Shown here piece after piece: positions 1 through 64,000 of a DNA stretch of 64,000 nt. Below the pieces are notes generated by a model. It ran no database searches. It worked only from the letters and a program-made list of their open reading frames with translations, and was not told where the DNA came from. Each line of letters starts with the position of its first letter. The stretch's first letter is position 1. The position numbers and the translations under genes are program-made. Source of the DNA: Flavobacteriales bacterium. GTDB lineage: Bacteria; Bacteroidota; Bacteroidia; Flavobacteriales; Flavobacteriaceae. The stretch covers positions 30,678 through 94,677 of the forward strand of contig JBBSOQ010000010.1 of NCBI GenBank assembly GCA_038259585.1, in the 5' to 3' direction.

Positions 1-3
1 GAA

Positions 4-1053
4 TTATTCAATAGCCCTCAGACTTTCTATGTCTACAATGCGAATGTCGCGGCCTTCAATTTCAATAATTCCATCTTTTTTAAAATCGGAAAGTGTACGG
101 ATTAAGCTTTCGGTTGCTATTCCAGCTGTAGTGGCCAAATCGTTTCGGGAAATTCGAAGCGGTGCTTCAGGTTTCTTGTTCATAATATCAACAAACTGAA
201 GTATCGTGCTAGCTGTTTTCTTTCGTACTGAACTGTACGCCATTCTCACTAATTGTTGCTTTATTTCAGAAAGATTATCAGTAAGCATGTTCATCAATTC
301 CAAAGAAACATCTTGGCTTTTTTTAAGAATGTCCTTTACATGGTTTTTTGAAATGCCCACAACTTCAGTTTCTTCAACCGTTGTCGCGGATTCATTATAA
401 GGAATATTATCATCAAAAGAAGTGAAGCCTAAAAAGTCATCTGCTTTGTATAATCCTGTAATCAATTCCTTTGCGTTAGCATCCATAGTGTGTGTTTTAA
501 CAACACCTTTTAAAATAAGAAACAAACTGTTTGAGTGATCGCCTGTTCGGTAAATTGTTTCGCCTTTTTTATAAATTGATACTTGCCCTTCATCGCAAAA
601 AAAATTTTTCAATTGATTCAGGTTTTGGGGGTTTTCATCTTCAATTGAATTAGCTGCTTGATTTTTATCACGCATAGCAAGAATGCTAGCTTTAGCTAAC
701 CTGCTTTCTATGGCACTTATCAATTCCTCTTCATCAAAGGGTTTGGTTAGATAATCATCAGCGCCCATATCCATACCTCTTCTAATTTCCTTATGCTCTG
801 TTTTGGCTGATAAAAAAATAAAGGGAATATGCTTGGTTTTTTCTTCTAAGGATACTGCTTGCAAAACCCCATAACCGTCTATTTCAGGCATCATTATATC
901 ACAAACAATGACGCTTGGATTTTCTGTTTTTGCTTTTTCAATCCCAATTTTACCATTAGGAGCGGTGAAAACAGTGTAGCCTGCAAGTTCCAAAAGTTCA
1001 GCCGTATTCTCTCTTAATGCGCTATCGTCTTCTATGAGAAGTATTGTTTTCAT
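4..1053 (-). CDS. Response regulator: REC domain fused to cNMP-binding-like domain and Crp/Fnr HTH
   Basis: REC motifs LLIEDD, CDIMMP, SAK; C-terminal Crp/Fnr region with recognition helix GIATESLIRTL; 1 nt from the upstream kinase. Confidence 0.9.
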   Translation of the reverse strand: MKTILLIEDDSALRENTAELLELAGYTVFTAPNGKIGIEKAKTENPSVIVCDIMMPEIDGYGVLQAVSLEEKTKHIPFIFLSAKTEHKEIRRGMDMGADDYLTKPFDEEELISAIESRLAKASILAMRDKNQAANSIEDENPQNLNQLKNFFCDEGQVSIYKKGETIYRTGDHSNSLFLILKGVVKTHTMDANAKELITGLYKADDFLGFTSFDDNIPYNESATTVEETEVVGISKNHVKDILKKSQDVSLELMNMLTDNLSEIKQQLVRMAYSSVRKKTASTILQFVDIMNKKPEAPLRISRNDLATTAGIATESLIRTLSDFKKDGIIEIEGRDIRIVDIESLRAIE

Positions 1054-1054
1054 T

Positions 1055-2287
1055 TTATTCTAAATTTTTTATTGGAAAAGAAATTGTAAAAGTGCTGCCT
1101 TCCCCTTCTACACTTTCAAACTTAATTGTACCGCCCAGATTCTCTAAGTGACTTTTTACGATATTGAGCCCAATACCCGTTCCTTGATCTAAAAGTGCGT
1201 TCTCGGCTCTAAAATATCTATTAAATATATACTTCTGTTCCTTCTGGGGAATGCCCATCCCTTTATCTATTATTTTTATTTCAACAGCATCTTTCTTGTT
1301 CGCGACCACCACATCAATAGTTGTATATTCTGGTGAATATTTTATGGAATTATTTATAAGATTTGTAAGGGACAATTCTAGAATTTTTTCATCAAAATTT
1401 ATGGTAATATCGTCAATATTGCTGGGATAGTTAATTTTCTGTCCGTCTTTTAGTAGCATATTAGAGTTATAAATAACCTCATTAACCACTTTACTTAATG
1501 GAACATTGTCAAACTTATAGTTTGCTTTTCCAGATTCCAGCCGCTCAATAGAGAGGAAATCATTTAGAATGTTATTCAGGTATTTTACTTTACTCTGAAT
1601 GGTTTTTATATGCTTTTCCCTTTTATCTTGCTGGTCACTTTCTGTGTATTTTCCAGCTAAAGTTGCTGAAGTAAGAATGCCGCTCAAAGGCGTTTTAAAT
1701 TCGTGGGAAACCAATGAAAGAAACTTTGTTTTCAGCTCGTTAAGTTCACGTTCCTTTCGAAGTGATTCTTTTATTTTGTGTTCTGCTTCTTTTCGTTTTG
1801 CAACTTCTTCTTTTAAATCTTTTATGGTCTGATTAAGTTTTCTTGTGCGCTCCTCTATTTTTTGTTCCAAGTAAAGATTAAGAGATAGAATTTCCTTTTC
1901 TTGGTTTTTACGAACAGAAATGTCTGTCACAAGTGCCATTACATATTTACTGCCGTAAATTTCAAAAGGATTTAGACCGGCTTCTACAGGAAAAGTAGTT
2001 CCGTCTCTTCGTAAACCATACAAATCGCGCCCATGGCCCATCTGTCTTGGATCAGTTTTTTGCAAAAATTCGCCAACCTGTTTAGGATGATTACTTCTGT
2101 ATTCACGCGGAATTAAAATATTCAGACTTTCGCCCAAAAGTTCTTCGGGTTTGTAACCAAACATTTTACCCGCGGCATCGTTTGAAGTTACAATCTCTTG
2201 GCTTTCATTAACAATAACGATACCTTCCGAAATTGCTTCAGAAAGAATCTTGAAAATATTTCCCTTTTTTTCCTCAAAAACCTTCAT
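1055..2287 (-). CDS. PAS sensor histidine kinase, FixL-like heme-PAS
   Basis: PAS with NHPKQ...GHGRDLYGLRRDG; H-box LVSHEFKTPL; HATPase N/G boxes. Confidence 0.88.
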   Translation of the reverse strand: MKVFEEKKGNIFKILSEAISEGIVIVNESQEIVTSNDAAGKMFGYKPEELLGESLNILIPREYRSNHPKQVGEFLQKTDPRQMGHGRDLYGLRRDGTTFPVEAGLNPFEIYGSKYVMALVTDISVRKNQEKEILSLNLYLEQKIEERTRKLNQTIKDLKEEVAKRKEAEHKIKESLRKERELNELKTKFLSLVSHEFKTPLSGILTSATLAGKYTESDQQDKREKHIKTIQSKVKYLNNILNDFLSIERLESGKANYKFDNVPLSKVVNEVIYNSNMLLKDGQKINYPSNIDDITINFDEKILELSLTNLINNSIKYSPEYTTIDVVVANKKDAVEIKIIDKGMGIPQKEQKYIFNRYFRAENALLDQGTGIGLNIVKSHLENLGGTIKFESVEGEGSTFTISFPIKNLE

Positions 2288-2324
2288 TCACCAAAAGTAA
2301 GGATTTTAAACAGTTTTTGTTAAC

Positions 2325-2336
2325 TGATTAATGTCA
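2325..2336. promoter_or_regulatory. Fnr-like box TGAT-TAAT-GTCA between divergent kinase and TerB-like genes
   Basis: Centre 36.5 bp from + strand TAGATTTA (2360-2367) and 38.5 bp from - strand TACTTTTG (2292-2299). Confidence 0.7.
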
Positions 2337-2397
2337 TAAAATTGCCCGCAAAAACAATTTAGATTTACACCATTAGAAAACAAAAAGATATAGAATT

Positions 2398-2811
2398 ATG
2401 GGAGCCGTAGATAAGCCACAACTGCTTTTTTATCAAAAAATGGGAGAGCTCTTTTATGCCATTGCTGCGGCAGACAAAGTAGTGCGGAAGGAAGAATATG
2501 ACGAATTAAAAAAAATTGTTGCCAAGGAATGGAAAAATCTGGACGATTATGAAGATCCTTTTCACACCGATGCTGCGTACCAAATAGAAGTAGTTTTTGA
2601 TTGGTTTGATTATGAACAACTGGATGCAAATGATTGTTTTGAAAGCTTTGCTGATTATAAAACAGAATACCCCAATCTTTTTACCAAAGAACGAAATCAA
2701 CTTATTTGGAAAACCGCAAATGCAATTGCAACATCCTTTGCTGGTAAAAATAAAAGTGAAGTTATTATGCTTACCAAACTGAAAAATCTTTTGAAAGATA
2801 AAGTGGTTTAA
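2398..2811 (+). CDS. TerB-like/conserved hypothetical protein
   Basis: 137-aa ORF with AAADKVVRKEE motif resembling TerB-fold proteins. Confidence 0.5.
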   Translation: MGAVDKPQLLFYQKMGELFYAIAAADKVVRKEEYDELKKIVAKEWKNLDDYEDPFHTDAAYQIEVVFDWFDYEQLDANDCFESFADYKTEYPNLFTKERNQLIWKTANAIATSFAGKNKSEVIMLTKLKNLLKDKVV

Positions 2812-2873
2812 AAGATTATTTTCTCCCTGCTTAAAATTGTTTGCTTAATTTTATAAATCAATATCCAAAAACT

Positions 2874-3740
2874 ATGAAAATTCTTTTTCCTGCTCTTATT
2901 TTATTCATCTTTTTTGGTTGTAAAAACGATCCAAAAAAAGAAAGTATTGAAAATAACTCTGAAGTCAATGCTACAGAAATTGTAGATTCTTTAAAGGTTT
3001 CAAATAAAAATTTAGAAACTCAGCAAAGAACTCTTAACCTTAAACGGCAAGAACTTATAGAAAAGAAAGATGCAAAAGTAGAACTGGAAAAACTGCTAAT
3101 CTCAAAATCGTTTCTAAAAGAAGGCGATTGGTACACCCTCGATTTTAAATATCCATACCTCAACGAAAAAATAAAACCTCAATTCGAGAATTTCAACGAA
3201 TACATCAGTAAATATTATCTGGATGCTAAAGGCGTAGAAAAGCAGATTCTGGAAGAAAAACGACTGTGCGATTCTTTAGGAATTCCAAAGCAGAACGAAA
3301 AAAGATTGGTAGATTATAAAATCTACAATCTCAATGATAGACTCATTAGCGTTCTGTTTTACAAAGAGAATCATTACACTGGCGCAGCTCATGCGGCCTA
3401 TACTTTTGATTGTTTAAATTTTGATTTAGAACGAGCTGTATTTATGAACTACGAAGATTTTTTCAATAATGGTACTGAAGAAGAATTACGCGAAATTCTG
3501 AACACTCTTTTAAAAGAAAAAATCAATTCTGGGGAAATGTATTACGATTGCTGGGCTATCTCAGCAGATGACTTTTTCGATGCGAAAAATAATTTTGTTA
3601 TAAATGATAAAGTGGTGGAATTCTACTTTGACGATTGCGTCATTTGCCCGTCATACACTGGCACCTATTCCATTGAAATTCCCTTGGAAATGCTAATGCC
3701 TGTTTTAAGAAAATATAAAAAGAATCCATTACTTGGTTAA
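2874..3740 (+). CDS. Lipoprotein, DUF3298/RsiV-like
   Basis: Start moved to ATG 2874 (MKILFPALILFIFFGC lipobox); YTGAAH and C-terminal FYFD...SYTG motifs. Confidence 0.65.
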   Translation: MKILFPALILFIFFGCKNDPKKESIENNSEVNATEIVDSLKVSNKNLETQQRTLNLKRQELIEKKDAKVELEKLLISKSFLKEGDWYTLDFKYPYLNEKIKPQFENFNEYISKYYLDAKGVEKQILEEKRLCDSLGIPKQNEKRLVDYKIYNLNDRLISVLFYKENHYTGAAHAAYTFDCLNFDLERAVFMNYEDFFNNGTEEELREILNTLLKEKINSGEMYYDCWAISADDFFDAKNNFVINDKVVEFYFDDCVICPSYTGTYSIEIPLEMLMPVLRKYKKNPLLG

Positions 3741-3750
3741 AATCAATGCC

Positions 3751-4053
3751 ATGAAAAGCAATTTTAAAGACATAATAAATTCTGAGACTCCAGTATTGGT
3801 AGATTTCTTTGCTGATTGGTGTGGCCCTTGCAAAATGCTTGCGCCCATACTGAAACAAGTAAAGGATGAATTAGGAGACAGTGTGAAAATTGTAAAGATA
3901 GACGTAGATAAAAATCAGCCATTAGCAGCAGAGTTCCAAGTACGTGGTGTGCCGACGATGATTCTCTTTAAAAACGGAAAGCAACTTTGGCGACAAAGCG
4001 GGGTTTTGCAGAAAAACGATTTGGTGAATATTATCAATCAACATAAAAATTGA
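3751..4053 (+). CDS. trxA: Thioredoxin
   Basis: WCGPC active site; ATG at 3751. Confidence 0.95.
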   Translation: MKSNFKDIINSETPVLVDFFADWCGPCKMLAPILKQVKDELGDSVKIVKIDVDKNQPLAAEFQVRGVPTMILFKNGKQLWRQSGVLQKNDLVNIINQHKN

Positions 4054-4724
4054 TAAATCTGAACCAATATATTGACCACACCTTATTAAAAGCTACCGCA
4101 ACTCCGGATGAAATTGTAAAACTTTGCGATGAGGCAAAGGAATTTAATTTTTATGCGGTTTGCGTAAACAGTTGCAACGTCTTTTTGGCTGCAAATCAAT
4201 TAAAAAATACTGCCGTAAAAGTAGTTTCGGTAGTTGGTTTTCCTTTGGGTGCCAATAGTAACCATGCAAAAGTTTGTGAGGCGGAACAATGCATAAAAGA
4301 TGGCGCTGATGAAATTGATATGGTGCTAAACATTGGTTTGTTGAAAGCAAAGTTGCACAAATCTGTTCGTGAAGAAATTTTGGCAGTAAAAGAAGCGATC
4401 GGAACCCGAATTTTAAAAGTAATCCTCGAGACCTGCTATTTAACGGATGACGAAATACGAATGGCTTGCCAAATAACCAAACGTGCAGGCGCAGATTATG
4501 TAAAAACTTCCACCGGCTTCGGAACAGGCGGAGCAACGGAACACGCAGTAAATATAATGGTTAATGAAGTAGGCGACAGTTTAAAAATAAAAGCGTCTGG
4601 CGGAATAAAAGATGCCGTTACAGCTAAAAAATATATTGAGATGGGCGTGAGCCGAATAGGAACTTCTTCGGGAATTGGAATTGTAACATCCCCACAAAAA
4701 GACACAGATGAGCACACATATTGA
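4050..4724 (+). CDS. deoC: Deoxyribose-phosphate aldolase
   Basis: IDHTLLK, VVGFPLG, VKTSTGF, KASGGI motifs. Confidence 0.95.
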   Translation: MINLNQYIDHTLLKATATPDEIVKLCDEAKEFNFYAVCVNSCNVFLAANQLKNTAVKVVSVVGFPLGANSNHAKVCEAEQCIKDGADEIDMVLNIGLLKAKLHKSVREEILAVKEAIGTRILKVILETCYLTDDEIRMACQITKRAGADYVKTSTGFGTGGATEHAVNIMVNEVGDSLKIKASGGIKDAVTAKKYIEMGVSRIGTSSGIGIVTSPQKDTDEHTY

Positions 4725-5409
4725 AGCAAAGCCGGGTGAAATTGCAGAATCCGTTTTGTTGCCTGGCGACCCAATGCGCGCCAAATGGATTGCGGAAACG
4801 TTTCTTGAAAATGCGAAATGTTATAATGACGTTCGCGGCATGTTTGGCTATACTGGCACTTTTCAAGGAAAACGAATTTCAGTACAAGGCACTGGAATGG
4901 GCATCCCTTCAGCTTTAATTTATTGTCACGAACTTATTAATGATTATGGCGTAAAAAACTTAATTCGCGTTGGTTCTGCCGGATCCTATCAAAAGGATAT
5001 CAATTTGCGCGACATTGTGATTGCAATGGCAGCCTCATCCACTTCTGGCATTAACAACACGCGCTTTGTAAACTGTGACTTCTCACCTACTGCCGATTTT
5101 GATTTGTTTATGAAAGCTGCACTTTACGCAAAGCAAAACAATATTTCAATAAAAGCAGGCAACGTACTTTCCAGCGACCAATTTTATGAAGACAGTTTCG
5201 ATAATTATAAAAAATGGGCCGATTTTGGTGTGCTTTGCGTAGAAATGGAAGCCGCTGGGCTTTATACAATCGCCGCAAAATTTAATGTGAAAGCCTTGGC
5301 CATTTTAACAATTTCAGATTCCTTGGTTACAGGTGAATCTACTACAGCAGATGAACGTGAGGGCAGCTTTTCAAAAATGATTGAGATTGCATTAAATACC
5401 TTGCTTTAA
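4708..5409 (+). CDS. deoD: Purine-nucleoside phosphorylase
   Basis: LLPGDPMRA, GTGMGIPS, VEMEAAG motifs. Confidence 0.95.
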   Translation: MSTHIEAKPGEIAESVLLPGDPMRAKWIAETFLENAKCYNDVRGMFGYTGTFQGKRISVQGTGMGIPSALIYCHELINDYGVKNLIRVGSAGSYQKDINLRDIVIAMAASSTSGINNTRFVNCDFSPTADFDLFMKAALYAKQNNISIKAGNVLSSDQFYEDSFDNYKKWADFGVLCVEMEAAGLYTIAAKFNVKALAILTISDSLVTGESTTADEREGSFSKMIEIALNTLL

Positions 5410-5418
5410 AAATAAAAA

Positions 5419-5447
5419 AGCAGGAATTCAAAATTGAAACTCCTGCT
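5419..5447. terminator. Hairpin between convergent deoD and usp
   Basis: AGCAGGA...TCCTGCT stem with flanking A run. Confidence 0.6.
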
Positions 5448-5479
5448 CTTCAAAGTTAATTGATGTCGATAGCAACTAA

Positions 5480-6316
5480 CTATACTTTAAAAGTCATTAC
5501 CGGTAAATCTGAATGGTTTACCACATCTTCCCCAATACTTCCTGAGAAAAAGTGTGCCAAGCCTTGACGGCCTTGTGTTGGTAATGCAATTATATCTGCA
5601 TTGCTCACTTGACTGTAACCGAAAATTCCCGCTTCTACAGAATATTCGTTATATTGAATCACTGCATTCAAAGTTTCCAGTGGATTTGGCTCACCAGCAC
5701 TTTTCAAAAAGCTGAGAATTCGTTTTTCAATTTCACGAGTGCTTCGGAAATCGCCTGCAAGATTCACGTAAAGCATTTGCATATTTATTCTTAAAGTATC
5801 AAACAATTTTTGCGCACGCTTATAGGGGCCGATTGAGCTTTCCAAAAAATCACACGCAAATATTCCTAATTGCGGATTAAAATTCTCTGCGCGATGTTTA
5901 ATAACGAGTACTGGAATTTCAGAGGTTCTAACAACTTTTTCTGTGTTGCTTCCAACGAAAACTTCTTTTAATCCTGAGCTTCCGTGAGAACCCATTACAA
6001 TTAAATCTGCTTCAAACTCGCGAGCCACATCATTCAATTCACTGAAAATTTTATAATTATGTACGGCATCCGTAACCTTAATTCCTTCCAAATAGTCTTT
6101 GTCCAGAAATTCGATAAAACGTTTTTCAGCCAATTTCATATAATACATTGCTTCAAAAACTTCTTTGCTTTCATCGCGTGTTAAAACGGCATCACTAAGA
6201 CCCATCATATGAATTGCAACAATTTCAGCGTTTTGTTTTTTGGCAATATTTGCGGCAACTTCCAAAGCATACTCTGAATGTTTGGAAAAATCTACGGGAA
6301 CTAATATTTTTTTCAT
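5480..6316 (-). CDS. Universal stress protein (tandem Usp domains)
   Basis: MKKILVPVDFS start at 6316; VMGSHG..GSNTEKVVR motif; second domain ends DLPVMTF. Confidence 0.9.
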   Translation of the reverse strand: MKKILVPVDFSKHSEYALEVAANIAKKQNAEIVAIHMMGLSDAVLTRDESKEVFEAMYYMKLAEKRFIEFLDKDYLEGIKVTDAVHNYKIFSELNDVAREFEADLIVMGSHGSSGLKEVFVGSNTEKVVRTSEIPVLVIKHRAENFNPQLGIFACDFLESSIGPYKRAQKLFDTLRINMQMLYVNLAGDFRSTREIEKRILSFLKSAGEPNPLETLNAVIQYNEYSVEAGIFGYSQVSNADIIALPTQGRQGLAHFFSGSIGEDVVNHSDLPVMTFKV

Positions 6317-6326
6317 GATTTTAAGT

Positions 6327-6626
6327 TTAATGGGTTGTAAATTTTGCTTTTCGTTTTTTAAGCTGTTTTTCAATATCTGAGATAGTTTCTTTTGCGGCTG
6401 CTTCAAAAGTTTCTTTTGTTGAAGTAGCGAAAATTTTTGGACCTGGAAGACTAAGTTCCATTTCGCAAATATTGCCTTTTCCGTAATTATTGTTTTCAAG
6501 CTTAAAACTCACATCGGCTCTAATTAGCCATTCATACTTTTCTCCCAGTTTTTTGAGTTTTTTTTCTACAAACTCGTTCATGGCTTCGCTGGTGGGCATC
6601 TTTACATATTGTATGTTTATAGTCAT
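6327..6626 (-). CDS. hpf: Ribosome hibernation factor HPF/RaiA (short form)
   Basis: 99 aa with typical HPF pattern (EFVEKKLKKL...FEAAAKETISDIEKQLKKRK). Confidence 0.85.
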   Translation of the reverse strand: MTINIQYVKMPTSEAMNEFVEKKLKKLGEKYEWLIRADVSFKLENNNYGKGNICEMELSLPGPKIFATSTKETFEAAAKETISDIEKQLKKRKAKFTTH

Positions 6627-6683
6627 GATTTGTTAAATTGGTTTCTATTTTTCAAATATAGAATTTAATGAGATGTTTTAAAA

Positions 6684-6695
6684 TGACCAAAATCA
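6684..6695. promoter_or_regulatory. Fnr-like box TGAC-CAAA-ATCA upstream of hpf-usp
   Basis: Centre 36.5 bp from - strand TATATTTG (6653-6660). Confidence 0.75.
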
Positions 6696-6720
6696 TATAT
6701 AGAGTGATATTTTAAAAACA

Positions 6721-6746
6721 AAAACGCCCACTTTCGCAGGCGTTTT
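6721..6746 (-). terminator. Intrinsic terminator of the TBDR-lipoprotein operon
   Basis: AAAACGCC...GGCGTTTT stem just downstream of the stop at 6771. Confidence 0.7.
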
Positions 6747-6770
6747 AAGAACAATAAAAAACAACAATAT

Positions 6771-7625
6771 TTAAAATTCCAGTTCAAAGTAAAGACTACT
6801 TTCTGGGTTTGATTCTGTTACGTCTTCACCTTTTAAAACTTCACCACTTTGGTTCAGCAGTTTCAGGTTTACTTTCCAGTAACCTGTCATTGTTAATGAC
6901 AGTTTCCCATTATACATTTGGGTAGTCGCGTTATACGTTAAATCTACATTGTTAGGCGAACTGTGATTGCCCATTCCAGGCATTCTTGGGTCAACAGTGA
7001 TTTTATAATTTTCAACTACAGGGAAACTCATCATACTCTCCATTTTGTAAAGCACAGCCTCAAAATCATTGATTGCAACCTGTGGCGTTTTAGGGTTTAC
7101 GTAAGCCAAAACATATCTATTGTCATCACTTCCCATAAATACCTGCACTTTATTCAGCCCGTCGGCTGGTTGGGCTACAGAAACGCGGTGGGTTTCGGTC
7201 ATTGCTTGTCCATTCAAATTATAGTTGAGCGTTACATCCCAATATTCAGTGTCATTTCCTGGCATTTGAAAGACAATATGCCCCTTATAAACGGAATTGC
7301 TTTCAGCATTGGTCAACATACTGTGTGGTGCAGAATGCTCCATTGTTTCCATATGCATCATCGGCATCCAAGTTGCTGCAGCATTCGTAACGTATTTATC
7401 GCTAGCCATGTCTTTTATTCTGATGGAAATTTCATTATAACCTACTTCCAAAGCAGTCTTTTCTGAATAGATTTCTACGGAATGGTCTGCGGACGGAAAT
7501 TCATAAATTTTGTTCAAACCTTCTACAGGGTTTGCTTCCATTGGGGTTTCATCATTGTCATCAGAACAACTTACAAATGAAACCGACAGAATTAGGATTG
7601 CGAAAATATATTTTAGTGTTTTCAT
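6771..7625 (-). CDS. Met/His-rich lipoprotein, FixH/YtkA-like, likely copper handling
   Basis: Lipobox FVSC; WMPMMHMETMEHSAPHSM and PRMPGMGNHSSP segments; 10 nt downstream of the TBDR. Confidence 0.65.
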   Translation of the reverse strand: MKTLKYIFAILILSVSFVSCSDDNDETPMEANPVEGLNKIYEFPSADHSVEIYSEKTALEVGYNEISIRIKDMASDKYVTNAAATWMPMMHMETMEHSAPHSMLTNAESNSVYKGHIVFQMPGNDTEYWDVTLNYNLNGQAMTETHRVSVAQPADGLNKVQVFMGSDDNRYVLAYVNPKTPQVAINDFEAVLYKMESMMSFPVVENYKITVDPRMPGMGNHSSPNNVDLTYNATTQMYNGKLSLTMTGYWKVNLKLLNQSGEVLKGEDVTESNPESSLYFELEF

Positions 7626-7635
7626 AATTTTTTTA

Positions 7636-9675
7636 TTAATTAATTGAATAAGAGATTGTTAAATAAAAGTTTCTACCCATCCGTGGAATGTTGTTCCAAT
7701 CGGTATAGGAAGAGTAATACGTGTCAAGAATATTTTCAATTCCAGCTTTTACAAAAAGGTCATTTTCATTTATGAAAAATCGCTTCCCGAAACTCGCCGA
7801 AAGCGTAGCATAAGCAGCACTCTTTGTTTCGCCATACCTAGGATTGAAATTGATTTGCTCTCCAGCGCCATCAACGGATAGCGATGCAGAAAATTGGTTT
7901 TTATAAAAATCGAGGGCACTTCTATATGAAATTGGACTGATTAATGGCAAGTTTTCTCTTTCGTCGTCAATTCCGCGGTGATAGGAAATATTACTCGTTA
8001 ATTTAAACGCGTTTGAAATAGTATACTTTCCCGAAAGCGTTGCGTTGAAAAGCTGCGCATACTCCAGATTGGTATAAATTTTCACGCCGTCGGCGCCAAT
8101 AGTCATCGTGCTAAGCGAATTATCCACTACTCCAATTATATAATTAAAAATGTGGAAATAATTTGCGCCAGCAGTAATTTCAAAAATTGGCTTTTTATAG
8201 GTCACAGAAATATTGGCATCTGCAGAGCTTTCCGTATTTAAGTCTGGATCACCAATGTAATCGTGGTTATCAAAACTATTAAACAAATAAAACCCATACC
8301 CTTCTGAAACCGAAGGCGCGCGTTCGCCGTAAGAAACGCCACCGTTAAAATGAAAATCATTCAACATTTTGTGATATTGCGCAGAAAAGCTTTTCAAGAA
8401 ACGAGTGTTTGTACGATCCATTTCAGGGTAAAAGATTTTCAAACTATTCAACCCAAAATCGTCCGCAACCGTGTTTGAATGATACGCCAAACGTGTTGAA
8501 AGTTTCAGCGAAGCTTTTTCAAAAGCAATATGGTCTTCGGCATAAAATCCAACATCCTTTGTTCGCACATCTGGCCAAGTAAGCATAAACATTAACGGTT
8601 CGTTACTATCAACCGGATACATCGTCATTTCCGCATAACTCTTGTTATAAAACCCATCCAACTTGAAGAAAAAATGATTCTTCTCTTTATTGAAATAGGC
8701 TTGCGTATAAAACCCAGCAGTTTCACTCCATCCCGGCATATCCATATGTATTGGCACATCCGGACGTTTTGTATCGTCCATCACGTGCTTAATATCACTG
8801 TAATACAATTTAGATTCCCAATTGGTGAAATTGCCCAATAAGGTATCTTGATTAAAGCTCACCGAGCTAATCACAGCACGCGCTAAAGACACATCCATCG
8901 TCAATGCGGGATAGCCTACATCATTCGCTTTGTCATATATTAAAGTGGCAGAAATGGATTTATCGGCAGCCAATTTATAGCCAGAATTAATAGAGAAGTT
9001 ATACTTTTCAAATTGTGAAAAAAGCACTTCTTTATCACCTCCAGCATTATAGTTATCAGCTTTCCGATAGATTGCATCTGTATTCAGATAAAATTTTTCA
9101 TCGGAATAGTTTAGTTCACCACCAAAAACACGCATTGCGTTATTGCTTTCAAAAGCACTTTCTACAGAACCGTTCCAGCCAGTCGGTTTAAAATTGCTTT
9201 TGTCCAGTTTCAAGTTGATGCCACCGCCAATAGTGTTTCCAAATGCTGCGCCCTGCTGACCGGAACCAATCTGTGCTTCCGAGAGATTTGACACGTCAAC
9301 ATAAGAAGTTATTGGGTCCATTTTATCTGTACACGCGCCAAAAATCTGCATACCGTCAATGGTTACCGCCAAACGTTCCGAAGCCATATCGTTCATTGTT
9401 GGTTCCCAAGCGTAGGCACCGCGTTTCACCATATTGATGCTAAGCGATGATTCTAAAAATTCGTCTAAAGTAGACAAGGGTTTTCGCTGCTTTTGATGAT
9501 CCAGTTGCTTACCCGCCGAAATTACAATCACCTCATTGAGATGGATTAATTTCAAGCTATCTACAGGCGTTTCTTGGGCGTATAATTTCGGCATAAAAGC
9601 GCCGCAAAATAGTACACTCCAAAGGCAGCCCATAAGCATTCCCCGTGAAGGAAACACACTTATAAATGCTTTCAT
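7636..9675 (-). CDS. TonB-dependent receptor, OprC/NosA-like copper type
   Basis: Plug motif GACTDKMDP (CxxxM) and barrel KHVMD (HxM); C-terminal GRNFYLTISYSIN. Confidence 0.85.
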   Translation of the reverse strand: MKAFISVFPSRGMLMGCLWSVLFCGAFMPKLYAQETPVDSLKLIHLNEVIVISAGKQLDHQKQRKPLSTLDEFLESSLSINMVKRGAYAWEPTMNDMASERLAVTIDGMQIFGACTDKMDPITSYVDVSNLSEAQIGSGQQGAAFGNTIGGGINLKLDKSNFKPTGWNGSVESAFESNNAMRVFGGELNYSDEKFYLNTDAIYRKADNYNAGGDKEVLFSQFEKYNFSINSGYKLAADKSISATLIYDKANDVGYPALTMDVSLARAVISSVSFNQDTLLGNFTNWESKLYYSDIKHVMDDTKRPDVPIHMDMPGWSETAGFYTQAYFNKEKNHFFFKLDGFYNKSYAEMTMYPVDSNEPLMFMLTWPDVRTKDVGFYAEDHIAFEKASLKLSTRLAYHSNTVADDFGLNSLKIFYPEMDRTNTRFLKSFSAQYHKMLNDFHFNGGVSYGERAPSVSEGYGFYLFNSFDNHDYIGDPDLNTESSADANISVTYKKPIFEITAGANYFHIFNYIIGVVDNSLSTMTIGADGVKIYTNLEYAQLFNATLSGKYTISNAFKLTSNISYHRGIDDERENLPLISPISYRSALDFYKNQFSASLSVDGAGEQINFNPRYGETKSAAYATLSASFGKRFFINENDLFVKAGIENILDTYYSSYTDWNNIPRMGRNFYLTISYSIN

Positions 9676-9707
9676 TTTATGATAGTTTAGATAATTTAAT
9701 AAGAATT

Positions 9708-9745
9708 GTCATCTTGAAATATTCCGAGGAAATCTCAATAATGAC
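9708..9745 (-). other. Imperfect hairpin between leader ORF stop and TBDR start
   Basis: GTCAT..TTGAAAT.TTCC / GGAA.ATCTCAA..ATGAC complementarity. Confidence 0.4.
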
Positions 9746-9757
9746 CGTTGCTATAAA

Positions 9758-10135
9758 TTATCCTAACTGTGGCGGATGAAGGATTTCTAAAGTGAAAAGA
9801 GAAGAATTCAAATTTGGCTTGTAGCCAATATTTTTAAAGGAAGTAATTTCAGTTTCTGAAGCAAAAGTATATTCTGAAATATTTTCTGAAATAATAAACT
9901 GGGGAATCTCCGTTTTTAAAGTTTTGCCACTGAATGGATTTTTATCTTCGGCACCAGCTTCTTTTGCCAGTTCTTTGGTTAAATGACATTTTCCGTTGCA
10001 CTGCATTTCTGGTTTGTCTTTGTTTTCACAAAGTACATTTACTATGTAATCATAATTCACAACATACTCAACCACAGGCCACATTGGTTTGGTGAGCATT
10101 ATTAAGGATGCGACTATGAGAATTACATTTTTCAC
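9758..10135 (-). CDS. Putative Cys-containing leader/arrest peptide upstream of the copper TBDR
   Basis: GTG start; hydrophobic N-terminus; CENKDKPEMQCNGKCH; ends ILHPPQLG*. Confidence 0.7.
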   Translation of the reverse strand: MKNVILIVASLIMLTKPMWPVVEYVVNYDYIVNVLCENKDKPEMQCNGKCHLTKELAKEAGAEDKNPFSGKTLKTEIPQFIISENISEYTFASETEITSFKNIGYKPNLNSSLFTLEILHPPQLG

Positions 10136-10170
10136 AAGACAAATATACTATCTATAAGATGTTTTAAGAA

Positions 10171-10182
10171 TGATATTTGTCA
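10171..10182. promoter_or_regulatory. Fnr-like box TGAT-ATTT-GTCA upstream of leader-TBDR operon
   Basis: Centre 36.5 bp from - strand TATATTTG (10140-10147). Confidence 0.75.
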
Positions 10183-10226
10183 CATTTATTGGTCAAATAC
10201 AATAAATATTTTATTCAAAAAATTGA

Positions 10227-10433
10227 TTACATACAGCAGCTTTCTCCTTCGTCTTTTACGCCAAGTTTTTTCAATATTTTTTCCATCAAGCACCATTTTG
10301 TAAAAGATGATTGCAGCAAATTTACGCCTACGAAAGCCGTAAACCACAACCAATTAATATTCACATAAACCGCTAATACAATACTAATCAAAATAAATAT
10401 TCCGGCAATTGCTCTAATATATCTGTTAATCAT
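10227..10433 (-). CDS. DUF2892/YgaP-like small membrane protein
   Basis: Two TM helices, FVGVNLLQSSFTKWCL motif, C-terminal SCCM. Confidence 0.8.
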   Translation of the reverse strand: MINRYIRAIAGIFILISIVLAVYVNINWLWFTAFVGVNLLQSSFTKWCLMEKILKKLGVKDEGESCCM

Positions 10434-10451
10434 TTTATTAAAATTTAAAAG

Positions 10452-10757
10452 TTAAATACTCCGTTCTATCGGTACCACAACCGCGTGTATAGGATTGTTA
10501 GTTTCCAACGTTTTATTGAATTCCATTACCAAACTGAAAAACGAATCAATCTTCTCTTCTTCAGTAAAAGAGAAAAACATGCTGCTATCTGCTCCGCTTT
10601 TTTCCGATGGAAACCAGCTGGAATTCATCATAAAAGAAGATGCATTTTTATATCCTTCAATATCAGAGCCACTGTAGCTCTCAATAGTTGCTTTTTTGAA
10701 AAGTTGCAGCACGTCTTTCTGAAATTCATCTACAACAGTTACTATTAATAGTTTCAT
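10452..10757 (-). CDS. Small PII-like/DUF190-type protein
   Basis: 101 aa, MKLLIVTVV start, terminal NPIHAVVVPIE strand; lies behind the RND pump. Confidence 0.5.
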   Translation of the reverse strand: MKLLIVTVVDEFQKDVLQLFKKATIESYSGSDIEGYKNASSFMMNSSWFPSEKSGADSSMFFSFTEEEKIDSFFSLVMEFNKTLETNNPIHAVVVPIERSI

Positions 10758-10889
10758 CGGTTTAGTTTTTATTGTCTATTACTATTTTTTATTGCCATTA
10801 ATTAATCCGAAGGATTCCAAACTAAGTCGCAAGCAATCAAACAAATTAATTATTACGCCTAAGTCTTATAGCGCAGCGGTCTTATGTCT

Positions 10890-13800
10890 TTACTCTTTAA
10901 AGTTTTTACGTTCAATCATATAGTAAACTAACGGCACCACAAGTAGTGTAAGCACTGTGGAAACAATGGTTCCACCCATAAGCGAAATGGCAAGTCCTTG
11001 AAAAATTGGATCAAAAAGTATTACAAATGCGCCTATTACAACCGTTCCGGCCGTCAATAAAATGGGCGTAGTTCTTACCGCTCCTGCTTCAATTACAGCC
11101 TGTTTCAACGGAATTCCTTCAGCGGTTCTCAGGTTTATAAAATCAATCAGCAATACCGAATTTCGCACCATAATTCCTGCCAAAGCAATCATCCCAATAA
11201 ATGATGTTGCAGTAAAGAAGGCACCCAAGATCCAGTGTCCGAGAATAATTCCTATTAATGACAAAGGAATAGCAACCATCATAACTACAGGAGCTTTGAA
11301 GTTTTGAAACCAACCCACAATCAAAATGTAAATGATGATGATAACGCCCAAAAAGGCAATCCCCAAATCGCGGAATACCTCTAAAGTTATCTGCCATTCG
11401 CCATCCCATTTCACCGTGAAATCGTCTTCAAATTCAGGTTGTTGCAAGTACAGTTCATTCATTTTGTAACCTGCTGGCAATTTTATGTTGTTAAGCTTAT
11501 CGGTCATTCCCAAAATGGCGTATACAGGACTTTCAAGTTCCCCTGCCATATCTGCCAAAACATACACTACCCTTTTTTGGTTTTTTCGATAAATGCTTTT
11601 CGCTCGGGTACTTTCCTGAATATTTACAAGATCGCCCACAGAAATCATACTGCCTGATTGGGAAGCAATTTTCAACTGCGAAATATCCTGAATTGTAGAT
11701 TTTTCCTGTTCATCTAAAGCCAATATAATTCCCACTTGATCTGTTACATTTTCATCATACAGATTGGTTACGGGCTTATCTGAAAGTGCCATATTCATAG
11801 TGTAAACAATCTGTTGCGGCGAAACGCCATAGCGCATTGCTTTCTCTTTATCAATTATAAATTCGTATTCCGTTTGATCTGCTTCCACCATCCAATCTAC
11901 ATCTACTACATCTTGGGTCTCGTTTAAAATATTCTCAAGTTGTTTTGCGACTGCAATTTGCTGGTCATAATTAGGACCGTAAACTTCAGCAACGATGGTT
12001 GAAAGTACAGGTGGTCCCGGCGGCACTTCTACAATTTTTACATTCGCTCCAAATTTTTTGGCAATTTCCTGAATATGTGGCCGTAATTGTTTTGCAATCT
12101 CGTGGCTTTGTTCATCACGTTCTTCTTTATCTATCAAATTCACTTGAATATCCGCAGTATTGCTTCCTCCCCGCAGGTCGTAATGCCGCACCAAACCATT
12201 AAAAGTAATTGGTGCCGATGTGCCAACGTAATTTTGGTAATTTACTACCAGCGGCTGTGTGGAAAGGTATTGTCCAATTTCTTGGGCCACCACTGCGGTA
12301 CGCTCTAAGGTTGTTCCTTCAGGCATATCAATCACCACCTGCATTTCGTTTTTATTGTCGAAAGGCAACATTTTCACAGCAACCGATTTTGTAAAAAACA
12401 ACATCATGGAACCTAAAAGAAGTATGATCGTAGTTCCCAAAAACAACCAACGGGTCTTTTTGTTTTCAATCAAGGGAGTTTCAAATTTTGAATAAATCCT
12501 ATAAATGAAAGTACTTTCCAAAGGTTTTTCTGGTTTAGGCGCTTTTCCTTTTTTCTCTTTTTCACGAAGGAATATATATCCTAAATAAGGCGTAATTGTC
12601 AAAGCTACAAACAGCGAAAGTATCATCGCAATAGAAGCCCCAATTGGCATAGGCGACATATATGGACCCATTAGTCCAGAGACAAACGCCATAGGTAATA
12701 CCGAGGCAATTACAGTGAAAGTTGCCAATATAGTTGGATTTCCTACTTCATTGATAGCATAAATAGCAGCTTGTTTAAACGGCAAGCGTTTCATTTTAAA
12801 ATGCCGATGCATGTTTTCCGCAATAATAATGGAGTCATCCACCACTATTCCGGTAACAAATACCAAAGCGAAAAGTGTAATCCTGTTAAGCGTGTAATCG
12901 AGTAAATAATAGCTCAAAAGTGTTAGCGCAAAGGTAATCGGCACCGAAAGAAAAACCACCAAACCACCACGCCACCCCATAGCAAGCATCACTACGAGAG
13001 TAACAGCGAAAATAGCGCCAATAAGATGCATCAGCAGCTCCAATACTTTATGGGAAGCGGTTTCCCCATAGTTTCGTGTAATTTCTACGTGAACATCATC
13101 TGGGATTAGATTGCTCCGCAAATGATCTACTTTATCTATAATCACATCGGCGATTTTCATCGCGTCTGCGCCTTTTCTTTTTGCCACGGAAATAGTTACG
13201 GCAGGATACTCCGATTGATATTTTGAAGCATTTTCACTTGCCTGTCCATATCCGAAGGAAACATATTTACTTGGAATTTCAGGACCGTCAAAAATAGCTG
13301 CGACTTGCTTCAAATAAATGGGTTGATTCTGTTGCACACCCACAACCAGGTTTTCAACATCTGTAACTGATTTCAGAAAATTTCCTGTAGTCACCAAGAA
13401 TTCCGTATCATTTTTTTCAAAACTGCCCGAACTCAGCTGCTGATTGTTTGCCTTTATCATTTCGGCAACACTCAAAAAGTCGAGACCGCTTGCGGCCAAT
13501 TTATTTTTATCCAGCACCACACGCAATTGCCTATTTCGCCCTCCAATTTTATGGGTGGTGGAAACTTCATTAACCTTTTCAATTTCTTGGGTAAGCTCGT
13601 CGGCAATTTGTTTTAGTTGAAAATCGCTATAATTTTCGCTCCAAAGCGTGATACCTAGCATTGGAACATCGTCAATTGCACGCGGTTTTACAAGCGGCAT
13701 AGTAACACCCGGAGGCATTTGGTCCATATGCTTGTTCATTTCGTTGTAGAGCTTTACGAAAGAGCGTTCAATATCCTCACCCACATAAAACTGAACAATT

Positions 13801-14087
13801 ACCATTGCGCCTTCTTTGGAAGAAGTGGAATACACATATTCCACCCCAGGGATGTTCGAAACCAGTTTTTCCAATGGCTTTACAACTCTAGATTCAACTT
13901 CCGTTGGGGAAGCGCCTGGATAGCCCACAAATATGTCGGCCATTGCCACATCAATTTGCGGTTCTTCTTCACGCGGTATCAAAAACGAACTGTAAACACC
14001 GATGATGAGAAACACAATCATCAAGAGCACCGTAAGCTTTGAGCCTATAAATAATTTGGCAATTTTGCCTGCTAATCCGTCCTTCAT
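10890..14087 (-). CDS. RND efflux permease (AcrB/AcrD/AcrF family)
   Basis: 1065 aa, 12-TM pattern, GIVVDDSII and GIMVRNSVLLIDF motifs. Confidence 0.95.
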   Translation of the reverse strand: MKDGLAGKIAKLFIGSKLTVLLMIVFLIIGVYSSFLIPREEEPQIDVAMADIFVGYPGASPTEVESRVVKPLEKLVSNIPGVEYVYSTSSKEGAMVIVQFYVGEDIERSFVKLYNEMNKHMDQMPPGVTMPLVKPRAIDDVPMLGITLWSENYSDFQLKQIADELTQEIEKVNEVSTTHKIGGRNRQLRVVLDKNKLAASGLDFLSVAEMIKANNQQLSSGSFEKNDTEFLVTTGNFLKSVTDVENLVVGVQQNQPIYLKQVAAIFDGPEIPSKYVSFGYGQASENASKYQSEYPAVTISVAKRKGADAMKIADVIIDKVDHLRSNLIPDDVHVEITRNYGETASHKVLELLMHLIGAIFAVTLVVMLAMGWRGGLVVFLSVPITFALTLLSYYLLDYTLNRITLFALVFVTGIVVDDSIIIAENMHRHFKMKRLPFKQAAIYAINEVGNPTILATFTVIASVLPMAFVSGLMGPYMSPMPIGASIAMILSLFVALTITPYLGYIFLREKEKKGKAPKPEKPLESTFIYRIYSKFETPLIENKKTRWLFLGTTIILLLGSMMLFFTKSVAVKMLPFDNKNEMQVVIDMPEGTTLERTAVVAQEIGQYLSTQPLVVNYQNYVGTSAPITFNGLVRHYDLRGGSNTADIQVNLIDKEERDEQSHEIAKQLRPHIQEIAKKFGANVKIVEVPPGPPVLSTIVAEVYGPNYDQQIAVAKQLENILNETQDVVDVDWMVEADQTEYEFIIDKEKAMRYGVSPQQIVYTMNMALSDKPVTNLYDENVTDQVGIILALDEQEKSTIQDISQLKIASQSGSMISVGDLVNIQESTRAKSIYRKNQKRVVYVLADMAGELESPVYAILGMTDKLNNIKLPAGYKMNELYLQQPEFEDDFTVKWDGEWQITLEVFRDLGIAFLGVIIIIYILIVGWFQNFKAPVVMMVAIPLSLIGIILGHWILGAFFTATSFIGMIALAGIMVRNSVLLIDFINLRTAEGIPLKQAVIEAGAVRTTPILLTAGTVVIGAFVILFDPIFQGLAISLMGGTIVSTVLTLLVVPLVYYMIERKNFKE

Positions 14088-14177
14088 TTTTCGATATTAT
14101 TTATTTTTTTAGGTAAAATGGAATGCCTAAATGATTCAACTTTATTAATTTAAACCACGTAATCGGGCATTTCATCG

Positions 14178-15257
14178 TTATTGTTTAATTGTTATTTTCG
14201 CTCCGTTGAAAAGTTTTCCTTCGGAAGAAATAATATAATTTTCGTCTGCATTCAAACCTGAAAGCACTTCCACATTATCGCCGAACGTACGCCCCAATCG
14301 CAACCAGCGCAGTATTGCCATGTTGCTTTGACTCACTGTGTAAATTCCTGTTAATTGTCCGCGTTTTACTAATGCTTCTTCTGGCACTAAAACCGTAGTA
14401 ACGTCAGTTTTCTTTTCAATAGGAAACTGAACAGTAGCATACATCCCCGAAAGAATGCTTGCATCAGTCTTGTCTAAAACTACTTTCACCAAATACTGTC
14501 CGCCTGTGTTTTTTGCTGAAGTACTCACTTCGGTAACTGTTCCAGGAAGATTTTTATCTGAAGATTTTACAATTACCTGAACTTCAGTTCCAGATTTTAT
14601 TTTTGAGATTTCACTTTCAGGAACCGAGGCGGTAACTTCAAAATTCCCTGGGCCTTCAATTGATATTAAAGCTACGCCGGGATTAGCCATATCGCCAGCT
14701 TCAATGGATTTACTAGTAACAACCCCATTAAAAGGGGCGCGAAGGTTTACATAAGCAAACTGCGATTGCACTTCGTTTTTCATCTGTCTTGCACCTTCCA
14801 ATCTTGCTTTTGCCATTTCGTAACGGGCGCGCTGGTCATCGAGTTCTTTTTGACTTGCACTGTTATCTGCAAACAGGTTTTGGAAACGTTGGTAATCTTT
14901 TTCCGCATTGTTAAAAGCCGCTTGTGCTTCAGTTATTCCTGCGCTTGTTTGCGCACTTTTTGCAGAAAGATCAGAGTTGTTGATGCTTACCAATAACTGT
15001 CCTTTTGTAACTTTTTGACCCACAGTAACGTGAACCTTATCTACAAAGCCCATCATTCGGGTGCTTAGTGTGGCGCTATTTGCTGCTTCTATTTTTCCGC
15101 TTGCGGTTAAAAATGGCGTATTGTTTTCTTCAGCTACTGAACTTACTGTTACTTGAACAGCTGGAGTGCTATCAATTTTCTTTTCTTCGGAAGAATTACC
15201 GCAGCTAGTAAGACCTAAAACTGCTGTCAATATCAAGGTTGAGTATAATAATTTCAT
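14178..15257 (-). CDS. RND periplasmic adaptor (MFP) lipoprotein
   Basis: Lipobox LTSC; GQKVTKGQLL lipoyl half and LRAPFNGVV. Confidence 0.93.
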   Translation of the reverse strand: MKLLYSTLILTAVLGLTSCGNSSEEKKIDSTPAVQVTVSSVAEENNTPFLTASGKIEAANSATLSTRMMGFVDKVHVTVGQKVTKGQLLVSINNSDLSAKSAQTSAGITEAQAAFNNAEKDYQRFQNLFADNSASQKELDDQRARYEMAKARLEGARQMKNEVQSQFAYVNLRAPFNGVVTSKSIEAGDMANPGVALISIEGPGNFEVTASVPESEISKIKSGTEVQVIVKSSDKNLPGTVTEVSTSAKNTGGQYLVKVVLDKTDASILSGMYATVQFPIEKKTDVTTVLVPEEALVKRGQLTGIYTVSQSNMAILRWLRLGRTFGDNVEVLSGLNADENYIISSEGKLFNGAKITIKQ

Positions 15258-15283
15258 TTTTATATTTTTTAAATCTTGTTTGA

Positions 15284-15426
15284 TTTCGGTTTCGTTTTCG
15301 ATTTCTGTTTAAGAGAAATTTTAATCAAGAATTATTGGTTTCCATAAGTAGGTTTCGACTGCGCTCAACCTGACATTTGTTGAGTTTCGATTTCGATTTC
15401 GTTTTCGATTTGGTTTTCGATTTCAA
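15284..15426. repeat. TTTCGN hexamer tracts flanking a half REP-like element
   Basis: 4 hexamers at 15284-15307, 7 at 15385-15426; TTTCGACTGCGCTCAACCTGAC at 15353-15374. Confidence 0.75.
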
Positions 15427-15428
15427 TG

Positions 15429-16733
15429 TCAATTCTTCGTTAAAAATTGCAAATATGCCAAGGCGTAATTATGCTGAAAAACAGTGTTGAAATACTCCAA
15501 CTGTTTCTGAGAAAACTGTGTTTCCGCACTCAACAAATCGGTAGTTCTTTCCAGTCCTTCCTTAAATCTGTTTGTACGAATTCTAAGTGCTTCTTTTGAT
15601 TGTTCAAGCGCCAACTGGGTTAAGTTTAAATTGTTTTTTGCATCTTGAAACATACGTTTTGCTTTGTTCAGCTCTAGTTGACTTTCGGCCTTGTATTGAT
15701 CCAATTCAAGATTGGCTTGATTGTATTCTGCTTTGCTTTTTTGTGTTTTTCCAAAGCGTTTTGAACCTTCAAAAAGATTCCACGTTAAGGCTGCACCATA
15801 TAAATAGCCATTAGCATCTGCCTGAAAAATCTGATCGTCATATAGCTCATAGCTTCCGAAGGCATTCAGCCTTGGCAGAAACGTCATTTTATCTGCTTTG
15901 TAATTTTGTTTATAGGCTTCCGCGGCAAATTCCATTGCTTGAATATCTGCTCGGGAATCAGAAAGCTTTTCACCGGAATTTAATTCCGAAAAAACCATAA
16001 GCGAATCTGTGGGTTTCAAAACACCCACAACTTCTTCATTCATAAGCACCGCAAGATATTCTGAAGCGTTTATCACATTGCTTTTTGCGTATTGCAACTG
16101 ATTCTCCACTTCGGTAACGCGCACTTGCACTGCCAAAACATCACTTTGTTGCAAATACCCTTGCTTAAAACTGTTGTTTGCCAATCGCAAGTTTTCATTT
16201 GCAGCTTTGTGTGCTGTTTCCAAAACGGCTACACTTTTATAAGCCAATTGCAATTGCATATATGCCTTTTCAGTTTCCAGGGAAAGATAGTCGCCCGTGC
16301 GCGCCAACTGCATCTGGGTGGCGTTCCATTTTGCTTTTGCGGCTTTGCGTTGGAATATACCGTCAATATTTATAATGGGCTGTTGCACTTCAAGTTTTGT
16401 TGCAAACATGTTAATCTGAGAAGGATTGTTCAGATTGTTTGGATCAAAATCTGCTTGGGTAACTATTTCTTGGTTTAGTTTAAAACCGAAAGCCATTAAG
16501 GGATTGGTGGTTGACATTCCACTGTAAGAAGCTGATATATTAGGCAAAAACACAGCATTGGTTTGATTGTAATCGCCTTTTGCAGCAAGCACTTGTTGCT
16601 CTCCAATTTTTAATTTATTATTTTGTTGAACCACTTTTTCCATCACCTCAGCCTTGGAAATGGGTACTGTTTGTTGCGCGAAGATGATCGTGGGTAGCAA
16701 ACCAATTAGTGTAATTATATATTTAATCTTCAT
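15429..16733 (-). CDS. TolC-family outer membrane efflux protein
   Basis: Signal peptide, two OEP repeats (FLPNISASY, FLPRLNAFG), first gene of the RND operon. Confidence 0.93.
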   Translation of the reverse strand: MKIKYIITLIGLLPTIIFAQQTVPISKAEVMEKVVQQNNKLKIGEQQVLAAKGDYNQTNAVFLPNISASYSGMSTTNPLMAFGFKLNQEIVTQADFDPNNLNNPSQINMFATKLEVQQPIINIDGIFQRKAAKAKWNATQMQLARTGDYLSLETEKAYMQLQLAYKSVAVLETAHKAANENLRLANNSFKQGYLQQSDVLAVQVRVTEVENQLQYAKSNVINASEYLAVLMNEEVVGVLKPTDSLMVFSELNSGEKLSDSRADIQAMEFAAEAYKQNYKADKMTFLPRLNAFGSYELYDDQIFQADANGYLYGAALTWNLFEGSKRFGKTQKSKAEYNQANLELDQYKAESQLELNKAKRMFQDAKNNLNLTQLALEQSKEALRIRTNRFKEGLERTTDLLSAETQFSQKQLEYFNTVFQHNYALAYLQFLTKN

Positions 16734-16781
16734 TTTAAATTTAATTTAATGCAAACATACTTCAGAAAATAAGACTAGTCA

Positions 16782-16795
16782 GTAACTAATGTTAC
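16782..16795. promoter_or_regulatory. GTAAC-TAAT-GTTAC box upstream of tolC-RND operon
   Basis: Perfect palindrome; centre 36.5 bp from - strand TATGTTTG (16752-16759). Confidence 0.8.
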
Positions 16796-16800
16796 CGAAG

Positions 16801-16900
16801 GAGTATTGAGTAGTGAGTAGTGAGTAGTGAGTAGTGAGTAGTGAGTAGTGAGTAGTGAGTAGTGAGTAGTGAGTAGTGAGTAGTGAGTAGTGAGTAGTGA
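16801..16900. repeat. Tandem heptamer repeat (GAGTAGT)13
   Basis: 13 perfect units at 16808-16898, preceded by GAGTATT. Confidence 0.97.
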
Positions 16901-16940
16901 AAATTGATAATTAATCCCTCAATGCTGTTTTCTTGTATCT

Positions 16941-16970
16941 AAAAGAGACTGCCTTTTAGGACAGCCTCTT
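16941..16970 (-). terminator. Terminator after the cytochrome b gene
   Basis: AAGAGACTGCC/GGACAGCCTCTT imperfect stem with short U tail on the - strand. Confidence 0.55.
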
Positions 16971-17039
16971 CACTAACCAAATAAATCTGCACTCTATAGG
17001 AACGAACCAACCAAGAAACGTTCGTAAATACGTTCAATG

Positions 17040-17612
17040 TCATTCATTAGAGCCGCGTACAATTCTTGAAATTATTCCTTTTTGATCTGTAAATTCTGCA
17101 ATTAATATTCCGCCAATGTGTAGTACAATAAAAGCTATTAGATAATAAATACCAAGTACATGTATTTCTTCCATTGGTTCTTTCAAAGTCTTTGGGCCCC
17201 ATACTATTATAAGCCCCGTAACTAAAGAAATTACAACACAAATATAAAAAATGACGTATGCCCATTTCTGGAATTTCTGTTTTACAGTTAAGTTTTTAGC
17301 AAATGGACTTTGAAACTTCATACTTCCGAAAAAAGGAAGTATAAAGCGCAAACTGAACAAACCAGTTAAAACATATCCTAAATAAATATGCCAATCCCAC
17401 ATAGGTTTCCGTATCTGTTTGGCTAAAACAATTAATTGCTCGCTAGAGAGTGATTGATCTGTGCTACTTAGATAATTCTGAATAATATCTGCCACATTTT
17501 CTTTATTCATCCAAGTCAATCTCAGAAAAATAGTAATTAGTAAAAGCAGAAAAGTTACCGCTATTGTCCAGTGGATAATCCGATAAATTTTTGAATAGTT
17601 TACAGTTTCCAT
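17040..17612 (-). CDS. Di-heme cytochrome b (b561/CybB-like)
   Basis: Four TM helices with His ligands RIIHW, WHIYLG, EIHVLG, LHIGG. Confidence 0.85.
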   Translation of the reverse strand: METVNYSKIYRIIHWTIAVTFLLLLITIFLRLTWMNKENVADIIQNYLSSTDQSLSSEQLIVLAKQIRKPMWDWHIYLGYVLTGLFSLRFILPFFGSMKFQSPFAKNLTVKQKFQKWAYVIFYICVVISLVTGLIIVWGPKTLKEPMEEIHVLGIYYLIAFIVLHIGGILIAEFTDQKGIISRIVRGSNE

Positions 17613-17619
17613 TGTGTTT

Positions 17620-18009
17620 CTATAAACTTTTAATGACCTTGGTCAATCTTTTTTGAACATCTTTCGCAATATCAGCCAAAGAATTATTTTCTACAGCCAT
17701 CATTGAGGCCGCTGGATCTACTGCTGAAACTTCTATAATTCCAGGTTCACGTTCTTGAACTATTACGTTGCAAGGAAGCATCGTCCCAATTTTGTTTTCG
17801 GCTTGCAGGGCTTGATACGCCATTTGTGGATTGCACGCACCTAGAATGGTATAATTATAAAAATCTGCGTCCAACTTCTTTTTTAAGGTGGCCTTAAGAT
17901 CTATTTCGGTCAACACCCCGAAACCTTCTAATTTTAAAGCTGCGGTTGTTTTTTCAATAGCATCTTTAAAAGTTGTGTTTTTTAATGTTGTAGTGATGTA
18001 ATAACTCAT
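17620..18009 (-). CDS. DUF302 domain protein
   Basis: GFGVLTEID, ILGACNP, LPCNV motifs. Confidence 0.9.
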   Translation of the reverse strand: MSYYITTTLKNTTFKDAIEKTTAALKLEGFGVLTEIDLKATLKKKLDADFYNYTILGACNPQMAYQALQAENKIGTMLPCNVIVQEREPGIIEVSAVDPAASMMAVENNSLADIAKDVQKRLTKVIKSL

Positions 18010-18077
18010 GGTTTTTATTTTATATAATTTACAAAATCAATCTTAAACAAATGTAAGATTGCAAAATGGGAAGTTCT

Positions 18078-18091
18078 GTAACAAAGATTAC
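18078..18091. promoter_or_regulatory. GTAAC-AAAG-ATTAC box upstream of DUF302-cytochrome b
   Basis: One mismatch; centre 36.5 bp from - strand TACATTTG (18048-18055). Confidence 0.75.
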
Positions 18092-18109
18092 ACAACTCGA
18101 TTTTCTTAT

Positions 18110-18337
18110 GAGTAATGAGAATTGAGAATTGAGAATTTATTTAGTCCTCAAAATGACTTTAATAAAGCATTCTTTCTTCTTTTTTTCTTTGTTCCAATCT
18201 ACTGAAAACTGAAAAGGCAACAGACAACTCACAACCAACACCTAATTAGCCCCGTGTTGATGAACAATTGTATCGCGTTCCTCGTTAGGTCGAGCCTTTG
18301 AATACATTGAGGATAAACTAAAGTCGAGACTTCGACT
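18110..18337. repeat. Degenerate heptamer tracts and a composite REP-like element
   Basis: (GAGAATT)3 at 18117-18137; GGTCGAGCC...AAGTCGAGACTTCGAC at 18288-18337. Confidence 0.45.
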
Positions 18338-18476
18338 AGTTGGTAAACTATTCCATGGAGTTTGCAAGCTGATTTTGCTAGGAGTATTGTAAAATTTCAC
18401 AAAGCTTTAATATTTATAAAACCGTAAACTATCATAAATAGATTAAATTGAGTTTTTAAAATAAAATATAAAAGCT

Positions 18477-18998
18477 ATGATTACACCAAAACAACAAGCC
18501 CCAGAATTAGAAATTAATTTAGTTGGCGGAGACACTTGGAAACTCGCAGACCAAAAACCTGAAAACTTTACGATGCTGGTTTTTTATAGAGGCTTACACT
18601 GCCCTGTTTGTAAAAGTTATACTGAAGAATTACAAACCCTAAAAGAAAAATACGAAGCATTAGGAGTAAATATTATTGCTCTAAGCATGGATACGGAGAA
18701 GCGCGCTACCATTTCAAAAACTGAATGGGATGTTGCCGATATTCCTATTGGTTATGGCCTTTCTGAAGCAGAGGCTAAGGCTTGGGGTTTATATTTAAGC
18801 AAAGGAATAAAAGATGCCGAGCCCGAACTGTTTTCAGAGCCTGGAATGTTTTTAATCAGGCCAAATAATGAGGTTTATTATGTAGCGCTTAATTCAGAAC
18901 CCTTCGGACGCCCCCATTTGCGTTCCTTTATTAAATCTTTAGAATTTATTTTGGATAAAAACTATCCTGCTAGAGGGGAAGTAGCTTATAGAACGTAA
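18477..18998 (+). CDS. Peroxiredoxin-like redoxin (AhpC/TSA family, CxxC)
   Basis: FYRGLHCPVC motif. Confidence 0.85.
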   Translation: MITPKQQAPELEINLVGGDTWKLADQKPENFTMLVFYRGLHCPVCKSYTEELQTLKEKYEALGVNIIALSMDTEKRATISKTEWDVADIPIGYGLSEAEAKAWGLYLSKGIKDAEPELFSEPGMFLIRPNNEVYYVALNSEPFGRPHLRSFIKSLEFILDKNYPARGEVAYRT

Positions 18999-19075
18999 AA
19001 TAAATTTTGAGGATTTAATACTTTAATTAATAGAGAGTAACACCAAGAATTCTTACTAAGAACAAGTCAATAATT

Positions 19076-19116
19076 TAATGGGAACATAGCTTTAAACACA
19101 AGCTTTGTTCCCATTA
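19076..19116. terminator. Bidirectional hairpin between convergent genes
   Basis: TAATGGGAACATAGCT / AGCTTTGTTCCCATTA, 1 mismatch. Confidence 0.65.
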
Positions 19117-19147
19117 TTGTTTGGTATTATTGGATATATCTTTTAAA

Positions 19148-19993
19148 CTAATTTTTAAAAGCTCTAATCATCTCGAGAGGCGTCTTATGGGGGCGGCTCG
19201 CAGCTTTTTCATAATCGGAACTGACATTGTTGGCTCCCATATTAATTCCTTCGTAAATACCTGCAATTACAGTTCCCATAAAATCACCTAATTCTTTTTT
19301 ACGCTCTTTGGCATAATCTTCAATAGAAACCGAGTTATACTCAAGCTTCGTATTATAAATTTGATTTATATAATCGGCAAGTTGGGTTTGGGTTATAGGT
19401 TCGCCAACAAGATTATAAATACGGCCATTGTGTTTTTCTTCAGTAGCCATTTTCGCATACGCAAATCCTAATTCTCCCCTACTCGTATAAGTACATTTGC
19501 CCTCGCCTGCACAATTTCTAATTTCACCATCTTTTACATAGGTAGCTATATACTCTAAATCTGGTTCAATGTAAATTCCGTTTCTGCCAATTGCCCAATC
19601 AAGCCCTGCGTTTTGAACATCCTTTTCTGTTTGTCGGTTAGATTGTACAATGGGACTAAAGGCATTATTTTCTTCATCGCCAACAATACTGGTATAGACA
19701 ATCTTTTGTACACCATTTTGTTTTGCAGCTTCAATGACATTTCGGTGCTGTTGGATTCTTTTTTGGGGTTCGTCCATTCCAGAAAGTAATACAACCGTAT
19801 CAATACCCACTAAGGCCTCATCAAATTCTTGGCGATTTTTATAATCTCCTTTTCTAATTTCGATGCCCAAATGGTTTGCTTTTTCTGGGGTACGTGCTAT
19901 TCCAACAACATTTTCTTTTCCAATTTCTAATATCAGTTGTTTTACGATTGCGGATCCTAATTGTCCATTTGCGGATGTTACTGCTATTTTCAT
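19148..19993 (-). CDS. NmrA-like/atypical SDR NAD(P)H oxidoreductase (YtfG/QorB-like)
   Basis: VTSANGQLG Rossmann motif, IVYTS, LTGP-like LVGEP. Confidence 0.85.
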   Translation of the reverse strand: MKIAVTSANGQLGSAIVKQLILEIGKENVVGIARTPEKANHLGIEIRKGDYKNRQEFDEALVGIDTVVLLSGMDEPQKRIQQHRNVIEAAKQNGVQKIVYTSIVGDEENNAFSPIVQSNRQTEKDVQNAGLDWAIGRNGIYIEPDLEYIATYVKDGEIRNCAGEGKCTYTSRGELGFAYAKMATEEKHNGRIYNLVGEPITQTQLADYINQIYNTKLEYNSVSIEDYAKERKKELGDFMGTVIAGIYEGINMGANNVSSDYEKAASRPHKTPLEMIRAFKN

Positions 19994-20005
19994 AATTTTA
20001 ATTGT

Positions 20006-20860
20006 TTATTCTTTTATTTGATTGATAAGCTGAATTATATATGGAATGACAAGCTGAGTATCTTTATAAGAAATCTCGTGCCCTTTTTCTGGAATTGAAA
20101 TCAGTTCAATATTCTGAAAATTCGTTTTACTGAAATATATATTGTTGTAAGGCACAATATTGTCGTTTTCACCGTGAATATGCGTTATAGGAATAGTTAA
20201 GTTTTTCCAATCTTTTTCTAGCAATACAAGTTCCTTTGCGTGCACTGTTTTTTCATCACCTGCAACACGATAAGCTGTGGGAACCAACCATCTCGTTAAT
20301 TTCCATTGTGTAAACCTAGCTGCCCGAAAGTCTTTTTCAATAGTTGGGTCTATGGCTGGAGAAATCATCATTACAGCTTTTACATTTTTATTTAATAAAC
20401 CAACTCTAGCAGCAATTGGTCCTCCATACGAGGAACCAATTACAATCACATTTTCTAATTTTTTAGCCTCAATTATATCACTCATTATATGAGCCTGCCC
20501 ATCTATAGCGGGCATCTGTTTCCCAAAATTTGAATAGCCATAACCAGGTCTGTCTATTGCATACATATTTGTAGCTGCAACGAGAGTAGAATCTGTTAGG
20601 TACCCTTCCCAAGTAGAAAGTGAACTTGGCGCCCCGTGAATAAAAAATAGATTCACATTTTTATCTTCAGAATGAATTGCTTGAATTCGAATTTTTAAAT
20701 TAAGGCTATCTACATCAAAATATGAGATGTCGCTTTCAATTTCTAAATCTTTAAATTTTTGTTGAATTTCTCGGTCTGTCTTTCGCCATTGCAGAACCGT
20801 ACAGGAAGTACTGCTTAAATAAATAAGTATGAGTATTAATAGAAAAAAGAAATTCTTCAT
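20006..20860 (-). CDS. Alpha/beta hydrolase, probable lipoprotein
   Basis: FIHGAP, DRPGYG, GSSYGG nucleophile elbow, HGENDNIVP, GHE; start ATG 20860. Confidence 0.85.
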   Translation of the reverse strand: MKNFFFLLILILIYLSSTSCTVLQWRKTDREIQQKFKDLEIESDISYFDVDSLNLKIRIQAIHSEDKNVNLFFIHGAPSSLSTWEGYLTDSTLVAATNMYAIDRPGYGYSNFGKQMPAIDGQAHIMSDIIEAKKLENVIVIGSSYGGPIAARVGLLNKNVKAVMMISPAIDPTIEKDFRAARFTQWKLTRWLVPTAYRVAGDEKTVHAKELVLLEKDWKNLTIPITHIHGENDNIVPYNNIYFSKTNFQNIELISIPEKGHEISYKDTQLVIPYIIQLINQIKE

Positions 20861-20977
20861 ACACAAAGTGCTATAATTTTTTGAGGATTCCCTGCGTAAG
20901 CCATAGTATAAATGGAAATGGCATTTTGCTTGTTTTGTTTTAGATTCATAATTATATATTTTATAAGTCAGATCTTT

Positions 20978-21985
20978 TTAAAACCCTTCCAAAACAATCT
21001 TTCCCTTTGCTTTTCCTGTTTCTAGAAATGCATGTGCTTTACGCAGGTTTTCAGCATTTATAGTCCCGAAGTTTTCACCTAAAGTTGTTTTAATTGTGCC
21101 GTTATCAATTAAAGCAGCTACTTTATTTAAAATGTTGTGTTGCTCAATCATATCTTCTGTTTGAAACATAGATCTTGTAAACATAAACTCTATATGCGTT
21201 GACACTGCTTTTGCTTTAAATGGCATTACGTTTAATGTTTTTGGATCGTCAATAAAGCCAAATTTTCCTTGTGGTTTAATCAACTTCGCAATTTCATCTA
21301 CATGTTGTTCCGTACCATTTAAGCTCACTACATATTCTGGTGCAGCTAACTTATATTTCACGAACTCCTCACTCAATTTATTTCTGTGATTGATTACTGT
21401 ATCTGCTCCTAATTCTTTTAACCATGCTGTGGTTTCTTCGCGAGAAGCAGTAGCTATTATATTCAATTTGGTTAATTTTTTAGCCAATTGCACCATAATA
21501 GAACCTACGCCTCCAGCAGCACCAATAACTAATATGGATTTGCTAGCATCGTCTTTAGAAACCTGTAATCTATCAAATAACATTTCATAAGCTGTAAGTG
21601 ATGTTAAAGGTAATGCAGCAGCTTCAGCATACGATAAACTTGACGGTTTTTTACCTACAATACGCTCGTCTACAATTTGGTATTGCGCATAACTCCCTTG
21701 TCGTGTAAAATCGCCAGCATACCAAACTTCATCGCCAACCTTAAAAAGGCTTACCTCTGCCCCCACTTCTTTTACTATTCCGGTAGCATCCCAACCAATA
21801 ACTTTCCAATCGTCACCTTCTACTGGCATTCCTGCACGTATTTTGTAATCTGCTGGGTTTACAGAAATGGCTTTTATCTCAACCAAAATATCTCTTCCTG
21901 TTGCTTTTGGGGTTTGTATTTGTATGTCTTGTAAGGAATTTACATCTTCTATTGGAAGATTCTCTTTATATCCTATTGCTTTCAT
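20978..21985 (-). CDS. Zinc-binding ADH family / quinone oxidoreductase (MDR)
   Basis: SVNPADYK, GAAGGVG, GKIVLEGF motifs. Confidence 0.9.
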   Translation of the reverse strand: MKAIGYKENLPIEDVNSLQDIQIQTPKATGRDILVEIKAISVNPADYKIRAGMPVEGDDWKVIGWDATGIVKEVGAEVSLFKVGDEVWYAGDFTRQGSYAQYQIVDERIVGKKPSSLSYAEAAALPLTSLTAYEMLFDRLQVSKDDASKSILVIGAAGGVGSIMVQLAKKLTKLNIIATASREETTAWLKELGADTVINHRNKLSEEFVKYKLAAPEYVVSLNGTEQHVDEIAKLIKPQGKFGFIDDPKTLNVMPFKAKAVSTHIEFMFTRSMFQTEDMIEQHNILNKVAALIDNGTIKTTLGENFGTINAENLRKAHAFLETGKAKGKIVLEGF

Positions 21986-22038
21986 ATTATTTAGTATGTT
22001 CTTGGTATTTAATTATTTCTTTTCACTTTAAAAAATTA

Positions 22039-22212
22039 ATACTATCAAAAGTATAGGGACAAAAGTATAGCTAGTATTACGTTCTCACAAGAACGGTCAA
22101 AAAGGATAGTACTGTATTTTTGTACTATTATTTTTCAAAGCATTAACTATTAGCGATTTATAAAAAAATAAATATACTATAAAAAGTATAGTTGTATACT
22201 TAAAGATAGTAT
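22039..22212. promoter_or_regulatory. Putative HxlR-family operators TACT-N6/7-AGTA (three copies)
   Basis: Sites at 22040-22053, 22175-22188, 22197-22211, overlapping or adjacent to the divergent -7 boxes. Confidence 0.5.
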
Positions 22213-22243
22213 TGTAATTTTGTCAGAACTAAAAGAAATCTAT

Positions 22244-22612
22244 ATGGAAGTAGCACATAAAAAGCGACTTATAAAATATAACGAAAAACTGTTTTCGTGT
22301 ACTACAAGCGTTGCAATGGAATTGATTGGCGGTAAATGGAAAAGTGTAATTTTAATCTATTTGGTAAATGGCAAAAAACGGTATAATGAACTCTATAAAC
22401 TTATAGCTACTATCACGGAACGCACTTTGAGTTTGCAATTAAAACAATTGGAGCAAGACGGATTAATAACTCGAAAAGTTTACACCAAAAAACCCCCATT
22501 AAAGGTTGAATATGCATTAACTCCTTTTGGTGAAAGCCTTACACCTGTATTACTATCCATTGCGGAATGGGGAAAGATTGTTGCTGAAGAAAAAGGCGAA
22601 ATTATAGAATAA
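22244..22612 (+). CDS. HxlR-family winged-helix regulator
   Basis: C...MELIGGKWK, TLSLQLKQLE, PLKVEYALT; ATG 22244 lies after the TAATTTTG box at 22215-22222. Confidence 0.9.
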   Translation: MEVAHKKRLIKYNEKLFSCTTSVAMELIGGKWKSVILIYLVNGKKRYNELYKLIATITERTLSLQLKQLEQDGLITRKVYTKKPPLKVEYALTPFGESLTPVLLSIAEWGKIVAEEKGEIIE

Positions 22613-22761
22613 TTTATTAGTTCACTTCCACGCCTAGCTAATTAAAAGCGTTCTTTTCTGTAAAAATACCTAGTGCCCAATAAGTGTACTACATTGCGCA
22701 GTTAATTATTTAATTTAGAGGTTTCCCAACTTCGTTGGTGGCTCACTGTATGACGTTGCTT

Positions 22762-22832
22762 GTCAGGTAGAGCAGCCCATCCTGAGTGTAGCACTGTGCT
22801 GAGCCTGCCGAAGTATCTAAGGGCAGTCGAAA
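22762..22832. repeat. Nested (three-layer) REP-like element
   Basis: GTCAGGTAGAGC[...]GCAGTCGAAA encloses two further CTGAG...AAG units. Confidence 0.5.
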
Positions 22833-23066
22833 CGTCCATTGATAGTGTACGTATCTATGTTTATCGAGAGTATTGTGTTTATCCTCTTCCTAGTTACGGC
22901 TCATACCATAACGATAGGTATTTGCAGAATCGAAGTCAAGAAACTTTCGTAACATACTATGAAGTTGCGCGAGAAGAAGTGCAAGTAGAACACGAGCGAG
23001 ACGCCCCCGCCAGAGGGGGAAGTACTAGCTACAATTCTTAAAACTGAACCTTTAAAAACAATCACA

Positions 23067-23120
23067 TTTCGATTTCGTTTTCAATTTCGATTTCGTTTTC
23101 AATTTCGATTTCGTTTTCGT
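23067..23120. repeat. TTTCGA/TTTCGT/TTTCAA hexamer array (9 units, 18-nt higher-order period)
   Basis: Directly read; immediately downstream of the adaptor stop codon. Confidence 0.9.
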
Positions 23121-23125
23121 TTGCA

Positions 23126-24292
23126 TCAATGATCATGCCCACCGGCAGAATCTTCATTTAATAATACAAAAGCCCCTTTGGTTAAAAAGGTACTTTCAGG
23201 TTTAAATGCCTCAGATGTTTCAATAGCTGTGAAGCCGTTATAATTCGCTCCAATTTTTACTTCTACGGGGAGAATTTCAAATTCTTCATCGTTTTCGCTT
23301 TCAATTAATAAAACATAATTTTTACCATCCATTTCCACTATTGCATTTTCAGGAAGTGCCAATTGATCTGAAGTACCCGTAACAATCTGTGCTTGCACAA
23401 ACATTCCTGCGGTGAAGTTTTGCTCATCCCTTTCATCTATATGCCCGTGAACCATTGCAATTCTTGTATTTGGATCTATAGAAGTGCCTACTAAATGTAC
23501 TTCGCCCTTAAAGGTTTCTTTTGAAGCTTCAGGAACCGTAAAAAGTATTTCTTGTTCTTTCTTTAGCTGCAATAAATCCTTTTCAAAAACCTTTAATTCT
23601 AAATGAATATGGTCTGTGTTCATAATTTCCATAATCTTATCTGCAGGCGAAACGTAAGTGCCCGTATTTACATACACTTGGGTTACGTTACCATCAATGG
23701 GACTGTAAATATTTACTGCTGAAACAATGTTTCCCGCTTGAACCGAAACAGGATTTATATTAAGCATTTCGAGGTTTTTCTTCAAGCTGTTGTATCGTGC
23801 TAGATTCATTTTGTATTCGCTTTCGGCTTTTAAATAACTTTTTTGGGAAGTTATTTTTTCATCAAACATAATTTTCTGGCGGTCATACTCAGATTTTAAA
23901 TAGGAAAGCTGTTCGGCGGTTTCTAAATAATTCTGCTGCATCGTAATAAACTCAGGATTTTCAATAGTTACCAAACGCTGCCCTTTGGAAACTTTATTAC
24001 CTACCAATAAGGGTGTGTTTTTTATATAACCTCCCGAAAAAGCACTTACTACCGCCCTACTCTGTGGCGGCACGTCAATCATTCCACTAGTTTGGACTGT
24101 TTGGGCAAAAGGTTTTTGGGTGAGTTCTCCTATTTCCATCCTTGCATTTTCAAACTGCGCTTTTGAAAGGTGAATTATTTCTGAATTGTTTTCTTCCGAA
24201 GCCACTTCAAGAGTAGCTTCTTTTGTTTTTGAATTATTGCAAGCTGCCAAAAATAAAATGGAAAGCAACAAAAGTGATTTTATATATTTCAT
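23126..24292 (-). CDS. Heavy-metal RND adaptor (CzcB/CusB-like) lipoprotein
   Basis: Lipobox LAAC, IYSPIDG, C-terminal GGHDH. Confidence 0.9.
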   Translation of the reverse strand: MKYIKSLLLLSILFLAACNNSKTKEATLEVASEENNSEIIHLSKAQFENARMEIGELTQKPFAQTVQTSGMIDVPPQSRAVVSAFSGGYIKNTPLLVGNKVSKGQRLVTIENPEFITMQQNYLETAEQLSYLKSEYDRQKIMFDEKITSQKSYLKAESEYKMNLARYNSLKKNLEMLNINPVSVQAGNIVSAVNIYSPIDGNVTQVYVNTGTYVSPADKIMEIMNTDHIHLELKVFEKDLLQLKKEQEILFTVPEASKETFKGEVHLVGTSIDPNTRIAMVHGHIDERDEQNFTAGMFVQAQIVTGTSDQLALPENAIVEMDGKNYVLLIESENDEEFEILPVEVKIGANYNGFTAIETSEAFKPESTFLTKGAFVLLNEDSAGGHDH

Positions 24293-24302
24293 AATGTATG
24301 AT

Positions 24303-27300
24303 TTAAAGCGTTAAAAAGTTGATAGCGATAACCGCTTGATTGTAATTATTTAGGTTTTCTAGATGCTGTAGTTCAATTTCATAAGCGTTTTCAAGACTTT
24401 GGATGTATTGAAAAAAGTCTATTTCGCCATTCTTAAAACTTCCGTTTGCAGTTTTTAAGATTTCTTCGGAAAGTGATTTCCCTTCCGTTTCATAATATTG
24501 CAGCGCTTCTTCATATTTTGAAACTTCGTTGAGCAATTGCACTTTTCTGGAATCTAAATGAATTTTATAATCTTCAGCTTGCTGTTGGCTAACATTTGCG
24601 GCAATTTTAGAGGCCTTTATTTTTGAAGCATTGCCGCTGAAAAGCAACGGAATTTTTAAACCCACTTGATAGGCATACAGATTTTGACTCAAACCTGAAT
24701 TGCTTCCCAAAGAATACGAAAGACTTATATCTGGCAGCAAATGTTGCTTTTCAAGATTTTGCTTTGCTTCAAAAAAATCATTTCTATTATTATAATATTC
24801 TATCGCTGGATGTGCTTCCATTCCCGGCAGCGAAAGTTGTAGTTTCTCCAAAGGCTGTTCAGAAATCACCAAACTATCCTTGGATTGCACAGCTGCTTTC
24901 AAGCGCTCTAGTGCAATATTTACATCTTCTTTGCTTTGTTTATAATCAGTTTCCAACTGACGTTGCTTGGCGCGAGCGGTTATTTTTTCTAGATAATTGG
25001 TTTCTCCAAGATCAAAACGACGTTGGGCGGCGTACGCAAAATTTTGATACAGACTATCCAAACTTTCGTAAACGCGTTCCCTGTTTTTCTCAAATTGAAA
25101 CTGATAATATGCTGCCGCAACCAAGCCTTCCGTTTTGCGTTTTTGAAGCTCGTATTGACTGCTTTGCATTTCAAACTGGCGCTGATTTACCTTTTTTTCA
25201 GCAAAATAAACTGTCGGGAAAAGAAAACCTTGCTGTACTCCAAAAACTTCGAGAGGTTCGTTGTTTGGTGCTAAGTTATTCTCGTCAAACTCATAAAAGA
25301 CAGTAGTTTTATCGAAGTTGAAAGCACTACCAATTAAAGCATTTGCTTCTTCTTTTTGAAGCGATGTTGCTTTTAAGCCTGCGTTATTTTCTAAAGCCAT
25401 TGTTTTTAAATCCTCTAAAGTTTTAGAGTTTTCCTGTGCTATTCCTGTAACTCCAAGTAACAATATGATGATGGTTAATGGCAAAGCCTTCTTCTTAGAT
25501 TTTCGAAGTTTTATTTTCTTTTTATCTGAATCAAAAATTGAAAATAGAACAGGTAAAACAACCAAGGTTAAAATCGTAGCCGTTACCAAACCACCAATAA
25601 CAACAGTTGCTAAAGGTCGTTGAACCTCAGCCCCAGCTCCAGTTGAGATTGCCATTGGTAAAAAGCCAAGTGCGGCGGCGGCGGCGGTAAGCAAAACAGC
25701 TCGCAAACGGTTTTTTGCACCCTTCACAATAAGTTCCTTTTTATCTGTCATTCCTTCTTTTTTAAGTTCTTTAAAATGTTCTATTAAAACAATTCCGTTT
25801 AGTACTGCAATCCCAAAAAGGGCAATAAATCCAACGCCAGCCGAAATGCTAAAAGGCATATCGCGCAGCCATAACAATAACACGCCACCCACTGCCGCCA
25901 ATGGAATTGCTGAATAAATCATAAGCGCCTCTTTCACGGAATTGAAAGCGAAATACAGCAAGAAGAAAATTAACACCAAGGCTACAGGAACGGCAAACAA
26001 CAACCTACTTTTTGCGCTTTGAAGGTTTTCAAACTGACCGCCATAATCAATTGTATAACTTACGGGAAGTTGAATATTCTCGTCTATTAATTTTTGAACA
26101 TCGTCCACAACGCTTTGCAGATCGCGACTTCTCACGTTTATTCCCACTACAATTCGGCGTTTGGTGTCATCTCTCGATATTTTCGCTGCGCCTTTTGTAT
26201 ATTTTATTTCAGCGAGTTCGCGTAACGGAACTTTTTCGCCAGATGGGGTGTCAACATAAAGGTTTTGTAGGTTTGAAAGATCGCGACGGTTGTTTTCATC
26301 CAAACGAACAACAAGGTCAAAACGTTTTTCTCCTTCAAAAATACTTCCCAAAGATTTACCTGCAAAACCCATTGCTATCATTTCATTCAAATCTTGAATA
26401 TTGAGTCCGTAGCGGGCAATTTTAGCTCGGTCAAACTTCACATTCATCTCTGGTAGCCCTACTACTTTTTCCACAGTAATATCATCGGCTCCTTCCACAT
26501 TTTCTACAAGGCTCTTTATTTCGTTTGCTTTTTTGTTTAGTATTTCAAGATCTTCCCCAAATATTTTGATAGCAATATCTGCCCGTACACCCGTTATAAG
26601 CTCGTTGAAGCGCATTTCAATAGGTTGGGTAAATTCTACTTCCATTCCTGGAATTATAGCCAAAGCTTCTTTGAATTTGTCGGCCAATTCATTTTTGTTC
26701 TTGGCAGAAACCCATTCGCTCTTTGGTTTAAGGGTAATTATAACATCACTTTCTTCCATAGACATAGGGTCTGTAGGCACTTCGGCAGCACCAATACGGC
26801 TTACTACTTGATCTACTTCAGGAAAGTTTTCTATCAGAATTTTTTCAATATGCGTAGTAATATCGATCGTATTGCTGAGGGAAGTACCTGTTTTCAGAAC
26901 TGGTTGAATTACAAAATCGCCCTCGTCCAATGTTGGAACAAACTCGCCACCCATAGTTGAAAAAAGATAAATTGTTGAAACTAGAATTAATACCGCAACA
27001 CCCAACACCACCCTTTTTGCGCTTAATGCCCAGCGAATTGTTGGTTCGTAAAAACGATTTAGGAAAGCCATAATTCTAACAGAAATATTCTTTTCTGAAG
27101 TTTCCGTTGGTTTTAAAAATAAGGAGGCGGCAACTGGAACGTATGTAAAACAAAGCACCATTGCCCCAATAAGTGCAAAACTGAATGTAAGCGCCATAGG
27201 CTTAAACATTTTTCCCTCTACCCCGCTAAGTGATAGAATTGGGATGAAAACAATTAAAATTATAAGCTGTCCAAAAATGGCAGAATTCATCATTTTTGAA

Positions 27301-28637
27301 GAACTCTTTACTGTAAGATTGTCTTTTGCCAATTGTTTTTCTTCAGAAGAAAGTGAGTTTAGTTTTATAGCATTCTTACTAATTTGAAATGCTACAAACT
27401 CAACAATAATTACCGCACCGTCAATAATAATTCCGAAGTCAATCGCACCAAGACTCATTAAATTTGCATCTACTCCGAAAATGTACATTAACGAAAGCGT
27501 GAAAAGTAGCGACAACGGAATTACGGATGCAACCACCAGCCCCGAACGAAGATTTCCTAGCAAAAGCACCACTACAAAAATCACTATGAGAACTCCAAGA
27601 ATTAGGTTTTCAGCAATAGTGAAAGTGGTTTTGCCTATAAGCACGCTGCGGTCCAAAACGGGGTTTATGTAAACTCCTTCGGGAAGTGATTCTGAAATAT
27701 TAGCTACACGTTCCTTAACAGCTTCAATCACTTGGTTTGAATTGCCGTCCTTGAGCATCATTACCTGTCCGAGTATTTTTTCTCCTTGTCCGTTTCCAGT
27801 AATAGCACCAAATCGTGGAGCGCTCCCGAATTGGACTTTCGCAATATCCTTCACATAAATAGGAAAGCCATTCTCGCTTTTCACAACGATATTTCCAATA
27901 TCTTTCAAGGAAGAAGCCAAACCTTCCCCGCGAATAAAATAAGCTTGATTTTCCCTTTCAATATACCCACCGCCAGAAACGCTATTGTTTTTCTCCAAAG
28001 CGGTAAATACCTCTTGGGCAGTAATATTCATAGCGTTTAGCTTGTTGGTATTAATGGCAACCTCATATTGTTTTAGTCTTCCACCCCAAGTGTTAACTTC
28101 AACTACGCCTGGAATTCCGGAGAGTTGTCGTTTTACTATCCAATCTTGAATAGTGCGAAGTTCTGTAATTGAATATTTATCCTCATATCCAGGTTTTACG
28201 TCTAAGATATATTGATAGATTTCGCCCAGACCTGTGGTTATTGGGCCCATTTGTGGCGTTCCAAAACCTTCAGGAATATTTTCAGAAGCTGATTGTATTT
28301 TTTCTGCAATGAGTTGTCTTGGTAAATAAGCACCCATATTTTCTTCAAATACGATGGTAACCACCGAAAGTCCAAATTTTGAAACGGAACGAATTTCCAT
28401 TACCCCAGGCAAATTGGCCATTTCCAGCTCCACTGGATAGGTTATAAATTGCTCCATATCCTGTGTGGAAAGGTTGCGAGAAGTGGTGATTACCTGAACT
28501 TGATTGTTTGTAACATCGGGCACGGCACCAATGGAAAGCTGTGTGAGCGAATACACACCAAAGCCTATAAGCACCAGCGTGAACAAACCTATGATTAGTT
28601 TATTCTTTATACTGAATTGAATTATTTTTGAGAGCAT
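24303..28637 (-). CDS. czcA: CzcA/CusA heavy-metal efflux RND with fused C-terminal TolC-like domain
   Basis: GAVPDVTNNQVQV, SLGAIDFGIIIDGAVII, FVPTLDEGD; about 400-aa OEP extension. Confidence 0.88.
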   Translation of the reverse strand: MLSKIIQFSIKNKLIIGLFTLVLIGFGVYSLTQLSIGAVPDVTNNQVQVITTSRNLSTQDMEQFITYPVELEMANLPGVMEIRSVSKFGLSVVTIVFEENMGAYLPRQLIAEKIQSASENIPEGFGTPQMGPITTGLGEIYQYILDVKPGYEDKYSITELRTIQDWIVKRQLSGIPGVVEVNTWGGRLKQYEVAINTNKLNAMNITAQEVFTALEKNNSVSGGGYIERENQAYFIRGEGLASSLKDIGNIVVKSENGFPIYVKDIAKVQFGSAPRFGAITGNGQGEKILGQVMMLKDGNSNQVIEAVKERVANISESLPEGVYINPVLDRSVLIGKTTFTIAENLILGVLIVIFVVVLLLGNLRSGLVVASVIPLSLLFTLSLMYIFGVDANLMSLGAIDFGIIIDGAVIIVEFVAFQISKNAIKLNSLSSEEKQLAKDNLTVKSSSKMMNSAIFGQLIILIVFIPILSLSGVEGKMFKPMALTFSFALIGAMVLCFTYVPVAASLFLKPTETSEKNISVRIMAFLNRFYEPTIRWALSAKRVVLGVAVLILVSTIYLFSTMGGEFVPTLDEGDFVIQPVLKTGTSLSNTIDITTHIEKILIENFPEVDQVVSRIGAAEVPTDPMSMEESDVIITLKPKSEWVSAKNKNELADKFKEALAIIPGMEVEFTQPIEMRFNELITGVRADIAIKIFGEDLEILNKKANEIKSLVENVEGADDITVEKVVGLPEMNVKFDRAKIARYGLNIQDLNEMIAMGFAGKSLGSIFEGEKRFDLVVRLDENNRRDLSNLQNLYVDTPSGEKVPLRELAEIKYTKGAAKISRDDTKRRIVVGINVRSRDLQSVVDDVQKLIDENIQLPVSYTIDYGGQFENLQSAKSRLLFAVPVALVLIFFLLYFAFNSVKEALMIYSAIPLAAVGGVLLLWLRDMPFSISAGVGFIALFGIAVLNGIVLIEHFKELKKEGMTDKKELIVKGAKNRLRAVLLTAAAAALGFLPMAISTGAGAEVQRPLATVVIGGLVTATILTLVVLPVLFSIFDSDKKKIKLRKSKKKALPLTIIILLLGVTGIAQENSKTLEDLKTMALENNAGLKATSLQKEEANALIGSAFNFDKTTVFYEFDENNLAPNNEPLEVFGVQQGFLFPTVYFAEKKVNQRQFEMQSSQYELQKRKTEGLVAAAYYQFQFEKNRERVYESLDSLYQNFAYAAQRRFDLGETNYLEKITARAKQRQLETDYKQSKEDVNIALERLKAAVQSKDSLVISEQPLEKLQLSLPGMEAHPAIEYYNNRNDFFEAKQNLEKQHLLPDISLSYSLGSNSGLSQNLYAYQVGLKIPLLFSGNASKIKASKIAANVSQQQAEDYKIHLDSRKVQLLNEVSKYEEALQYYETEGKSLSEEILKTANGSFKNGEIDFFQYIQSLENAYEIELQHLENLNNYNQAVIAINFLTL

Positions 28638-28730
28638 AACTAATTATAATTTTATCTTTTTTCAACAGAAATTGCCGAAAAATGAAATATTAAAGATTGA
28701 TTTTAACCGCTTTGAAAAAGCGTTAGATAG

Positions 28731-28772
28731 TGACCTTATAAGAATTTGGAAATTTTTATTTCCAGAAGGTCA
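28731..28772 (-). other. Hairpin 6 nt downstream of the His-rich leader stop
   Basis: TGACCTT/AAGGTCA outer stem and TGGAAAT/ATTTCCA inner stem. Confidence 0.5.
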
Positions 28773-28778
28773 ATTTAG

Positions 28779-29177
28779 TTATGCAAATTTTGGGGGTTGG
28801 AAAATGGAAACTTTTTCCAAGGAAGAATATAAATTTTGGTAATGGAAAGTGTGAAATTGATGTATGTTTATTTCTGCTTTTAAACCTAGAATTTCAAAAG
28901 GCGCAAATACTACATCATTTAAAACGTGGTGACAAGAAATATGTTGAAAAGGCAGTTCTTGATGCTCCTGATCTTCTTCTTTATGATTTTTTTGATGTTC
29001 CGATTTTAAGGAACCGTAATGTTTTTCATAGAAAGTAAAAAAATCATCACCATAATTTTCTGAATGATATTCAGCATGTTGTACCAAACGCCCGAGTAGA
29101 AAAATATCCTGCATTCCAAACCCTACGCTTTGAAAAACGATAAGTAGAGAAAAAGTTATGGAGAATAGGTTTTTCAT
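28779..29177 (-). CDS. Putative His-rich leader/arrest peptide upstream of czcA
   Basis: Hydrophobic N-terminus, 12 His, LPF motif, ends SIFQPPKFA*. Confidence 0.75.
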   Translation of the reverse strand: MKNLFSITFSLLIVFQSVGFGMQDIFLLGRLVQHAEYHSENYGDDFFTFYEKHYGSLKSEHQKNHKEEDQEHQELPFQHISCHHVLNDVVFAPFEILGLKAEINIHQFHTFHYQNLYSSLEKVSIFQPPKFA

Positions 29178-29230
29178 TTAAAAAAATAAAATTAGACAAT
29201 AATTTTTAATCATTAACAGATGGGAAAATA

Positions 29231-29371
29231 TTATTTATGAGCTTCCCGTGTTCCCCCGTGGCCACCAGCCACAATAAGCAATACTTTAATGCTTAAAAAA
29301 ATAAATTTGAAAAACTGGATGATGGGGTTCATCATTACAAACCGTTTGAAATTTGATATTCTTTTTGTCAT
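29231..29371 (-). CDS. 46-aa small membrane protein directly downstream of sqr (not in the ORF track)
   Basis: Hand translation MTKRISNFKRFVMMNPIIQFFKFIFLSIKVLLIVAGGHGGTREAHK*; ATG 12 nt after the sqr stop. Confidence 0.65.
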   Translation of the reverse strand: MTKRISNFKRFVMMNPIIQFFKFIFLSIKVLLIVAGGHGGTREAHK

Positions 29372-29383
29372 GGTTATAAATTT

Positions 29384-30841
29384 TTATTCAGGAATTAAAT
29401 ACCAAAATGGTTTCATTTTAGCTTTATATATAAAAGCATAGTGCAGCGCAAGTTTTAGCCAATGACCTGCCAAACCGATTTCGCCAAAAGTCTTGCTTAG
29501 CTTTCTTCCCATAGTGTCTGGGTATTTTATGTAATCAGGGACAATTGGGAACGTAGTTATGCTTATACCACTGCCTTTGGTCATTCCAAAACCTGCGGAA
29601 GCAATACAAGCAGCGCCCATATTGCCCATAGAACCTTTGTGGCGAAGTGATTCTTTATTATTTTTTATACTATCAATAATATTGTCTGCAACTAATTTTG
29701 CCGTAATACCCGAGGGCATTCCCGTTCTTGGCGGGGCAGGAAAGATTTCTGTTCCGTTCGGACTTTTACGGGGTTTAGAGATACTGTGTGGTGGCGCAAA
29801 AGCTATTCCCGGTGCAAAAATATTTTTATAATTCGGGTTTTGATAGGTCTCTGGCCAGTCTTGTACGGTCCATTCTTCATAGGGTTTGGGTGTATAATCT
29901 GCGTCAACTATCATAAAGCCTTTAAATAGTTTCTCGGTGATGTCTTGCTTGTTTTTATCGAAAGCTTTAAACCCGTGTCCCGAAAAGGAAGGGATAAGCA
30001 TCGCAAAATCATATTCAATGTTTTTGTGCTCCCCGTTCAGCGTTTCATAATGGGCAAGACCTTCTTCAATTTTAGTAACCCCTGCCCCAAGAATCCAATC
30101 TATGTCGCGATCTTCAAAAACCATCTCTACCATTTCATTGGATTTCATACTATTACTTCCATAGCTTAGCAGCATCCCGTCCATTCCGAAATCGCCCAGT
30201 TTATATTCATTGGAAATCCACGTAATTTTGGCTTTGTCACGAACTTTTTGTCTGCGAAGTTCTTGCTCAACATTTAAAATATATTCAAAAGCTGCGCCTT
30301 GGCAAGTTGCTTTTGCGTGGCCAGTGCCAATAACAATTCGTGCTTCCTTTCCCTGTTTCATTTCTTCAATTAAGGCTTGTAAACCTTGATAGGCGTGCTC
30401 TGCGTGCGTATAAGTACATACGGAATACGTTTTGTTAGTTCCGGGATTTAAACCTTCGGTAGCTTCAAAATTAAGTTTGGGACCCGTGGCATTTATAAGA
30501 TAATCGTACGTAATTTTTTCAGTTTCGCCTCTTTTTTCTTCGGAAACGTATTCAGCCATTACGAATGGTTTTTCTGTTTCATTATCGCCTTCGGGAAAAA
30601 AAGAAGTCACCTTGGCTTGTTTGAACCCGATACCTTTCTTTTTGTATAAAGGCGCCAACGGAAAAAGTATTTGCTTGGATTTCATTCGGCCAATGCCAAC
30701 CCAAATATTGGAAGGAATCCATTGATACTTACTGTTGGGCGAAACCACAACAACTTCGTGGGTTTTGTCTAGTTTTCTGCGAAGATGGGAAGCAGCTACA
30801 TGACCTGAAATTCCAGCACCTAATATTACAATTTTTGACAT
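29384..30841 (-). CDS. sqr: Sulfide:quinone oxidoreductase-like flavoprotein
   Basis: GAGISG FAD motif; Cys in SVCT, ATCQGAAFEY and ACIASAG; PRTGM motif. Confidence 0.75.
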   Translation of the reverse strand: MSKIVILGAGISGHVAASHLRRKLDKTHEVVVVSPNSKYQWIPSNIWVGIGRMKSKQILFPLAPLYKKKGIGFKQAKVTSFFPEGDNETEKPFVMAEYVSEEKRGETEKITYDYLINATGPKLNFEATEGLNPGTNKTYSVCTYTHAEHAYQGLQALIEEMKQGKEARIVIGTGHAKATCQGAAFEYILNVEQELRRQKVRDKAKITWISNEYKLGDFGMDGMLLSYGSNSMKSNEMVEMVFEDRDIDWILGAGVTKIEEGLAHYETLNGEHKNIEYDFAMLIPSFSGHGFKAFDKNKQDITEKLFKGFMIVDADYTPKPYEEWTVQDWPETYQNPNYKNIFAPGIAFAPPHSISKPRKSPNGTEIFPAPPRTGMPSGITAKLVADNIIDSIKNNKESLRHKGSMGNMGAACIASAGFGMTKGSGISITTFPIVPDYIKYPDTMGRKLSKTFGEIGLAGHWLKLALHYAFIYKAKMKPFWYLIPE

Positions 30842-30892
30842 TTCTTAAAGATTTTAAATGTCTAAATTACTTCACATAAAAGAAGCCACAAA

Positions 30893-30904
30893 TGATATTA
30901 ATCA
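30893..30904. promoter_or_regulatory. Fnr-like box TGAT-ATTA-ATCA (proximal sqr promoter)
   Basis: Centre 36.5 bp from - strand TAATTTAG (30862-30869). Confidence 0.7.
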
Positions 30905-30960
30905 TATAACTGTGAGATAATTAGACATGTCAAAAATCTGCTTTTTAATGATCTCGCACA

Positions 30961-30974
30961 GTAACTTTTGTTAC
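30961..30974. promoter_or_regulatory. GTAAC-TTTT-GTTAC box (distal sqr promoter)
   Basis: Perfect palindrome; centre 36.5 bp from - strand GATTTTTG (30931-30938). Confidence 0.75.
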
Positions 30975-31001
30975 AAACCAGAAAATTAAACGGCTTTAAT
31001 G

Positions 31002-31296
31002 CTACTTATTCATTTTGTTTCTTATCACTTTAATAACCATCAAGCCAATTGCGCCTCCAAATAGTGATACCAAGATGTTTATTATAAACAAGAGACTATT
31101 AACCTCTCCTGTTTTCATTATAGATATAGGGGAAACCAAGTCTTCCAAATATTTTGATGAAGAAGATACTTCCAAAAATTCCTGCGATGGTGTTTGCTGT
31201 AAAACCCATAGTATATTTCCTTTTAATTGCACCAAAAACATTAGCGCCAAGAATGCCAATAAAAATGCTGATAATTGAAATAAGGGTATCTGTCAA
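31002..31296 (-). pseudogene. Frameshifted small membrane protein gene downstream of cydB
   Basis: N-half ...KIFGRLGF in one frame, C-half PISIMKTG...NKMNK in the +1 frame; switch at GGTTTCCCCT (about 31128-31137). Confidence 0.6.
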
Positions 31297-31319
31297 AATA
31301 AATACATTTTAGAACAGGA

Positions 31320-32396
31320 TTAATGTTCTCCATAGCCCACATCGTCCATCTTGCCTTTAAAAACTCGGTACTGAATAAACATATAGACTGCAACTAGAAT
31401 TGCGGCAATAACAAACCAATATACACCCACTGACAATCCATATTCATGCGCTGCCACATTATAGAGCGTTAAGGAAGGATTTACATCATTGGTTGAAGGC
31501 AAAACCTTTGGAAATATGGAAGCCACCGTAGAAGTTAATCCGCCAAATAGAAATAAGGATGAAAACAAAAAGCCTAAACCATCCTTTTTAAAGGATTTTA
31601 CTTTAAACAATCCGAAAAGTCCCGAGAATGCAATAAGGGGGAAAACCCATAGCCAAGGATTTTCTATAAAATTATGAAATGGTTTTGGCTCAATAATATG
31701 CCAAAGCAATAAAGAACTTATTACCAAAGCCAACAGTACAAAATTTAAATTGAAAACAACTTTTTTAAGCTTTTGGTTTAAGTCTGAATTGGTTTTGAAG
31801 ATAATCCAATTTGCCCCGTGAATCGTCAACGCTACTACCCCAACAACCCCAAGTAACAACGTAAACCAATCAATAATTCCCAATTGCTCAGCGTGCGGAC
31901 TAAACGTGGAATTCCATAAGGGCAAAAAGAAATAATGGGGTTCCTGTGCAGAAACACCATTGGTAACCATTCCTAAATTTACACCTCTCACCACGTTTCC
32001 TAAAGCAATTCCGAAAAATAAGGCCAGTAATAAACTTGAAACTCCAAAGGCTTTATCCCAAATAGTTTCCCACATCTTGTTATGGATTTGACCACGTAAT
32101 TCTAAACCAATGGCCCTAAAAATAAGCAGCCATAAAATCATTATCAATGGCAAATAAAATCCACTAAAAGAAGACGCGTATAAAGTTGGAAACGCAAAAA
32201 ACAAAACACCCCCAACGGCTATTAACCATACCTCATTGGCATCCCAAAAAGGACCGATGGCGTTTGTAATTGCTTTCTTGTCCTTTTCAGTTTTGGCAAA
32301 GAACAAATGAATGATGCCAGCACCAAAGTCATAACCATCCAAAATCACATAAATGGTGAGCATTGTAATTAAAACGATATACCAGAATAATTCCAT
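31320..32396 (-). CDS. cydB: Cytochrome bd ubiquinol oxidase subunit II
   Basis: LDGYDFGAG, GPFWDANEVWL motifs. Confidence 0.96.
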   Translation of the reverse strand: MELFWYIVLITMLTIYVILDGYDFGAGIIHLFFAKTEKDKKAITNAIGPFWDANEVWLIAVGGVLFFAFPTLYASSFSGFYLPLIMILWLLIFRAIGLELRGQIHNKMWETIWDKAFGVSSLLLALFFGIALGNVVRGVNLGMVTNGVSAQEPHYFFLPLWNSTFSPHAEQLGIIDWFTLLLGVVGVVALTIHGANWIIFKTNSDLNQKLKKVVFNLNFVLLALVISSLLLWHIIEPKPFHNFIENPWLWVFPLIAFSGLFGLFKVKSFKKDGLGFLFSSLFLFGGLTSTVASIFPKVLPSTNDVNPSLTLYNVAAHEYGLSVGVYWFVIAAILVAVYMFIQYRVFKGKMDDVGYGEH

Positions 32397-32398
32397 AG

Positions 32399-33733
32399 TT
32401 AGATTTGTTTTGTGGTTTCAGGCCCTTTTTTAATGATTTTTCCAGCTAGCATTAAGAATAATAATCCTAATAATAGATACAGACCAATAAAACCAAGCAA
32501 GGTGAATAAAGTATTCCCAGAAGAAACTGTTGGTGAAATGCCATCAGCAGTTCGCAAAAGGTTATAAACCAACCAAGGTTGCCTGCCCAGTTCAGCAGTG
32601 TACCAACCAGTAGTGTTCGCTATATATGGAAATGGCAACATGAACATCAGAGACCATAAAATCCATTTGGTTTCATAGAGTTTCTTTCGAAACAATTGAA
32701 TACTTCCAATAAACATCAACCCAATAAAAATAGTGCCTAAACCAACCATAATGTGGTATGAATAATACAGTCCTGGAATATTAGTGGGGTACACACTTTC
32801 ATCAAATTCATTTAAACCCTTCACTTGGGCATCCCATCTTTGATAGGTTAAAAAACTCAACACATTTGGAACTGCTATTTTGTTGTCGAGCTTTTTATTT
32901 TCCGTATCTGGTTGCCCAATTAGAATAATTTCAGAACCTTCATCTTCTGTTTCAAAGATACCTTCCATAGCAGCAAAGGTTACAGGTTGATGTTCTACCA
33001 CATTTTTAGCAGCCCAATCTCCTGTGGGAAAAGCCACTAAGACACTCGAAATCAATCCGAAAATCACACCCGTTTTTACAAAAAGTTTTCCGAATTCACT
33101 GTGTTTATTGCCTAACAGATAGAATGCGCCAATGGCTGCCACAACAAAAGATGCTGTAATAACGGAAGCCAATTGATTGTGTAAATAAGAAGGAAGCAAC
33201 CAAGGATTGGAAAATAAAGCTCCAAAATTATTAAGGACAAACTTTCCGTTTTCCAAAATTTCATACCCTACCGGATGTTGCATCCACGAATGGGTAGCTA
33301 TAATTAAATACCCGCTAGCCCAAGACCCCAAAAACACTAGAAAACCTGTTAGAAAGTGTAACTTTTGTCCCATTAGCTTTTCACCAAAAAGGAATAACCC
33401 CAAAAACGAAGATTCAAGGAAGAAAGAAAACATCCCTTCCATTGCAAGAGTCTGACCTATAATACCTCCAGTAAGCTCTGAAAACTTTGCCCAATTGGTG
33501 CCAAATTGAAATTCCATAGGAATGCCGGTAACTACGCCCATTGCAAAGTTGAGCGCGAAAATCTTCATCCAGAATTTGGCAGCATCGTTGTATTTATAAA
33601 TCTTGGTTCTGAGAAATTTCCATTTAAAATAGACAATCATTAAAGATAGTCCCATGGTCAATTGCGGAAATAAATAGTGGAAAGTGATAGTAAACGCGAA
33701 TTGCATTCTATCATAAAAGAGCATGTCTTCCAT
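32399..33733 (-). CDS. cydA: Cytochrome bd ubiquinol oxidase subunit I
   Basis: FHYLFP, EFQFGTNW, AELGRQPW motifs. Confidence 0.96.
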   Translation of the reverse strand: MEDMLFYDRMQFAFTITFHYLFPQLTMGLSLMIVYFKWKFLRTKIYKYNDAAKFWMKIFALNFAMGVVTGIPMEFQFGTNWAKFSELTGGIIGQTLAMEGMFSFFLESSFLGLFLFGEKLMGQKLHFLTGFLVFLGSWASGYLIIATHSWMQHPVGYEILENGKFVLNNFGALFSNPWLLPSYLHNQLASVITASFVVAAIGAFYLLGNKHSEFGKLFVKTGVIFGLISSVLVAFPTGDWAAKNVVEHQPVTFAAMEGIFETEDEGSEIILIGQPDTENKKLDNKIAVPNVLSFLTYQRWDAQVKGLNEFDESVYPTNIPGLYYSYHIMVGLGTIFIGLMFIGSIQLFRKKLYETKWILWSLMFMLPFPYIANTTGWYTAELGRQPWLVYNLLRTADGISPTVSSGNTLFTLLGFIGLYLLLGLLFLMLAGKIIKKGPETTKQI

Positions 33734-33788
33734 TCAATTAGTATTTTATTCGATACATCAAAAATACTCTATTGAACGGGTAATTTAA

Positions 33789-33802
33789 GTAACATTAGTT
33801 GC
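33789..33802. promoter_or_regulatory. GTAAC-ATTA-GTTGC box upstream of cydA
   Basis: One mismatch; centre 36.5 bp from - strand TATTTTTG (33759-33766). Confidence 0.75.
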
Positions 33803-33845
33803 ATAAATCAAAAAAGAAAAGATATTCTAAAAAATAGCATTTGCT

Positions 33846-33916
33846 GTCCATTCGAGCGCAGTCGAGAATTATAAATTACTGACTACTAACAAGGTCTCGA
33901 CTGCGCTCGACTAGAC
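33846..33916. repeat. REP-like inverted repeat pair
   Basis: TCGAGCGCAGTCGAGA (33852-33867) / TCTCGACTGCGCTCGA (33895-33910), 16-bp perfect stem. Confidence 0.85.
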
Positions 33917-33976
33917 AATTTAGCAATTTGTTCCCTTTTAGAAGAGCCTATTCTTTAATTTCAAAATGAATTCTAT

Positions 33977-35320
33977 TTAATTTTTAAAGTCATTTACTTT
34001 TTCACTTAAATCAAAAACATTCACTTCGCTAATCATATTGTCTACAATACTGCTTCCAGAAGTGCTTCTATAGCCTCCGGCGCAATGCACAACGATTGGT
34101 TTGTTTGTAGGGATTTTGTCTTTAGAATCTCTCAATTCGTTAAGAGGGATATTTATTGCATTTTCAAAAAACTTACCTTCTGAAACTTCGCTTTTATTTC
34201 TAATGTCTATAATTGTGTATGCATCTTTATTCTTTTTGAAATTTTCAAAATCAAAGGATACAGATTTTTCTTTTGCTTTTTCAGAAAGAGTAACCATAGC
34301 GATGATTTGTGATTCATATCCTATTTTGGCAATCCTGTGCATTATTTCGTCTCTATCTTGAATTGAATTTATAGCAACATAAAATTTTTCATTGGGTTTA
34401 ACAATAGCCCCAAGCCAAGTTTCTACTTTATCATCTTCATTACGCGCCATAATATTTATACTGCCAGCAATGTGATTCTTTTTAAAAACTGCTTCATCTC
34501 TAACGTCTATAATCAAACTATTTTCTGGAAGGCTATCAACTCCAACTTTTAGGGATACATTTCCTATACTTTTTTCAAAGTTCTTCGCCCCCTCTTTATT
34601 AATATCTACATCAAATCCAAAATAGGCAGGAATAAAAGGTTGGTCGCTTAAAATGTTATTCACAAACTGTTCTTCAGTTTGTTTTTTGAAGGCCCAATTG
34701 CCAACACGTTCATTGCCCAAGGTGCTTGAAGAATCTGTACTCATATTCTTACCACACAATGAACCTGCTCCGTGGGCTGGATAAACCAATGTATCATCAG
34801 GCAAATGATTAAATTTAGTTTGAATAGTATTGTACATACTCTTAGCCAGCTTTTCACGAGTGGCTCTCATATTTCCTGCTTTTTCGCGTAAATCTGGTCT
34901 TCCAACATCGCCAATAAACAAGGTATCTCCAGAAAACATAGCATACTTTTCTTTTTCATCTTTGGCAATAATGGTGATCCCGTCTGGGGAATGTCCAGGA
35001 GTGTTAATTGCGAAAAGTGTTGTTTTACCCAAGCTAACTGTATTGCCATCGTCAAACGGCTGATGTGGATAATTTGCACCTACCAATTTGCTTACATATA
35101 TAGTGGCACCCGTTTCTTTATGTATTTGCAAATGACTGCTTACAAAATCGGCATGGGGATGTGTTTCAAAAACAGCTACAATTTTCGCATTGTTTTCTTC
35201 GGCATATTTATAATATTGGAAGGGGTTTCTGGCGGGATCTACTAAAGCCATTTTGCCATCACTAATAATAGCATAAGAGTAATGTGCCAATGGCTTATCT
35301 TGAAATTGTTTAATTGTCAT
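33977..35320 (-). CDS. MBL-fold persulfide dioxygenase fused to two rhodanese domains (CstB-like)
   Basis: ETHPHADF, TPGHSP, GDVGRPDL, YPAHGAGSLC; second rhodanese has HCAGGYRS, first lacks the Cys. Confidence 0.88.
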   Translation of the reverse strand: MTIKQFQDKPLAHYSYAIISDGKMALVDPARNPFQYYKYAEENNAKIVAVFETHPHADFVSSHLQIHKETGATIYVSKLVGANYPHQPFDDGNTVSLGKTTLFAINTPGHSPDGITIIAKDEKEKYAMFSGDTLFIGDVGRPDLREKAGNMRATREKLAKSMYNTIQTKFNHLPDDTLVYPAHGAGSLCGKNMSTDSSSTLGNERVGNWAFKKQTEEQFVNNILSDQPFIPAYFGFDVDINKEGAKNFEKSIGNVSLKVGVDSLPENSLIIDVRDEAVFKKNHIAGSINIMARNEDDKVETWLGAIVKPNEKFYVAINSIQDRDEIMHRIAKIGYESQIIAMVTLSEKAKEKSVSFDFENFKKNKDAYTIIDIRNKSEVSEGKFFENAINIPLNELRDSKDKIPTNKPIVVHCAGGYRSTSGSSIVDNMISEVNVFDLSEKVNDFKN

Positions 35321-35356
35321 AATCTACAGTATTAAATTCTACTAAAACTATTAAAT

Positions 35357-35388
35357 AACGGTCTTGGCATTAAAAAGCCAAGACCGTT
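35357..35388. terminator. 12-bp perfect hairpin between peroxiredoxin and dioxygenase genes
   Basis: AACGGTCTTGGC/GCCAAGACCGTT; weak U tail in the transcribed (-) direction. Confidence 0.55.
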
Positions 35389-35398
35389 TTATTGGGAA

Positions 35399-36061
35399 TT
35401 ATATATTTTTCTTTGCCAAATACCAACTCACTTTTTCTAAAGAATCGTCTTTCAATCTGGCGTTAAGTTCATCTAAAGTTTTTGGAGGACCAACAATTAC
35501 TTTATCTCCTTTTTTCCAATCTAATGGCATTGCCACCTGATATTTATCTGAAGTTTGAAGGGCTTCCAAAGCGCGTAAAATTTCATCCATATTTCTACCC
35601 ACGTTTAATGGATAATACATTACCAATCGTATTTTCTTTTTATTGTCAATGAAAAATACGGCGCGTACGGCAGCTGTTTCACTTTCATTTGGCTGAAGCA
35701 TTCCATACAGTTTTGATACTTTCATATCAATATCTGCAATGATTGGGAAATCAAAATAAACACCTGTGGTTTCCCTTACATTTTGAACCCAGCCCAAATG
35801 TGCGTGAATACTGTCTATACTTAATCCTAAAAGTTCAGTATTTAAGGCATCAAACTCGCCTTTTCGTTTTGCAAAACCACTCATTTCGGTAGTGCAAACT
35901 GGCGTAAAATCTGCTGGATGTGAAAACATCACAATCCATTTGTCTTTTGCGAAGTCGGACATTTTTATTTTTCCTTTGGTTGTAACTGCTTCAAAATTTG
36001 GAGCGCTGTCACCTATTCTTGGCATTGCATTTACTTGTTGTACTTCTGAATTTATTTCCAT
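35399..36061 (-). CDS. 1-Cys peroxiredoxin (Prx6-like)
   Basis: HPADFTPVCTTEM motif; GRNMDEILR. Confidence 0.93.
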   Translation of the reverse strand: MEINSEVQQVNAMPRIGDSAPNFEAVTTKGKIKMSDFAKDKWIVMFSHPADFTPVCTTEMSGFAKRKGEFDALNTELLGLSIDSIHAHLGWVQNVRETTGVYFDFPIIADIDMKVSKLYGMLQPNESETAAVRAVFFIDNKKKIRLVMYYPLNVGRNMDEILRALEALQTSDKYQVAMPLDWKKGDKVIVGPPKTLDELNARLKDDSLEKVSWYLAKKNI

Positions 36062-36127
36062 TATAATTATTTTTAACTATTGTTTTTAAATTTTCAATAA
36101 AATTAAGCTATACTGTTATTTTGTACA

Positions 36128-36141
36128 GTAACATTAGTTAC
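36128..36141. promoter_or_regulatory. GTAAC-ATTA-GTTAC box upstream of the peroxiredoxin gene
   Basis: Perfect palindrome; centre 36.5 bp from - strand TAATTTTA (36098-36105). Confidence 0.78.
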
Positions 36142-36147
36142 AAAACA

Positions 36148-36957
36148 TCATTTTACGATAAATTCCATATAAAAGATGAAGATGGCCATTATTAAAATAA
36201 AATAACCAAAGGATTTTTTTAACTTATTTCCATCTATGAAATTACCTAGATAGCTACCTATGAAAATTCCTAGTAGTGATATAGCTGTTATGGTCAATAG
36301 AAAATTCCAATCTATTTGTCTTACTAATGCATCTCCAAGAAAAAACCCAATTAATGAATTTAGCGCAATAATAATAAGGGAAGTCCCTACGGCTACCTTC
36401 ATTTCTACATTGGCTAAAATAACCAAAGCTGGTATAATTAAAAATCCACCACCTGCACCAATCAAACCAGTTACTGACCCTAAAATTAAGCCTTCAATAA
36501 GTATTAGGGGATAATTATATTTTACTTTTCCTGTAGTTTCTTTTACCAAACTCTTTTTACCGTTTAACATTGAAAAAGCCGCTGGAATCATTAAAAGCGC
36601 AAACAATCCAAACATACCCATTCTTCGAGTAATTTGAAATTGGCCTATCGTAAATAATACATCTGGCAAAGCAGGCACTACATAATGTCTTATTAGCGTA
36701 ACACCTATAATTGCTGGGAAACCAAATACAATTGCAGTCCGCAAGTTTACATAGCCTTTAAAGTATTGTTTTATTCCCCCAACTAGTGCGCTGGTTCCTA
36801 CAATAAATAAAGAATAAGCGGTTGCAGATTTTTCATCTACTGAAAATAAATATGCTAAAACAGGTACTGCTAAAATAGAACCTCCACCGCCAATGATACC
36901 CAAAGATAAACCTATGAATAATGCACTTATATATCCAAAGATTTCCAGTAATGCCAT
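36148..36957 (-). CDS. Sulfite exporter TauE/SafE (TSUP) family
   Basis: GIIGGGGSIL and GLIGAGGGFLIIP repeats, 8-TM pattern. Confidence 0.93.
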   Translation of the reverse strand: MALLEIFGYISALFIGLSLGIIGGGGSILAVPVLAYLFSVDEKSATAYSLFIVGTSALVGGIKQYFKGYVNLRTAIVFGFPAIIGVTLIRHYVVPALPDVLFTIGQFQITRRMGMFGLFALLMIPAAFSMLNGKKSLVKETTGKVKYNYPLILIEGLILGSVTGLIGAGGGFLIIPALVILANVEMKVAVGTSLIIIALNSLIGFFLGDALVRQIDWNFLLTITAISLLGIFIGSYLGNFIDGNKLKKSFGYFILIMAIFIFYMEFIVK

Positions 36958-37005
36958 AATTTATAATTTAGAGATCAAAAATAGCTTCCTTACTTGAGGT
37001 ATCAC

Positions 37006-37019
37006 GTAACATTGGTTAC
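37006..37019. promoter_or_regulatory. GTAAC-ATTG-GTTAC box upstream of the TSUP gene
   Basis: Perfect palindrome; centre 36.5 bp from - strand TATTTTTG (36976-36983). Confidence 0.8.
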
Positions 37020-37033
37020 ATAAAACTTAAAGC

Positions 37034-37615
37034 TTATTTTTTCAAAAGTTTAAAAAACAATTCAATTCCACTTCGTTGCGGAATTGAATTGTAAGCTATC
37101 TCCATAGTCTCTATTTTGAATTTTTCTTTAAAAAGTGAAACGTATTCCTCTTTATTTCCTCCAAATGGAGGTTTGTCATCATTTAAAGGAATATTAAAAA
37201 GTAGCCCTACCAGCTTGCCTTTTGGCTTGAGCAGTTTGTGCATTTTTTGAACATATTCTTCACGAAATGATGGTTCCAAAGCACAAAAGAAAGTCTGCTC
37301 CAATATTAGGTCAAAGGTTTCTTCCAATTCGAAAAAGTCTGAATGCAACAGATGTTCCTTTGGAAATAAAGGCACGCGTTTCGCCATATTTTTTAAGGGA
37401 ATAGAAGAAATATCAACCACAAATACATTATTAAATCCATTTTTAACTAGGTATTCCGCTTCGTAAGAATTTCCACCTCCGGGAATCAATATTTTTAAAT
37501 TTTTATCTGAAAGTTGATCGATGTATTCCTTTAATGGCGTAGCAACATAGCCTATATCCCATCCCGTCTCACCGCTGATGTATTTGTGGTTCCAAAAAGT
37601 TTCGTAAAAATTCAT
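37034..37615 (-). CDS. Thiopurine/thiol S-methyltransferase (TPMT-like)
   Basis: FW...TGWDIG, ILIPGGGNSYE, EQTFFCAL, PPFGG motifs. Confidence 0.88.
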   Translation of the reverse strand: MNFYETFWNHKYISGETGWDIGYVATPLKEYIDQLSDKNLKILIPGGGNSYEAEYLVKNGFNNVFVVDISSIPLKNMAKRVPLFPKEHLLHSDFFELEETFDLILEQTFFCALEPSFREEYVQKMHKLLKPKGKLVGLLFNIPLNDDKPPFGGNKEEYVSLFKEKFKIETMEIAYNSIPQRSGIELFFKLLKK

Positions 37616-37618
37616 AGC

Positions 37619-38641
37619 TTATTTTTCAAAACTTATACTCCAAATTCCACGAACCTGATTTTCAGTATAACCAATTGCTTTATCAGCTGGGTATAGTTCT
37701 TTTATTTTGGACAAGTTGATCGTTTCCAGTTCCTTTCCGGGAGTTCCATGGCATTTTAAACACATGGAGTTAGTTATAATTGGGTAATAAAATTCTGTTT
37801 CAGTTCCCATTTCCACAATAATTGGATTCACTTCTGAGCCCGCAGCAACTTGTTTTTTGAAATTTTCCAAGTATAACAGTTCCGAATCATTTGCCTTGTT
37901 TTTAGGGTTTCTAGGCTTGTCTGAAACACGCTTAATATGTGCTTTATGAACAGTAGCCATACTATCAGTTATAGGCATTGCTTGGATATTGCAAAAATCG
38001 AGCGCCGCAATCACACCGTTTTTTTGAATTTGGCCCATCAGGTTTTTCCCCAATTCGGCTTTGGTGGTTTGTGTCATTTGCATGCCACGTTCCTTAAGCG
38101 TAAGCTTTCCATCACTATTTCCTTTTTTTTGTCCCATTCCCATTCCTTTGCCTTGACCCATTTTCCTTTTCATTCCTGGTCGGTCACCGTGCATTTGGTT
38201 GTAATGTGATTCAAACCATGCGGGTTCTTCTATTTCGTTGTCGAACATATAATCCGCGATTTGTTTTATGGTTTCCTCTGGAAAAAATTGATAAGGCATC
38301 AATCCAAATTTATTAATAGCACCCGGCATTTTTGATTTTTCTTCGGAAGGTTTTTTGGCCCAACCAACCATTGCATTTATAAAATCTTCCTTTGAAGTAT
38401 CCTGAGAAATATAATGCATTTTTACCGCTATCATTGGCGGTGCCATCATGCTTTCTTCTGAAGTTTTTGGATTGTGGCAAACGTAGCAATTGTTCTCCAT
38501 CAATTTTTTTCCTGGATGTTCCTGATGAATCTCAAGTTCGGGATTTTGAGTATTTTCAGCAATCGCCAAATATTCGTTTCGCGTATTGGTATTACAGGCC
38601 GTGAATAGGCTAATAAAAAAAAGTGTGGCTAAAAATTTCAT
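37619..38641 (-). CDS. Lipoprotein with cytochrome c domain plus DUF3365 (Tll0287-like) heme domain
   Basis: Lipobox FTAC; CYVCH and CLKCH heme sites; ALDFC, RVSDKPRNP, GYTENQVRG. Confidence 0.8.
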   Translation of the reverse strand: MKFLATLFFISLFTACNTNTRNEYLAIAENTQNPELEIHQEHPGKKLMENNCYVCHNPKTSEESMMAPPMIAVKMHYISQDTSKEDFINAMVGWAKKPSEEKSKMPGAINKFGLMPYQFFPEETIKQIADYMFDNEIEEPAWFESHYNQMHGDRPGMKRKMGQGKGMGMGQKKGNSDGKLTLKERGMQMTQTTKAELGKNLMGQIQKNGVIAALDFCNIQAMPITDSMATVHKAHIKRVSDKPRNPKNKANDSELLYLENFKKQVAAGSEVNPIIVEMGTETEFYYPIITNSMCLKCHGTPGKELETINLSKIKELYPADKAIGYTENQVRGIWSISFEK

Positions 38642-38697
38642 ATCTTAAGGATAAAGTGTGTATTCTTCAAAAATAAATTTAAACAGCACAATTGGCA

Positions 38698-38711
38698 GTA
38701 ACAAAAGTTAC
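38698..38711. promoter_or_regulatory. GTAAC-AAAA-GTTAC box upstream of the DUF3365-TPMT operon
   Basis: Perfect palindrome; centre 36.5 bp from - strand TATTTTTG (38668-38675). Confidence 0.8.
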
Positions 38712-38751
38712 ACTTTAAACTTTTTAAAATGAAATAATTAGATTTTTAATT

Positions 38752-39384
38752 TTAAAGTGAAATTATCTTAATGCTATTTCTATAAAGTTCTATTTTGCCC
38801 ATAGATTCCAGCTTTTTCAACAAGCGCGAAACCACAACCCGAGAGGTGTGCAATTCGTATGCAATTTCTTGGTGCGTTGAATTTATAGTATCGCTTTTAT
38901 TTACTTTTTGTTTATTCTGAAGATATTTAACCAAACGCTCATCCATATTCAAAAAAGCAATACTATCTATGGTTTCGAGCATTTCCGTGAGGCGTTCGTG
39001 ATAGCTTTGAAATACAAAATCGCGCCAGCTTTTATATTTTCCCGTCCATTCCTCCATTTTTTGAATAGGAATCATAATAAGCATGGTATCCATTTCTGCT
39101 ATCGCCCTGATTTCACTTTTGGTTTGACCCAAACAACATGTCATTGTCATGGCGCAAGTATCGCCGCGTTCCAAAAAATAGAGCAATAATTCATCGCCAT
39201 TATCATCTTCCCTTAAAATTTTTATTGCCCCAGAAATTAGCAGTGGCATGGACCGCACATAATCGCCAATTTCTATAAGTTTTTCACCTTCTTTCACTTC
39301 CTTTAAAGTTCCTACTTGATTGATTTCGTCAATAAGGGCATCTTCAAAAATTGCGGCGTAATTTTCTTTTAAATACGTAAGCAT
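38752..39384 (-). CDS. Crp/Fnr-family transcriptional regulator
   Basis: cNMP-like beta-barrel with TCAMTMTCC; HTH helix HTSRVVVSRLL. Confidence 0.93.
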   Translation of the reverse strand: MLTYLKENYAAIFEDALIDEINQVGTLKEVKEGEKLIEIGDYVRSMPLLISGAIKILREDDNGDELLLYFLERGDTCAMTMTCCLGQTKSEIRAIAEMDTMLIMIPIQKMEEWTGKYKSWRDFVFQSYHERLTEMLETIDSIAFLNMDERLVKYLQNKQKVNKSDTINSTHQEIAYELHTSRVVVSRLLKKLESMGKIELYRNSIKIISL

Positions 39385-39432
39385 GCAAAATTATTTAGGT
39401 GGATTTTGAATAGCTAAAATACGGCTTTAAAA

Positions 39433-40398
39433 TCACTTTTCTTTTGAGTCTTTCTTTTTCTGTTTTTCCAATTTTCTAAAATATCCGCGGAAAAAGAAGT
39501 TGTGTTGTAAGGCCTCCATATTTTGATTCAGTTTTTCAGACGCTTCTTTTATTTGAATCATTGTGGAATCCAACTCCTTTACAAAACTTTCATTCTGGGT
39601 GATATGATTGAGAGCTCCTTTTCCAGATTTTATTTCCCTTAAATAATCATCTAGATTTTTGGTAATTGCATTAATATCATCGCTGGATTTTTCTAGATTA
39701 CTAAAAACAGTTCTAATCTGAGTTGCGGTGGCAGTATCGCTCAAAATTACGGCCGCGGCACTTTCGTCATAATTTACTTTTGAAATAATAGTATTGATTT
39801 TACCCATAGCCAACCCTGCTCCTTCCGAGGTTTTCTTTAGTTCTAAAATTGTTTGGTAAATATTCTGCGCTAAAATTGTATCACTGATTAAGACCCCAAT
39901 AGTTCCTTTTCCTTCAAGAATTTGATGGGTAATTTTTAAAAGATCTGTACTTGTTTTATCTAATGTAGCGAGCATATCGTCCATCCCCACTTTACTGACG
40001 GATTGAATTACGTCTCCGGTAACAACACCCGCACCCTGCACATCATTTCCGGGAGTGATATTTACCACCATACTTCCAACCAAACCATCCGAACTGATAG
40101 AGGCCACAGCATCTTTTTTTATGAAATATGAAGCCTCTTCTTCCACCGTCATTTCAATAATAATCTTACCCACTTCTTTCATTTCTATGCCAGTTACCGT
40201 TCCCACATTAATGCCAGAGTAACGGACATTGTTTCCTAATTGTAGTCCGTTTACATTGTCAAAAACTGCATATACTTCTATATTTTTGGTGAAAATATGT
40301 TGTCGTGAGCCTATTAAATAAAGGGCGCCCACGAGAATAATAGTTCCTACGATCACAAAGATTCCAACTCTTATTTTTTGTGAATTTGATTTTCCCAT
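39433..40398 (-). CDS. MlaD/MCE family protein
   Basis: Start moved to MGKSNSQ; NGLQLGNNVRYSGINVG, SSDGLVG motifs. Confidence 0.88.
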   Translation of the reverse strand: MGKSNSQKIRVGIFVIVGTIILVGALYLIGSRQHIFTKNIEVYAVFDNVNGLQLGNNVRYSGINVGTVTGIEMKEVGKIIIEMTVEEEASYFIKKDAVASISSDGLVGSMVVNITPGNDVQGAGVVTGDVIQSVSKVGMDDMLATLDKTSTDLLKITHQILEGKGTIGVLISDTILAQNIYQTILELKKTSEGAGLAMGKINTIISKVNYDESAAAVILSDTATATQIRTVFSNLEKSSDDINAITKNLDDYLREIKSGKGALNHITQNESFVKELDSTMIQIKEASEKLNQNMEALQHNFFFRGYFRKLEKQKKKDSKEK

Positions 40399-40402
40399 AA
40401 AA

Positions 40403-41155
40403 TTAATTTTTAAAAAATGCTCTAGTTTGGGGATCATTCGAATTTGAAAGTTCCTCAAAAGTACCTTCGGCATAATTGGTTCCATCCACCAACAATATCA
40501 TCCGATCTGAAATAACCCGTGCACAATCTACGTCGTGCGTAATGATAAGAGAAGATGTGTTGTATTCTTTTTGAATGCTTCGCATAAGTTGAATAATTTC
40601 GTTTGCAGTAATAGGATCCAAACCTGTAGTTGGTTCATCATACATAATAATCTTCGGCTTTAAAATCAATGCCCGAGCTAATGCCACCCTGCGCTGCATT
40701 CCACCAGAAAGTTCCGAAGGCATCAAATCGATAGCATTTAAAAGCCCCACACTTTTGAGCGCTTCCTTTACCGATTGTTCAGTACTGTGGAAATCTTCTA
40801 GTTTATCCTTATGACGCCGAAGTGGAAATTCTAAATTTTCACGCACGGTCATAGAATCGTATAAGGCACTTCCCTGAAAAAGAAAACCGATTTCTGTACG
40901 TAAAAAATCCAATTCCTGCTGGCCCATAGTAATGATATCTTGATCTTTAATTGTGATACTTCCGCTATCTGGTTGAATCAAACCTACAATACACTTAACC
41001 ATTACAGATTTCCCCGAACCGGATTTCCCCATAATCACTAAGTTTTCCCCTTCATATAATTTCATACTAAATCCTTTGAGCACTTGGTTGTCGCCAAAAC
41101 TCTTTTTAATATTTTTCAGTTCAAGAACTGGTTTTTTATTTGTTTCAGAATTCAT
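40403..41155 (-). CDS. ABC transporter ATP-binding protein (MlaF-like)
   Basis: GKSGSGKS, LSGGMQRR, YDEPTTGLDP. Confidence 0.92.
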   Translation of the reverse strand: MNSETNKKPVLELKNIKKSFGDNQVLKGFSMKLYEGENLVIMGKSGSGKSVMVKCIVGLIQPDSGSITIKDQDIITMGQQELDFLRTEIGFLFQGSALYDSMTVRENLEFPLRRHKDKLEDFHSTEQSVKEALKSVGLLNAIDLMPSELSGGMQRRVALARALILKPKIIMYDEPTTGLDPITANEIIQLMRSIQKEYNTSSLIITHDVDCARVISDRMILLVDGTNYAEGTFEELSNSNDPQTRAFFKN

Positions 41156-41937
41156 TATGTAGTGAAAAATATATCGGTTACAAAAACGGCAATAAAGTCA
41201 ATTATAAACAGCAACATGGAGGCATAAACCACCGCCGAGTTTGATGCCTCTCCCACCCCAACGGTTCCAGTGGCGCAATTATATCCTTTGTAAGTACCCA
41301 CTAGGCCAATAGCAAAACCAAAGAAAAAAGTTTTGACGGTTGCGGGAAAAACGTCACTAAATTTCAAAGCGTCAAAAACTTGATTGAAATAAAGCGTGTA
41401 TGAAACACCTCCTTTTAAGTTTTCAATGATTGCAGAACCAATTAGAGCAACGGCATCGCCCAATATTACTAATAATGGCAACATAAGTGTTACCGCTAAA
41501 ATTCTAGTAACTACCAAATATTTAAAGGGATTGGTTCCCGAAACTTCCATCGCATCAATTTGTTCCGTCACTCTCATGGAACCTAGCTCGGCACCTATTC
41601 CTGAACCAATTCTTCCCGCACAGATTAAAGCGATAATTACAGGCCCTATTTCTCTAATTATGGAAAGACTAATCATTGAAGCCATCCAGGATTCCGCTCC
41701 AAATTGCATTAAGGTAGGCCGAGATTGAAGGGTAAAAACAAGACCTAATATAAAGCCCGTAACCACAACCAGAAATAATGAACGGTTTCCCATATTATAA
41801 CACTGCCTGAGCAATTCCCTAAACTCGAAAGGCCTGCTGAACAATTCCTTAAAAAAACGACTGGCAAATAAAGTCATATCGCCTATTTCGGTGAAAAACG
41901 ACTTTGCTCGGGTTATGATAGCGTTTGCTTTATTCAT
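41155..41937 (-). CDS. MlaE family ABC permease
   Basis: REIGPV, AGRIGSGIGAELGSMRVTEQIDA. Confidence 0.93.
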   Translation of the reverse strand: MNKANAIITRAKSFFTEIGDMTLFASRFFKELFSRPFEFRELLRQCYNMGNRSLFLVVVTGFILGLVFTLQSRPTLMQFGAESWMASMISLSIIREIGPVIIALICAGRIGSGIGAELGSMRVTEQIDAMEVSGTNPFKYLVVTRILAVTLMLPLLVILGDAVALIGSAIIENLKGGVSYTLYFNQVFDALKFSDVFPATVKTFFFGFAIGLVGTYKGYNCATGTVGVGEASNSAVVYASMLLFIIDFIAVFVTDIFFTT

Positions 41938-41985
41938 TTAGAATTGGGAAAAAGCAAATGTATTTGAGAATCTAGCGAATAACTA

Positions 41986-41997
41986 TGATATACATCA
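41986..41997. promoter_or_regulatory. Fnr-like box TGAT-ATAC-ATCA upstream of mlaE
   Basis: Centre 36.5 bp from - strand TACATTTG (41955-41962). Confidence 0.75.
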
Positions 41998-42136
41998 GTT
42001 ATTAAATTTATGCGATGGGTTGAAATTCTTAACTTAGGAAACTCAGCTAATTCAATTTTAAATTCACATTTATAAATCTAATCGCTAATAATTTTTTTGA
42101 GCCAAACAAATTATCTCTGGATTCTTTCCTTGATTA

Positions 42137-42148
42137 TGACCTATGTCA
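42137..42148. promoter_or_regulatory. Fnr-like box TGAC-CTAT-GTCA upstream of the patatin gene
   Basis: Centre 36.5 bp from + strand GAAATTTG (42172-42179). Confidence 0.65.
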
Positions 42149-42196
42149 GGGTTTGATACCTTTAAATTTTAGAAATTTGTTATATAATTTGATGCA

Positions 42197-42970
42197 ATGA
42201 CAAATATTGGATTAGTTCTTTCAGGTGGCGGAGCACGCGGCGCGGCGCATATTGGCGCATTAAAAGCATTTGAAGAGTACGGTATTTCACCTACACATGT
42301 TTCCGGAACAAGTGTTGGCTCCATTGTAGGCGCACTGTATTCGGCTGGTGTTCATTGGTCTGAAATATTAAAATTCTTTAAAACCATCTCTATTTTTCAC
42401 ACAAAAAGATTTGCCTTTAATAAACCAGGCTTTTTAGATTCCGAAAAGTTTTATGACGACCTTAAAGTGTTTTTTCCAAGAGACAACTTTGACGTTTTAG
42501 AAAAATCTCTATTCATAACTGCAACAAACGTGATATCGGGAAATTTAAAAATTTTTAGCAAAGGGCAGCTTATAAAACCGGTTATAGCTTCAGCTTCTTT
42601 TCCCGGATTTTTCACTCCTACTGAAATTAATGGTTCTTACTATATTGATGGAGGAATTCTAAATAACTTCCCCGTGGAACCTCTTAAAAAACACTGTGAT
42701 AAAATTATTGGGGTCTATATTAATTCGTTGAAGAAGATTAGTATTACGGACTTGAACCATTCCTATAATGTTGCTGACAGAGCGCTAAAAATAAGAGCGG
42801 CCTCAGATTCTCTAAAAAAATTCCCAGAATGTGATCTCATAATTTCGCCAAGAGATCTGGGGAATTATGCCATTTTTGGAATGAGCAAAATAGATGCAAT
42901 TTTTGAATTGGGCTATTCTGCCGCAGTTGAAGCTTTAAAAGAAAATGAAAATGATTTTAAAAACTATTAA
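42197..42970 (+). CDS. Patatin-like phospholipase
   Basis: GGGARG, GTSVG, DGG motifs. Confidence 0.93.
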   Translation: MTNIGLVLSGGGARGAAHIGALKAFEEYGISPTHVSGTSVGSIVGALYSAGVHWSEILKFFKTISIFHTKRFAFNKPGFLDSEKFYDDLKVFFPRDNFDVLEKSLFITATNVISGNLKIFSKGQLIKPVIASASFPGFFTPTEINGSYYIDGGILNNFPVEPLKKHCDKIIGVYINSLKKISITDLNHSYNVADRALKIRAASDSLKKFPECDLIISPRDLGNYAIFGMSKIDAIFELGYSAAVEALKENENDFKNY

Positions 42971-43732
42971 CTACTCAACTTCAAGCTGAATCGGGCAGTG
43001 ATCGGAACCATGATATTCTGATAATATTTCTACCTTTTTTATTTTTTTAACCAAAGTATCACTGACTAAAAAATAATCTATCCGCCAACCCGTATTACGT
43101 TCCCGAGCCTTAAATCGATAATTCCAGTAAGTATAAGCAACCGTATCTGGATGAAAATACCGAAACGTATCTACAAAACCTTCTTTAAGTAGACTGTCCA
43201 TTCCATCAATTTCTATCTGGGTGTAGCCTGCAGTTTTGTTGTAATTGGATTTGTCGTTTTTAAGGTCAATGGCATGATGCGCCACATTCAAATCGCCACA
43301 AAGAATTACTGGTTTTGTTTTCTCCAAATTTTTTAGATAATTTCGGAAATCGTTGTCCCAATTTTTTCTGTAATCCAGTCTTTCCAGTTTTTGTCCCGAA
43401 TTAGGAACGTAAACATTTACTAAATAAAAATTTTCGTATTCTGCGCAAAGTACCCGTCCTTCCGTATCGCGTTCGGCAATTCCCATATCAGGAGTAACTG
43501 AAAGCGGTTCTTTTTTGCTCAAAATTGCAACCCCGGAATATCCTTTCCTTTCTGCCGAATTATAATAAGAATGATAATTACTAATTTTAGACAGGGCAGC
43601 CTCAACTTCACTATCCTGTGCTTTTGTTTCCTGTAAGCAAACTACATCTGGATTCAATTTAGAAAAATCTTCAAAGAAATTCTTTTTTGTTATAGCCCTT
43701 ATTCCGTTAATGTTCCACGAGATTATTTTCAT
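42971..43732 (-). CDS. xth: Exodeoxyribonuclease III / AP endonuclease
   Basis: SWNINGIR, LQETK, GDLNVAH, GWRIDY, SDHCP. Confidence 0.95.
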   Translation of the reverse strand: MKIISWNINGIRAITKKNFFEDFSKLNPDVVCLQETKAQDSEVEAALSKISNYHSYYNSAERKGYSGVAILSKKEPLSVTPDMGIAERDTEGRVLCAEYENFYLVNVYVPNSGQKLERLDYRKNWDNDFRNYLKNLEKTKPVILCGDLNVAHHAIDLKNDKSNYNKTAGYTQIEIDGMDSLLKEGFVDTFRYFHPDTVAYTYWNYRFKARERNTGWRIDYFLVSDTLVKKIKKVEILSEYHGSDHCPIQLEVE

Positions 43733-43844
43733 AGCTGGTCTGTTCTTCTGTAAATATCAGAAAGGTGCAGCGAATTAACAATTAATATGAAGAAGAAATT
43801 CTATAAACATTTAGAACATTTATTTTTATAAATAGCCGGAAAAA

Positions 43845-43856
43845 TGATAAAAATCA
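43845..43856. promoter_or_regulatory. Fnr-like box TGAT-AAAA-ATCA upstream of the L,D-transpeptidase gene
   Basis: Centre 36.5 bp from + strand TATCATTG (43880-43887); overlaps the ORF-track ATG, implying the real start is 43904. Confidence 0.65.
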
Positions 43857-43903
43857 TACCATTTGGACAATTAACTAACTATCATTGGAATTCAATAAAA
43901 CCG

Positions 43904-44851
43904 ATGAGAAATATACTATTCTTTCTTTCTTCTTTTATACTTATAGGTTGCTTAAATAGTAATAAGGCTGGTATTGAAGGGAAATCAACTAACGAAACTG
44001 TTCCAGTTAAAACTGATACTTTAACGCAAGATATTTCTAGAAAACAAATTGAATTAATAGTCAATAAAGACGTTCCGATTCGCTCTTACTTTAAATGGAT
44101 GGACAGTATTGTATCGGAACACAACCAAACCCACAGTTATTCTATTGATGAGTATATTATTGTCCACAACAACAAATGGATTATGGACACTTTGGCACAT
44201 ACAGATTATTACTACCTAAAGGATAAAGGGATTTTTAATGAAGACTCCCAATCACTAATAGCCTTAAAAAAAAATCAAGTTTTAATCATTCCAGATTCAC
44301 TTGAAACCCAAAACTTGAGAACTCAGCTATTTGATACTTATTTAGAAATCAACATACCAGAATTTAGACTTAGAATATTTCAAGATGGGAAAGAAATTTA
44401 TAAGTTTCCCGTGAGAGTTGGAAAAAACGGTAAAAAATATATGGAGATGGCTAAAGCCCAAGTGGATATGCGAACAAAGATAGGAACTGGCGAAATTATT
44501 CGTGTAAATAAAAAGCCTGCATTTGCAAATCCTACGGATAATCATAAATACAAAAAAACAACACGCGATGATGGTAAAAGGACTGCCCTGCCCGCTATTC
44601 CGTGGCTGGAGCCTTCTATAAATGGCCGCAGTGTGGGGCAACTTATTCACCCTACCACAAACATTGCTACATTGGGAAAGGTTTATTCAAATGGCTGTAT
44701 TGGGTTAAGAGAATCTGACGCTTGGATAGTATATTATTTTGCACCGCTAGGTACAAAAGTGGTTATTAAATATGAATTGGAAGGTAAGAATGACGCAGGG
44801 GAAACTGTTGAATTTGAAGACATTTATTCCAGATTTAAGAATAAAAAATAA
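43904..44851 (+). CDS. L,D-transpeptidase (YkuD) lipoprotein
   Basis: MRNILFFLSSFILIGC lipobox; INIPEFRL, IHPT...SNGCIGL catalytic motif. Confidence 0.85.
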   Translation: MRNILFFLSSFILIGCLNSNKAGIEGKSTNETVPVKTDTLTQDISRKQIELIVNKDVPIRSYFKWMDSIVSEHNQTHSYSIDEYIIVHNNKWIMDTLAHTDYYYLKDKGIFNEDSQSLIALKKNQVLIIPDSLETQNLRTQLFDTYLEINIPEFRLRIFQDGKEIYKFPVRVGKNGKKYMEMAKAQVDMRTKIGTGEIIRVNKKPAFANPTDNHKYKKTTRDDGKRTALPAIPWLEPSINGRSVGQLIHPTTNIATLGKVYSNGCIGLRESDAWIVYYFAPLGTKVVIKYELEGKNDAGETVEFEDIYSRFKNKK

Positions 44852-44925
44852 AACATTTTTAGCCGTAGTATTAACTTGTTTTAAATATCATTTTTTATTC
44901 TGAATTCTTCATATTACGCTAAGTC

Positions 44926-45504
44926 TCAAAAATCCCAAGCCAACCCAATACCGAAAGAGATATAATTAAGCTTCAAGTTCGTTGAAACATTTGAAATCTC
45001 AAGATCTCTGGAAAGAGAACGATACCGGAGCATTGGTCGAAACGAAAGATTTGGGGCAAACTCATAGTCAACGCCAGCGGCAACTTGCCAGCCAAAGCCA
45101 TGACCAGTATCTGCAGTAATATCATTCGCGGTATTTTCGAATTCAATATGATTGTAAACCGCGCCTGCCTGTGCTATATATGAAAATACAGAGGTGCCAA
45201 TGGGATGCATAATCTGAAAACCGAAGGTATATCCAGTTTCGTCTAAATTATTGTTTTCCTTTGAAATTCTATCATCACCTTTCAATTGGTTCTGACCCCA
45301 ACCTGCATAAAAAGCTAAATGAGGCATAATTTTATATGCGCCCGTAATTTCAAATCCAAAGCCAACCTTTGCTTCAGTATTTCCCACATCATTAGTAGGA
45401 AAACTTAGACCAGGTCTAAATTCCACCGTCCATTTTTCCTGTGCCTTCACAGTAAATGAAATTAGTAGGATAATTATAGCAAGCCAAAAACTGTAGTTCT
45501 TCAT
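44926..45504 (-). CDS. Outer-membrane beta-barrel protein (OmpA-like TM/porin family)
   Basis: Signal peptide, alternating aromatic strands, C-terminal Phe. Confidence 0.8.
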   Translation of the reverse strand: MKNYSFWLAIIILLISFTVKAQEKWTVEFRPGLSFPTNDVGNTEAKVGFGFEITGAYKIMPHLAFYAGWGQNQLKGDDRISKENNNLDETGYTFGFQIMHPIGTSVFSYIAQAGAVYNHIEFENTANDITADTGHGFGWQVAAGVDYEFAPNLSFRPMLRYRSLSRDLEISNVSTNLKLNYISFGIGLAWDF

Positions 45505-45562
45505 AATGTTGGATTCTAATTAATCACTATCCAAAATTACCTATGAAATAAATTTTTTAATA

Positions 45563-45574
45563 TGACTAAAATCA
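45563..45574. promoter_or_regulatory. Fnr-like box TGAC-TAAA-ATCA upstream of the OMP gene
   Basis: Centre 36.5 bp from - strand TAATTTTG (45532-45539). Confidence 0.75.
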
Positions 45575-45607
45575 GTTTAATACTGTTTATCAATATTTTA
45601 AAGTATT

Positions 45608-48130
45608 TTATTTATTAGAATTGGGGTTTTTCGTGATTTGTAAACGTTTCCGCCATTTTACAATTTCAAACCAAATTACACTTAACACACCTATTCCAAT
45701 GCTAACACCAATCTGGTTTAAAGTAAGTCTTTCAAATCCAAAGAATTTAGTGAATCCAGGTACAAAAAGAAGCAACAAAGTAATCCCAACAGTAATACTC
45801 ACGATAATTGGCACCAAGGTATTTTTATATTTAAAAGTGGTGAAAACAGAATAGATGAAAGAACGGTTTACGAAAGTCAACACTATATTTGCGGTTATGA
45901 GTGCGGTAAAAACCATGGTTCTTGTTATTGATTCATTTGCGCCATTATTTACAGCAATTTGATAAACGGAAAGCATACCCACTGTAATTGCCAGTCCTTG
46001 AATTATACTTGTGAAAAGTTCCTGCCAATTAAAAAATGTACTCGAAAATGGCCTTGGTTTTTGAAGCATGGAATCTTTTTCCAGCGGTTCGTTTTCGTAG
46101 ACAATTGAGCAGGTTGGCCCCATTATCAATTCCAACAAAATTACGTGAACGGGTGTAAAAATATTCGGATATACCCAACCCAAAACCAAAGGGAAAAACA
46201 CCGTCAGTATAATCGGTATATGGATTGAAATAATATATTGAATGGCTTTTTTAAGATTGAAATAGATTTTTCTACCCATAGCCACAGCTTCCACCATTTT
46301 GGAAAGGTCATCATCCACAAGTATCAGCGAAGCGGATTGTTTGGCGATCTCCGTCCCTTTTTTCCCCATTGCCACACCAATATTTGCGGCTTTTAGCGCG
46401 GGACCATCATTTACGCCATCTCCCGTCATTGCCACTATATGTCCTTGGGCTTTAAGAGCATTTATTATTTTAAGTTTTGCTTCGGGAAACATCCGGGCGA
46501 AAATGTTTTTTTCTGAAGTGATTTTTTGCAGTTCAGAGTCATTCAAGGAAATAATATCGTCTCCAGATACCACTTCATCAGATCCTTTGAAGTTTACTTT
46601 TTTAGCAATGGCTGCAGTAGTTTCAGCAATATCGCCAGTGATTATTTTTACAGCAATCCCAGCATTATAAAAATCCTGAAACACTTTTGAAATGTTCTGT
46701 TTGGGCGGATCGTAAAAAGCGACCAATCCTTTGAATTCAAAACTGAAATCCTGTTGCTTCTTTGGCCAATCTGTTCCTTCAAATTTTGAAATCCCCACTC
46801 CCAAAACACGATATCCTTCTGATGCCAAAAAGATAATTTTATGTTTTAAATTTTCCTTTTCGCTATCACTTAAATCTGATACCGCCATCATTGCTTCGGG
46901 CGCGCCTTTGGCAGCAATAATTCGATTGCCTTCAGCATTTTCAAAAATATGGGTCATCATCGGGGGTTTGCCACCCAATGGATATTCATGAACCATTTTG
47001 AAATTGGGCCTTTCATCATTTTCGGCAATCTTTTCATAGAAATTGTGTAGCGATTGCTCCATCGTATCAAATGGAATAGGTTCACTGGCCCACACTGCTG
47101 TGGTTATAAGCACTTTTTCACTGTTAGAAAGTGTTTCTTCCACCGAATTAATCTTATCCGTTTCTAAAGTGTAAATCTTATCTAGACGCATCTTATTCTC
47201 TGTAATCGTACCCGTTTTGTCCACACAAATTACAGTCGCGCTGCCCAATGACTCTACGGTTTTCATTTGTTTTACAATTACTCCCAGATTCATCAATCTC
47301 CAAGCGCCAATGGCCATAAATGTTGTAAAAGCCACAGGAATTTCCTCTGGCAAAACGCTCATTGCAAGGGTAAGTGCTTTTAAAAGACTGTCTAAAACGT
47401 CTAACGAATTATAGTAATTGATGCCCCAAACCAATAAAAAAATAACCGCTCCCGCGATTACCATCTTTTTTACGAAATTGTTTATTTGAAGTTCAAGCGT
47501 AGATTTTTCAGAAGAAATATCTTCAATACTTTTGCCAATTTTTCCAACTTTTGTCTGGTTGCCTACTGCAGAAATTTTAGCAATAGCGAGCCCTCCCGCC
47601 ACTTGCGTTCCCATATAAATTCGGTTGTCCTCAGAAAAAGCATCTTTCTCTGAAGAAAAGGATTCTCCCGTTAAAATGGATTCGTTTACCGAGAAATCGT
47701 TGGAATGTACAATGGTTCCATCAGCAACGATTGTTGAACCCTCTTCAACCATCAAAAAGTCACCAACAACAACATCTTTACTCATTATTTCAATGACTTC
47801 CCCATTGCGGATTACCTTACAATGTGGCTGTGAAAGTTCTTTGAGCTTTTCAAGTGCGTTATGAGTTTTGGCGTCTTGATAGAGTGATATTGCAGCAACC
47901 AAAAGAATTGCGGCTGCGAGAAAAATTCCATCACCCGTATTTCCTGTGAAAAAATATAGCGTAGCGGCAACCAGCAATAAAATAACCATTGGTTCCTTTG
48001 CCAAGCCTTTTATAGCTTCCAGAAAATGGTTTTTCTTTTTTGACTCAAGAATATTACTGCCAAACTTTTTCCGCAGAGCTAAGACTTCGGAATCTGTCAG
48101 CCCTTTAATGTTGAAGTTAGTTATGGGCAT
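45608..48130 (-). CDS. Cation-transporting P-type ATPase (type II-like)
   Basis: LTGES, PEEIP, DKTGT, MTGDGVND. Confidence 0.93.
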   Translation of the reverse strand: MPITNFNIKGLTDSEVLALRKKFGSNILESKKKNHFLEAIKGLAKEPMVILLLVAATLYFFTGNTGDGIFLAAAILLVAAISLYQDAKTHNALEKLKELSQPHCKVIRNGEVIEIMSKDVVVGDFLMVEEGSTIVADGTIVHSNDFSVNESILTGESFSSEKDAFSEDNRIYMGTQVAGGLAIAKISAVGNQTKVGKIGKSIEDISSEKSTLELQINNFVKKMVIAGAVIFLLVWGINYYNSLDVLDSLLKALTLAMSVLPEEIPVAFTTFMAIGAWRLMNLGVIVKQMKTVESLGSATVICVDKTGTITENKMRLDKIYTLETDKINSVEETLSNSEKVLITTAVWASEPIPFDTMEQSLHNFYEKIAENDERPNFKMVHEYPLGGKPPMMTHIFENAEGNRIIAAKGAPEAMMAVSDLSDSEKENLKHKIIFLASEGYRVLGVGISKFEGTDWPKKQQDFSFEFKGLVAFYDPPKQNISKVFQDFYNAGIAVKIITGDIAETTAAIAKKVNFKGSDEVVSGDDIISLNDSELQKITSEKNIFARMFPEAKLKIINALKAQGHIVAMTGDGVNDGPALKAANIGVAMGKKGTEIAKQSASLILVDDDLSKMVEAVAMGRKIYFNLKKAIQYIISIHIPIILTVFFPLVLGWVYPNIFTPVHVILLELIMGPTCSIVYENEPLEKDSMLQKPRPFSSTFFNWQELFTSIIQGLAITVGMLSVYQIAVNNGANESITRTMVFTALITANIVLTFVNRSFIYSVFTTFKYKNTLVPIIVSITVGITLLLLFVPGFTKFFGFERLTLNQIGVSIGIGVLSVIWFEIVKWRKRLQITKNPNSNK

Positions 48131-48186
48131 TTATAGAAAACATTTTATTTATCTATAAATGTATGAATTGTTAACTCATTGATTTA

Positions 48187-48198
48187 TGACAACTATCA
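48187..48198. promoter_or_regulatory. Fnr-like box TGAC-AACT-ATCA upstream of the P-type ATPase gene
   Basis: Centre 36.5 bp from - strand TACATTTA (48156-48163). Confidence 0.7.
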
Positions 48199-48291
48199 TT
48201 TACAGAAATGAAATTGTATAAAAGTTTAAACGATGTCTCTACTTAAGTTTCTTTTGAGCCAATACGACCAGAAATATATGTTGGAAGAAAT

Positions 48292-49833
48292 TTACAGCGG
48301 AATATTTCCGTGTTTTCGGTTCGGTCTCGGGACATCCTTGGTTTCCAACATTGCAAAAGCTTTCAATAATTTCCTTCGTGTTTCACGCGGTTGTATTACT
48401 TCATCAATAAATCCGCGTTGTGCTGCTTTAAAGGGATTAGCGAATTTTTCGGCATATTCTGCTTCTTTTTCTGAAAGTTTTAGTTCAGGATTTTCAGCTG
48501 CAGCAATTTCCTTTTTGAAAATAATTTCACTAGCTCCCTTCGCTCCCATAACGGCTATTTCTGCAGTTGGCCACGCATAATTCATATCGGCGCCAATGTG
48601 CTTGCTATTCATCACATCATACGCACCGCCATAAGCTTTTCGTGTAATTACTGTAACTCGCGGCACCGTTGCTTCACTTAAAGCATAAAGCAATTTCGCA
48701 CCATTTAGAATAATCCCATTCCATTCTTGATCCGTTCCCGGAAGAAATCCCGGAACATCTACCAAAACTAAAAGTGGAATGTTGAAGCAATCGCAAAAAC
48801 GTGTAAAACGCGCTCCTTTTTTAGAGCTATCTACGTCTAGAACTCCAGCCAAACTCATCGGTTGGTTTGCAACAATACCAATGCTTCTTCCGCCCAATCT
48901 TGCAAATCCAACTATAATATTATCTGCATAATCCTTATGCACTTCAAAAAATGAATCTTCGTCTATAATTCCTTTTATTACTTCGTGCATATCGTATGGT
49001 TTGTTGGCAGAATCTGGGACGATTGTTTCCAATTCATCCCGAAATTCATCCGAAGTTTCATAAGGCAATTTCTCGGTAATCGATTTATTGTTCTGCGGCA
49101 GATAGCTGAGCAGCGTTTTAATCTGTTCCAAACAAACAATATCATTAGCAGCCGTAAAATGCGTTACGCCACTTTTTGTAGCGTGCGTTCGCGCACCGCC
49201 CAATTCTTCGGAAGTTACATTTTCGTTTGTAACGGTTTTCACAACACTTGGACCAGTAACAAACATATAGCTACTGTCTTGAACCATCAATGTGAAATCT
49301 GTCATAGCTGGCGAATAAACCGCGCCGCCGGCACAAGGACCCATAATGGCCGAAATCTGCGGAATTACGCCCGAAGCTTGTACGTTTCTGTAAAAAATAT
49401 CAGCATAACCACCCAAAGAGCGAACGCCTTCCTGAATACGGGCGCCGCCAGAATCATTCAAACCAATTATTGGCGCGCCAACACTTACGGCGTGATCCAT
49501 TATTTTACAGATTTTCTCAGCGTGCGTTTCCGAAAGAGCGCCTCCGAAAACTGTAAAATCCTGTGCAAAAATATATACCAAACGGCCATTTATAGTTCCG
49601 TAGCCAGTAACAACGCCATCACCGTAATACACTTCTTTCTGCATATCGAAATCGGTAGTTCTGTGGGTAACGAGGATGCCCATTTCTTCAAAAGAGCCTT
49701 TATCTAAAAGATATTCAACGCGCTCCCTTGCTGTAAGTTTTTTCTTTTCGTGCTGCTTTGCAATTCGCTTTTCGCCTCCGCCTTTTTTTGCTTCGGAAAT
49801 TATTTCTTGCAGTTTTTTATTGTTGTTGGTCAT
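48292..49833 (-). CDS. pccB: Acyl-CoA (propionyl-CoA) carboxylase carboxyltransferase subunit
   Basis: [37 protein letters not shown]. Confidence 0.88.
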
Positions 49834-49838
49834 TGTAT

Positions 49839-51290
49839 TTACTTAGAAGTTTTTGGTAAACGAAGTTTTTCAGAATCCTTTAAATAGTGTCTCAATGCGA
49901 AAAGTGCAGCTAGTCTAGCTTCTTCCTCATTGATAGCATTAAGTTTTTCTTCGGAATAGTACTTTTTCACAAAATTAGTGTCGAAATTTCCGCTTCTAAA
50001 AGCTTCATGCTCAAACACAAATTTTCCAAAAGGAAGTGTTGTACTCACCCCTTCAATGTGGTATTCTGAAATGGCTTCCAGCATTGTTTGCATCGCCTCG
50101 TTTCTGGTTTTTCCATAAGTTATCAATTTTGAAAGCATTGGGTCGTACTGAATTGGCACTTGCATTCCTTCGGTAAAACCATCGTCCACGCGAATATTTT
50201 TTCCGCTCGGCGGACGATACACTTCCAGTTTTCCAACACTCGGCATAAAATTGTTTAATGGGTCTTCGGCATAAACGCGAAGTTCAAAAGCGTGACCGTT
50301 GATTTTCAAATCTTCCTGCGAAAAGGCAAGCTTTTCATTATTGGCAACATTTATCTGTTGTTCCACCAAATCTAACCCTGTAATAAGTTCTGTAACTGGA
50401 TGCTCCACTTGTAGACGCGTATTCATTTCAAGGAAGTAGAAATTGAGTTTATCGTCCAAAAGAAACTCCACCGTTCCCGCACCAACATAATCGCAAGCTT
50501 TTGCAACTTTCACCGCAGCTTCGCCCATTTGTTTGCGCAATTCTGGAGTCAACACTGACGATGGTGCTTCTTCCACCACTTTTTGATGGCGACGCTGAAT
50601 ACTGCATTCGCGTTCAAAAAGATACACTGTGTTTCCAAAATTATCAGCTAAAACCTGAATTTCAATATGACGTGGTGAAGTAACATATTTTTCAATAAAA
50701 ACAGAACCGTCACCGAACGCATTTTCAGCTTCACTGATAGCACGCTTCATCTGGTCTTTAAACTCGTTTGCGTTTTCAACAATTCGCATTCCTTTTCCAC
50801 CACCACCAGCAGAGGCTTTTATAAGGATTGGAAAACCTATTTCTTTAGCAATTTCCTTTGCTGCACCAACATCAGTAATGGCTTCAGCGGTTCCTGGAAC
50901 CATTGGGATGTTGTATTTCTTTACTGCATCTTTTGCAGCAAGTTTACTACCCATAACACGAATAGCATGGGATTTTGGACCGATAAAAATCATTCCACTT
51001 TTTTCAACCTGCTCGCCGAATTCAGCATTTTCACTTAAAAATCCATAACCGGGATGGATGGCTTCCACATTCAATTCCTTCGCAACCTTTATAATTTTAT
51101 CGCCTAAAAGATAAGATTCATTTGAAGGCGGCGGACCAATGCAAACAGCTTCGTCTGCATACTGTACGTGTGGCGCATTTCTATCTGCTTCGGAAAAAAC
51201 AGCAACCATTTTAATGCCCATATTTCGGGCAGTTTTCATTATTCGAAGTGCTATTTCACCACGGTTGGCGACTAATATTTTTTTAATCAT
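49839..51290 (-). CDS. accC: Biotin carboxylase subunit
   Basis: [40 protein letters not shown]. Confidence 0.88.
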
Positions 51291-51774
51291 GTCTTTCAAA
51301 TTCTATTAACAACATTCCTTTATCTACAGTTTCGCCTTTGGAAATGTTAACCGATTTAATAATTCCGTCACGCGGTGAAGTTAAAGTGTTTTCCATTTTC
51401 ATTGCTTCCAGCACACATAGAAAATCACCTTTCTTTATAGTGTCTCCTTTAGAAACATTTACTTCCAAAATCAAACCAGGCATCGGGGCATGGATTTCAT
51501 CTTCAACTGAAGCATTGCCCAGAGATAAACCCATCTTAGAAATAAGCGCGTCAAGTTCGTTTTCTATTTTAACTTGATAGCGATTGCCATTTATTGATAA
51601 AGTGTAGCTTCTTTTAGTAAAATCTGTTTCAAGGGTTTCAACCTCTACCGATTTGTTATTAAAGATAATGTTGGATTTTTTGTTGTCGGAAATGATATCA
51701 AGTGTTTCCAAATCTTTCGAATTCAATGAAAACTCAAAGTTATTATTTACTATCGCCTTAAATTCTTCTTCCAT
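51283..51774 (-). CDS. Biotin carboxyl carrier protein
   Basis: APMPG, EAMKMEN biotinylation motif. Confidence 0.93.
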   Translation of the reverse strand: MEEEFKAIVNNNFEFSLNSKDLETLDIISDNKKSNIIFNNKSVEVETLETDFTKRSYTLSINGNRYQVKIENELDALISKMGLSLGNASVEDEIHAPMPGLILEVNVSKGDTIKKGDFLCVLEAMKMENTLTSPRDGIIKSVNISKGETVDKGMLLIEFERHD

Positions 51775-51906
51775 AAATAGAAATTTTTATAAAGGTACTA
51801 TTTGCAGAAAGATTATGCCACTGCTTACCCTCAGTAAAATAAAAAAAACCTTGAAGATAAATGATATCAACAAGGTTTTATAATTTTAAAAATTTTAGTG
51901 TTTAAC

Positions 51907-54900
51907 CTATTTTTTAGGCTTCGCTTTTGGTTTTGGTTTCGGACTTTGCTTTGCCGTTTTTAGTTTCTGTTTTACAGTGTTCTCAGACTTCATTTTTTTT
52001 CTAACACCACTTAAGGCTGTCCTCAATTCGCTTATTCGGATTTCCAAATCTTTGTTCGGTTTATAACCATCACCAATCAAACCCGCCTCAACGTTTAGAG
52101 ATTGTGTTAAAAATTCAAGATGCTCTAACTCTGCTGCTTTTTTTGCTTCAGAACCTGCTTTTCGCCAAATAGTCTTAAAGTTTTGAATTACTTCATTCCA
52201 TTTTATTTCAATTTTTTCGTCTTCAAGAATCAAGAGAAGACATAAATCAATATTTAAGAAGGCGATTAGATCCCAATAATTAAGGTCTTCAGATTCCGAT
52301 TTTTGCTTTAATCTGTTTTGTTCGTTCTCAAGTATTTGTTGTGCTTCGGAAATAGATCTTAATTTATATTTTTTTCCTTCAACAGTAAAATCTCCACCAG
52401 GTTTCATTGCTCCACTAAAAACCAACAAACAAGAGAGTTCTATGGAATTTGCTATTGAATAAATTTTATTTGAATTTGAATTATTGTTATAAGCCCTGTC
52501 ATAATGTGAAATCGCGTTTTTATAGGCGGCAGTTCTTTTATTGGAATCTTGAGCCAACATGGCCAAACGTTTATAGGCGCTTCCCAAAAGGTTGTGACGT
52601 TCAGCTGTTTCACCTGCGAAAAGTAATACCGTAAGATCACTAATTACACGTTCTGTTTTTTGATAGGCTTCTTTTTTGGAAGCTGCAGTGGTTTCTTCAT
52701 TATCAAAAATTTCCCTGATATACATTTTTGCCCGTGTATTGCAATATTTTTCCATACAGGAAAAAGAGAAATCTGCATTTTCCATTTTTAGAAGCTCTTC
52801 ATAATTTCCAGAAGCATCAATATACATAGCCAGTTCTTGGTAAATTTTGGCAACTCTTTCTATAATTTGCGGCGTTCTAAAAACATCTCTATCTACCGCT
52901 TTCATAATGGTGTTTAACTCTGCCAAATGATCTTTATCTGCACTTGTTGCCATTTGTAATTGGTTGAGCAGGTTATCAAGATCTATCTCGGCTTCCTGTG
53001 GAACAATATAACTTGGCGACCAAGAGCCTTTGCCTGCAGAGATCCCTTTCAGTTTGAAGAAAGGATCGCCATAACATTGATAGGCGCCCCAAGTATTGTT
53101 GCCTGGATGTTTTTCATAAATGTAATTTCGTGCATTTTTTACTGCATCACCGAAATTATCTCCAGAGAACATGCTGCTGTAAAAAACATGCGCAAAATCT
53201 AATGCTGCGGCATCATTGACAGCCCAACCAGCAGCGATTACGGCTTTCACACCTATGCTTATTAATTGTGTTCCGATGTTTGCAGCTAGTTTATAACGAT
53301 CGCGATAAAATTTTTCATCTTCTGAATTGCTATAACCAAGGTGACAGCAGTTTACGAAGACAAGTTCGGGTACCACTGGCATCTGTTGTATTTCAAATAC
53401 TGTAAGAAATATATCCTTACCGATAACCATACCTGATTTTTTCGGAGACTTTGGATTGAAAACTCCGTGACCAGCCAAATGGATTATTGTATAATCATTG
53501 CAGAAAAAGTTCTTGACTATGCTTTCGGCATCCGTTCCTATAAGACTTGTGGTAGGGTAACCAACATTTTCCAAGGTGTCTTTAACCATCATTCCCTCTT
53601 CTTTTGCACCTGGCAATTGGGAAATAAATCCATTCAAAATAGGATCGGCAATAATCAATGCACCTTTTTCGGCAACACGTTTTATATTGATTCTATAGTC
53701 CTTGGTGGACAGTTGCCGTATCATTCCTGCATTAATACAAAGCGGTTTGGCGTTGGTTGTATTGTCTTGAAGTAATTCCCAAGGATATGAAGCCGTTTTG
53801 GTATCTAATATCCAAGAAATATTTCCTTTTCGTTTAAGCTTCTCCTTTAAATTATTAGGTATCAACAATTCAAAGAGGGTTTTTGCAGTACAGGCAGACC
53901 ATTGATTACTACTAGAAACTTCCGAAATAAAGAGATCAATCAACGGGGTACTGCTGTACAATTCATTCTCTTCCTCCCTAGAATCGCCTGTAGAAGAACC
54001 AAAAATCATACTTGATGGTTCCCCAGTTTGTTCATTGCCTTCTTTGAATTTAATGGTTATTCTGTTCCACCAATCCTCTGCATTGTCCAAGGGGGTTCTT
54101 TTCTGGATTCCCAATAAGTTTTTAATTCGCTTATTGCCTATAATTATATTGTAAGTTGAATTTTCCTTATTAGCTATTTTGTTGAGCACATACATACAGT
54201 TTAAAGCTCGATCTGCATAAAGTTCAATAATTTCAATGTTTTGAACTGTTCTGTAACTTCCATCCGATAACATTTTTACTTTATCATTAGCTCTGTTTAC
54301 CCCATCAATAATTGCTTTAAGGGAACCTTCAACTGAAAGACCGCCATATCCTGTTGCAATAATTAAGGATGAAACTCCGATTCCTTTCTTAGGAATGGTA
54401 GTGCCACGGATGCTTAGCAAATAATTTAAAACTCCCTGTTCTATAGATTTTGAAAGTTGAAAGGAGGTGAGTTGGTCTGGTTCGCCCAGTCCAATAATAA
54501 TTGAGCCTTCAAAATCGCTTTCATTCATTTTGCCAAATAGGGCGTTGGTACCTATTTCACCAGGATAAAGGCCTAATCTATGTTTTGAAGTTAGACTGCC
54601 GTTAAGATAATTATCTATTGCCCTTTCAGCATAAAGAACGCCATCATTCAAAAAATGGCCGGCGATAATTGGATATTCCGCATACCTTAAATCGCCATTA
54701 CTAACTGTGACCGTAACCGGTATTTGGCTACTAACAGGTTGTATTTCCTCACCAAGACCCAGAATAGTTTTCTCCAAACCATTTTCTGATAGATCAAAAT
54801 CTATATCTGGTTCTGCTCTAAATATTTTTTCTTCCCCGCGCAACAATGGTTTGGTGTTTCGAAGCAATTTTGTTTGACCCGTGGAAAGTATTTCTTCTAT

Positions 54901-57390
54901 CGCATTAAAAAGATCTGGTTCATTGGCCAGTGCGCCGTGGGTTACTTGCGAGTAATAAACGGCATTGGCTTCAATAAGCTGTTTGGGGATACCAGATTCC
55001 CAAGTTACACTTTGATCTCCCTCGCTAGTATAAAGGAAATACAGTTGTTTTTTTGGAGGAATCTCGTCAAGATAATAACCGCAAGGAGTCATTTTATCTT
55101 TTCCAGCAATATATACCATGCTTGAATAATCAATCTCATCCCTTTTCTTCAGTATGTTATCGCGGTAATTTTTGAAATAATCTAGATCAGATTGAAGCGG
55201 TAATGGCCAATTCGATTTCCCGAAATACTTTCGCATATTTTCCCAAGTTTCCATTTTTGCGAAATCGTTTTTGGGATCGGTTGTTAAAGGAAGCAACGCC
55301 AAAATACCTGGAAGTTGAGAGAACATTTTTAGCAGGCCTTCCTTAGTATGGAAAAGATCTAATTTGCTCAACTTTTGGATTATGGCATCCTCTCCAAACA
55401 AAACCGAAGGAATTCTAAACGAACCTCCTAGCGGTGAGCCAAGAAAGAGCATTCTAAAACCTTTTGAAGCTTTTAAGTCTTGCCAAGTATCGTCGTGGTT
55501 AAGAATAAAATCGCGTGCTAAAAGTCCGCCCATGGAATGCCCGATAATTTTGATAGGTTGTCCAACTTTAAGCAAACTTTTAATTTTTGTATTGAATTCA
55601 CTTGCACATTCAGGTAGCGGTTTACGCCAATCAAATGGATAAACTACCACATCGTATTTAGCGGATAACCACTTATAAAGCTTGTAATACGAAGTTTTTA
55701 CTACGGAATCTGCAACAATTTTGTTCACATTAGAATAACCAAGATTGATCAGTCCTCCGCTAAGTATACGTCCGTAATGAAGCCAAATTTCCTTATCTTT
55801 TTGTGATAGGTTGGAGCCCATAATACCTGGGAGCATAATAACGATAGGTTTCGTACCTGAAGGTGGCCAAGGAGATGGATAAAGTTCCCCAGATTCCACA
55901 AGAGCTCTATCGCTTCCTGGAATTTCATCCTGTGCAATACATTTAAATCCTGGAATGAGTTCCCCTTCTGCAGTTTTAAGAACCAAGTCTATTGCTTCTC
56001 TAGTTTTATCATTTCCAAAATACTTTACATGGTTAACATCCGCACCTTGGTCAAAGAAATATTGAATGTTGTCTTTACGTTTTGCACCCAAATACATGGA
56101 ATCTGTATTCACCACCAGATCATTACGCTGCCAGTAGAACAATTTTCCGAGGATTACAAAAAGCCCTTGTCCAGAAAAGCTTACCCTTCCATTTCCCGAA
56201 ATAATAGCCAAAGGTTTCCCACTAATAGCGTTTTCTGACGATGGATCATTTAATATTTTGATGAAGGGCGATTCTGGTCTTTGTGCTTCCAAACCCGGAA
56301 GTACATTTACATCATCTTTGCTCTCAACTGCTGCGGAAAGTAATTCTTTTAATATATCTCCAAACGGACCTCCTACTATGTTTATGAGATTAAAAAATAC
56401 ATTCAGTATGTGGTCTAACCTTTTTGAAGCCAGCTTGGTTCCTGCGGCGGGACAACCTACCCTAATAAATTTGGCTACGGTTATCTTTTTATCTTTAAAA
56501 ATTTTGTTCAGCGCCTCTATATTCAGAATGTCATCTTCCCTGTCGCTTTCTTTTTCAAGCAATGCTATGTGATGGTTTGTAAACCCAATGGAAGCTTCAT
56601 CATTATTATTACTGTATTTATTTAAAATATCCCCCACAATTCCACCTCTAGAATGGGTAAGCATGTGCACAACAGAATTATCGGGTAGCATTTGGGCCAA
56701 TTTCACAACATTCAGCAACGGGCTTTCAGTTAGGGTTCTATGCTGAAAAGCTAGCACGTTCTTATCGTAAATTTGGTGTAGCGTGTTCCAAACAGCGGAA
56801 GACTTTAAATCTTGAAATGCTCCGAATGTATCAGAATTTGTTCCGTGGATAAAAAGAAAAAATGGACTATTAGAAGGCTTTCCATCAAAAGTCCCAAACT
56901 TAAAGTCCTTATCAACAGTAAATAGGGCTGCGCCTGTAGCCAAGAAGTTTTTTGGAAGAATGCTGATGTCGATTTCATTTTGCAAATGTTTGTCTTCCAA
57001 CTTTTTTGAAAGCTCTGCAACTCCTTTCCCTATAGCTTTCTTTGCAAATACTTTTAAAAGTTTTACCGCGATTTTACCAATAATTCCTCTTTCTGTTGAA
57101 GGGGTTTCCACAGAATCTGGCAATACAAACACATCTGGCTGCGTATCGCGACTACCGGGAGGTTTTAGGGCTGGATCGAGCTCTGGGAAAACCTCATGCA
57201 TTGTTGAGGCATCACACATCCAAGATGTGCCATCGTCAAGAACTAATTCCAGCAGCTTATCATTTGCCTCAAGTTCTATTTCGTGTTGATTGGAAACATC
57301 CCTATTGCTGGCCTGCAAATTATAAACAACAGCTCCCTCTTCGTCGGTTTCTTTTTTGCCATAAACAACAAGTTTTTTGATTGGTTCCAT
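51907..57390 (-). CDS. 1827-aa protein: two alpha/beta-hydrolase (lipase-like) domains, CHAT caspase-like protease, helical C-terminus
   Basis: THSRGG (Ser247), GHSMGG (Ser619), HLAGHG (His1308), FVNCCH (Cys1348/1349), YGDP. Confidence 0.85.
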   Translation of the reverse strand: MEPIKKLVVYGKKETDEEGAVVYNLQASNRDVSNQHEIELEANDKLLELVLDDGTSWMCDASTMHEVFPELDPALKPPGSRDTQPDVFVLPDSVETPSTERGIIGKIAVKLLKVFAKKAIGKGVAELSKKLEDKHLQNEIDISILPKNFLATGAALFTVDKDFKFGTFDGKPSNSPFFLFIHGTNSDTFGAFQDLKSSAVWNTLHQIYDKNVLAFQHRTLTESPLLNVVKLAQMLPDNSVVHMLTHSRGGIVGDILNKYSNNNDEASIGFTNHHIALLEKESDREDDILNIEALNKIFKDKKITVAKFIRVGCPAAGTKLASKRLDHILNVFFNLINIVGGPFGDILKELLSAAVESKDDVNVLPGLEAQRPESPFIKILNDPSSENAISGKPLAIISGNGRVSFSGQGLFVILGKLFYWQRNDLVVNTDSMYLGAKRKDNIQYFFDQGADVNHVKYFGNDKTREAIDLVLKTAEGELIPGFKCIAQDEIPGSDRALVESGELYPSPWPPSGTKPIVIMLPGIMGSNLSQKDKEIWLHYGRILSGGLINLGYSNVNKIVADSVVKTSYYKLYKWLSAKYDVVVYPFDWRKPLPECASEFNTKIKSLLKVGQPIKIIGHSMGGLLARDFILNHDDTWQDLKASKGFRMLFLGSPLGGSFRIPSVLFGEDAIIQKLSKLDLFHTKEGLLKMFSQLPGILALLPLTTDPKNDFAKMETWENMRKYFGKSNWPLPLQSDLDYFKNYRDNILKKRDEIDYSSMVYIAGKDKMTPCGYYLDEIPPKKQLYFLYTSEGDQSVTWESGIPKQLIEANAVYYSQVTHGALANEPDLFNAIEEILSTGQTKLLRNTKPLLRGEEKIFRAEPDIDFDLSENGLEKTILGLGEEIQPVSSQIPVTVTVSNGDLRYAEYPIIAGHFLNDGVLYAERAIDNYLNGSLTSKHRLGLYPGEIGTNALFGKMNESDFEGSIIIGLGEPDQLTSFQLSKSIEQGVLNYLLSIRGTTIPKKGIGVSSLIIATGYGGLSVEGSLKAIIDGVNRANDKVKMLSDGSYRTVQNIEIIELYADRALNCMYVLNKIANKENSTYNIIIGNKRIKNLLGIQKRTPLDNAEDWWNRITIKFKEGNEQTGEPSSMIFGSSTGDSREEENELYSSTPLIDLFISEVSSSNQWSACTAKTLFELLIPNNLKEKLKRKGNISWILDTKTASYPWELLQDNTTNAKPLCINAGMIRQLSTKDYRINIKRVAEKGALIIADPILNGFISQLPGAKEEGMMVKDTLENVGYPTTSLIGTDAESIVKNFFCNDYTIIHLAGHGVFNPKSPKKSGMVIGKDIFLTVFEIQQMPVVPELVFVNCCHLGYSNSEDEKFYRDRYKLAANIGTQLISIGVKAVIAAGWAVNDAAALDFAHVFYSSMFSGDNFGDAVKNARNYIYEKHPGNNTWGAYQCYGDPFFKLKGISAGKGSWSPSYIVPQEAEIDLDNLLNQLQMATSADKDHLAELNTIMKAVDRDVFRTPQIIERVAKIYQELAMYIDASGNYEELLKMENADFSFSCMEKYCNTRAKMYIREIFDNEETTAASKKEAYQKTERVISDLTVLLFAGETAERHNLLGSAYKRLAMLAQDSNKRTAAYKNAISHYDRAYNNNSNSNKIYSIANSIELSCLLVFSGAMKPGGDFTVEGKKYKLRSISEAQQILENEQNRLKQKSESEDLNYWDLIAFLNIDLCLLLILEDEKIEIKWNEVIQNFKTIWRKAGSEAKKAAELEHLEFLTQSLNVEAGLIGDGYKPNKDLEIRISELRTALSGVRKKMKSENTVKQKLKTAKQSPKPKPKAKPKK

Positions 57391-57498
57391 AGTTTCGATT
57401 ATTTGGTTATTTTTTTAAAATAAGTTAGACTTTCTTATCAAAAATCTGGATTTGAACATATATTGCTCAAATTCAATAAATTACTTAAACTTTAAAAG

Positions 57499-57526
57499 TA
57501 AGGTTAAATTAACAAATTTAACCTTA
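57499..57526. promoter_or_regulatory. 12-bp perfect inverted repeat overlapping a -7 box for the CHAT gene
   Basis: TAAGGTTAAATT-AACA-AATTTAACCTTA; - strand TAAATTTG at 57513-57520. Confidence 0.5.
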
Positions 57527-57704
57527 AATTGGTAGTTATGAGTTAATTAAATAAAAAAGAGAAGTGTTTGTGAGGAGATTAAAAATTACAATATTTTTTC
57601 ATATTTGAAAAAAATATTCGTCCATTTTTTTTGACATTATAAACTTTCAAAATATGTCATTTTTTATATCATATTTTCACTATCTTTTTGAAAACAAAAC
57701 CGTT

Positions 57705-58820
57705 ATGAAGGTAAAATTTACATTTCTTCTGTTCTTGACATTTTCAGTGTCTTGTAGTCAGAAAAAGAAAAAAGACGTTGCGCTACAAATTGAAACGCCT
57801 TCCTATAAAGTTGACGAAGTGGTAAAAAATCTTTCAAACCCGTGGGGAATGACGTGGCTTCCCGATGAAAGCATGTTGATTACAGAAAAAGATGGAAGAT
57901 TAATTCATTTTAAAAACGGTAAAAAGACCGAAATAAATAATGTGCCGAAAGTATACAACAGCGGCCAAGGCGGCTTATTGGATATTGAATTGCACCCAAA
58001 CTACAAAGAAAATGGTTGGATTTACATGACTTATGCTTCAGAAGAAGGTGCAGGTAAAGGCGGACATACTGCTTTGATGCGCTGTAAATTGGAAGGAAAT
58101 TCACTCACAAATATTGAAAGGCTTTATAAAGCTGAACCCAACACTACGGCCGGGCAGCATTTTGGGTCTCGGATTGAATTTGATAACGACGGTTTTGTTT
58201 ATTTCTCTATTGGTGAACGTGGCGAAAGAGACGTAAATCCTCAAGATATTAGCCGCGATGGTGGAAAAATTTACAGATTGAATGATGACGGAAGTATTCC
58301 AAAAGACAATCCTTTTTACAACGAAGCAAACGCAAAAAAAGCAATTTACACATACGGAAACCGCAATCCGCAAGGAATAGCGAAGCATCCTGAAACTGGA
58401 AAAATTTGGATGCACGAGCACGGACCAAAAGGTGGGGATGAAATAAATATTGTTAAAAAAGGAGCTAATTATGGCTGGCCAATTGTGACCTACGGAGTTA
58501 ATTATAGTGGTTCAGAAATTACAAATGAAACCACAAAACCGGGGATTGAACCGCCCATTTATTACTGGATTCCATCAATTGCACCCTGCGGAATGGCATT
58601 CGTTACCGGCGATAAATATCCACTATGGAAAGGCAAGTTAATGGTTGGTTCGCTGAAGTTTGGTTATGTGGAACTGCTTACGTTAGAAGGCGAAAAAGTT
58701 ACCAATCGTGAAAAAATTGTACAAGATATTGGCCGTGTTCGCAATGTAAAAATGGGACCTGATGGATTTATATACATCGGCTTGGAAGGACAAGGAATTT
58801 TCAGATTAATTCCTGAATGA
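57705..58820 (+). CDS. PQQ-dependent sugar dehydrogenase (soluble aldose/sorbosone dehydrogenase family) lipoprotein
   Basis: Lipobox SVSC; GQGGLLD, QHFGSR, YGNRNPQG, EHGPKGGDE, GANYGWP. Confidence 0.9.
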   Translation: MKVKFTFLLFLTFSVSCSQKKKKDVALQIETPSYKVDEVVKNLSNPWGMTWLPDESMLITEKDGRLIHFKNGKKTEINNVPKVYNSGQGGLLDIELHPNYKENGWIYMTYASEEGAGKGGHTALMRCKLEGNSLTNIERLYKAEPNTTAGQHFGSRIEFDNDGFVYFSIGERGERDVNPQDISRDGGKIYRLNDDGSIPKDNPFYNEANAKKAIYTYGNRNPQGIAKHPETGKIWMHEHGPKGGDEINIVKKGANYGWPIVTYGVNYSGSEITNETTKPGIEPPIYYWIPSIAPCGMAFVTGDKYPLWKGKLMVGSLKFGYVELLTLEGEKVTNREKIVQDIGRVRNVKMGPDGFIYIGLEGQGIFRLIPE

Positions 58821-58882
58821 AAAAAGCCACGAATTCACAAATATCTTTAAGATTATTCGTGAACTCGTAGCCTTAAAAAGTG

Positions 58883-60517
58883 TTACTTTTTAGCTCCTTT
58901 TTTCTTTTTCCTGTAGAAATCGAAAGCAAACCAACCAATCACAGCAATCACAAAATACATTAAGTAAGAAACAGGTTTTCCACTTCCACCAACGGTAGTG
59001 AAGAGGCGTTCCCAACGTATTTTATTTGCAATTCCTTGCGCATTACTATCCCAGCTCATCCAAATAAAAACAGGTTTACCCACCACATGATTAAAAGGCA
59101 CATAACCCCAAGTACGCGCGTCTTGCGAATTATCACGATTATCACCCATCATCCAGTAATAATCCATCTTGAATGTATATTCAGTAATAGGCTGGCCGTT
59201 TAGCAAAACTTGGGTTCCAGATTGGGTAATTTTATTATTGATTCCTATTTCTCTTCCCTCGTAAACTTCAATAATTCTTTTGTATAATGAAATGGTTTCT
59301 GGAGTGATTGCAACCTTTGCACCAGCTTCTGGAATATAGAGTGGTCCAAAATTACTATTGTTCCAATTTACCAATCCATTATTTGGGAACATTGCCTTAT
59401 TGTTTACAACAATTTGGTCATTCTCATCCATATATCTTTGAATTTCCATCTCTCCTTTTGGAGAAATATCTCTTCGAATAGCTTCAATGTTTGGATTGTT
59501 TTTCAACCTTGCGGCAACTTCTTCCGTAACAGCTCCAATCTTAAATTCGCCTGTTACCTGATCATATTGAGAAGTTCCATCAGTTATATCATATTGCAGG
59601 TATAATTGCTGATCGCTCAATCTGGAATTTTGATCTTTGTACTTAACCCAATAAGAATGTTGAAGTCTGGCGCGATCTGGTAATTCATTTTGTTTTCCAT
59701 CAATAAAAACATACCCATCACGAACTTCCAAAGAATCTCCTGGTAAGCCTACACAACGTTTTACGTAGTTTGATTCTTTGTCAATTGGTTTTGCAACACT
59801 TCCGCGCATGTGGCCGGGACGAATATCAATCAATGTATCTACTGGCCAGTTGAAAACTACTATATCATTTCGTTTAATTTTCTGAAAGCCTGGTAATCTA
59901 AAATATGGTATTTGAGGTTTCGGCAAATATGATTTTGTTCCAACAACTGGAATTGTATCGTGCACCATCGGAAAAGCAATTGGAGTCAATGGCGCTCTAG
60001 CTCCATAATGAAATTTGCTTACAAACAGGAAATCGCCCACCAAAAGTGTTTTTTCCAAAGAAGAACTTGGAATTGTAAAAGGCTGCATAATATAGGTATG
60101 CACAATGGTTGCCGCAACCACCGCAAACAAAATAGAACTAACCCATTCTCCAGTTGAAGTGCGTGGTTTTAAACTTCTATCTTTTATATAAGTCACATTT
60201 TGGGTGTAGTTTATGTAGTAAATATATAGACCCAAAGTCACGATGCCCATGATAGTATCGGTTGTCGAATTTCGACCAAAACTGCGCAAGGTTTCAACCC
60301 AAATTACTGGAAACATAATTAAGTTAACTATCGGCACGAACAACAAAATAGTCCACCATCTTGGACGATTTATAATTTTCATTAATATCACCGAATTGTA
60401 AACTGGTACAGCAGCTTCCCAAGCTTTTCTACCTGCTATTTGGTATAACTTCCAAGTTCCCGCAAAATGGATTACCTGAACTACCAAAAAAAATATTAAC
60501 CAACCTGTCCAACTCAT
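58883..60517 (-). CDS. lepB: Signal peptidase I
   Basis: IPSSSLEKTL, YVKRCVG, MMGDNRDNSQDAR. Confidence 0.95.
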   Translation of the reverse strand: MSWTGWLIFFLVVQVIHFAGTWKLYQIAGRKAWEAAVPVYNSVILMKIINRPRWWTILLFVPIVNLIMFPVIWVETLRSFGRNSTTDTIMGIVTLGLYIYYINYTQNVTYIKDRSLKPRTSTGEWVSSILFAVVAATIVHTYIMQPFTIPSSSLEKTLLVGDFLFVSKFHYGARAPLTPIAFPMVHDTIPVVGTKSYLPKPQIPYFRLPGFQKIKRNDIVVFNWPVDTLIDIRPGHMRGSVAKPIDKESNYVKRCVGLPGDSLEVRDGYVFIDGKQNELPDRARLQHSYWVKYKDQNSRLSDQQLYLQYDITDGTSQYDQVTGEFKIGAVTEEVAARLKNNPNIEAIRRDISPKGEMEIQRYMDENDQIVVNNKAMFPNNGLVNWNNSNFGPLYIPEAGAKVAITPETISLYKRIIEVYEGREIGINNKITQSGTQVLLNGQPITEYTFKMDYYWMMGDNRDNSQDARTWGYVPFNHVVGKPVFIWMSWDSNAQGIANKIRWERLFTTVGGSGKPVSYLMYFVIAVIGWFAFDFYRKKKKGAKK

Positions 60518-60556
60518 AATTATATGTTTTTCTGAAGTTAAAACTTCTGCAATTTA

Positions 60557-61258
60557 TTATTTAATGCCAAGAACATCTTTCATCGTATAGATACCTTTCT
60601 TTTTTTGCAACCATTCCGAAGCCAAAATAGCTCCTAGTGCAAATCCTTCACGGCTGTGCGCTTCGTGTTTTAGCGAAATAGTATCTATGGAAGAATCATA
60701 AGAAACAATATGAGTCCCCTTTACCTCTTCTTCCCTTTTAGCGGTAATGTTCAAACTATTTTCTTCAGAAGTGTTTAGCTTCCAATCCTTTTTATCACTA
60801 TGCTTTAAAATTCCTTCGGCAATGGTGATTGCTGTTCCGCTGGGTGCATCTTTCTTTTCAAGGTGATGGATTTCCTCAACTGAAACATTGTATTCTTTCC
60901 AAGGCGCCATCAACTTTGCGGCATATTCGTTTATGCTAAAAAAAAGGTTTACCCCTACGCTGAAGTTGGACGCAGTTATAAAACTTCCGTTACGTTTTTC
61001 ACATAAGTTTACCATTTCATCATAATTCTTCAACCAACCAGTTGTACCTGAAACAACAGGAATTCCAGCCTTCAAAGCTTTTGAAATATTAGCAACAGCA
61101 GCATCAGGCGATGAAAATTCTATTGCAACTTCCGCGGCATCAAAATTTCCTTCTTCAGAATTGCTTGTACTTTTAAAAACCACAGAATGCCCTTTTTCTA
61201 AAGCTAATTTTTCAATCGTCTTGCCCATTTTTCCGTAACCGAGTAATGCTATTTTCAT
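60557..61258 (-). CDS. dapB: 4-hydroxy-tetrahydrodipicolinate reductase
   Basis: GYGKMG, VSGTTG, EIHHLEKKDAPSGTA. Confidence 0.95.
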   Translation of the reverse strand: MKIALLGYGKMGKTIEKLALEKGHSVVFKSTSNSEEGNFDAAEVAIEFSSPDAAVANISKALKAGIPVVSGTTGWLKNYDEMVNLCEKRNGSFITASNFSVGVNLFFSINEYAAKLMAPWKEYNVSVEEIHHLEKKDAPSGTAITIAEGILKHSDKKDWKLNTSEENSLNITAKREEEVKGTHIVSYDSSIDTISLKHEAHSREGFALGAILASEWLQKKKGIYTMKDVLGIK

Positions 61259-61265
61259 AGAAAGG

Positions 61266-61847
61266 TTATTTAAAACGATAGGTTAAAGACATTCCATATT
61301 GCGTTTTGGCATTCAATGGATTTACATCAAAATTAGGTTGAAGCGAAAGATCGTCGCTCACTTCATATTGTCTTAAATGGGCGTCAACGTTAGCGTCAAC
61401 AACATTCAATAAATAAAAAGCAATGGTGACAATAATACTAATGTCTTTATTTGTTTGTGCAGATTTCTGGGCATTTATTAATCTGTCGTCCGAAATTCCT
61501 TGAAATTCATCATCGGTATAGCCCGCAAGCCTTCTTTTATAAGCATTCCTGAAACGGTCATAATCGTCATCCTGCTGTTTGTAGAAGTAAATTCCGGCCG
61601 CCATTCCCGCATAAATTATTGGGATTTTCCAATACCTCTTATTGTAAACTTGCCCAAGGCCTGGAATTACAGCCGAATAAAAGGCTGCTTTTGCGGGAGC
61701 CAATGGATTGTATTCTTCTTTTTGAAGAATTGAATCTTTTACAACGATAATTTTTTCATCCTTTTTTACCACCAATGAGTCAGAAGTCTGCGCAAACAAA
61801 GGTGTGGCAAAGAATAAAATAAAAATATATAGAAGGTTATTTTTCAC
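61266..61847 (-). CDS. Conserved membrane protein (DUF5683-like)
   Basis: SAVIPGLGQVYNKRYWK, NVVDANVDAHL; sits between parB and dapB. Confidence 0.65.
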   Translation of the reverse strand: MKNNLLYIFILFFATPLFAQTSDSLVVKKDEKIIVVKDSILQKEEYNPLAPAKAAFYSAVIPGLGQVYNKRYWKIPIIYAGMAAGIYFYKQQDDDYDRFRNAYKRRLAGYTDDEFQGISDDRLINAQKSAQTNKDISIIVTIAFYLLNVVDANVDAHLRQYEVSDDLSLQPNFDVNPLNAKTQYGMSLTYRFK

Positions 61848-62736
61848 TTTTGATTAGCTTCAAGATACGTTCGAAGTCTTCTTTATTTTTAAAAGGAACA
61901 ACAAGTTGCCCTTTCCCAGATTTAGAAATTTTAACCTCAACTAATGTTTCAAAAAGATCCGTCAATTCCTTTTTTGCTTTTTTAGCGAAAGGCGGGGCGC
62001 TCGTTTTTTCTGTTGCAGCTTTTTGATTGGGATTTTTATAATTTCGAACCAAAGCTTCCGTATCACGAACGGAAAGGTTTTGACTTAAAATTTTCTCATA
62101 AATATCAAGCTGCTCGCTTAAATCATCCACATTTATCAATGCACGACCGTGGCCCATACTGATGAAACCATCGCGCATTCCGGTTTGAATTATTGGATCC
62201 AATTTCAACAAGCGCAAATAATTGGCAATTGTTGAACGGTTCTTCCCTACTCTGTCGCTAAGTTCTTCTTGGGTAACATTTATTTCTTCAATCAATCGCT
62301 GATAGGACAGTGCAATTTCAATTGGATCTAAATCTTGCCTTTGGATATTTTCAACCAAAGCCATTTCCAAGGATTCCTGATCGTTTGCAATACGGATGTA
62401 TGCTGGAATGGTTTCCAAACCAATCAATTTTGAAGCGCGAAAACGACGCTCTCCACTAACTAATTGGTATTTATTAAAGTCTAATTTACGAACCGTAATT
62501 GGCTGAATAACCCCAAGTTCTCTAATAGATGAAGCCAATTCCCGAAGTGATTCTTCGTTAAAGCTAGTTCGCGGCTGAAAAGGGTTTACTTCAATACTTC
62601 CCAAATCCAATTCCACAATACTGCCAACAACCTTGTCGGCATTTTTGTCTGCAACAGATTTTATATCATTGGAAGGATCATTCAACAGTGCTGAAAGTCC
62701 GCGGCCCAAGGCTTGTTTTTTGGTCGCTTTCGCCAT
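61837..62736 (-). CDS. parB: Chromosome partitioning protein ParB
   Basis: ALGRGL, NPFQPR, SGERRFRA, ENIQRQDL. Confidence 0.95.
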   Translation of the reverse strand: MAKATKKQALGRGLSALLNDPSNDIKSVADKNADKVVGSIVELDLGSIEVNPFQPRTSFNEESLRELASSIRELGVIQPITVRKLDFNKYQLVSGERRFRASKLIGLETIPAYIRIANDQESLEMALVENIQRQDLDPIEIALSYQRLIEEINVTQEELSDRVGKNRSTIANYLRLLKLDPIIQTGMRDGFISMGHGRALINVDDLSEQLDIYEKILSQNLSVRDTEALVRNYKNPNQKAATEKTSAPPFAKKAKKELTDLFETLVEVKISKSGKGQLVVPFKNKEDFERILKLIKSEK

Positions 62737-63507
62737 TTAGTTTTTTTCGTTTTTCTTAATTAATTCGTGGGCCAAATTTAAATAATTATCGGCTCCTTTA
62801 CTTGAGGCATCATAACTAATAATGCTTTCACCATAACTAGGCGCTTCACTTAAACGCACATTGCGCTGAATGATTGTTTCAAAAACCATTTCGTTAAAAT
62901 GCTTTTTCACCTCATCAACTACTTGGTTTGAAAGTCGTAAACGCTGATCATACATTGTCAGTAACAATCCTTCAATATCAAGATTTTCGTTGTGTATTTT
63001 TTGAACGCTTTTGATAGTATTTAATAGTTTTCCAAGTCCTTCCAAAGCGAAGTATTCACATTGAATTGGGATGAGTACTGAATCTGCTGCAGTAAGGGCA
63101 TTTAACGTCAGTAAACCCAATGATGGCGCGCAATCTATGAGAATATAATCGTAATCTGCTTTTAAGCTTTCAATAGCTTTTTTCAGCATATATTCACGGT
63201 TTTCTACATCAACCAATTCGATTTCGATCGCTACCAAATCGATGTGGGAAGGTATTAAATCTAGATTGGGAGATTTTGTGGAAACAATAGCTTCCTTTGC
63301 CGTGGCGCTGTGCTCAAGCAATTGATAGGTTCCAACTTCAACACTTTCAACATCAATTCCCAACCCTGAAGTTGCATTGGCTTGCGGATCTGCATCAATA
63401 AGTAAAACCTTTTTTTCCAAAACGCCCAATGAGGCCGCTAAATTTACTGAGGTCGTGGTCTTGCCCACGCCTCCTTTTTGGTTTGCAATTGCAATAATTT
63501 TACCCAT
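62737..63507 (-). CDS. parA: Chromosome partitioning ATPase ParA/Soj
   Basis: NQKGGVGKTT, DADPQAN, DCAPSLG, LSEAPS. Confidence 0.96.
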   Translation of the reverse strand: MGKIIAIANQKGGVGKTTTSVNLAASLGVLEKKVLLIDADPQANATSGLGIDVESVEVGTYQLLEHSATAKEAIVSTKSPNLDLIPSHIDLVAIEIELVDVENREYMLKKAIESLKADYDYILIDCAPSLGLLTLNALTAADSVLIPIQCEYFALEGLGKLLNTIKSVQKIHNENLDIEGLLLTMYDQRLRLSNQVVDEVKKHFNEMVFETIIQRNVRLSEAPSYGESIISYDASSKGADNYLNLAHELIKKNEKN

Positions 63508-63668
63508 TAATTTGCTTGAAATTTTAGCAGTTAAAAGTACGATTAATTATGTGGATAGAAAATCATTTTGTTAACAGGAAGTGAACATTGGCTCTAGCCG
63601 GTAAGCTTTAGGCTATAAGCTTTTACTTATTTTCCTTAAAGCCTATCTTATATAGCTTAAAACATTTT

Positions 63669-64000
63669 TTATTTACTTTTCTTGTCACGGATCATTGCTT
63701 CCAGCATATCCCACATTTCTTGGGGAACTTCTTCTAGAAGGTTCATTTGTCCAGCACCTTTTAGCCATTCGCCTCCATCTATCACAACTATTTCTCCGTT
63801 TATGTAGGCTGAAAAATCTGAAACTAAGTAAGCTGCAAGATTTGCCAATTCTTGATGTTGGCCAACACGTTTAACAGGAACTTTTTTAGCTGGATCGAAT
63901 TTTTCCTTTAAATCGCCCGGAAGTAATCTGTCCCAAGCCCCTTTAGTTGGAAATGGTCCCGGAGCAATCGCGTTAAAACGAATTCCGTATTTTGCCCACT
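63669..64000 (-). CDS. 3' part of an SDR oxidoreductase (2,4-dienoyl-CoA reductase-like), truncated by the window edge
   Basis: Hand translation WAKYGIRFNAIAPGPF...YINGEIVVIDGG...KKSK*. Confidence 0.85.
   Translation of the reverse strand, partial: WAKYGIRFNAIAPGPFPTKGAWDRLLPGDLKEKFDPAKKVPVKRVGQHQELANLAAYLVSDFSAYINGEIVVIDGGEWLKGAGQMNLLEEVPQEMWDMLEAMIRDKKSK

Follow-up and report, generated by a model that had tools for sequence, protein, structure and literature searches.

The window, a 64,000-nt stretch of DNA from a Flavobacteriales bacterium of the genus Aequorivita, contains a histidine kinase gene directly upstream of, and abutting, a gene for a receiver-Crp/Fnr fusion protein (hereinafter designated REC-Crp), together with a series of TGAY-N4-RTCA palindromes placed ahead of predicted promoter elements. 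The features considered here are as follows.

4-1053, minus strand: REC-Crp/Fnr fusion response regulator, 349 aa, proposed activator (Pfam and sequence reading)
1055-2287, minus strand: soluble PAS-HisKA-HATPase histidine kinase, proposed O2 sensor (Pfam PAS, HisKA and HATPase_c)
2325-2336, both directions: shared bidirectional box TGATTAATGTCA (motif and spacing); on the plus side, 23 nt to TAGATTTA (2360-2367), then a 137-aa gene at 2398; on the minus side, 25 nt to TACTTTTG (2292-2299), then the kinase/REC-Crp operon
6653-6695, minus strand: promoter of hpf (6327-6626) and a tandem-Usp gene (5480-6499); box TGATTTTGGTCA (6684-6695), 23 nt, TATATTTG (6653-6660)
10140-10182, minus strand: promoter of a 125-aa ORF, a TonB-receptor-like gene (7636-9675) and a YtkA-domain gene; box TGACAAATATCA (10171-10182), 23 nt, TATATTTG (10140-10147)
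30862-30904, minus strand: promoter of an SQR-like FAD oxidoreductase gene (29384-30841); box TGATTAATATCA (30893-30904), 23 nt, TAATTTAG (30862-30869)
41955-41997, minus strand: promoter of mlaE-mlaF-mlaD (39433-41937); box TGATGTATATCA (41986-41997), 23 nt, TACATTTG (41955-41962)
42137-42179, plus strand: promoter of a patatin-like phospholipase gene (42197-42970); box TGACCTATGTCA (42137-42148), 23 nt, GAAATTTG (42172-42179)
43845-43887, plus strand: promoter of a YkuD L,D-transpeptidase gene; box TGATAAAAATCA (43845-43856), 23 nt, TATCATTG (43880-43887)
45532-45574, minus strand: promoter of an OMP beta-barrel gene (44926-45504); box TGATTTTAGTCA (45563-45574), 23 nt, TAATTTTG (45532-45539)
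48156-48198, minus strand: promoter of an 840-aa type II/III cation P-type ATPase gene (45608-48130); box TGATAGTTGTCA (48187-48198), 23 nt, TACATTTA (48156-48163)

A motif scan of the 64,000 nt returned 11 TGAYNNNNRTCA matches against 4.2 expected, a number reached by one of 100 shuffled windows. All nine boxes listed in the sequence-only reading (2325, 6684, 10171, 30893, 41986, 42137, 43845, 45563 and 48187) are present; the remaining two matches, at 659 and 17634, lie in or at coding sequence, and neither shows the promoter geometry. The proposed fixed spacing also holds, the –7 box standing exactly 23 nt past the palindrome at 9/9 sites and the box centre consequently 36.5 bp from the last –7 box base. 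The –7 box is an exact TAnnTTTG at 6684, 10171, 41986 and 45563 and carries one mismatch at 2325 (plus side), 30893, 42137, 43845 and 48187, so that of the one to two mismatches suggested earlier, single mismatches occur (five sites) and double mismatches do not (0/9 sites). Start codons at the window sites lie 4–30 nt past the –7 box. The YkuD L,D-transpeptidase gene probably starts at 43904 rather than at the ATG at 43844, which falls within the box. The 38.5-bp spacing reported towards the kinase operon at 2325 is borne out by TACTTTTG, an exact match standing 25 nt away on the opposite strand; this promoter is atypical because its spacer is 25 nt rather than 23 nt and leaves only 4 nt to the ATG.

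Mapped transcription start sites (TSSs) in Flavobacterium psychrophilum place the –7 box at –12 to –5 (PMC9723704), in agreement with the assumption of the sequence-only reading that its last base is –5. With this anchor taken from F. psychrophilum promoters, the box centre would lie at about –41.5, the class II Crp/Fnr position, and the box would span approximately –47 to –36, overlapping the –33 region. The promoters themselves are best explained as belonging to the sigma-A, Bacteroidota –33/–7 type.

Genome-wide spacing and content of the proposed regulon

When the spacing between TGAY-N4-RTCA boxes (n = 152) and TAnnTTTG-type –7 boxes was tallied per spacer across the genome, a spacer of 23 nt to an exact –7 box was found for 11 of the 152 boxes, while every other spacer was found 0–2 times. 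Allowing up to one mismatch raised the count at 23 nt to 26/152, other spacers giving 1–10 with a mean of about 3.5. The loss of enrichment at the genome scale, named beforehand as an outcome that would count against the regulon, was thus not observed. In an unbiased scan of all 3-Nx-3 palindromes, TGA-N6-TCA at spacer 23 ranks first (13 vs 1.26, p ~1e-9). All 26 promoters place the box centre precisely 36.5 bp from the final –7 box base, and most have a start codon 15–31 nt past the –7 box. Their spacers are non-homologous (mean identity 0.35 vs 0.27 for random sequence), indicating that the promoters did not arise by copying of a single DNA cassette, and only 6/26 carry a TTG near –33, a scarcity expected of activator-dependent promoters.

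The proposed regulon comprises approximately 25 promoters genome-wide, including that of the pair's own operon, and 23 of these 25 sites fall within about 115 kb on contigs C20 and C10. The nine sites initially proposed therefore stand, but the extent of the regulon was underestimated: it is far larger and continues past the window into upstream C10 and onto contig C20, where hemN, ccoS and a Cu-ATPase gene are found. Its targets include hemN, ccoS (cbb3 oxidase assembly), a Cu P-type ATPase, c-type cytochromes, RIC, pfkA and a CoA-transferase, as well as a stress group of at least four tandem-Usp genes and HPF; the window adds mlaEFD, patatin, L,D-transpeptidase, OMP, cation ATPase, SQR-like oxidoreductase and the TonB-receptor operon. 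NCBIfam models identify HemN, CcoS and RIC with scores above cut-off. Pfam backs the initial labels hpf-usp, mlaEFD, patatin, L,D-transpeptidase (YkuD) and OMP beta-barrel, and agrees with P-type ATPase, the class being type II/III cation and not copper. The labels "sqr" and "copper TBDR" find matches to an SQR-like FAD oxidoreductase and a TonB receptor that are weak (67 bits against a cut-off of 525, and 110 bits against 472, respectively), and family support for the label "TerB-like" was not found. Taken as a set, hemN, ccoS, Cu-ATPase, RIC, the Usp paralogues and HPF look like a hypoxia regulon. In F. psychrophilum, the cbb3 operon, hemN and a monohaem cytochrome c are induced together under hypoxia (PMC9723704).

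A predicted haem-PAS kinase and a receiver-Crp regulator

Haem-PAS O2 sensors account for 13 of the 14 PDB matches to the PAS domain of the kinase (residues 12–133) and for every top-ranking one; they are DosP and FixL, at E 1e-14 to 1e-18, with the best at 1e-16 to 1e-18. Kinase His67 aligns with the DosP haem ligand His77, and Arg87 with DosP Arg97. By these sequence features the protein qualifies as a FixL-type haem-PAS sensor kinase, with predicted haem binding. Haem-PAS domains such as those of DosP and FixL respond also to NO, CO and redox state, and the kinase might accordingly sense one of these or a metabolite, with the regulon serving as a general stasis or stress programme. Generic stress genes (Usp, HPF, RIC, Mla and OMP) are numerous among the targets, RIC is an NO/iron-sulfur repair protein, and the His67/Arg87 pair, kept in 65 of 80 kinase orthologues, is missing in the other 15. 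We regard a signal other than O2 as a minority possibility, one worth keeping in mind but rather unlikely: it has to be set against the predominance of O2 sensors among the PDB matches and the alignment of both key residues, against hemN, ccoS and Cu-ATPase as hallmark low-O2 targets, and against the fact that in this genus the pair takes the place of the Cys-rich, FNR-like protein that acts at this box in other genera.

REC-Crp belongs to the Crp/Fnr family, with a cNMP-binding-like beta-barrel followed by a C-terminal Crp-type helix-turn-helix. Its Pfam matches are all above cut-offs (Response_reg, E = 1e-29; cNMP_binding, 7e-16; HTH_Crp_2, 2.5e-13), with bit scores of 58.4 for PF00027 (cut-off 27.5), 50.2 for PF13545 (cut-off 27) and 21.6 for PF00325 (cut-off 21). 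The receiver domain (PF00072, 101 bits) displays D9, D10, D52, S82 and K104, and with this acidic pocket, Asp, Ser and Lys, and an adjoining kinase gene, the protein has the features of a two-component response regulator for which phosphotransfer is predicted. Because its N-terminus is the receiver domain, and an FNR-type N-terminal Cys cluster was not found in it, REC-Crp is not FNR proper, the oxygen-labile [4Fe-4S] sensor. As judged by sequence reading, its cNMP-like domain lacks the Arg-Ser/Thr phosphate-binding pair, and it may provide a second ligand input. The recognition helix, read from the translation as IATESLIR, contains the E-x3-R motif, whose residues would contact the TGA half-sites by analogy with CRP and FNR.

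Only four Crp-type helix-turn-helix proteins are encoded in the genome, and REC-Crp is the sole member of its subfamily. Two of the others were rejected as box regulators on their helices, the protein at 38752-39384 having an NtcA-like TSRVVVSR and that on contig C12 having QSLSR. The fourth, a 211-aa protein on contig C3 with the helix RVETVIR, is disfavoured by its phyletic pattern, as described below.

Conservation and phyletic link across Flavobacteriaceae

The architecture is widespread in related Flavobacteriaceae, as the sequence-only reading had proposed to check: motif plus geometry gave 1181 matches in 151 genomes, against which a reversed control gave 26. Box and spacing persist at orthologous promoters, for 17 targets in genome G037 and 10 in G138 (another genus), while their N4 and spacer sequences drift. 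Among the window promoters, the site is kept upstream of hpf in both genomes, and at the SQR-like oxidoreductase, mlaE-mlaF-mlaD, patatin and cation P-type ATPase genes in G037; that of the OMP gene is kept in G037 and not in G138. Orthologues of the 10171 operon were not found in the fetched G037 or G138 regions, nor was one of the YkuD gene in the fetched G037 region. Both arrangements around the 2325 box are kept in Aequorivita loci, and among the 78 loci with the kinase-upstream region retrieved, the kinase-facing site is present in 42 and the divergent-gene-facing site in 53.

Across these genomes the Crp/Fnr subfamily takes two forms, the REC-Crp fusion and a Cys-rich stand-alone FNR-like protein, with a common recognition helix, ATESxIR. 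Genomes with neither protein have a near-background mean of 0.87 sites, compared with 6.8 for the stand-alone form only, 8.3 for the fusion only and 12.2 for both. Genomes without the fusion can also be rich in box and geometry (up to 15 sites), so the motif alone cannot identify the regulator; in other genera both are evidently used by the stand-alone paralogue too, which shares the helix. That paralogue starts MGKCEQC, has more Cys residues further on, and may be the true FNR equivalent, present in other Flavobacteriaceae and absent from this genus. The present genome and its congener have the fusion without the stand-alone form. Among 80 loci encoding REC-Crp (in Aequorivita, Aquimarina, Dokdonia, Bizionia, Mesonia, Ulvibacter and others), the kinase gene lies immediately upstream of, and adjoins, that of REC-Crp in all 80, and in 77 a site of exact geometry is present within 200 nt past the REC-Crp gene; a second site stands ahead of the kinase operon.

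That another protein serves the boxes in other genera raises the question of whether the sites, though genuine class II sites, are bound here by the C3 protein, whose helix is an E-x3-R compatible with TGA half-sites, or by an unrecognised factor, REC-Crp being merely a co-regulated member of the island. This is improbable. Orthologues of the C3 type occur in only about 32 of the 151 genomes; they are present in G053 and G137, which have zero sites and one site, respectively, and absent from most site-rich genomes (for example G007, G023, G001 and G015), and contig C3 itself carries 0/25 sites. Also against the C3 protein, all 25 genomes in which the fusion is the sole subfamily member carry sites (2–16). 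Because Aequorivita has the fusion only and 77/80 loci have an adjoining exact-geometry site, we assign this class II-type Crp/Fnr regulon to REC-Crp with considerable confidence, binding being predicted from sequence; helix comparison, phyletic tracking and the positional link thus favour the assignment made in the sequence-only reading.

Proposed mechanism and related systems

Also improbable is that the box-bound protein is a repressor or anti-activator occluding the –33 region that the box (about –47 to –36) overlaps, although in other genera a stand-alone fnr-like gene has a box only ~9–10 nt from a –7-like box, an autorepression-like arrangement implying that the subfamily can probably repress: repression needs no single helical register, yet 23 nt is almost exclusive, the promoters mostly lack a –33 TTG, and hemN, ccoS, Cu-ATPase and Usp genes are induced by Fnr/FixK/Anr-type activators in other bacteria. 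Usp induction by Anr has been stated (PMC3721108), and F. psychrophilum induces these genes in hypoxia (PMC9723704).

We favour class II activation by REC-Crp, a previously unstudied regulator, under two-component, low-O2 control, an explanation that, taken whole and read from sequence, we consider likely. The boxes would be sites of a Crp/Fnr-type dimeric activator centred at about –41.5, over the place of the –33 element. As O2 falls, the haem-PAS kinase would phosphorylate the receiver Asp52 of REC-Crp, and the activated dimer would use its ATESLIR helix to bind aTGAY-N4-RTCAt, recruiting RNA polymerase. Inclusion of the pair's own operon, through the shared box at 2325, implies positive feedback.

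A close likeness is to FixL-FixJ-FixK of rhizobia and Caulobacter, which also has a haem-PAS histidine kinase (haem His and distal Arg aligned), phosphotransfer to a receiver (here predicted), and a Crp/Fnr-type output with a TGA-N6-TCA-type palindrome before hemN, cbb3 assembly and Cu-ATPase (fixI-like) genes (binding here predicted). By contrast, receiver and Crp/Fnr module here form one polypeptide, so that neither the LuxR-type output of FixJ nor a transcriptional relay to fixK is present; the box reads aTGAY-N4-RTCAt instead of TTGA-N6-TCAA, the promoters are of the Bacteroidota –33/–7 type, and the kinase, a soluble protein, has one PAS domain. With the class II promoters of E. coli FNR and P. 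aeruginosa Anr, the system has in common a TGA-N6-TCA core inverted repeat, here at a predicted centre near –41.5, that overlaps the upstream promoter element, an E-x3-R recognition helix, and low-O2 targets (here predicted) including hemN, cbb3 oxidase and Usp genes. It differs in that the regulator lacks the N-terminal Cys cluster and takes its input through a receiver domain, and in the flanking base, A/T here (ATGAY...RTCAT) versus TTGAT...ATCAA for FNR.

In Mycobacterium tuberculosis, the haem-sensor kinases DosS/DosT feed the response regulator DosR, a direct activator of many Usp genes and of a ribosome-hibernation-type factor in hypoxia. Usp and hibernation-factor targets are predicted here as well, but the DosR output is of the LuxR/NarL type with a different box, and its sensors are GAF, not PAS, proteins. 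A physically clustered regulon in an aerobe is also known from the lxa locus of Burkholderia cenocepacia, which comprises 50 low-O2-induced genes, six Usp proteins and TGA-N6-TCA at 17 intergenic points (PMC3721108); the present cluster has ~23 boxes in ~115 kb, at least four tandem-Usp genes, HPF and cytochromes. The two differ in phylum, promoter type and regulator architecture, and the regulator-kinase pair lies inside the cluster here, whereas the lxa paper names no regulator (PMC3721108).

A broader proposal, for which we see the chances as about even, is that in Aequorivita REC-Crp has fully replaced the Fe-S FNR-type regulator and, on a single haem-based two-component input, runs the classical FNR targets (hemN, cbb3 assembly and Cu-ATPase) along with a survival programme of Usp and HPF, with >90% of the regulon in one ~115 kb island that encodes the switch too. 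If true, many aerobic Flavobacteriaceae would have a REC-Crp regulator as their master hypoxia switch, and the arrangement described here would define a class II activator geometry at the Bacteroidota –33/–7 promoter for the first time.

Palindromes in fixed register with the −7 element

Features in the window
4–1053, − strand: receiver–Crp/Fnr fusion protein (hereinafter designated REC-Crp), the proposed activator
1055–2287, − strand: PAS-HisKA-HATPase protein (hereinafter designated kinase), operon partner of REC-Crp
2287–2336, − strand: kinase-facing promoter, box 25 nt from TACTTTTG at 2292–2299; conserved

A pattern search of the window with TGAYNNNNRTCA returns 11 matches, compared with 4.2 expected from dinucleotide-preserving shuffles, of which only 1 of the 100 run reaches 11. 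All nine boxes (TGAY-N4-RTCA palindromes) listed by the sequence-only reading are among them, and at all nine the −7 box lies exactly 23 nt past the palindrome, reproducing the 36.5 bp claimed between the palindrome centre and the last −7 base. Read in context, the −7 box is an exact TAnnTTTG at four of these sites (6684, 10171, 41986 and 45563) and carries one mismatch at the other five (2325 on its + side, 30893, 42137, 43845 and 48187), with a start codon 4–30 nt past it at every window promoter. As had also been claimed, the box at 2325 faces the kinase operon on the other strand, with an exact TACTTTTG at 25 nt. The two remaining exact palindromes lie in or at coding sequence without the promoter geometry, and may have arisen by chance or be sites of a type other than class II; one (659–670) sits within the REC-Crp gene, at the receiver-barrel linker, and the other (17634–17645) 21 nt before an ATG at 17612.

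The kinase ATG at 2287 is only 4 nt past TACTTTTG, so the kinase/REC-Crp mRNA would be leaderless if the kinase-facing promoter is real; within Aequorivita, conservation across the entire 25-nt spacer of this promoter is unusually high. In the TonB-receptor operon, the first ORF (125 aa) has a GTG start only 4 nt past the −7 box, the two together occupying 10135–10147, and either its mRNA is leaderless with an unusual GTG start or an internal ATG is the true start. The longest L,D-transpeptidase ORF begins at ATG 43844, itself part of the regulatory box; the promoter geometry implies that the real start is ATG 43904, giving a 315-aa product.

The 3.14-Mb assembly (43 contigs; the window is C10:30678–94677) contains 152 palindromes of the TGAY-N4-RTCA type. 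An exact TAnnTTTG follows 11 of them at spacer 23 and 0–2 at any other spacer; when up to one −7 mismatch is allowed, spacer 23 accounts for 26 cases and other spacers for 1–10 (mean ~3.5), so that the enrichment at spacer 23 holds genome-wide. A motif-free scan of all 3-Nx-3 palindromes (64 half-sites, gaps of 0–10, spacers of 5–59) upstream of the 4447 exact −7 boxes places TGA-N6-TCA at spacer 23 on top (13 versus 1.26 expected, Poisson p 1e-9). The runner-up in that scan, ATT-N8-AAT at spacer 24 (21 versus 6.2, p 2e-6), may be an AT-rich UP-like feature. Across 151 genomes of the family, TGAYN4RTCA-N23-TAnnTTTG occurs 1181 times, compared with 26 occurrences of the reversed control. The distribution of spacers, the shuffled sequences, the reversed control and the motif-free scan all rule out chance. 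The spacer sequences likewise rule out a mobile repeat or a promoter cassette present in many copies, as they are mutually unrelated: their mean identity over 23 nt is 0.35 versus 0.27 for random sequences, the excess coming mostly from a conserved T-ATTTT just past the box, indicating that the promoters are not copies of one cassette.

One-mismatch palindromes show no genome-wide excess at spacer 23 (5, like other spacers), so the box is strictly specified, and the regulon was kept to exact palindromes. The aligned promoters yield the consensus taaaTGAy-N4-rTCATatttt ... TAnnTTTG, and the −33 TTG is missing from 20 of the 26. Mapped transcription start sites in Flavobacterium psychrophilum put the TAnnTTTG box at −12 to −5 (PMC9723704), which places the palindrome centre at −41.5.

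The candidate regulator and its partner kinase

Only four Crp-type HTH proteins are encoded in the genome.

Helices of the four Crp-type proteins
REC-Crp: IATESLIR, with an E-x3-R pair
C3 protein (named by its contig): RVETVIR, with an E-x3-R pair
38752–39384 protein: NtcA-like, TSRVVVSR
C12 protein (named by its contig): QSLSR

The E-x3-R pair reads TGA in CRP and FNR, and the 38752–39384 and C12 proteins, whose helices lack it, were set aside as regulators of the box. The former fits the GTA-N8-TAC motif of the sequence-only reading. TAAC-N4-GTTA, the core of GTAAC-N4-GTTAC, occurs three times genome-wide at a 23-nt spacer before exact −7 boxes, so a second regulon seems to share the 23-nt register. 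The C3 protein was rejected for its phyletic pattern: it occurs in only ~32 genomes, including one without sites (G053), and proteins of its type are absent from most site-rich genomes among the 151 compared.

Full-length orthologues of REC-Crp are present in 72 of the 151 genomes. A search with the Crp half only also finds a stand-alone, FNR-like paralogue of ~225 aa that is 31–36% identical, and the number of sites varies with the presence of either protein.

Mean number of sites per genome by regulator content
Neither protein: 23 genomes, 0.87
Stand-alone paralogue only: 56 genomes, 6.8
Fusion only: 25 genomes, 8.3
Both proteins: 47 genomes, 12.2

The stand-alone paralogue begins MGKCEQC..., has more cysteines and carries the helix TATESAIR; it appears to be the Fe-S FNR equivalent of the family and to read the same box. 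The proposal that the box marks the regulon of REC-Crp therefore needs qualification, as the motif is not exclusive to the fusion and is common to the paralogous regulator in other genera. The genome studied here and that of the congener Aequorivita aquimaris D-24 (hereinafter designated G037; 99% complete) have the fusion only, without the stand-alone paralogue.

We further compared 80 REC-Crp loci from Aequorivita, Aquimarina, Dokdonia, Bizionia, Mesonia, Ulvibacter, Sediminicola and MAGs. An exact-geometry site lies within 200 nt past the REC-Crp stop codon, before a Usp gene, at 77 of them; the region upstream of the kinase was retrieved for 78 loci, and in it a 23-nt site points toward the divergent gene at 53 and a site toward the kinase operon at 42. 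Three mutually independent lines, namely the recognition helix, the phyletic distribution and the conserved position of the sites, together support REC-Crp as the regulator at the sequence level.

Two observations concern the relatives of REC-Crp. At four of five stand-alone fnr-like loci from other genera (L095–L099), TGAT-N4-(A/G)TCA lies ~9–10 nt before TATTTTTA, a repression-type position that suggests negative autoregulation, as is the case for E. coli fnr. Some genomes also encode a second REC-Crp paralogue, ~43% identical and often within 20 kb of the first (G041:C22:149709–150761, G029:C4:87381, G054:C97:32065, G083:C42:188141 and others), so that some species carry three such regulators, two of the receiver-Crp type and one stand-alone.

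The kinase gene ends 1 nt before the REC-Crp start codon, and its product is a soluble PAS-HisKA-HATPase protein. The PAS domain has 14 PDB matches, of which 13, with every one of the best among them, are oxygen sensors of the haem-PAS type (E 1e-14 to 1e-18), such as E. coli DosP and the FixL proteins of Bradyrhizobium and Sinorhizobium. In the alignment to DosP, kinase His67 falls on the haem ligand His77 and Arg87 on Arg97. The kinase lies beside REC-Crp in 80/80 loci, with the His/Arg pair kept in 65. The REC-Crp receiver retains all five canonical residues (D9, D10, D52, S82 and K104), and the cNMP-like domain, lacking the Arg-Ser/Thr phosphate-binding pair, is probably a dimerisation or allosteric module, not a nucleotide sensor.

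Regulon content, layout and conservation

The nine sites originally proposed understate the regulon, which comprises 25 distinct sites genome-wide and extends beyond the window: 15 on C10 (11996–78864), eight on C20 (27974–62144) and one each on C1 and C5. The gene order and orientation of C20 followed by C10 match one contig of G037, bringing 23 of the 25 sites within ~115 kb, or 3.6% of the genome; this region amounts to a 'hypoxia island' encoding its own switch. In G138, a genome of another genus with a 70% identical regulator, no more than 73 kb separates the regulator from 8 of the 9 exact sites.

Island and genes behind boxes
C20:27974–63566 plus C10:1–78864 (window up to 48198): island with 23 of 25 regulon promoters, collinear with an A. 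aquimaris contig
First gene: hemN (score above equivalog cut-off)
First gene: ccoS (score above cut-off)
First gene: RIC/YtfE (score above cut-off)
First gene: heavy-metal/Cu P-type ATPase, 804 aa
First gene: CoA-transferase
First genes: two small c-type cytochromes
First gene: pfkA
First gene: thioredoxin-reductase-like flavoprotein
First gene: TetR regulator
First genes: at least four tandem-Usp genes
HPF, then a Usp gene
Window targets: mlaEFD, patatin, YkuD L,D-transpeptidase, OMP beta-barrel
Window targets: type II/III cation ATPase, SQR-like FAD oxidoreductase, TonB-receptor-like operon

Three of the earlier gene labels, 'sqr', 'copper TBDR' and 'TerB-like', are weaker than stated, and the last, applied to a 137-aa target, is backed by neither Pfam nor NCBIfam, even with E values up to 1 admitted. 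TGAC/GTCA half-sites make up 10/16 on C20 (respiratory genes) and 9/30 on C10 (stress genes), a bias that may go back to two ancestral regulons, that of the stand-alone FNR-like protein and that of the fusion, now served by one protein.

The box and its 23-nt spacing are kept at 17 orthologous targets in G037, with drift in the N4, the Y/R positions and the spacer. G138 keeps the box before three Usp genes, hpf, the 137-aa gene, hemN, ccoS, the Cu-ATPase and both cytochromes, and does not keep it before the OMP, RIC and CoA-transferase genes. The core regulon thus consists of respiration plus Usp/HPF, and the envelope genes of the window form a genus-level extension.

A proposed compressed oxygen-signalling relay

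Sequence evidence thus supports a class II Crp/Fnr regulon under a two-component receiver-Crp fusion acting at Bacteroidota-type promoters. At low O2, the deoxy-haem kinase would phosphorylate receiver D52; the active dimer would bind aTGAY-N4-RTCAt centred at −41.5, at promoters mostly without a −33 TTG, and act as a class II activator of sigma-A RNA polymerase. Through the box that it shares at 2325, the kinase/regulator operon would be under positive feedback. The supplement to the F. psychrophilum study (PMC9723704) records that hypoxia induces the cbb3 operon together with hemN and a monohaem cytochrome c, which fits the core target set.

Functionally, the regulon looks to be of the same low-oxygen type as those of FNR, FixK and Anr. 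REC-Crp has no Cys cluster and is therefore not FNR proper. The proposed signalling logic is that of FixL-FixJ-FixK, with the receiver of FixJ fused directly to a FixK-like module. The lxa locus of Burkholderia cenocepacia is a close parallel in its island-like layout, its many Usp genes and its TGA-N6-TCA at many intergenic points (PMC3721108), and in its gene content the regulon is reminiscent of that of mycobacterial DosR. Full-text searches turned up no description of REC-Crp regulators, nor of FNR sites or a FixL in flavobacteria, which is not proof that none exists.

The Flavobacteriaceae play a major part in degradation in marine and fresh waters and count fish pathogens among their members. 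To our knowledge, very few regulons have been defined in the family, and we know of little on activator action at its unusual −33/−7 sigma-A promoters. The analysis provides a sharply defined box whose position is fixed to the single base pair, a candidate regulator whose architecture we did not find described, and a testable model that reduces the three steps of the FixL-FixJ-FixK relay to two proteins. Regulon prediction across the family can draw directly on the rigid geometry, and the regulon predicts genes for the low-oxygen survival of 'strict aerobes' in particles, biofilms and sediments.

Follow-up and report, generated by a model that had tools for sequence, protein, structure and literature searches.

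A candidate copper-sensing arrest leader ahead of an OprC-type TonB-dependent receptor gene in Bacteroidota

The leader operon and its promoter

Analysis of the window (the whole stretch of DNA under study, 64,000 nucleotides) revealed an operon on the minus strand that begins with a leader open reading frame of 125 aa (9758..10135), continues with an OprC-type TonB-dependent copper receptor (TBDR) of 679 aa (7636..9675) and ends with a YtkA/CtaK-like lipoprotein of 284 aa (6771..7625). The leader ORF has a GTG start codon and a TAA stop codon, and its translation runs from MKNVILIVASLIMLTKPMWPVVEYVVNYDYIVNVLCENKDKPEMQCNGKCHLTKE to FTLEILHPPQLG*. An earlier sequence-only reading of this DNA had given the range 9708–10135 for its observation; the lower bound of this range, 9708, lies within the intergenic hairpin described below. 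The leader is first in its operon, as the same reading had noted, and two promoter boxes lie directly upstream. The leader is present as a single copy in its own genome and belongs to a Bacteroidota family that has no Pfam or NCBIfam model. Profile scans of the ORF returned no Pfam family at E ≤ 0.1 and no NCBIfam match, and a profile search against PDB sequences also gave no match.

The translation contained the three protein features that this reading had described. The first is a hydrophobic N-terminus (residues 4–15, after MK), which forms part of a putative export signal or anchor (10088..10132, minus strand) consisting of MK, 12–13 hydrophobic residues and K-P-x-x-P. Its assignment was based on hydrophobicity, on the K/R-P..P boundary that is kept across the family and on a helix predicted by AF2 for residues 2–26 with a pLDDT of about 90. 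The AF2 model of the whole leader (pTM 0.33) was mostly this one helix, the rest being coil. The second feature is the cysteine cluster C36-x9-C46-x3-C50-H51, which lies in the putative metal-sensor motif L-C36-E-N-K-D-K-P-E-M-Q-C46-N-G-K-C50-H51 (9983..10030, minus strand). The third is a C-terminal arrest-type module recognised from the family logo (residues 105–122; 9770..9823, minus strand). This module ends in I-L-H-P-P, with H120-P121-P122 followed by Q-L-G and TAA, and the two proline codons are CCG (9775–9773) and CCA (9772–9770).

The best NCBIfam model for the TBDR was TIGR01778 (TonB-copper; 1.2e-31), with a score of 110 that is under the cut-off of 472, and its matches in PDB were exclusively to OprC. 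It retained both parts of the OprC copper-binding motif CxxxM-HxM (PMC8610252, PMC11836926), as GACTDKMD and KHVMD aligned to the OprC ligand residues. The last gene of the operon matched PF13115 (YtkA) at 8.8e-9; the YtkA domain and CtaK act in supplying the CuA centre of cytochrome oxidase with copper (PMC13344008).

Upstream of the leader, a Crp/Fnr-like box, GTGACAAATATCAT (GTGAY-N4-RTCAT; 10170..10183, minus strand), was found 22 nt upstream of a −7 box. The window held no other exact match, although a single one would not be surprising by chance: shuffled sequences gave a mean of 0.35, and 29 of 100 shuffles had at least one match. The box was kept in all 16 orthologous promoters of the Aequorivita clade while its flanks had diverged, so the Fnr-like box of the sequence-only reading proved to be real and conserved; in that reading it would form one input of a possible AND gate (low O2 and low Cu). 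The −7 box itself, TATATTTG (10140..10147, minus strand), has the form TAnnTTTG, which we take to be the Bacteroidota −7 promoter consensus, and lies 4 nt ahead of the GTG start. Both the −7 box and its distance of 4–5 nt to the start codon were conserved in 16/16 Aequorivita-clade loci. This short distance implies that the leader mRNA would be leaderless or nearly so. Genes for a REC-Crp/Fnr regulator (4–1053) and for a PAS kinase lie in the neighbourhood of the leader operon.

The leader family and its relation to known arrest peptides

The leader family comprised 4,079 representatives of 50%-identity clusters and was present in 139 of 401 sampled Bacteroidota genomes (about one third), often in two or three copies. 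Among the best 150 of the 4,079 representatives, 134 had PP 1–8 residues ahead of the stop codon, and in 113 of these 134 it was 2–4 residues from the C-terminus. PP was directly preceded by H (54), R (29), K (16) or Q (10) in 109 of the 134 and by A in just one; F (66), L (33), I (8) and S (5) were found at position −2, where A and G were not among the commonest residues. The Cys motif was found in 149 of the best 150 representatives, and its C, N, C, G and C were invariant in all 134 anchored representatives at 3–5 bits per position. No CXXC occurred in the motif, the three invariant cysteines being arranged as C-x9-C-x3-C instead. The distance from the last of these to PP was 67–70 residues in 112/134 representatives and 63–70 residues in a phylum-wide sample. 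In that independent sample 27 of 28 leaders had PP no more than 6 residues from the stop, and the remaining one (L099) had PPP 8 residues away. The sequence-only reading had called for an alignment of homologues and had named loss of PP as evidence against itself; the alignment showed instead that both PP and the cysteines are kept across the family. The pattern thus goes beyond chance, and the third positions of the PP codons vary between orthologues, so that selection is on the peptide.

Conservation was unevenly distributed along the leader. The N-terminal 60 residues of the family carried 3–5 bits per position and were predicted by AF2 to be helical with good confidence. Residues about 64–105 formed a linker of weak sequence conservation and fixed length that was predicted to be coil. 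Upstream of PP, the family logo read Y(−15) N(−13) L(−12) Y(−11) ... [IVL](−3) [FL](−2) [HRKQ](−1), and positions −16 to −30 held only 0.1–0.4 bits, leaving about 16 conserved residues before PP.

The leader was the first gene in 77 of 77 loci in which it could be located, and the gap to the next gene was mostly 60–300 nt. The genes that follow encode OprC-type TBDRs (CxxxM was present in 41 of 50 TBDRs downstream of family leaders), YtkA/CtaK-like lipoproteins, MbnP with MbnH, or a TBDR with PepSY_TM. The suggestion that homologues would be syntenic with metal TBDRs was therefore borne out, as the leaders head copper-linked operons with the same neighbours as DUF2946/CruR. To our knowledge, the copper-sensing arrest leaders described so far are two proteobacterial DUF2946 proteins, CruR and CutF.

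CruR (Bp2923, DUF2946/PF11162) was described in Bordetella pertussis (PMC9426467) and its arrest has been shown in vitro (PMC12992588). Like members of the leader family, it is encoded by an uORF (roughly 110–145 aa) that opens operons for copper uptake and is followed by a long gap, and the two share as neighbours OprC-type or other TBDTs, PepSY_TM, MbnP/H and copper chaperones. Both have an N-terminal export signal (putative in the leader family), a Cys motif, a tightly kept spacer from Cys to PP and an xxPP motif 3 residues before the stop, and the same logic would be expected of both, namely ON at low copper. The parts themselves differ. The Cys motif is C-x9-C-x3-C rather than CXXC, the stall-type motif is Phi-[HRKQ]-PP (LHPP followed by QLG in the window leader) rather than RAPP, and the spacer is about 68 residues rather than 45 ± 1–2 (PMC9426467). 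Membership of DUF2946 was rejected: none of 71 family members matched PF11162 at E ≤ 1, and hhalign of the family profile with five Bacteroidota DUF2946 sequences gave a probability of 0.25%. PF11162 was absent from the window's own genome and rare in Bacteroidota (5/201 genomes), to which the leader family is restricted. The leader can be described as an analogue of CruR in its motif position, spacing and neighbours, as had been proposed, and not as a detectable homologue.

CutF of Rhodobacter capsulatus, whose stalling melts a stem-loop that masks the cutO RBS (PMC9973294; bioRxiv 10.1101/2025.02.05.636593), has in common with the leader family an exported nascent chain (putative here), a Cys motif and a C-terminal proline motif. 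CutF-like proteins have been defined as shorter than 150 aa with PP in the last 15 residues and a same-strand gene within 1 kb (PMC9973294); the window leader fits, with 125 aa, PP at 121–122 and an 82-nt gap. The definition also includes a Sec signal, for which the leaders have the conserved MK, 12–13 hydrophobic residues and KP..P, which, judged by hydrophobicity and the AF2 helix, may be a signal peptide or a signal anchor. A further part is a stem-loop over the downstream start region that a ribosome at PP could reach, and this is present. Of the 'CutF-like' list D of 2023, 19% came from Bacteroidota (PMC9973294), and this catalogue may already list the Cys3 leader family. Not every CutF-like protein is specific for copper. 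CutF stands ahead of the gene for a detoxifying multicopper oxidase and stalls more strongly with copper, whereas the leader family precedes uptake genes, so the polarity of CutF would be opposite to that proposed here. Additionally, CutF has CxxxC and a PPP-rich tail in place of Cys3 and Phi-[HRKQ]-PP, and it masks a Shine-Dalgarno (SD) site, which Bacteroidota do not use.

The RAPP-like ('RQH') Sec/YidC arrest peptides (SecM, ApdA, ApdP and others) also have PP near the stop and an N-terminal localisation signal (PMC10987492, PMC12992588). By stalling the ribosome they control the gene that follows, as is proposed here for the leader family, although their downstream genes function in protein export rather than metal handling. 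Their motif is [R/Q/H]-[A/G]-P-P, which the leader family, with H/R/K/Q at −1 and F/L/I/S at −2, does not fit: the basic or polar residue adjoins PP and two hydrophobic residues precede it.

Pairing between the leader stop region and the next start region

A gap of 82 nt separates the leader from the TBDR start (ATG at 9675), and the hairpin that had been noticed in it was supported by folding: 161 nt folded at −34 kcal/mol (z = −2.8), and only 2 of 200 shuffles were as stable. The 5′ base (9768–9751) of this long hairpin (9684..9768, minus strand) comprises the Q-L-G codons, the TAA stop and the 7 nt that follow, and its 3′ base (9702–9684) ends 8 nt before the TBDR AUG. RNAalifold gave no consensus structure for 11 Aequorivita-clade gaps, as the apical region is variable and poorly aligned, and the register shifts from clade to clade.

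The same architecture, with pairing of the stop region to the next start region, was found in many other genera, through different sequences. A wider duplex scan of the leader 3′ end against 320 nt downstream was swamped by spurious pairings within coding sequences and was replaced by a restricted arm test, which covered the 34 nt before start codons validated by a signal peptide in 56 non-redundant loci. In these 56 loci the mean duplex energy was −7.57 kcal/mol for cognate and −5.13 kcal/mol for non-cognate pairs (permutation p = 5e-5; Mann-Whitney p = 1.6e-8). A duplex of −7 kcal/mol or better was present in 46 of 68 loci and a weaker one in the other 22. In the 46, the 5′ arm started between +6 and +16 nt relative to the first Pro codon, the lower bound being partly an artefact of how the arm was cut, and the 3′ arm ended between −21 and +4 from the AUG, at −12 or closer in 42 of them. 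In Flavobacterium the 3′ arm covered the AUG itself.

A second, unrelated leader, rich in His, was found in the window upstream of czcA (28779–29177). It carries the same C-terminal module, and the start codon of czcA is paired with the stop codon of this leader (z = −6.2).

Proposed mechanism, alternatives and significance

Taken with the analogies to known systems, these sequence features make it probable, in our judgement, that the leader senses copper and arrests ribosomes, following the logic of CruR but with an output by hairpin unmasking of the CutF/SecM kind. The nascent leader would sense copper in cis and thereby control translation of the OprC-type receptor and, through it, of the YtkA-like copper chaperone. 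Transcription would begin from the Crp/Fnr-type promoter at, or a few nucleotides from, the GTG, and the N-terminal signal would bring the Cys3 domain (residues about 20–58) to or through the membrane co-translationally. With the ribosome at P121-P122, the module in the tunnel (..NL.....ILH-PP) would slow or arrest peptide-bond formation, as suggested by its conservation and by analogy with the arrest motifs of RAPP peptides, CruR and CutF. The held ribosome would cover the next ~10 nt, which form the 5′ base of the hairpin, and so free the TBDR start region, in which the 3′ base takes up positions −23 to −9 relative to the AUG. Shine-Dalgarno sequences are ignored by the ribosomes of Bacteroidota, where initiation depends on a start region free of structure; in F. 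johnsoniae initiation is tuned by mRNA structure. Stalling should therefore turn translation of the TBDR ON. When copper is sufficient, the Cys3 domain, ~68 residues from PP, would bind copper or fold and pull on the chain to release the arrest, after which the ribosome would terminate, the hairpin would re-form and the uptake genes would be OFF. This polarity was chosen because the controlled genes are uptake genes, as for CruR. The pairing itself was demonstrated by comparative analysis, and its effect on translation is presumed.

Several points weigh against an arrest leader. H/R/K/Q-PP is not among the characterised strong arrest motifs (RAPP, RGPP, RAGP), and PP alone may cause just a brief pause relieved by EF-P. 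The hairpin could be plain translational coupling without regulated arrest, and the sensor domain is conserved far beyond a mere spacer, which could mean a stable functional protein. In an alternative reading the leader would be a stable, small exported copper-binding protein, membrane-anchored or periplasmic, that serves the TBDR, MbnP or YtkA systems as an accessory or chaperone and in which Cys3 handles copper, [HRKQ]PP has a docking or structural role and the hairpin serves ordinary coupling. The strongly conserved and predicted helical N-terminal 60 residues suit such a protein, and the copper-handling neighbours suit a partner protein equally well. A stable protein would not readily explain a linker at residues about 64–105 that keeps its length and not its sequence and is predicted as coil, nor a PP that almost every member keeps at a fixed 2–4 codons before its stop. 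It also sits poorly with an ORF that always comes first, is always followed by a long structured gap and has its stop region paired to the start of the next gene. Furthermore, a His-rich N-terminal domain of unrelated sequence, ahead of an efflux pump, bears this C-terminal module as well, which argues for a portable cis-acting cassette. We regard the stable protein as unlikely.

If the leader does arrest ribosomes, the output could still be transcriptional, the stalled ribosome blocking Rho or an attenuator in the gap, with a hairpin that is either incidental or important for RNA stability. Rho-dependent termination is the mode of action of CruR (PMC9426467), which is the nearest functional precedent before a copper TBDT, and the gaps are long (60–300 nt). 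The leader–TBDR gap, however, is AU-rich and C-poor, and no intrinsic terminator-like site was predicted within 9676–9757. The conserved feature is the pairing of the stop with the next start, which in Flavobacterium includes the AUG and is the hallmark of translational masking known from CutF, SecM and MifM. The anatomy of the gap RNA thus favours a CutF/SecM-like mechanism, in which the start region of the next gene is unmasked, over Rho-dependent termination as shown for CruR, and we consider a transcriptional output improbable.

A similarly low probability was given to a nascent-chain sensor of a signal other than copper, such as periplasmic thiol/disulfide redox state, another thiophilic metal (Zn, Ag or Cd), or export capacity. 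Three invariant cysteines could give one disulfide and one free thiol, the Crp/Fnr-type box and the nearby PAS kinase and REC-Crp/Fnr regulator suggest a redox or O2 context, and the CutF-like class is itself not wholly copper-specific. Against this, the controlled genes are copper-specific throughout the phylum (OprC CxxxM-HxM, MbnP/MbnH, YtkA/CtaK-like and PepSY_TM). A chalkophore-like ribosomal precursor of a copper-binding natural product, called to mind by operons in which the leader precedes homologues of the methanobactin-associated MbnP/MbnH and a TonB-dependent receptor, was rejected as highly improbable, as the window operon (TBDR and YtkA-like only) has no MbnB/MbnC-type or other modifying enzyme and a precursor peptide would have no use for 125 aa with a putative export signal, a fixed spacing and PP near the stop.

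For the copper-sensing arrest leader, the second leader of the window invites a broader and more tentative reading, to which we would give somewhat less than an even chance: that Bacteroidota have their own modular, non-DUF2946 class of nascent-chain metal sensors. Such a class would combine a portable tunnel-and-arrest cassette (..Y.NLY......Phi-Phi-[HRKQ]-PP and 2–4 residues), interchangeable exported sensors (Cys3 before copper-uptake genes, His-rich before a CzcA-type efflux pump) and an output through a long-range helix between the leader's stop region and the start codon region of the following gene. If true, this would amount to control of initiation in a phylum that ignores SD sequences, possibly from leaderless, GUG-initiated mRNAs.

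Copper-linked RAPP/RGPP uORFs have been reported to be lacking in Bacteroidota (PMC12992588). If the proposed function is correct, the leader family, which is unrelated in sequence to CruR and CutF, would fill this gap with a sensor (Cys3) and a stall motif (Phi-[HRKQ]-PP) that both differ from the known ones, and would represent convergent evolution of one regulatory idea. It would also add to the natural arrest sequences and show post-transcriptional wiring in a phylum without SD recognition. The fixed spacer of ~68 residues offers a handle on where the chain senses copper, be it at the periplasmic face of the translocon or in another place, and Flavobacterium johnsoniae is a genetically tractable host for the predictions made for the leader. 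The OprC-type receptors, MbnP/MbnH and YtkA-like lipoproteins would then constitute a copper-starvation regulon of marine and soil flavobacteria.

The Cys3 leader and its family

The Cys3 leader, so called for its three-cysteine motif, is a 125-aa ORF on the minus strand between 9758 and 10135, with a GTG start and a TAA stop (MKNVILIVASLIMLTKPMWPVVEYVVNYDYIVNVLCENKDKPEMQCNGKCHLTKE...SLFTLEILHPPQLG). A sequence-only reading had proposed it to be a CruR-like copper-sensing ribosome-arrest leader peptide, and the elements on which that reading was built were all present in the translation: a hydrophobic N-terminus, a cysteine cluster (C36-x9-C46-x3-C50-H51) and a C-terminal H120-P121-P122 with three more residues before the stop. 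Scans of Pfam and NCBIfam found no model for the ORF. It shared words with 397 clusters (90% identity), the closest being from Aequorivita, and an exhaustive phmmer search (E ≤ 1e-3) matched 4,079 representatives of 50%-identity clusters. Of 401 Bacteroidota genomes sampled, 139 (70 of 179 genera) had the family by a 71-member profile, at up to three copies each; the genome of the window carried one. Several genomes encoded two members on the same strand 2–4 kb apart (G027:C2:233170-235994, G211:C1:3138504-3141010, G271:C55:437099-439834 and G051:C12:527290-531420), presumably tandem leader-controlled operons with copper-uptake modules in series.

Motifs were counted in the 150 best of the 4,079 representatives, the motif having played no part in their selection. 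Conservation of both the cysteines and the proline pair, on which the proposal depended, was evident: the Cys motif occurred in 149/150, and Pro-Pro (PP) within eight residues of the C-terminus in 134/150, lying 2–4 residues from the end in 113 of the 134. Most of the 16 representatives lacking PP look like truncated or frame-shifted metagenomic fragments, judging by their atypical end lengths. Among the 134, the residue preceding PP was H (54), R (29), K (16) or Q (10), and the third Cys was 67–70 residues from PP in 112. The third positions of the PP codons differed among orthologues, and the constraint therefore acts on the peptide. A position-by-position profile revealed an N-terminal zone of 3–5 bits per position, [KR]-P-x-x-P-x-x-E-Y-x-x-N-Y-D-Y-I-x-x-x-L-C-x-N-K-D-K-P-E-L-x-C-N-G-K-C-[HY]-L, then a linker of fixed length and almost no sequence conservation (0.1–0.4 bits), and moderate conservation in the last 16 residues: Y(-15), N(-13), L(-12), Y(-11), [IVL](-3), [FL](-2), [HRKQ](-1), P, P.

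AlphaFold2, run with the family alignment, predicted an N-terminal helix at residues 2–26 (pLDDT about 90), short helices at 28–33 and 49–63, and coil from about residue 64 to the C-terminus (pLDDT around 60). The predicted anatomy is that of a sensor, a spacer and a tunnel segment rather than of a globular protein. The N-terminal hydrophobic stretch is translated, since its changes among orthologues were synonymous or conservative and family profile matches started at position 1–5 throughout the phylum.

Promoter and copper-linked operons

Directly upstream on the same strand is a TolC-like, MFP and RND (ACR_tran) operon (10227-16733, minus) whose last genes encode a small protein of the PG0541 family and a YgaP-like/DUF2892 membrane protein. 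The two operons are set apart by 91 nt, a gap in which the leader has its own promoter. The minus strand of this gap carries a Crp/Fnr-like GTGAY-N4-RTCAT box (10170-10183) and, 4–5 nt from the GTG start codon, a TAnnTTTG box (10140-10147), which we take to be the Bacteroidota -7 consensus. Both boxes were retained in 16/16 Aequorivita-clade loci at a spacing of 22–24 nt whilst the flanking sequence diverged, which gives the leader ORF a promoter to itself, Crp/Fnr-dependent in type. As the TAnnTTTG box is so close to the conserved GTG, the operon mRNA may be leaderless, or nearly so, and GUG-initiated. The window also encodes, at 4-2287, a REC-cNMP-Crp regulator and a PAS histidine kinase, which are candidates to act on the Crp/Fnr-like box, with O2 as a possible signal.

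Downstream of the leader, and 82 nt past it, a 679-aa TonB-dependent receptor (TBDR) gene starts at 9675 (minus) and is followed by a 284-aa lipoprotein gene (6771-7625, minus). The only PDB matches of this TBDR were to the copper receptor OprC, and it retains the four ligands of the OprC CxxxM-HxM copper site (PMC8610252, PMC11836926) as GACTDKMD and KHVMD. CxxxM was also found in 41 of 50 TBDRs downstream of family members, which, together with the gene order described below, bore out the proposed synteny with metal TBDRs: the leader heads copper-linked operons. Across the 80 loci taken from named genomes, the leader gene was in every case first on its strand, and the gap after it was mostly 60–300 nt. 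The downstream genes encoded an OprC-like TBDR then a YtkA-like lipoprotein (Aequorivita, Flagellimonas, Arenibacter and others), the same pair in reversed order (Flavobacterium), MbnP (PF20243, 1e-45) with an MbnH-type di-haem peroxidase and an unknown protein of ~320 aa, another TIGR01778-like TBDR, or a TBDR then a PepSY_TM protein. YtkA-like lipoproteins, MbnP and TBDRs were found once more in the distant lineages of the phylum-wide sample. CtaK, a lipoprotein that carries the same YtkA domain, is implicated in supplying the CuA site of cytochrome oxidase with copper (PMC13344008).

Additionally, where Flavobacterium and Zobellia have leader-MbnP-MbnH operons, the product of the third gene is conserved, with ~320–340 aa (L042:9555-10514(+), L019:9480-10499(+)), and had no significant match in Pfam or NCBIfam. 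In some lineages outside the Flavobacteriaceae the gene after the leader encodes ~300–350 aa, with a signal peptide leading directly into A-C-D-x-C-G-C (L102:514-1440, L103:389-1435 and L106:563-1459, all minus). The L102 protein, when scanned, had no Pfam match; this may be an unknown copper-linked envelope protein.

Pairing between leader stop and downstream start

Folding confirmed the hairpin noted in the 82-nt gap before the TBDR gene, giving a long structure of -34 kcal/mol over 161 nt (z = -2.8), and no terminator-like site was found in this gap. On the minus strand, the 5′ base (9768-9751) takes in the Q-L-G codons, the TAA stop and the following 7 nt, and 8 nt separate the end of the 3′ base (9702-9684) from the TBDR AUG. 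Other genera had the same stop/start architecture built from quite different sequences, with arms GGCCUAAUUCAA / UUGAAUUAGUCC in L018, GGGCUAAUUCGAU / AUUGAAUUGGUCU in L036 and UUCAUUUCUUAAA / UUUAAGAAAUGAA in Flavobacterium, where the start codon itself is within the pairing.

An alignment-free test was carried out on 56 non-redundant loci, in which a 26-nt segment around the leader stop codon and the 37 nt that end at the start codon of the next gene (picked by a signal-peptide heuristic) were folded as duplexes in all combinations. Cognate duplexes had a mean of -7.57 kcal/mol compared with -5.13 for non-cognate ones (permutation p = 5e-5, Mann-Whitney p = 1.6e-8); common descent cannot produce arm complementarity but lowers the count of independent observations. 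A duplex of -7 kcal/mol or better was found in 46/68 loci. In these 46, pairing began at +6 to +16 counted from the first of the Pro codons (the lower bound being partly set by how the stop-codon segment was cut), a position within or at the edge of the mRNA under a ribosome with Pro-Pro in its P/A sites. Relative to the AUG, pairing stopped between -21 and +4, and in 42/46 no further away than -12. Translation initiation in Bacteroidota makes no use of Shine-Dalgarno pairing and is tuned by the structure of the mRNA and by nucleotides upstream (PMC6847099, PMC7797042), so masking of the start region should be an effective switch.

The window encodes a second leader-type ORF (28779-29177, minus; 132 aa, ending ..YQNLYSSLEKVSIFQPPKFA*), separated by 141 nt (28638-28778) from a downstream CzcA-CzcC fusion gene of 1,444 aa (24303-28637). 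The N-terminal part of its product, rich in His, bears no relation to the Cys3 domain. The C-terminal module alone is common to the two leaders: over its last 33 residues (..FHYQNLYSSLEKVSIFQPPKFA) the second product aligns with the corresponding part of the Cys3 leader (BLASTP E = 0.002). The gap folded with z = -6.2, and its closing helix (GCA-UAA-CUAA with UUAGUU-AUG-C) pairs the last codon, the stop and the next 4 nt of the leader with the czcA start codon region. The sharing of the C-terminal cassette and the stop/start helix with an unrelated sensor, before an efflux gene instead of an uptake gene, argues for a portable cis-acting device.

Proposed mechanism and known arrest leaders

Sequence comparison showed the motifs, their spacing and stop-relative position, the first place in copper-linked operons and the stop/start helix. 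As far as computation reaches, the motif, context and RNA comparisons are consistent with an arrest leader, in which a ribosome would pause or arrest at Pro-Pro while the 16 conserved residues occupy its tunnel, opening the helix base and freeing the TBDR start region (ON). The spacer of ~68 residues, roughly the length of tunnel plus translocon, would leave the Cys3 domain immediately beyond the membrane when the ribosome is at PP, and copper binding to the exported domain would release the arrest (OFF). This polarity, the same as that of CruR, is proposed because the controlled genes serve uptake. We consider the full mechanism, copper-sensing arrest with hairpin unmasking, rather probable; the main rival, in which the product is a small, stable protein that binds copper and translational coupling is of the ordinary kind, appears unlikely. 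Membership of DUF2946, the CruR family, was rejected, as none of 71 members matched PF11162 even at E ≤ 1 and profile-profile comparison with five genuine Bacteroidota DUF2946 sequences gave a probability of 0.25%.

In that comparison set (L111-L115) the tails were canonical (SRAPP or RGPP) and the motifs CxxC or His-rich. PF11162 was present in 5/201 sampled Bacteroidota genomes compared with 139/401 for the Cys3 family, and some PF11162-bearing genomes also have the Cys3 family at separate loci. The [HRKQ]-PP of the family differs from the RAPP-like class, [R/Q/H]-[A/G]-PP (PMC10987492), and a 2025 survey reported RAPP/RGPP uORFs next to copper genes to be absent from Bacteroidota (PMC12992588). 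The CutF paper listed 5,334 'CutF-like' proteins, 19% from Bacteroidota, with RND and TonB-type neighbours (PMC9973294). The leader ORF passes at least three of the CutF-like filters (size, PP position and downstream gene), and that list may already include the Cys3 or the His-rich leader family; the Cys3 family is not described in the paper's main text. No experimental work on any Bacteroidota member was found in the literature.

Of the proposed analogy to CruR, the operon context, PP near the stop and fixed spacing stood, whereas kinship to DUF2946 was undetectable and the motif was not RAPP. The operon neighbours are those of DUF2946/CruR (OprC-type TBDT, PepSY_TM, MbnPH-like genes and copper chaperones; PMC9426467), and the proposed output is like that of CutF, whose stall melts a stem-loop over the cutO start region. 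We therefore rate the Cys3 family as a putative phylum-specific analogue of the copper-sensing arrest leaders, unrelated to them in sequence, which would be CruR-like in context and CutF-like in its RNA output.

Follow-up and report, generated by a model that had tools for sequence, protein, structure and literature searches.

A candidate Crp/Fnr-type activator and seven GTAAC-N4-GTTAC operators of a putative local sulfide regulon in Aequorivita

A 64,000-nt stretch of the genome of a marine flavobacterium (Aequorivita), referred to here as the window, carries seven palindromes of the type GTAAC-N4-GTTAC, which are proposed to be the operators of one local sulfide regulon. A Crp/Fnr-type activator encoded at 38752-39384 would act on these seven operators and sense sulfane sulfur through its cysteines, a reading to which we assign a probability of about 0.65.

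The five perfect GTAACNNNNGTTAC sites and the two sites with one mismatch (Table 1) reported in a preliminary description of this DNA were recovered by a scan of the window, in which 0.01 perfect sites are expected by chance and at least five occurred in 0/100 shuffles of the window sequence. Both one-mismatch sites have promoter geometry, and a further one-mismatch match at 49154 is without it. Read on the - strand, the spacer from the site to a TAnnTTTG-like box is exactly 22 nt in 7/7 sites, giving the distance of 36.5 bp from the site centre to the end of the -7 box that had been described before. The promoter-proximal arm GTTAC is intact in all seven, both mismatches being in the distal arm. 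In a flavobacterial start-site map, TAnnTTTG lies at -12 to -5 (PMC9723704), which places the site centre at about -41.5. The whole assembly (3.14 Mb) contains nine perfect sites, four of which are outside the window, within ORFs and with no proper box at 22 nt; the composite geometry is found in this genome at these seven sites only.

Table 1. Putative operators and associated features of the window (all on the - strand)
Feature	Position	Description
Operator 1	16782-16795	Perfect; -7 box TATGTTTG, 16752-16759; promoter of tolC-MFP-RND operon
Operator 2	18078-18091	One mismatch (distal arm GTAAT); -7 box TACATTTG, 18048-18055; promoter of DUF302-cytochrome b561 operon
Operator 3	30961-30974	Perfect; -7 box GATTTTTG, 30931-30938; distal promoter of sqr
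Operator 4	33789-33802	One mismatch (distal arm GCAAC); -7 box TATTTTTG, 33759-33766; promoter of cydAB
Operator 5	36128-36141	Perfect; -7 box TAATTTTA, 36098-36105; promoter of prx
Operator 6	37006-37019	Perfect; -7 box TATTTTTG, 36976-36983; promoter of tauE
Operator 7	38698-38711	Perfect; -7 box TATTTTTG, 38668-38675; promoter of cytochrome c/Tll0287-like + TPMT operon
OEP/TolC	15429-16733	First gene of efflux operon 10227-16733; Pfam OEP
Membrane-fusion protein	14178-15257	Same efflux operon
RND pump	10890-14087	Same efflux operon
Small ORF	10452-10757	At end of efflux operon
Small ORF	10227-10433	At end of efflux operon; product terminates in Cys-Cys
DUF302 protein	17620-18009	Operon 17040-18009; Pfam
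Cytochrome b561	17040-17612	Same operon; Pfam
sqr	29384-30841	Sulfide:quinone oxidoreductase; best PDB match 3hyv, Aquifex SQR, 1e-36
46-aa ORF	29231-29371	Downstream of sqr
132-aa ORF	28779-29177	His-rich; after the 46-aa ORF
cydA	32399-33733	Cytochrome bd oxidase by sequence; cydAB 31320-33733
cydB	31320-32396	Cytochrome bd oxidase by sequence
pdo-rhodanese fusion	33977-35320	CstB-like; PDB 3tp9 (2e-59), 3r2u (3e-54)
Hairpin	35346-35389	12 bp, then U-rich tract; between prx and pdo
prx	35399-36061	1-Cys peroxiredoxin; Pfam AhpC-TSA + 1-cysPrx_C; NCBIfam PRK13189 over cut-off
tauE	36148-36957	TauE/SafE-family sulfite exporter; Pfam PF01925, 1e-35
Lipoprotein	37619-38641	Cytochrome c + Tll0287-like domains; operon 37034-38641; Pfam
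TPMT-family methyltransferase	37034-37615	Second gene of lipoprotein operon; Pfam
Crp/Fnr-family regulator (candidate)	38752-39384	210 aa; Pfam cNMP_binding + HTH_Crp_2

In the proposed mechanism, a homodimer of the 38752-39384 protein would bind TGTAAC-N4-GTTAC(TG) with the midpoint about 41.5 bp ahead of the start site, where it would replace a degenerate -33 element and recruit sigma-A RNA polymerase in the class II manner of NtcA or FNR. The same arrangement was observed upstream of orthologues in 80 related loci (1.37 Mb), where 199 of the 206 perfect sites keep the 22-nt spacer. Such base-pair-exact spacing is expected of an activator touching RNA polymerase and is needless for occlusion, which argues against a repressor. 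Thus, although the site overlaps the expected position of the -33 element, it is very improbable that the adjacent Crp/Fnr protein is a repressor occluding this region or that some other protein binds the sites: no more than a degenerate -33-like CTG is left, and whether a relative has the site covaries with whether it has the regulator and with the type of its helix. An activator-type regulon rich in sulfide/persulfide genes, as suggested in the preliminary description, is supported, with a Crp/Fnr activator of class II-like type.

The assignment of this protein, together with the site set, is well supported from sequence comparison, and it is the best candidate regulator, as had been proposed. 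Aligned to NtcA, its recognition helix (HTSRVVVSRLL) shows the R-V-x-V-x-R pattern, with R-V-V-V-S-R in the regulator vs. R-V-T-V-T-R in NtcA, and no other Crp-type paralogue of the genome has an R-V helix. A regulon gene directly follows the regulator in 78/80 related loci. Of the family genomes that encode a regulator homologue, 129 of 170 contain the strict 44-nt composite site, vs. 1 of 31 without (Fisher 4.7e-15), a reversed control pattern matching in 2/201 genomes. However, the absence of the strict site from 41 of the 170 homologue-bearing genomes counts against the main reading. Within Bacteroidia, the composite site is present in Flavobacteriaceae and in several further families, but it was seen in only 1/226 sampled genomes of other Bacteroidota classes, so that the earlier attribution to Bacteroidota is too wide. 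In a genome of another Bacteroidia family, encoding a 48% identical regulator, the same sites precede genes for a Mo-oxidoreductase, PDO-rhodanese, YeeE and SulP. Where the recognition helix of a relative is of the R-E type, the arms are GTGAY at the unchanged 22-nt distance, and the neighbouring genes encode type II SQR or the pair Tll0287-rhodanese.

One of the closest known systems is cyanobacterial NtcA, whose GTA-N8-TAC box is centred at -41.5 for class II activation (PMC3898017). Both operators share the outer triplets GTA...TAC and a position of about -41.5 in place of the upstream promoter element; among PDB entries, NtcA ranks second in sequence similarity to the regulator (4e-9). However, the regulator scores 34.9 bits vs. 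the NtcA family cut-off of 245, its sites have 5-bp arms (GTAAC) in a Bacteroidota sigma-A promoter type with a TAnnTTTG -7 box, its sensor carries C-x5-CC, and the regulon concerns sulfur rather than nitrogen, a PipX or 2-oxoglutarate context not being evident here. Of the solved structures, PDB 3dv8 (4e-13) is the nearest in sequence. This uncharacterised Crp/Fnr protein of Eubacterium rectale, with no known function, ligand or operator, keeps two of the three cysteines in position (C-x5-C) and has no counterpart of the last Cys in C-x5-CC.

The preliminary description was not aware of any earlier account of the operator, but the consensus GTAACnnnnGTTAC appeared in a 2005 study, which predicted it to be the HcpR2 motif in Bacteroides, clostridia and Thermotogales (Rodionov, PMC1274295). 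This identical consensus raises the question of an HcpR2-type nitrosative-stress sensor. The HcpR2 branch, also present in Bacteroidota, is likewise predicted to consist of Crp/Fnr activators of a small local regulon. Its defining traits are that it is linked to and co-occurs with hcp and that the position of CRP E181 is Pro (PMC1274295). The present regulator fails these other traits, as hcp is absent from the genome and the specificity position is Val rather than Pro: PF03063 (hybrid-cluster-protein) was not found in the genome by a search that does find the Bacteroides thetaiotaomicron gene. In addition, no NO-detoxification gene follows any site, the targets being sulfide genes, and P. gingivalis HcpR (9day) is a generic fold match with 18% identity that is missing among the sequence matches. 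An HcpR2-type sensor is thus extremely improbable.

The genes named earlier as following the seven sites were identified likewise from their sequences and from Pfam and PDB matches. In the proposed regulon, SQR would oxidize sulfide, together with persulfide dioxygenase-rhodanese in most relatives, TauE (YeeE and SulP in relatives) would export the products, cytochrome bd would provide sulfide-insensitive respiration, and 1-Cys Prx would repair thiols; TPMT methylation and TolC-RND efflux are probably also part of the sulfide defence. In the 80 related loci, the sites are followed by genes for PDO-rhodanese (41), TauE (34), cyt c/Tll0287 (22, paired with TPMT), SQR (22), Prx (16), YeeE-like proteins (10), TolC (7, in the order TolC-MFP-RND) and CydA (5), as well as rhodaneses, a sulfite-oxidase-like protein and SulP. 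The gene order SQR - 46 aa - 132 aa is repeated in related loci. Czc-type (metal) efflux genes lie downstream of sqr.

The status of pdo in this genome is uncertain because a strong terminator-like hairpin separates it from prx (dG -22.3 kcal/mol, z -5.4). Equivalent hairpins occur in Aequorivita congeners, and the element is likely an intrinsic terminator or attenuator. No operator was found within 160 nt upstream of pdo, here or in congeners, whereas a site stands directly ahead of the pdo gene in 39/58 related cases, most of which belong to other genera. For pdo to be a member here, transcription would have to pass the hairpin or begin at a separate promoter, and the site-less position of a gene that is the hallmark target elsewhere counts against the main reading. 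The claim of a complete gene set is therefore overstated for this genome.

It is this gene content that suggests sulfide or persulfide as the signal. The canonical reactive-sulfur regulon of CstR, SqrR and FisR comprises SQR, PDO, sulfurtransferases, TauE and YeeE (review PMC13467558), and the gene set found here equals that list, which counts for a sulfide signal. However, cydAB, TolC-RND and the metal-efflux genes after sqr would also be compatible with a hypoxia or metal signal. The sensor domain of the regulator is cNMP-binding-like, with C77, C83 and C84 (within TCAMTMTCC) invariant across 81 orthologues. This C-x5-CC cluster would sit in place of the cyclic-nucleotide phosphate-binding loop, and the likeliest signal would be sulfane sulfur derived from sulfide, perceived via these cysteines. 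C77 is kept in 133/138 distant relatives, irrespective of the DNA helix, and the full C-x5-CC also occurs in relatives with neighbours unrelated to sulfur, suggesting that the cysteines may have a general cofactor or structural role.

Such a role would suit a cofactor-based oxygen/redox sensor acting on the same operators, an unlikely alternative in which the cysteines would ligate an Fe-S cluster or a haem thiolate, and either the regulon would be a hypoxia/anoxia programme anticipating sulfide or the metal centre would itself bind and thereby sense sulfide. Bacillus subtilis Fnr holds its Fe-S cluster by three Cys and one other ligand, and CooA forms a haem thiolate through Cys75. The three clustered cysteines in the ligand pocket, the retention of C77 whatever the DNA specificity, and the presence in the regulon of cydAB, a classic low-oxygen target, would all fit, as would the Cys loop, which AlphaFold models poorly (pLDDT < 50, residues 78-89) in the absence of a cofactor; this poor model also counts against the main reading. 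However, the regulator sequence has no FNR-type N-terminal Cys cluster, and the GTAAC targets are overwhelmingly sulfur-specific. Moreover, the genome contains separate TGAT-N4-ATCA operators, with geometry identical to that of the GTAAC sites, and encodes a receiver-Crp protein whose helix is E-x3-R, which together look like the oxygen/FNR-type circuit; the TGAT-N4-ATCA sites precede universal-stress-protein genes and stand at a separate proximal sqr promoter.

It is also rather improbable that the same regulator responds to a small molecule in the former nucleotide pocket instead of a Cys modification, e.g., thiosulfate, sulfite, a low-molecular-weight persulfide or a thiophilic metal/metalloid (Cu, Zn, Se, Te). 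The long central helix contains an invariant residue, R131, which aligns with the effector-contact residue R128 of NtcA. The regulon includes the anion transporters TauE, YeeE and SulP, a TPMT of the Se/Te-methylating type (weak NCBIfam match), TolC-RND, an HMA-type metal chaperone in relatives and the czc-type genes after sqr, all of which favor such an effector. However, the commonest targets, SQR and persulfide dioxygenase, use sulfide/persulfide rather than oxyanions or metals, and the invariance of all three cysteines speaks for thiol chemistry.

Conserved cysteines are a plausible sensor here, in parallel to CstR and SqrR, and the targets (SQR, CstB-like persulfide dioxygenase-rhodanese, TauE, YeeE, sulfurtransferases) are those of CstR, SqrR and FisR. 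However, a 2026 review lists primary reactive-sulfur sensors of the CsoR, ArsR and Fis superfamilies only (PMC13467558), whereas the present regulator combines a cNMP-like barrel with a Crp HTH, a fold (Pfam) that upholds the earlier distinction from CstR (CsoR family), SqrR/BigR (ArsR family) and FisR (sigma-54 activator). Activation at -41.5 is proposed here, in contrast to de-repression (CstR, SqrR) or sigma-54 enhancer binding (FisR). In the Bacteroidota-Chlorobia lineage, a CRP-like motif resembling a TAAC...GTTA (PrfA-like) word was reported upstream of sulfide-induced psrABC and cydAB of Chlorobaculum tepidum (bioRxiv 10.1101/172254). However, those sites lie about 57-58 bp before the start and at other variable positions, the gene set has no SQR, PDO or TauE genes, the candidate protein is missing from other Chlorobiaceae, and the motif carries no shown link to the present regulator family.

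The observations of the preliminary description are thus confirmed, and their interpretation is partly supported. No description of such a system was found in the searchable literature, and Crp/Fnr-family regulators have not been reported for sulfide stress. While the DNA word itself was already published, the pairing of this candidate regulator with a sulfide regulon is new.

The 64-kb window has five exact copies of the palindrome GTAACNNNNGTTAC, and dinucleotide-preserving shuffles contain a mean of 0.01 perfect sites, with none of 100 shuffles attaining five. A one-mismatch scan adds two further operators and one unrelated match. At 7/7 operators, read on the minus strand, on which all genes of the regulon stretch lie, the spacer to a -7 box of the Bacteroidota type is 22 nt (boxes as listed: TATGTTTG, TACATTTG, GATTTTTG, TATTTTTG, TAATTTTA, TATTTTTG, TATTTTTG). 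The preliminary description had reported this set of five perfect and two one-mismatch sites, each centred 36.5 bp from the end of its box; the scan bears out both statements, the 36.5 bp being equal to the constant 22-nt spacer. The promoter-proximal arm GTTAC is intact in all seven, and both mismatches fall in the distal arm. The whole assembly (3.14 Mb in 43 contigs, 92.9% complete), placed in Aequorivita (Flavobacteriaceae) by the related loci described below, has only nine perfect sites, five of them inside the window; the other four are internal to ORFs and have no proper box at a distance of 22 nt, so that the seven promoters within this 22-kb stretch make up the complete set in this genome. 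We regard it as nearly certain that the site set is real and forms one regulon. Tandem heptamer arrays lie upstream of the tolC and DUF302 genes, possibly as a length-variable element modulating these promoters.

Coordinates of operators, genes and associated features (window positions unless a contig, C, or related locus, L, is named)
Feature	Position	Strand	Description
Operator, perfect	16782		OEP/TolC, membrane-fusion protein, RND pump, then two small ORFs
Operator, one mismatch	18078		DUF302 + cytochrome b561
Operator, perfect	30961		SQR (closest solved relative Aquifex SQR, 1e-36), then 46-aa ORF and His-rich 132-aa ORF
Operator, one mismatch	33789		cydA-cydB
Operator, perfect	36128		1-Cys peroxiredoxin (prx)
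Operator, perfect	37006		TauE
Operator, perfect	38698		Lipoprotein (cytochrome c + Tll0287-like domains), then TPMT-family methyltransferase
One-mismatch match, rejected	49154		Not a regulon member; lacks the 22-nt/-7-box promoter geometry
Perfect sites, rejected	C6:55285, C7:89152, C7:135710, C12:884		Outside the window
Heptamer array GAGTAGT	16801-16900		14.3 copies, 98% matches; upstream of the tolC operator, at a distance of 6 nt
Heptamer array TGAGAAT	18116-18137		Three copies; upstream of the DUF302 operator
sqr and genes downstream	23126-30841	-	46-aa ORF (hydrophobic), His-rich 132-aa ORF, 1444-aa CzcA-like RND, CzcB-like protein
PDO-rhodanese fusion (pdo)	33977-35320		CstB-like; PDB 3r2u match 3e-54
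prx/pdo hairpin	35346-35389	-	12 bp, U-rich tail; dG -22.3 kcal/mol, z -5.4
Regulator gene	38752-39384	-	Crp/Fnr family
mlaD-regulator gap	39385-39432		48 nt, no GTAAC site
TGAT-N4-ATCA	30893-30904		Second, proximal sqr promoter
TGAT-N4-ATCA	about 41986		Upstream of mlaE
TGAT-N4-ATCA	about 43845		
TGAT-N4-ATCA	C10 positions 13807, 28095, 29526, 30631		Just beyond the window
Receiver-Crp fusion	about 1-1060	-	351 aa; receiver, cNMP-like and Crp HTH domains; HTH at 10-213, E-x3-R helix (ATESLIR)
R-E relative operator	L083:2104-2117		Hybrid GTAAC-N4-ATCAC; 22 nt to -7 box
R-E relative operator	L086:1438-1453		TGTGAT-N4-GTCACA
R-E relative operator	L087:806-819		GTGAC-N4-GTTAC; 22 nt to -7 box

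At class II promoters, the sites of FNR, CRP and NtcA are centred at -41.5. According to the published start-site map of Flavobacterium psychrophilum, TAnnTTTG spans -12 to -5 (PMC9723704); with the 22-nt spacer, the 14-mer thus covers -48 to -35 and is centred at -41.5. In its sequence geometry the arrangement is that of a class II promoter, with a dimer site near -41.5 at a constant distance from the downstream element. A repressor acting by occlusion would not require this constancy, whereas contact with polymerase would, and the spacing is constant to the base pair across genera, which argues for an activator; activation from -41.5 is likely on these grounds.

A search with the regulator protein gave 80 loci at 70-91% identity from Aequorivita, Kordia, Tamlana, Maribacter, Polaribacter, Cellulophaga, Leeuwenhoekiella, Dokdonia and other genera. 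These loci (1.37 Mb) contain 206 perfect sites, of which 199 keep the 22-nt spacer to a -7 box (up to two mismatches allowed in the box), so that the expected conservation of the motif upstream of orthologues is found, with the same geometry and the same target genes. The first gene behind the related sites encodes PDO-rhodanese (41), TauE (34), cytochrome c/Tll0287 (22), SQR (22), Prx (16), the regulator itself (12), a YeeE/YedE-like protein (10), TolC (7) or CydA (5), and further sites precede single-domain rhodaneses, a sulfite-oxidase-like molybdoenzyme, type II SQR and SulP transporters. A logo of 227 distinct sites shows an asymmetric extension, T-GTAAC-N4-GTTAC-TG, with T at -1 in 204, T at +14 in 152 and G at +15 in 145; the CTG downstream of the operator looks like a remnant of a -33 TTG element. 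In one genome of another Bacteroidia family, the same sites flank a regulator of only 48% identity and precede SulP, molybdopterin oxidoreductase, PDO-rhodanese and YeeE genes. Across a phylum-wide sample, the composite site (operator, spacer and box) occurs in Flavobacteriaceae and several other Bacteroidia families, and in 1 of 226 genomes of other classes. The gene order SQR, 46 aa, 132 aa, CzcA is also repeated in related loci, which hints at a coupling of sulfide handling to metal handling; the C-terminal part of the 1444-aa RND protein resembles an outer-membrane-factor domain.

The gene set had been called complete, with pdo counted behind prx. Sulfide-handling genes do stand behind all seven sites; the part that does not hold as stated concerns pdo, which lies behind a hairpin and has no operator of its own. 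No degenerate operator was found before pdo in this genome, only the terminator-like hairpin, and the 160 nt upstream of pdo are free of operators in every Aequorivita checked. Of 58 related pdo genes, 39 have the operator directly before them, mostly in other genera. The hairpin is also present in several congeners (loci L001-L003 and L024), with the structure kept and the sequence differing among Aequorivita, and it might terminate transcription before pdo or attenuate it conditionally. In this genome, pdo is tied to the regulon by position, and co-transcription with prx would need read-through of the hairpin.

The regulator is a 210-aa protein with cNMP-binding (PF00027, 5e-10) and HTH_Crp_2 (PF13545, 4e-9) domains, both above cut-off, which places it in the Crp/Fnr superfamily. 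With its predicted structure, Foldseek returned CRP, FNR and NtcA at probability 1.0, the matches being generic Crp, FNR, NtcA and HcpR ones only. Among the NCBIfam models searched, there is no specific family for the regulator or for the DUF302, TauE or Tll0287-like proteins. Four observations tie this protein to the sites. First, the next same-strand gene downstream of it is a regulon member in 78 of the 80 loci. Second, in a sample of one genome per genus (200 family genera, 201 genomes with the window's own), a strict composite pattern of 44 nt (a perfect site and a perfect TAnnTTTG with 22 nt between them) is present in 129 of 170 genomes with a regulator homologue vs. 1 of 31 without one (Fisher 4.7e-15), and a reversed-pattern control matches 2/201 genomes. 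Third, the recognition helix SRVVVSR aligns with TRVTVTR of NtcA, and an R-V helix of this kind is absent from the other Crp-type proteins of the genome. Fourth, distant relatives with an R-E helix have nearby sites with GTGAT or GTGAC arms instead of GTAAC, at least two of them with the same 22 nt to the -7 box; the genes behind these sites are a Tll0287-rhodanese pair, one for a type II SQR and one for a DUF6132 protein. Because linkage, co-occurrence, helix specificity and helix-arm co-variation agree, the adjacent protein is very probably the regulator of the site set, and the operators of the R-E relatives offer a natural series for studying how helix residues match bases (Val with A, Glu with G). 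Operators before the regulator gene in 12 related loci, and the absence of one here, suggest autoregulation in some genera and not in this one. Some Flavobacteriaceae (G138, G115, G016) carry two regulator paralogues (~55-76% identity to this one), each beside its own perfect composite site, so that two paralogous regulators may share one operator word per cell.

NtcA is described as binding GTA-N8-TAC at -41.5 (PMC3898017). The operator GTAAC-N4-GTTAC contains this motif, and the regulator has Val at the CRP-E181 position, as NtcA does; its score against the NtcA equivalog TIGR03697 is 34.9 bits, with a cut-off of 244.95. FNR is marked by [4Fe-4S] cysteines (an N-terminal C-x2-C-x5-C plus a central Cys), an E-x2-S-R helix and a TTGAT-N4-ATCAA box. 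The regulator has Cys at 77, 83 and 84 only, an R-V helix, another operator and a score of 27.8 bits against NF008365 (cut-off 228), and it likewise scores far below the model of the cAMP receptor CRP (NF008732, 51.4 bits vs. a cut-off of 266). The preliminary description was not aware of an earlier account of the operator, but its consensus was published in 2005 as the predicted motif, GTAACnnnnGTTAC, of the HcpR2 branch, whose target is hcp in Bacteroides, clostridia, Thermotogales and Treponema (PMC1274295). The operator here is the same. However, HcpR2 is also defined by its linkage to and co-occurrence with hcp, and by Pro at the CRP-E181 position (PMC1274295), where the regulator has Val; hcp (PF03063) was not found in the genome (92.9% complete) by a search that detects the hcp of Bacteroides thetaiotaomicron, and no nitrosative-stress genes stand behind any site, so that in these respects the protein departs from HcpR2. 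A domain search of the regulator finds Crp/Fnr domains only, excluding the folds of CstR/CsoR, SqrR-BigR/ArsR and FisR/sigma-54 EBP, and the proposed distinctness from CstR, SqrR/BigR and FisR therefore holds. The system is NtcA-like in operator, helix and promoter position, is CstR-, SqrR- and FisR-like in regulon content, and its regulator belongs to none of the four. A 2017 preprint on Chlorobaculum tepidum reported a CRP-like motif near sulfide-induced psrABC and cydAB (bioRxiv 10.1101/172254), which is a loose precedent only, with other positions and no conserved regulator. In the searchable literature, only this preprint and the HcpR2 motif paper bear on a Crp/Fnr sulfide regulator in Flavobacteria, and relative to that literature the pairing of regulator and regulon is undescribed.

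A second operator family, the FNR-box-like TGAT-N4-ATCA, has ten members in the genome, eight of them on the contig of the window, with the same spacing to a TAnnTTTG box. Its sites stand before universal-stress-protein genes, at the proximal sqr promoter and before the mlaEFD operon, which lies directly upstream of the regulator gene and ends 48 nt away. The receiver-Crp fusion protein near the window start is a candidate reader of these boxes, and together they look like an FNR-type circuit. That the regulator is itself a plain oxygen sensor is made less likely by this FNR-type-looking circuit. The box before mlaEFD and the regulator suggests that low oxygen may drive expression of the regulator in a cascade.

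The regulons of reactive-sulfur sensors comprise SQR, PDO, sulfurtransferases, TauE and YeeE, and sulfide-exposed cells also shift respiration to a sulfide-resistant pathway (2026 review, PMC13467558). Genes for SQR, PDO, sulfurtransferase and TauE/YeeE functions are found at the predicted operators, here or in relatives, and since this gene content is that of the reviewed regulons, the most likely signal is sulfide or sulfane sulfur derived from it, to which we give somewhat better than even odds. Judged from sequence, the regulator rates as a Crp/Fnr class II activator serving as a reactive-sulfur regulator. Each of 81 orthologues keeps its only cysteines, C77, C83 and C84. The segment that carries them, TCAMTMTCC, presumably corresponds to the phosphate-binding loop of CRP, by a rough, unaligned comparison by eye with the CRP sequence. 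A thiol-based persulfide or polysulfide switch at the three cysteines would be the obvious hypothesis; that they are the direct sensor is a tentative proposal, somewhat short of an even chance. In a wider sample of the subfamily (137 representatives at 31-64% identity, 138 aligned sequences with the query), C77 is present in 133/138 and the full C-x5-CC in only 52/138, and R-E is commoner than R-V. Relatives of the regulator number roughly 1,700 at E below 1e-10. Five distant relatives with R-E and C-x5-CC were sampled: two are clearly beside sulfur genes (Tll0287 plus rhodanese; type II SQR), one has the operator geometry only, before the DUF6132 gene, and two have unrelated or ambiguous neighbours. 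That the C-x5-CC sensor travels with sulfur genes is thus suggested, not decisively. The AlphaFold model has a generic Crp-like fold (pLDDT 74.9) and is not reliable at residues 78-89, the Cys loop. A sensor based on a cofactor (haem thiolate or Fe-S) or on a small ligand is also possible because of the breadth of C77, the unrelated neighbours, the poorly modelled Cys loop and the generic fold matches.

In the thiol-switch mechanism, the former nucleotide pocket of a Crp/Fnr-fold class II activator would have been rebuilt as a C-x5-CC switch, which sulfane sulfur would turn into a persulfide or polysulfide-bridged form, leading to DNA binding and transcription. The activator would then co-control sulfide oxidation, sulfite export, cytochrome bd respiration and sulfide methylation. 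The primary reactive-sulfur sensors named in the review are from the CsoR, ArsR and Fis superfamilies only (PMC13467558). We assign a probability of about 0.35 to the reading that Crp/Fnr class II proteins with a C-x5-CC switch, co-controlling this regulon in marine Flavobacteriaceae and some other Bacteroidia, would constitute a fourth such family.

The regulon is compact, conserved and wholly predictable from sequence, and its one candidate regulator, its operator of 14 bp and its exact promoter geometry make the question directly testable. Flavobacteriaceae are major marine degraders of algal and particulate organic matter, and sediments, sinking particles and oxygen-minimum interfaces expose them to sulfide. 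The sulfide and persulfide sensors that we know of (CstR, SqrR/BigR, FisR) belong to other phyla and other protein folds. If the reading is true, Bacteroidota genetics would gain a clean, inducible pair of promoter and regulator, and a Crp/Fnr-type activator would join the repertoire of reactive-sulfur sensors. It would also give roles to little-understood co-regulated genes, those for DUF302-cytochrome b561, the Tll0287-like haem lipoprotein, TPMT and the TolC-RND pump, and would connect sulfide detoxification with possible methanethiol formation.
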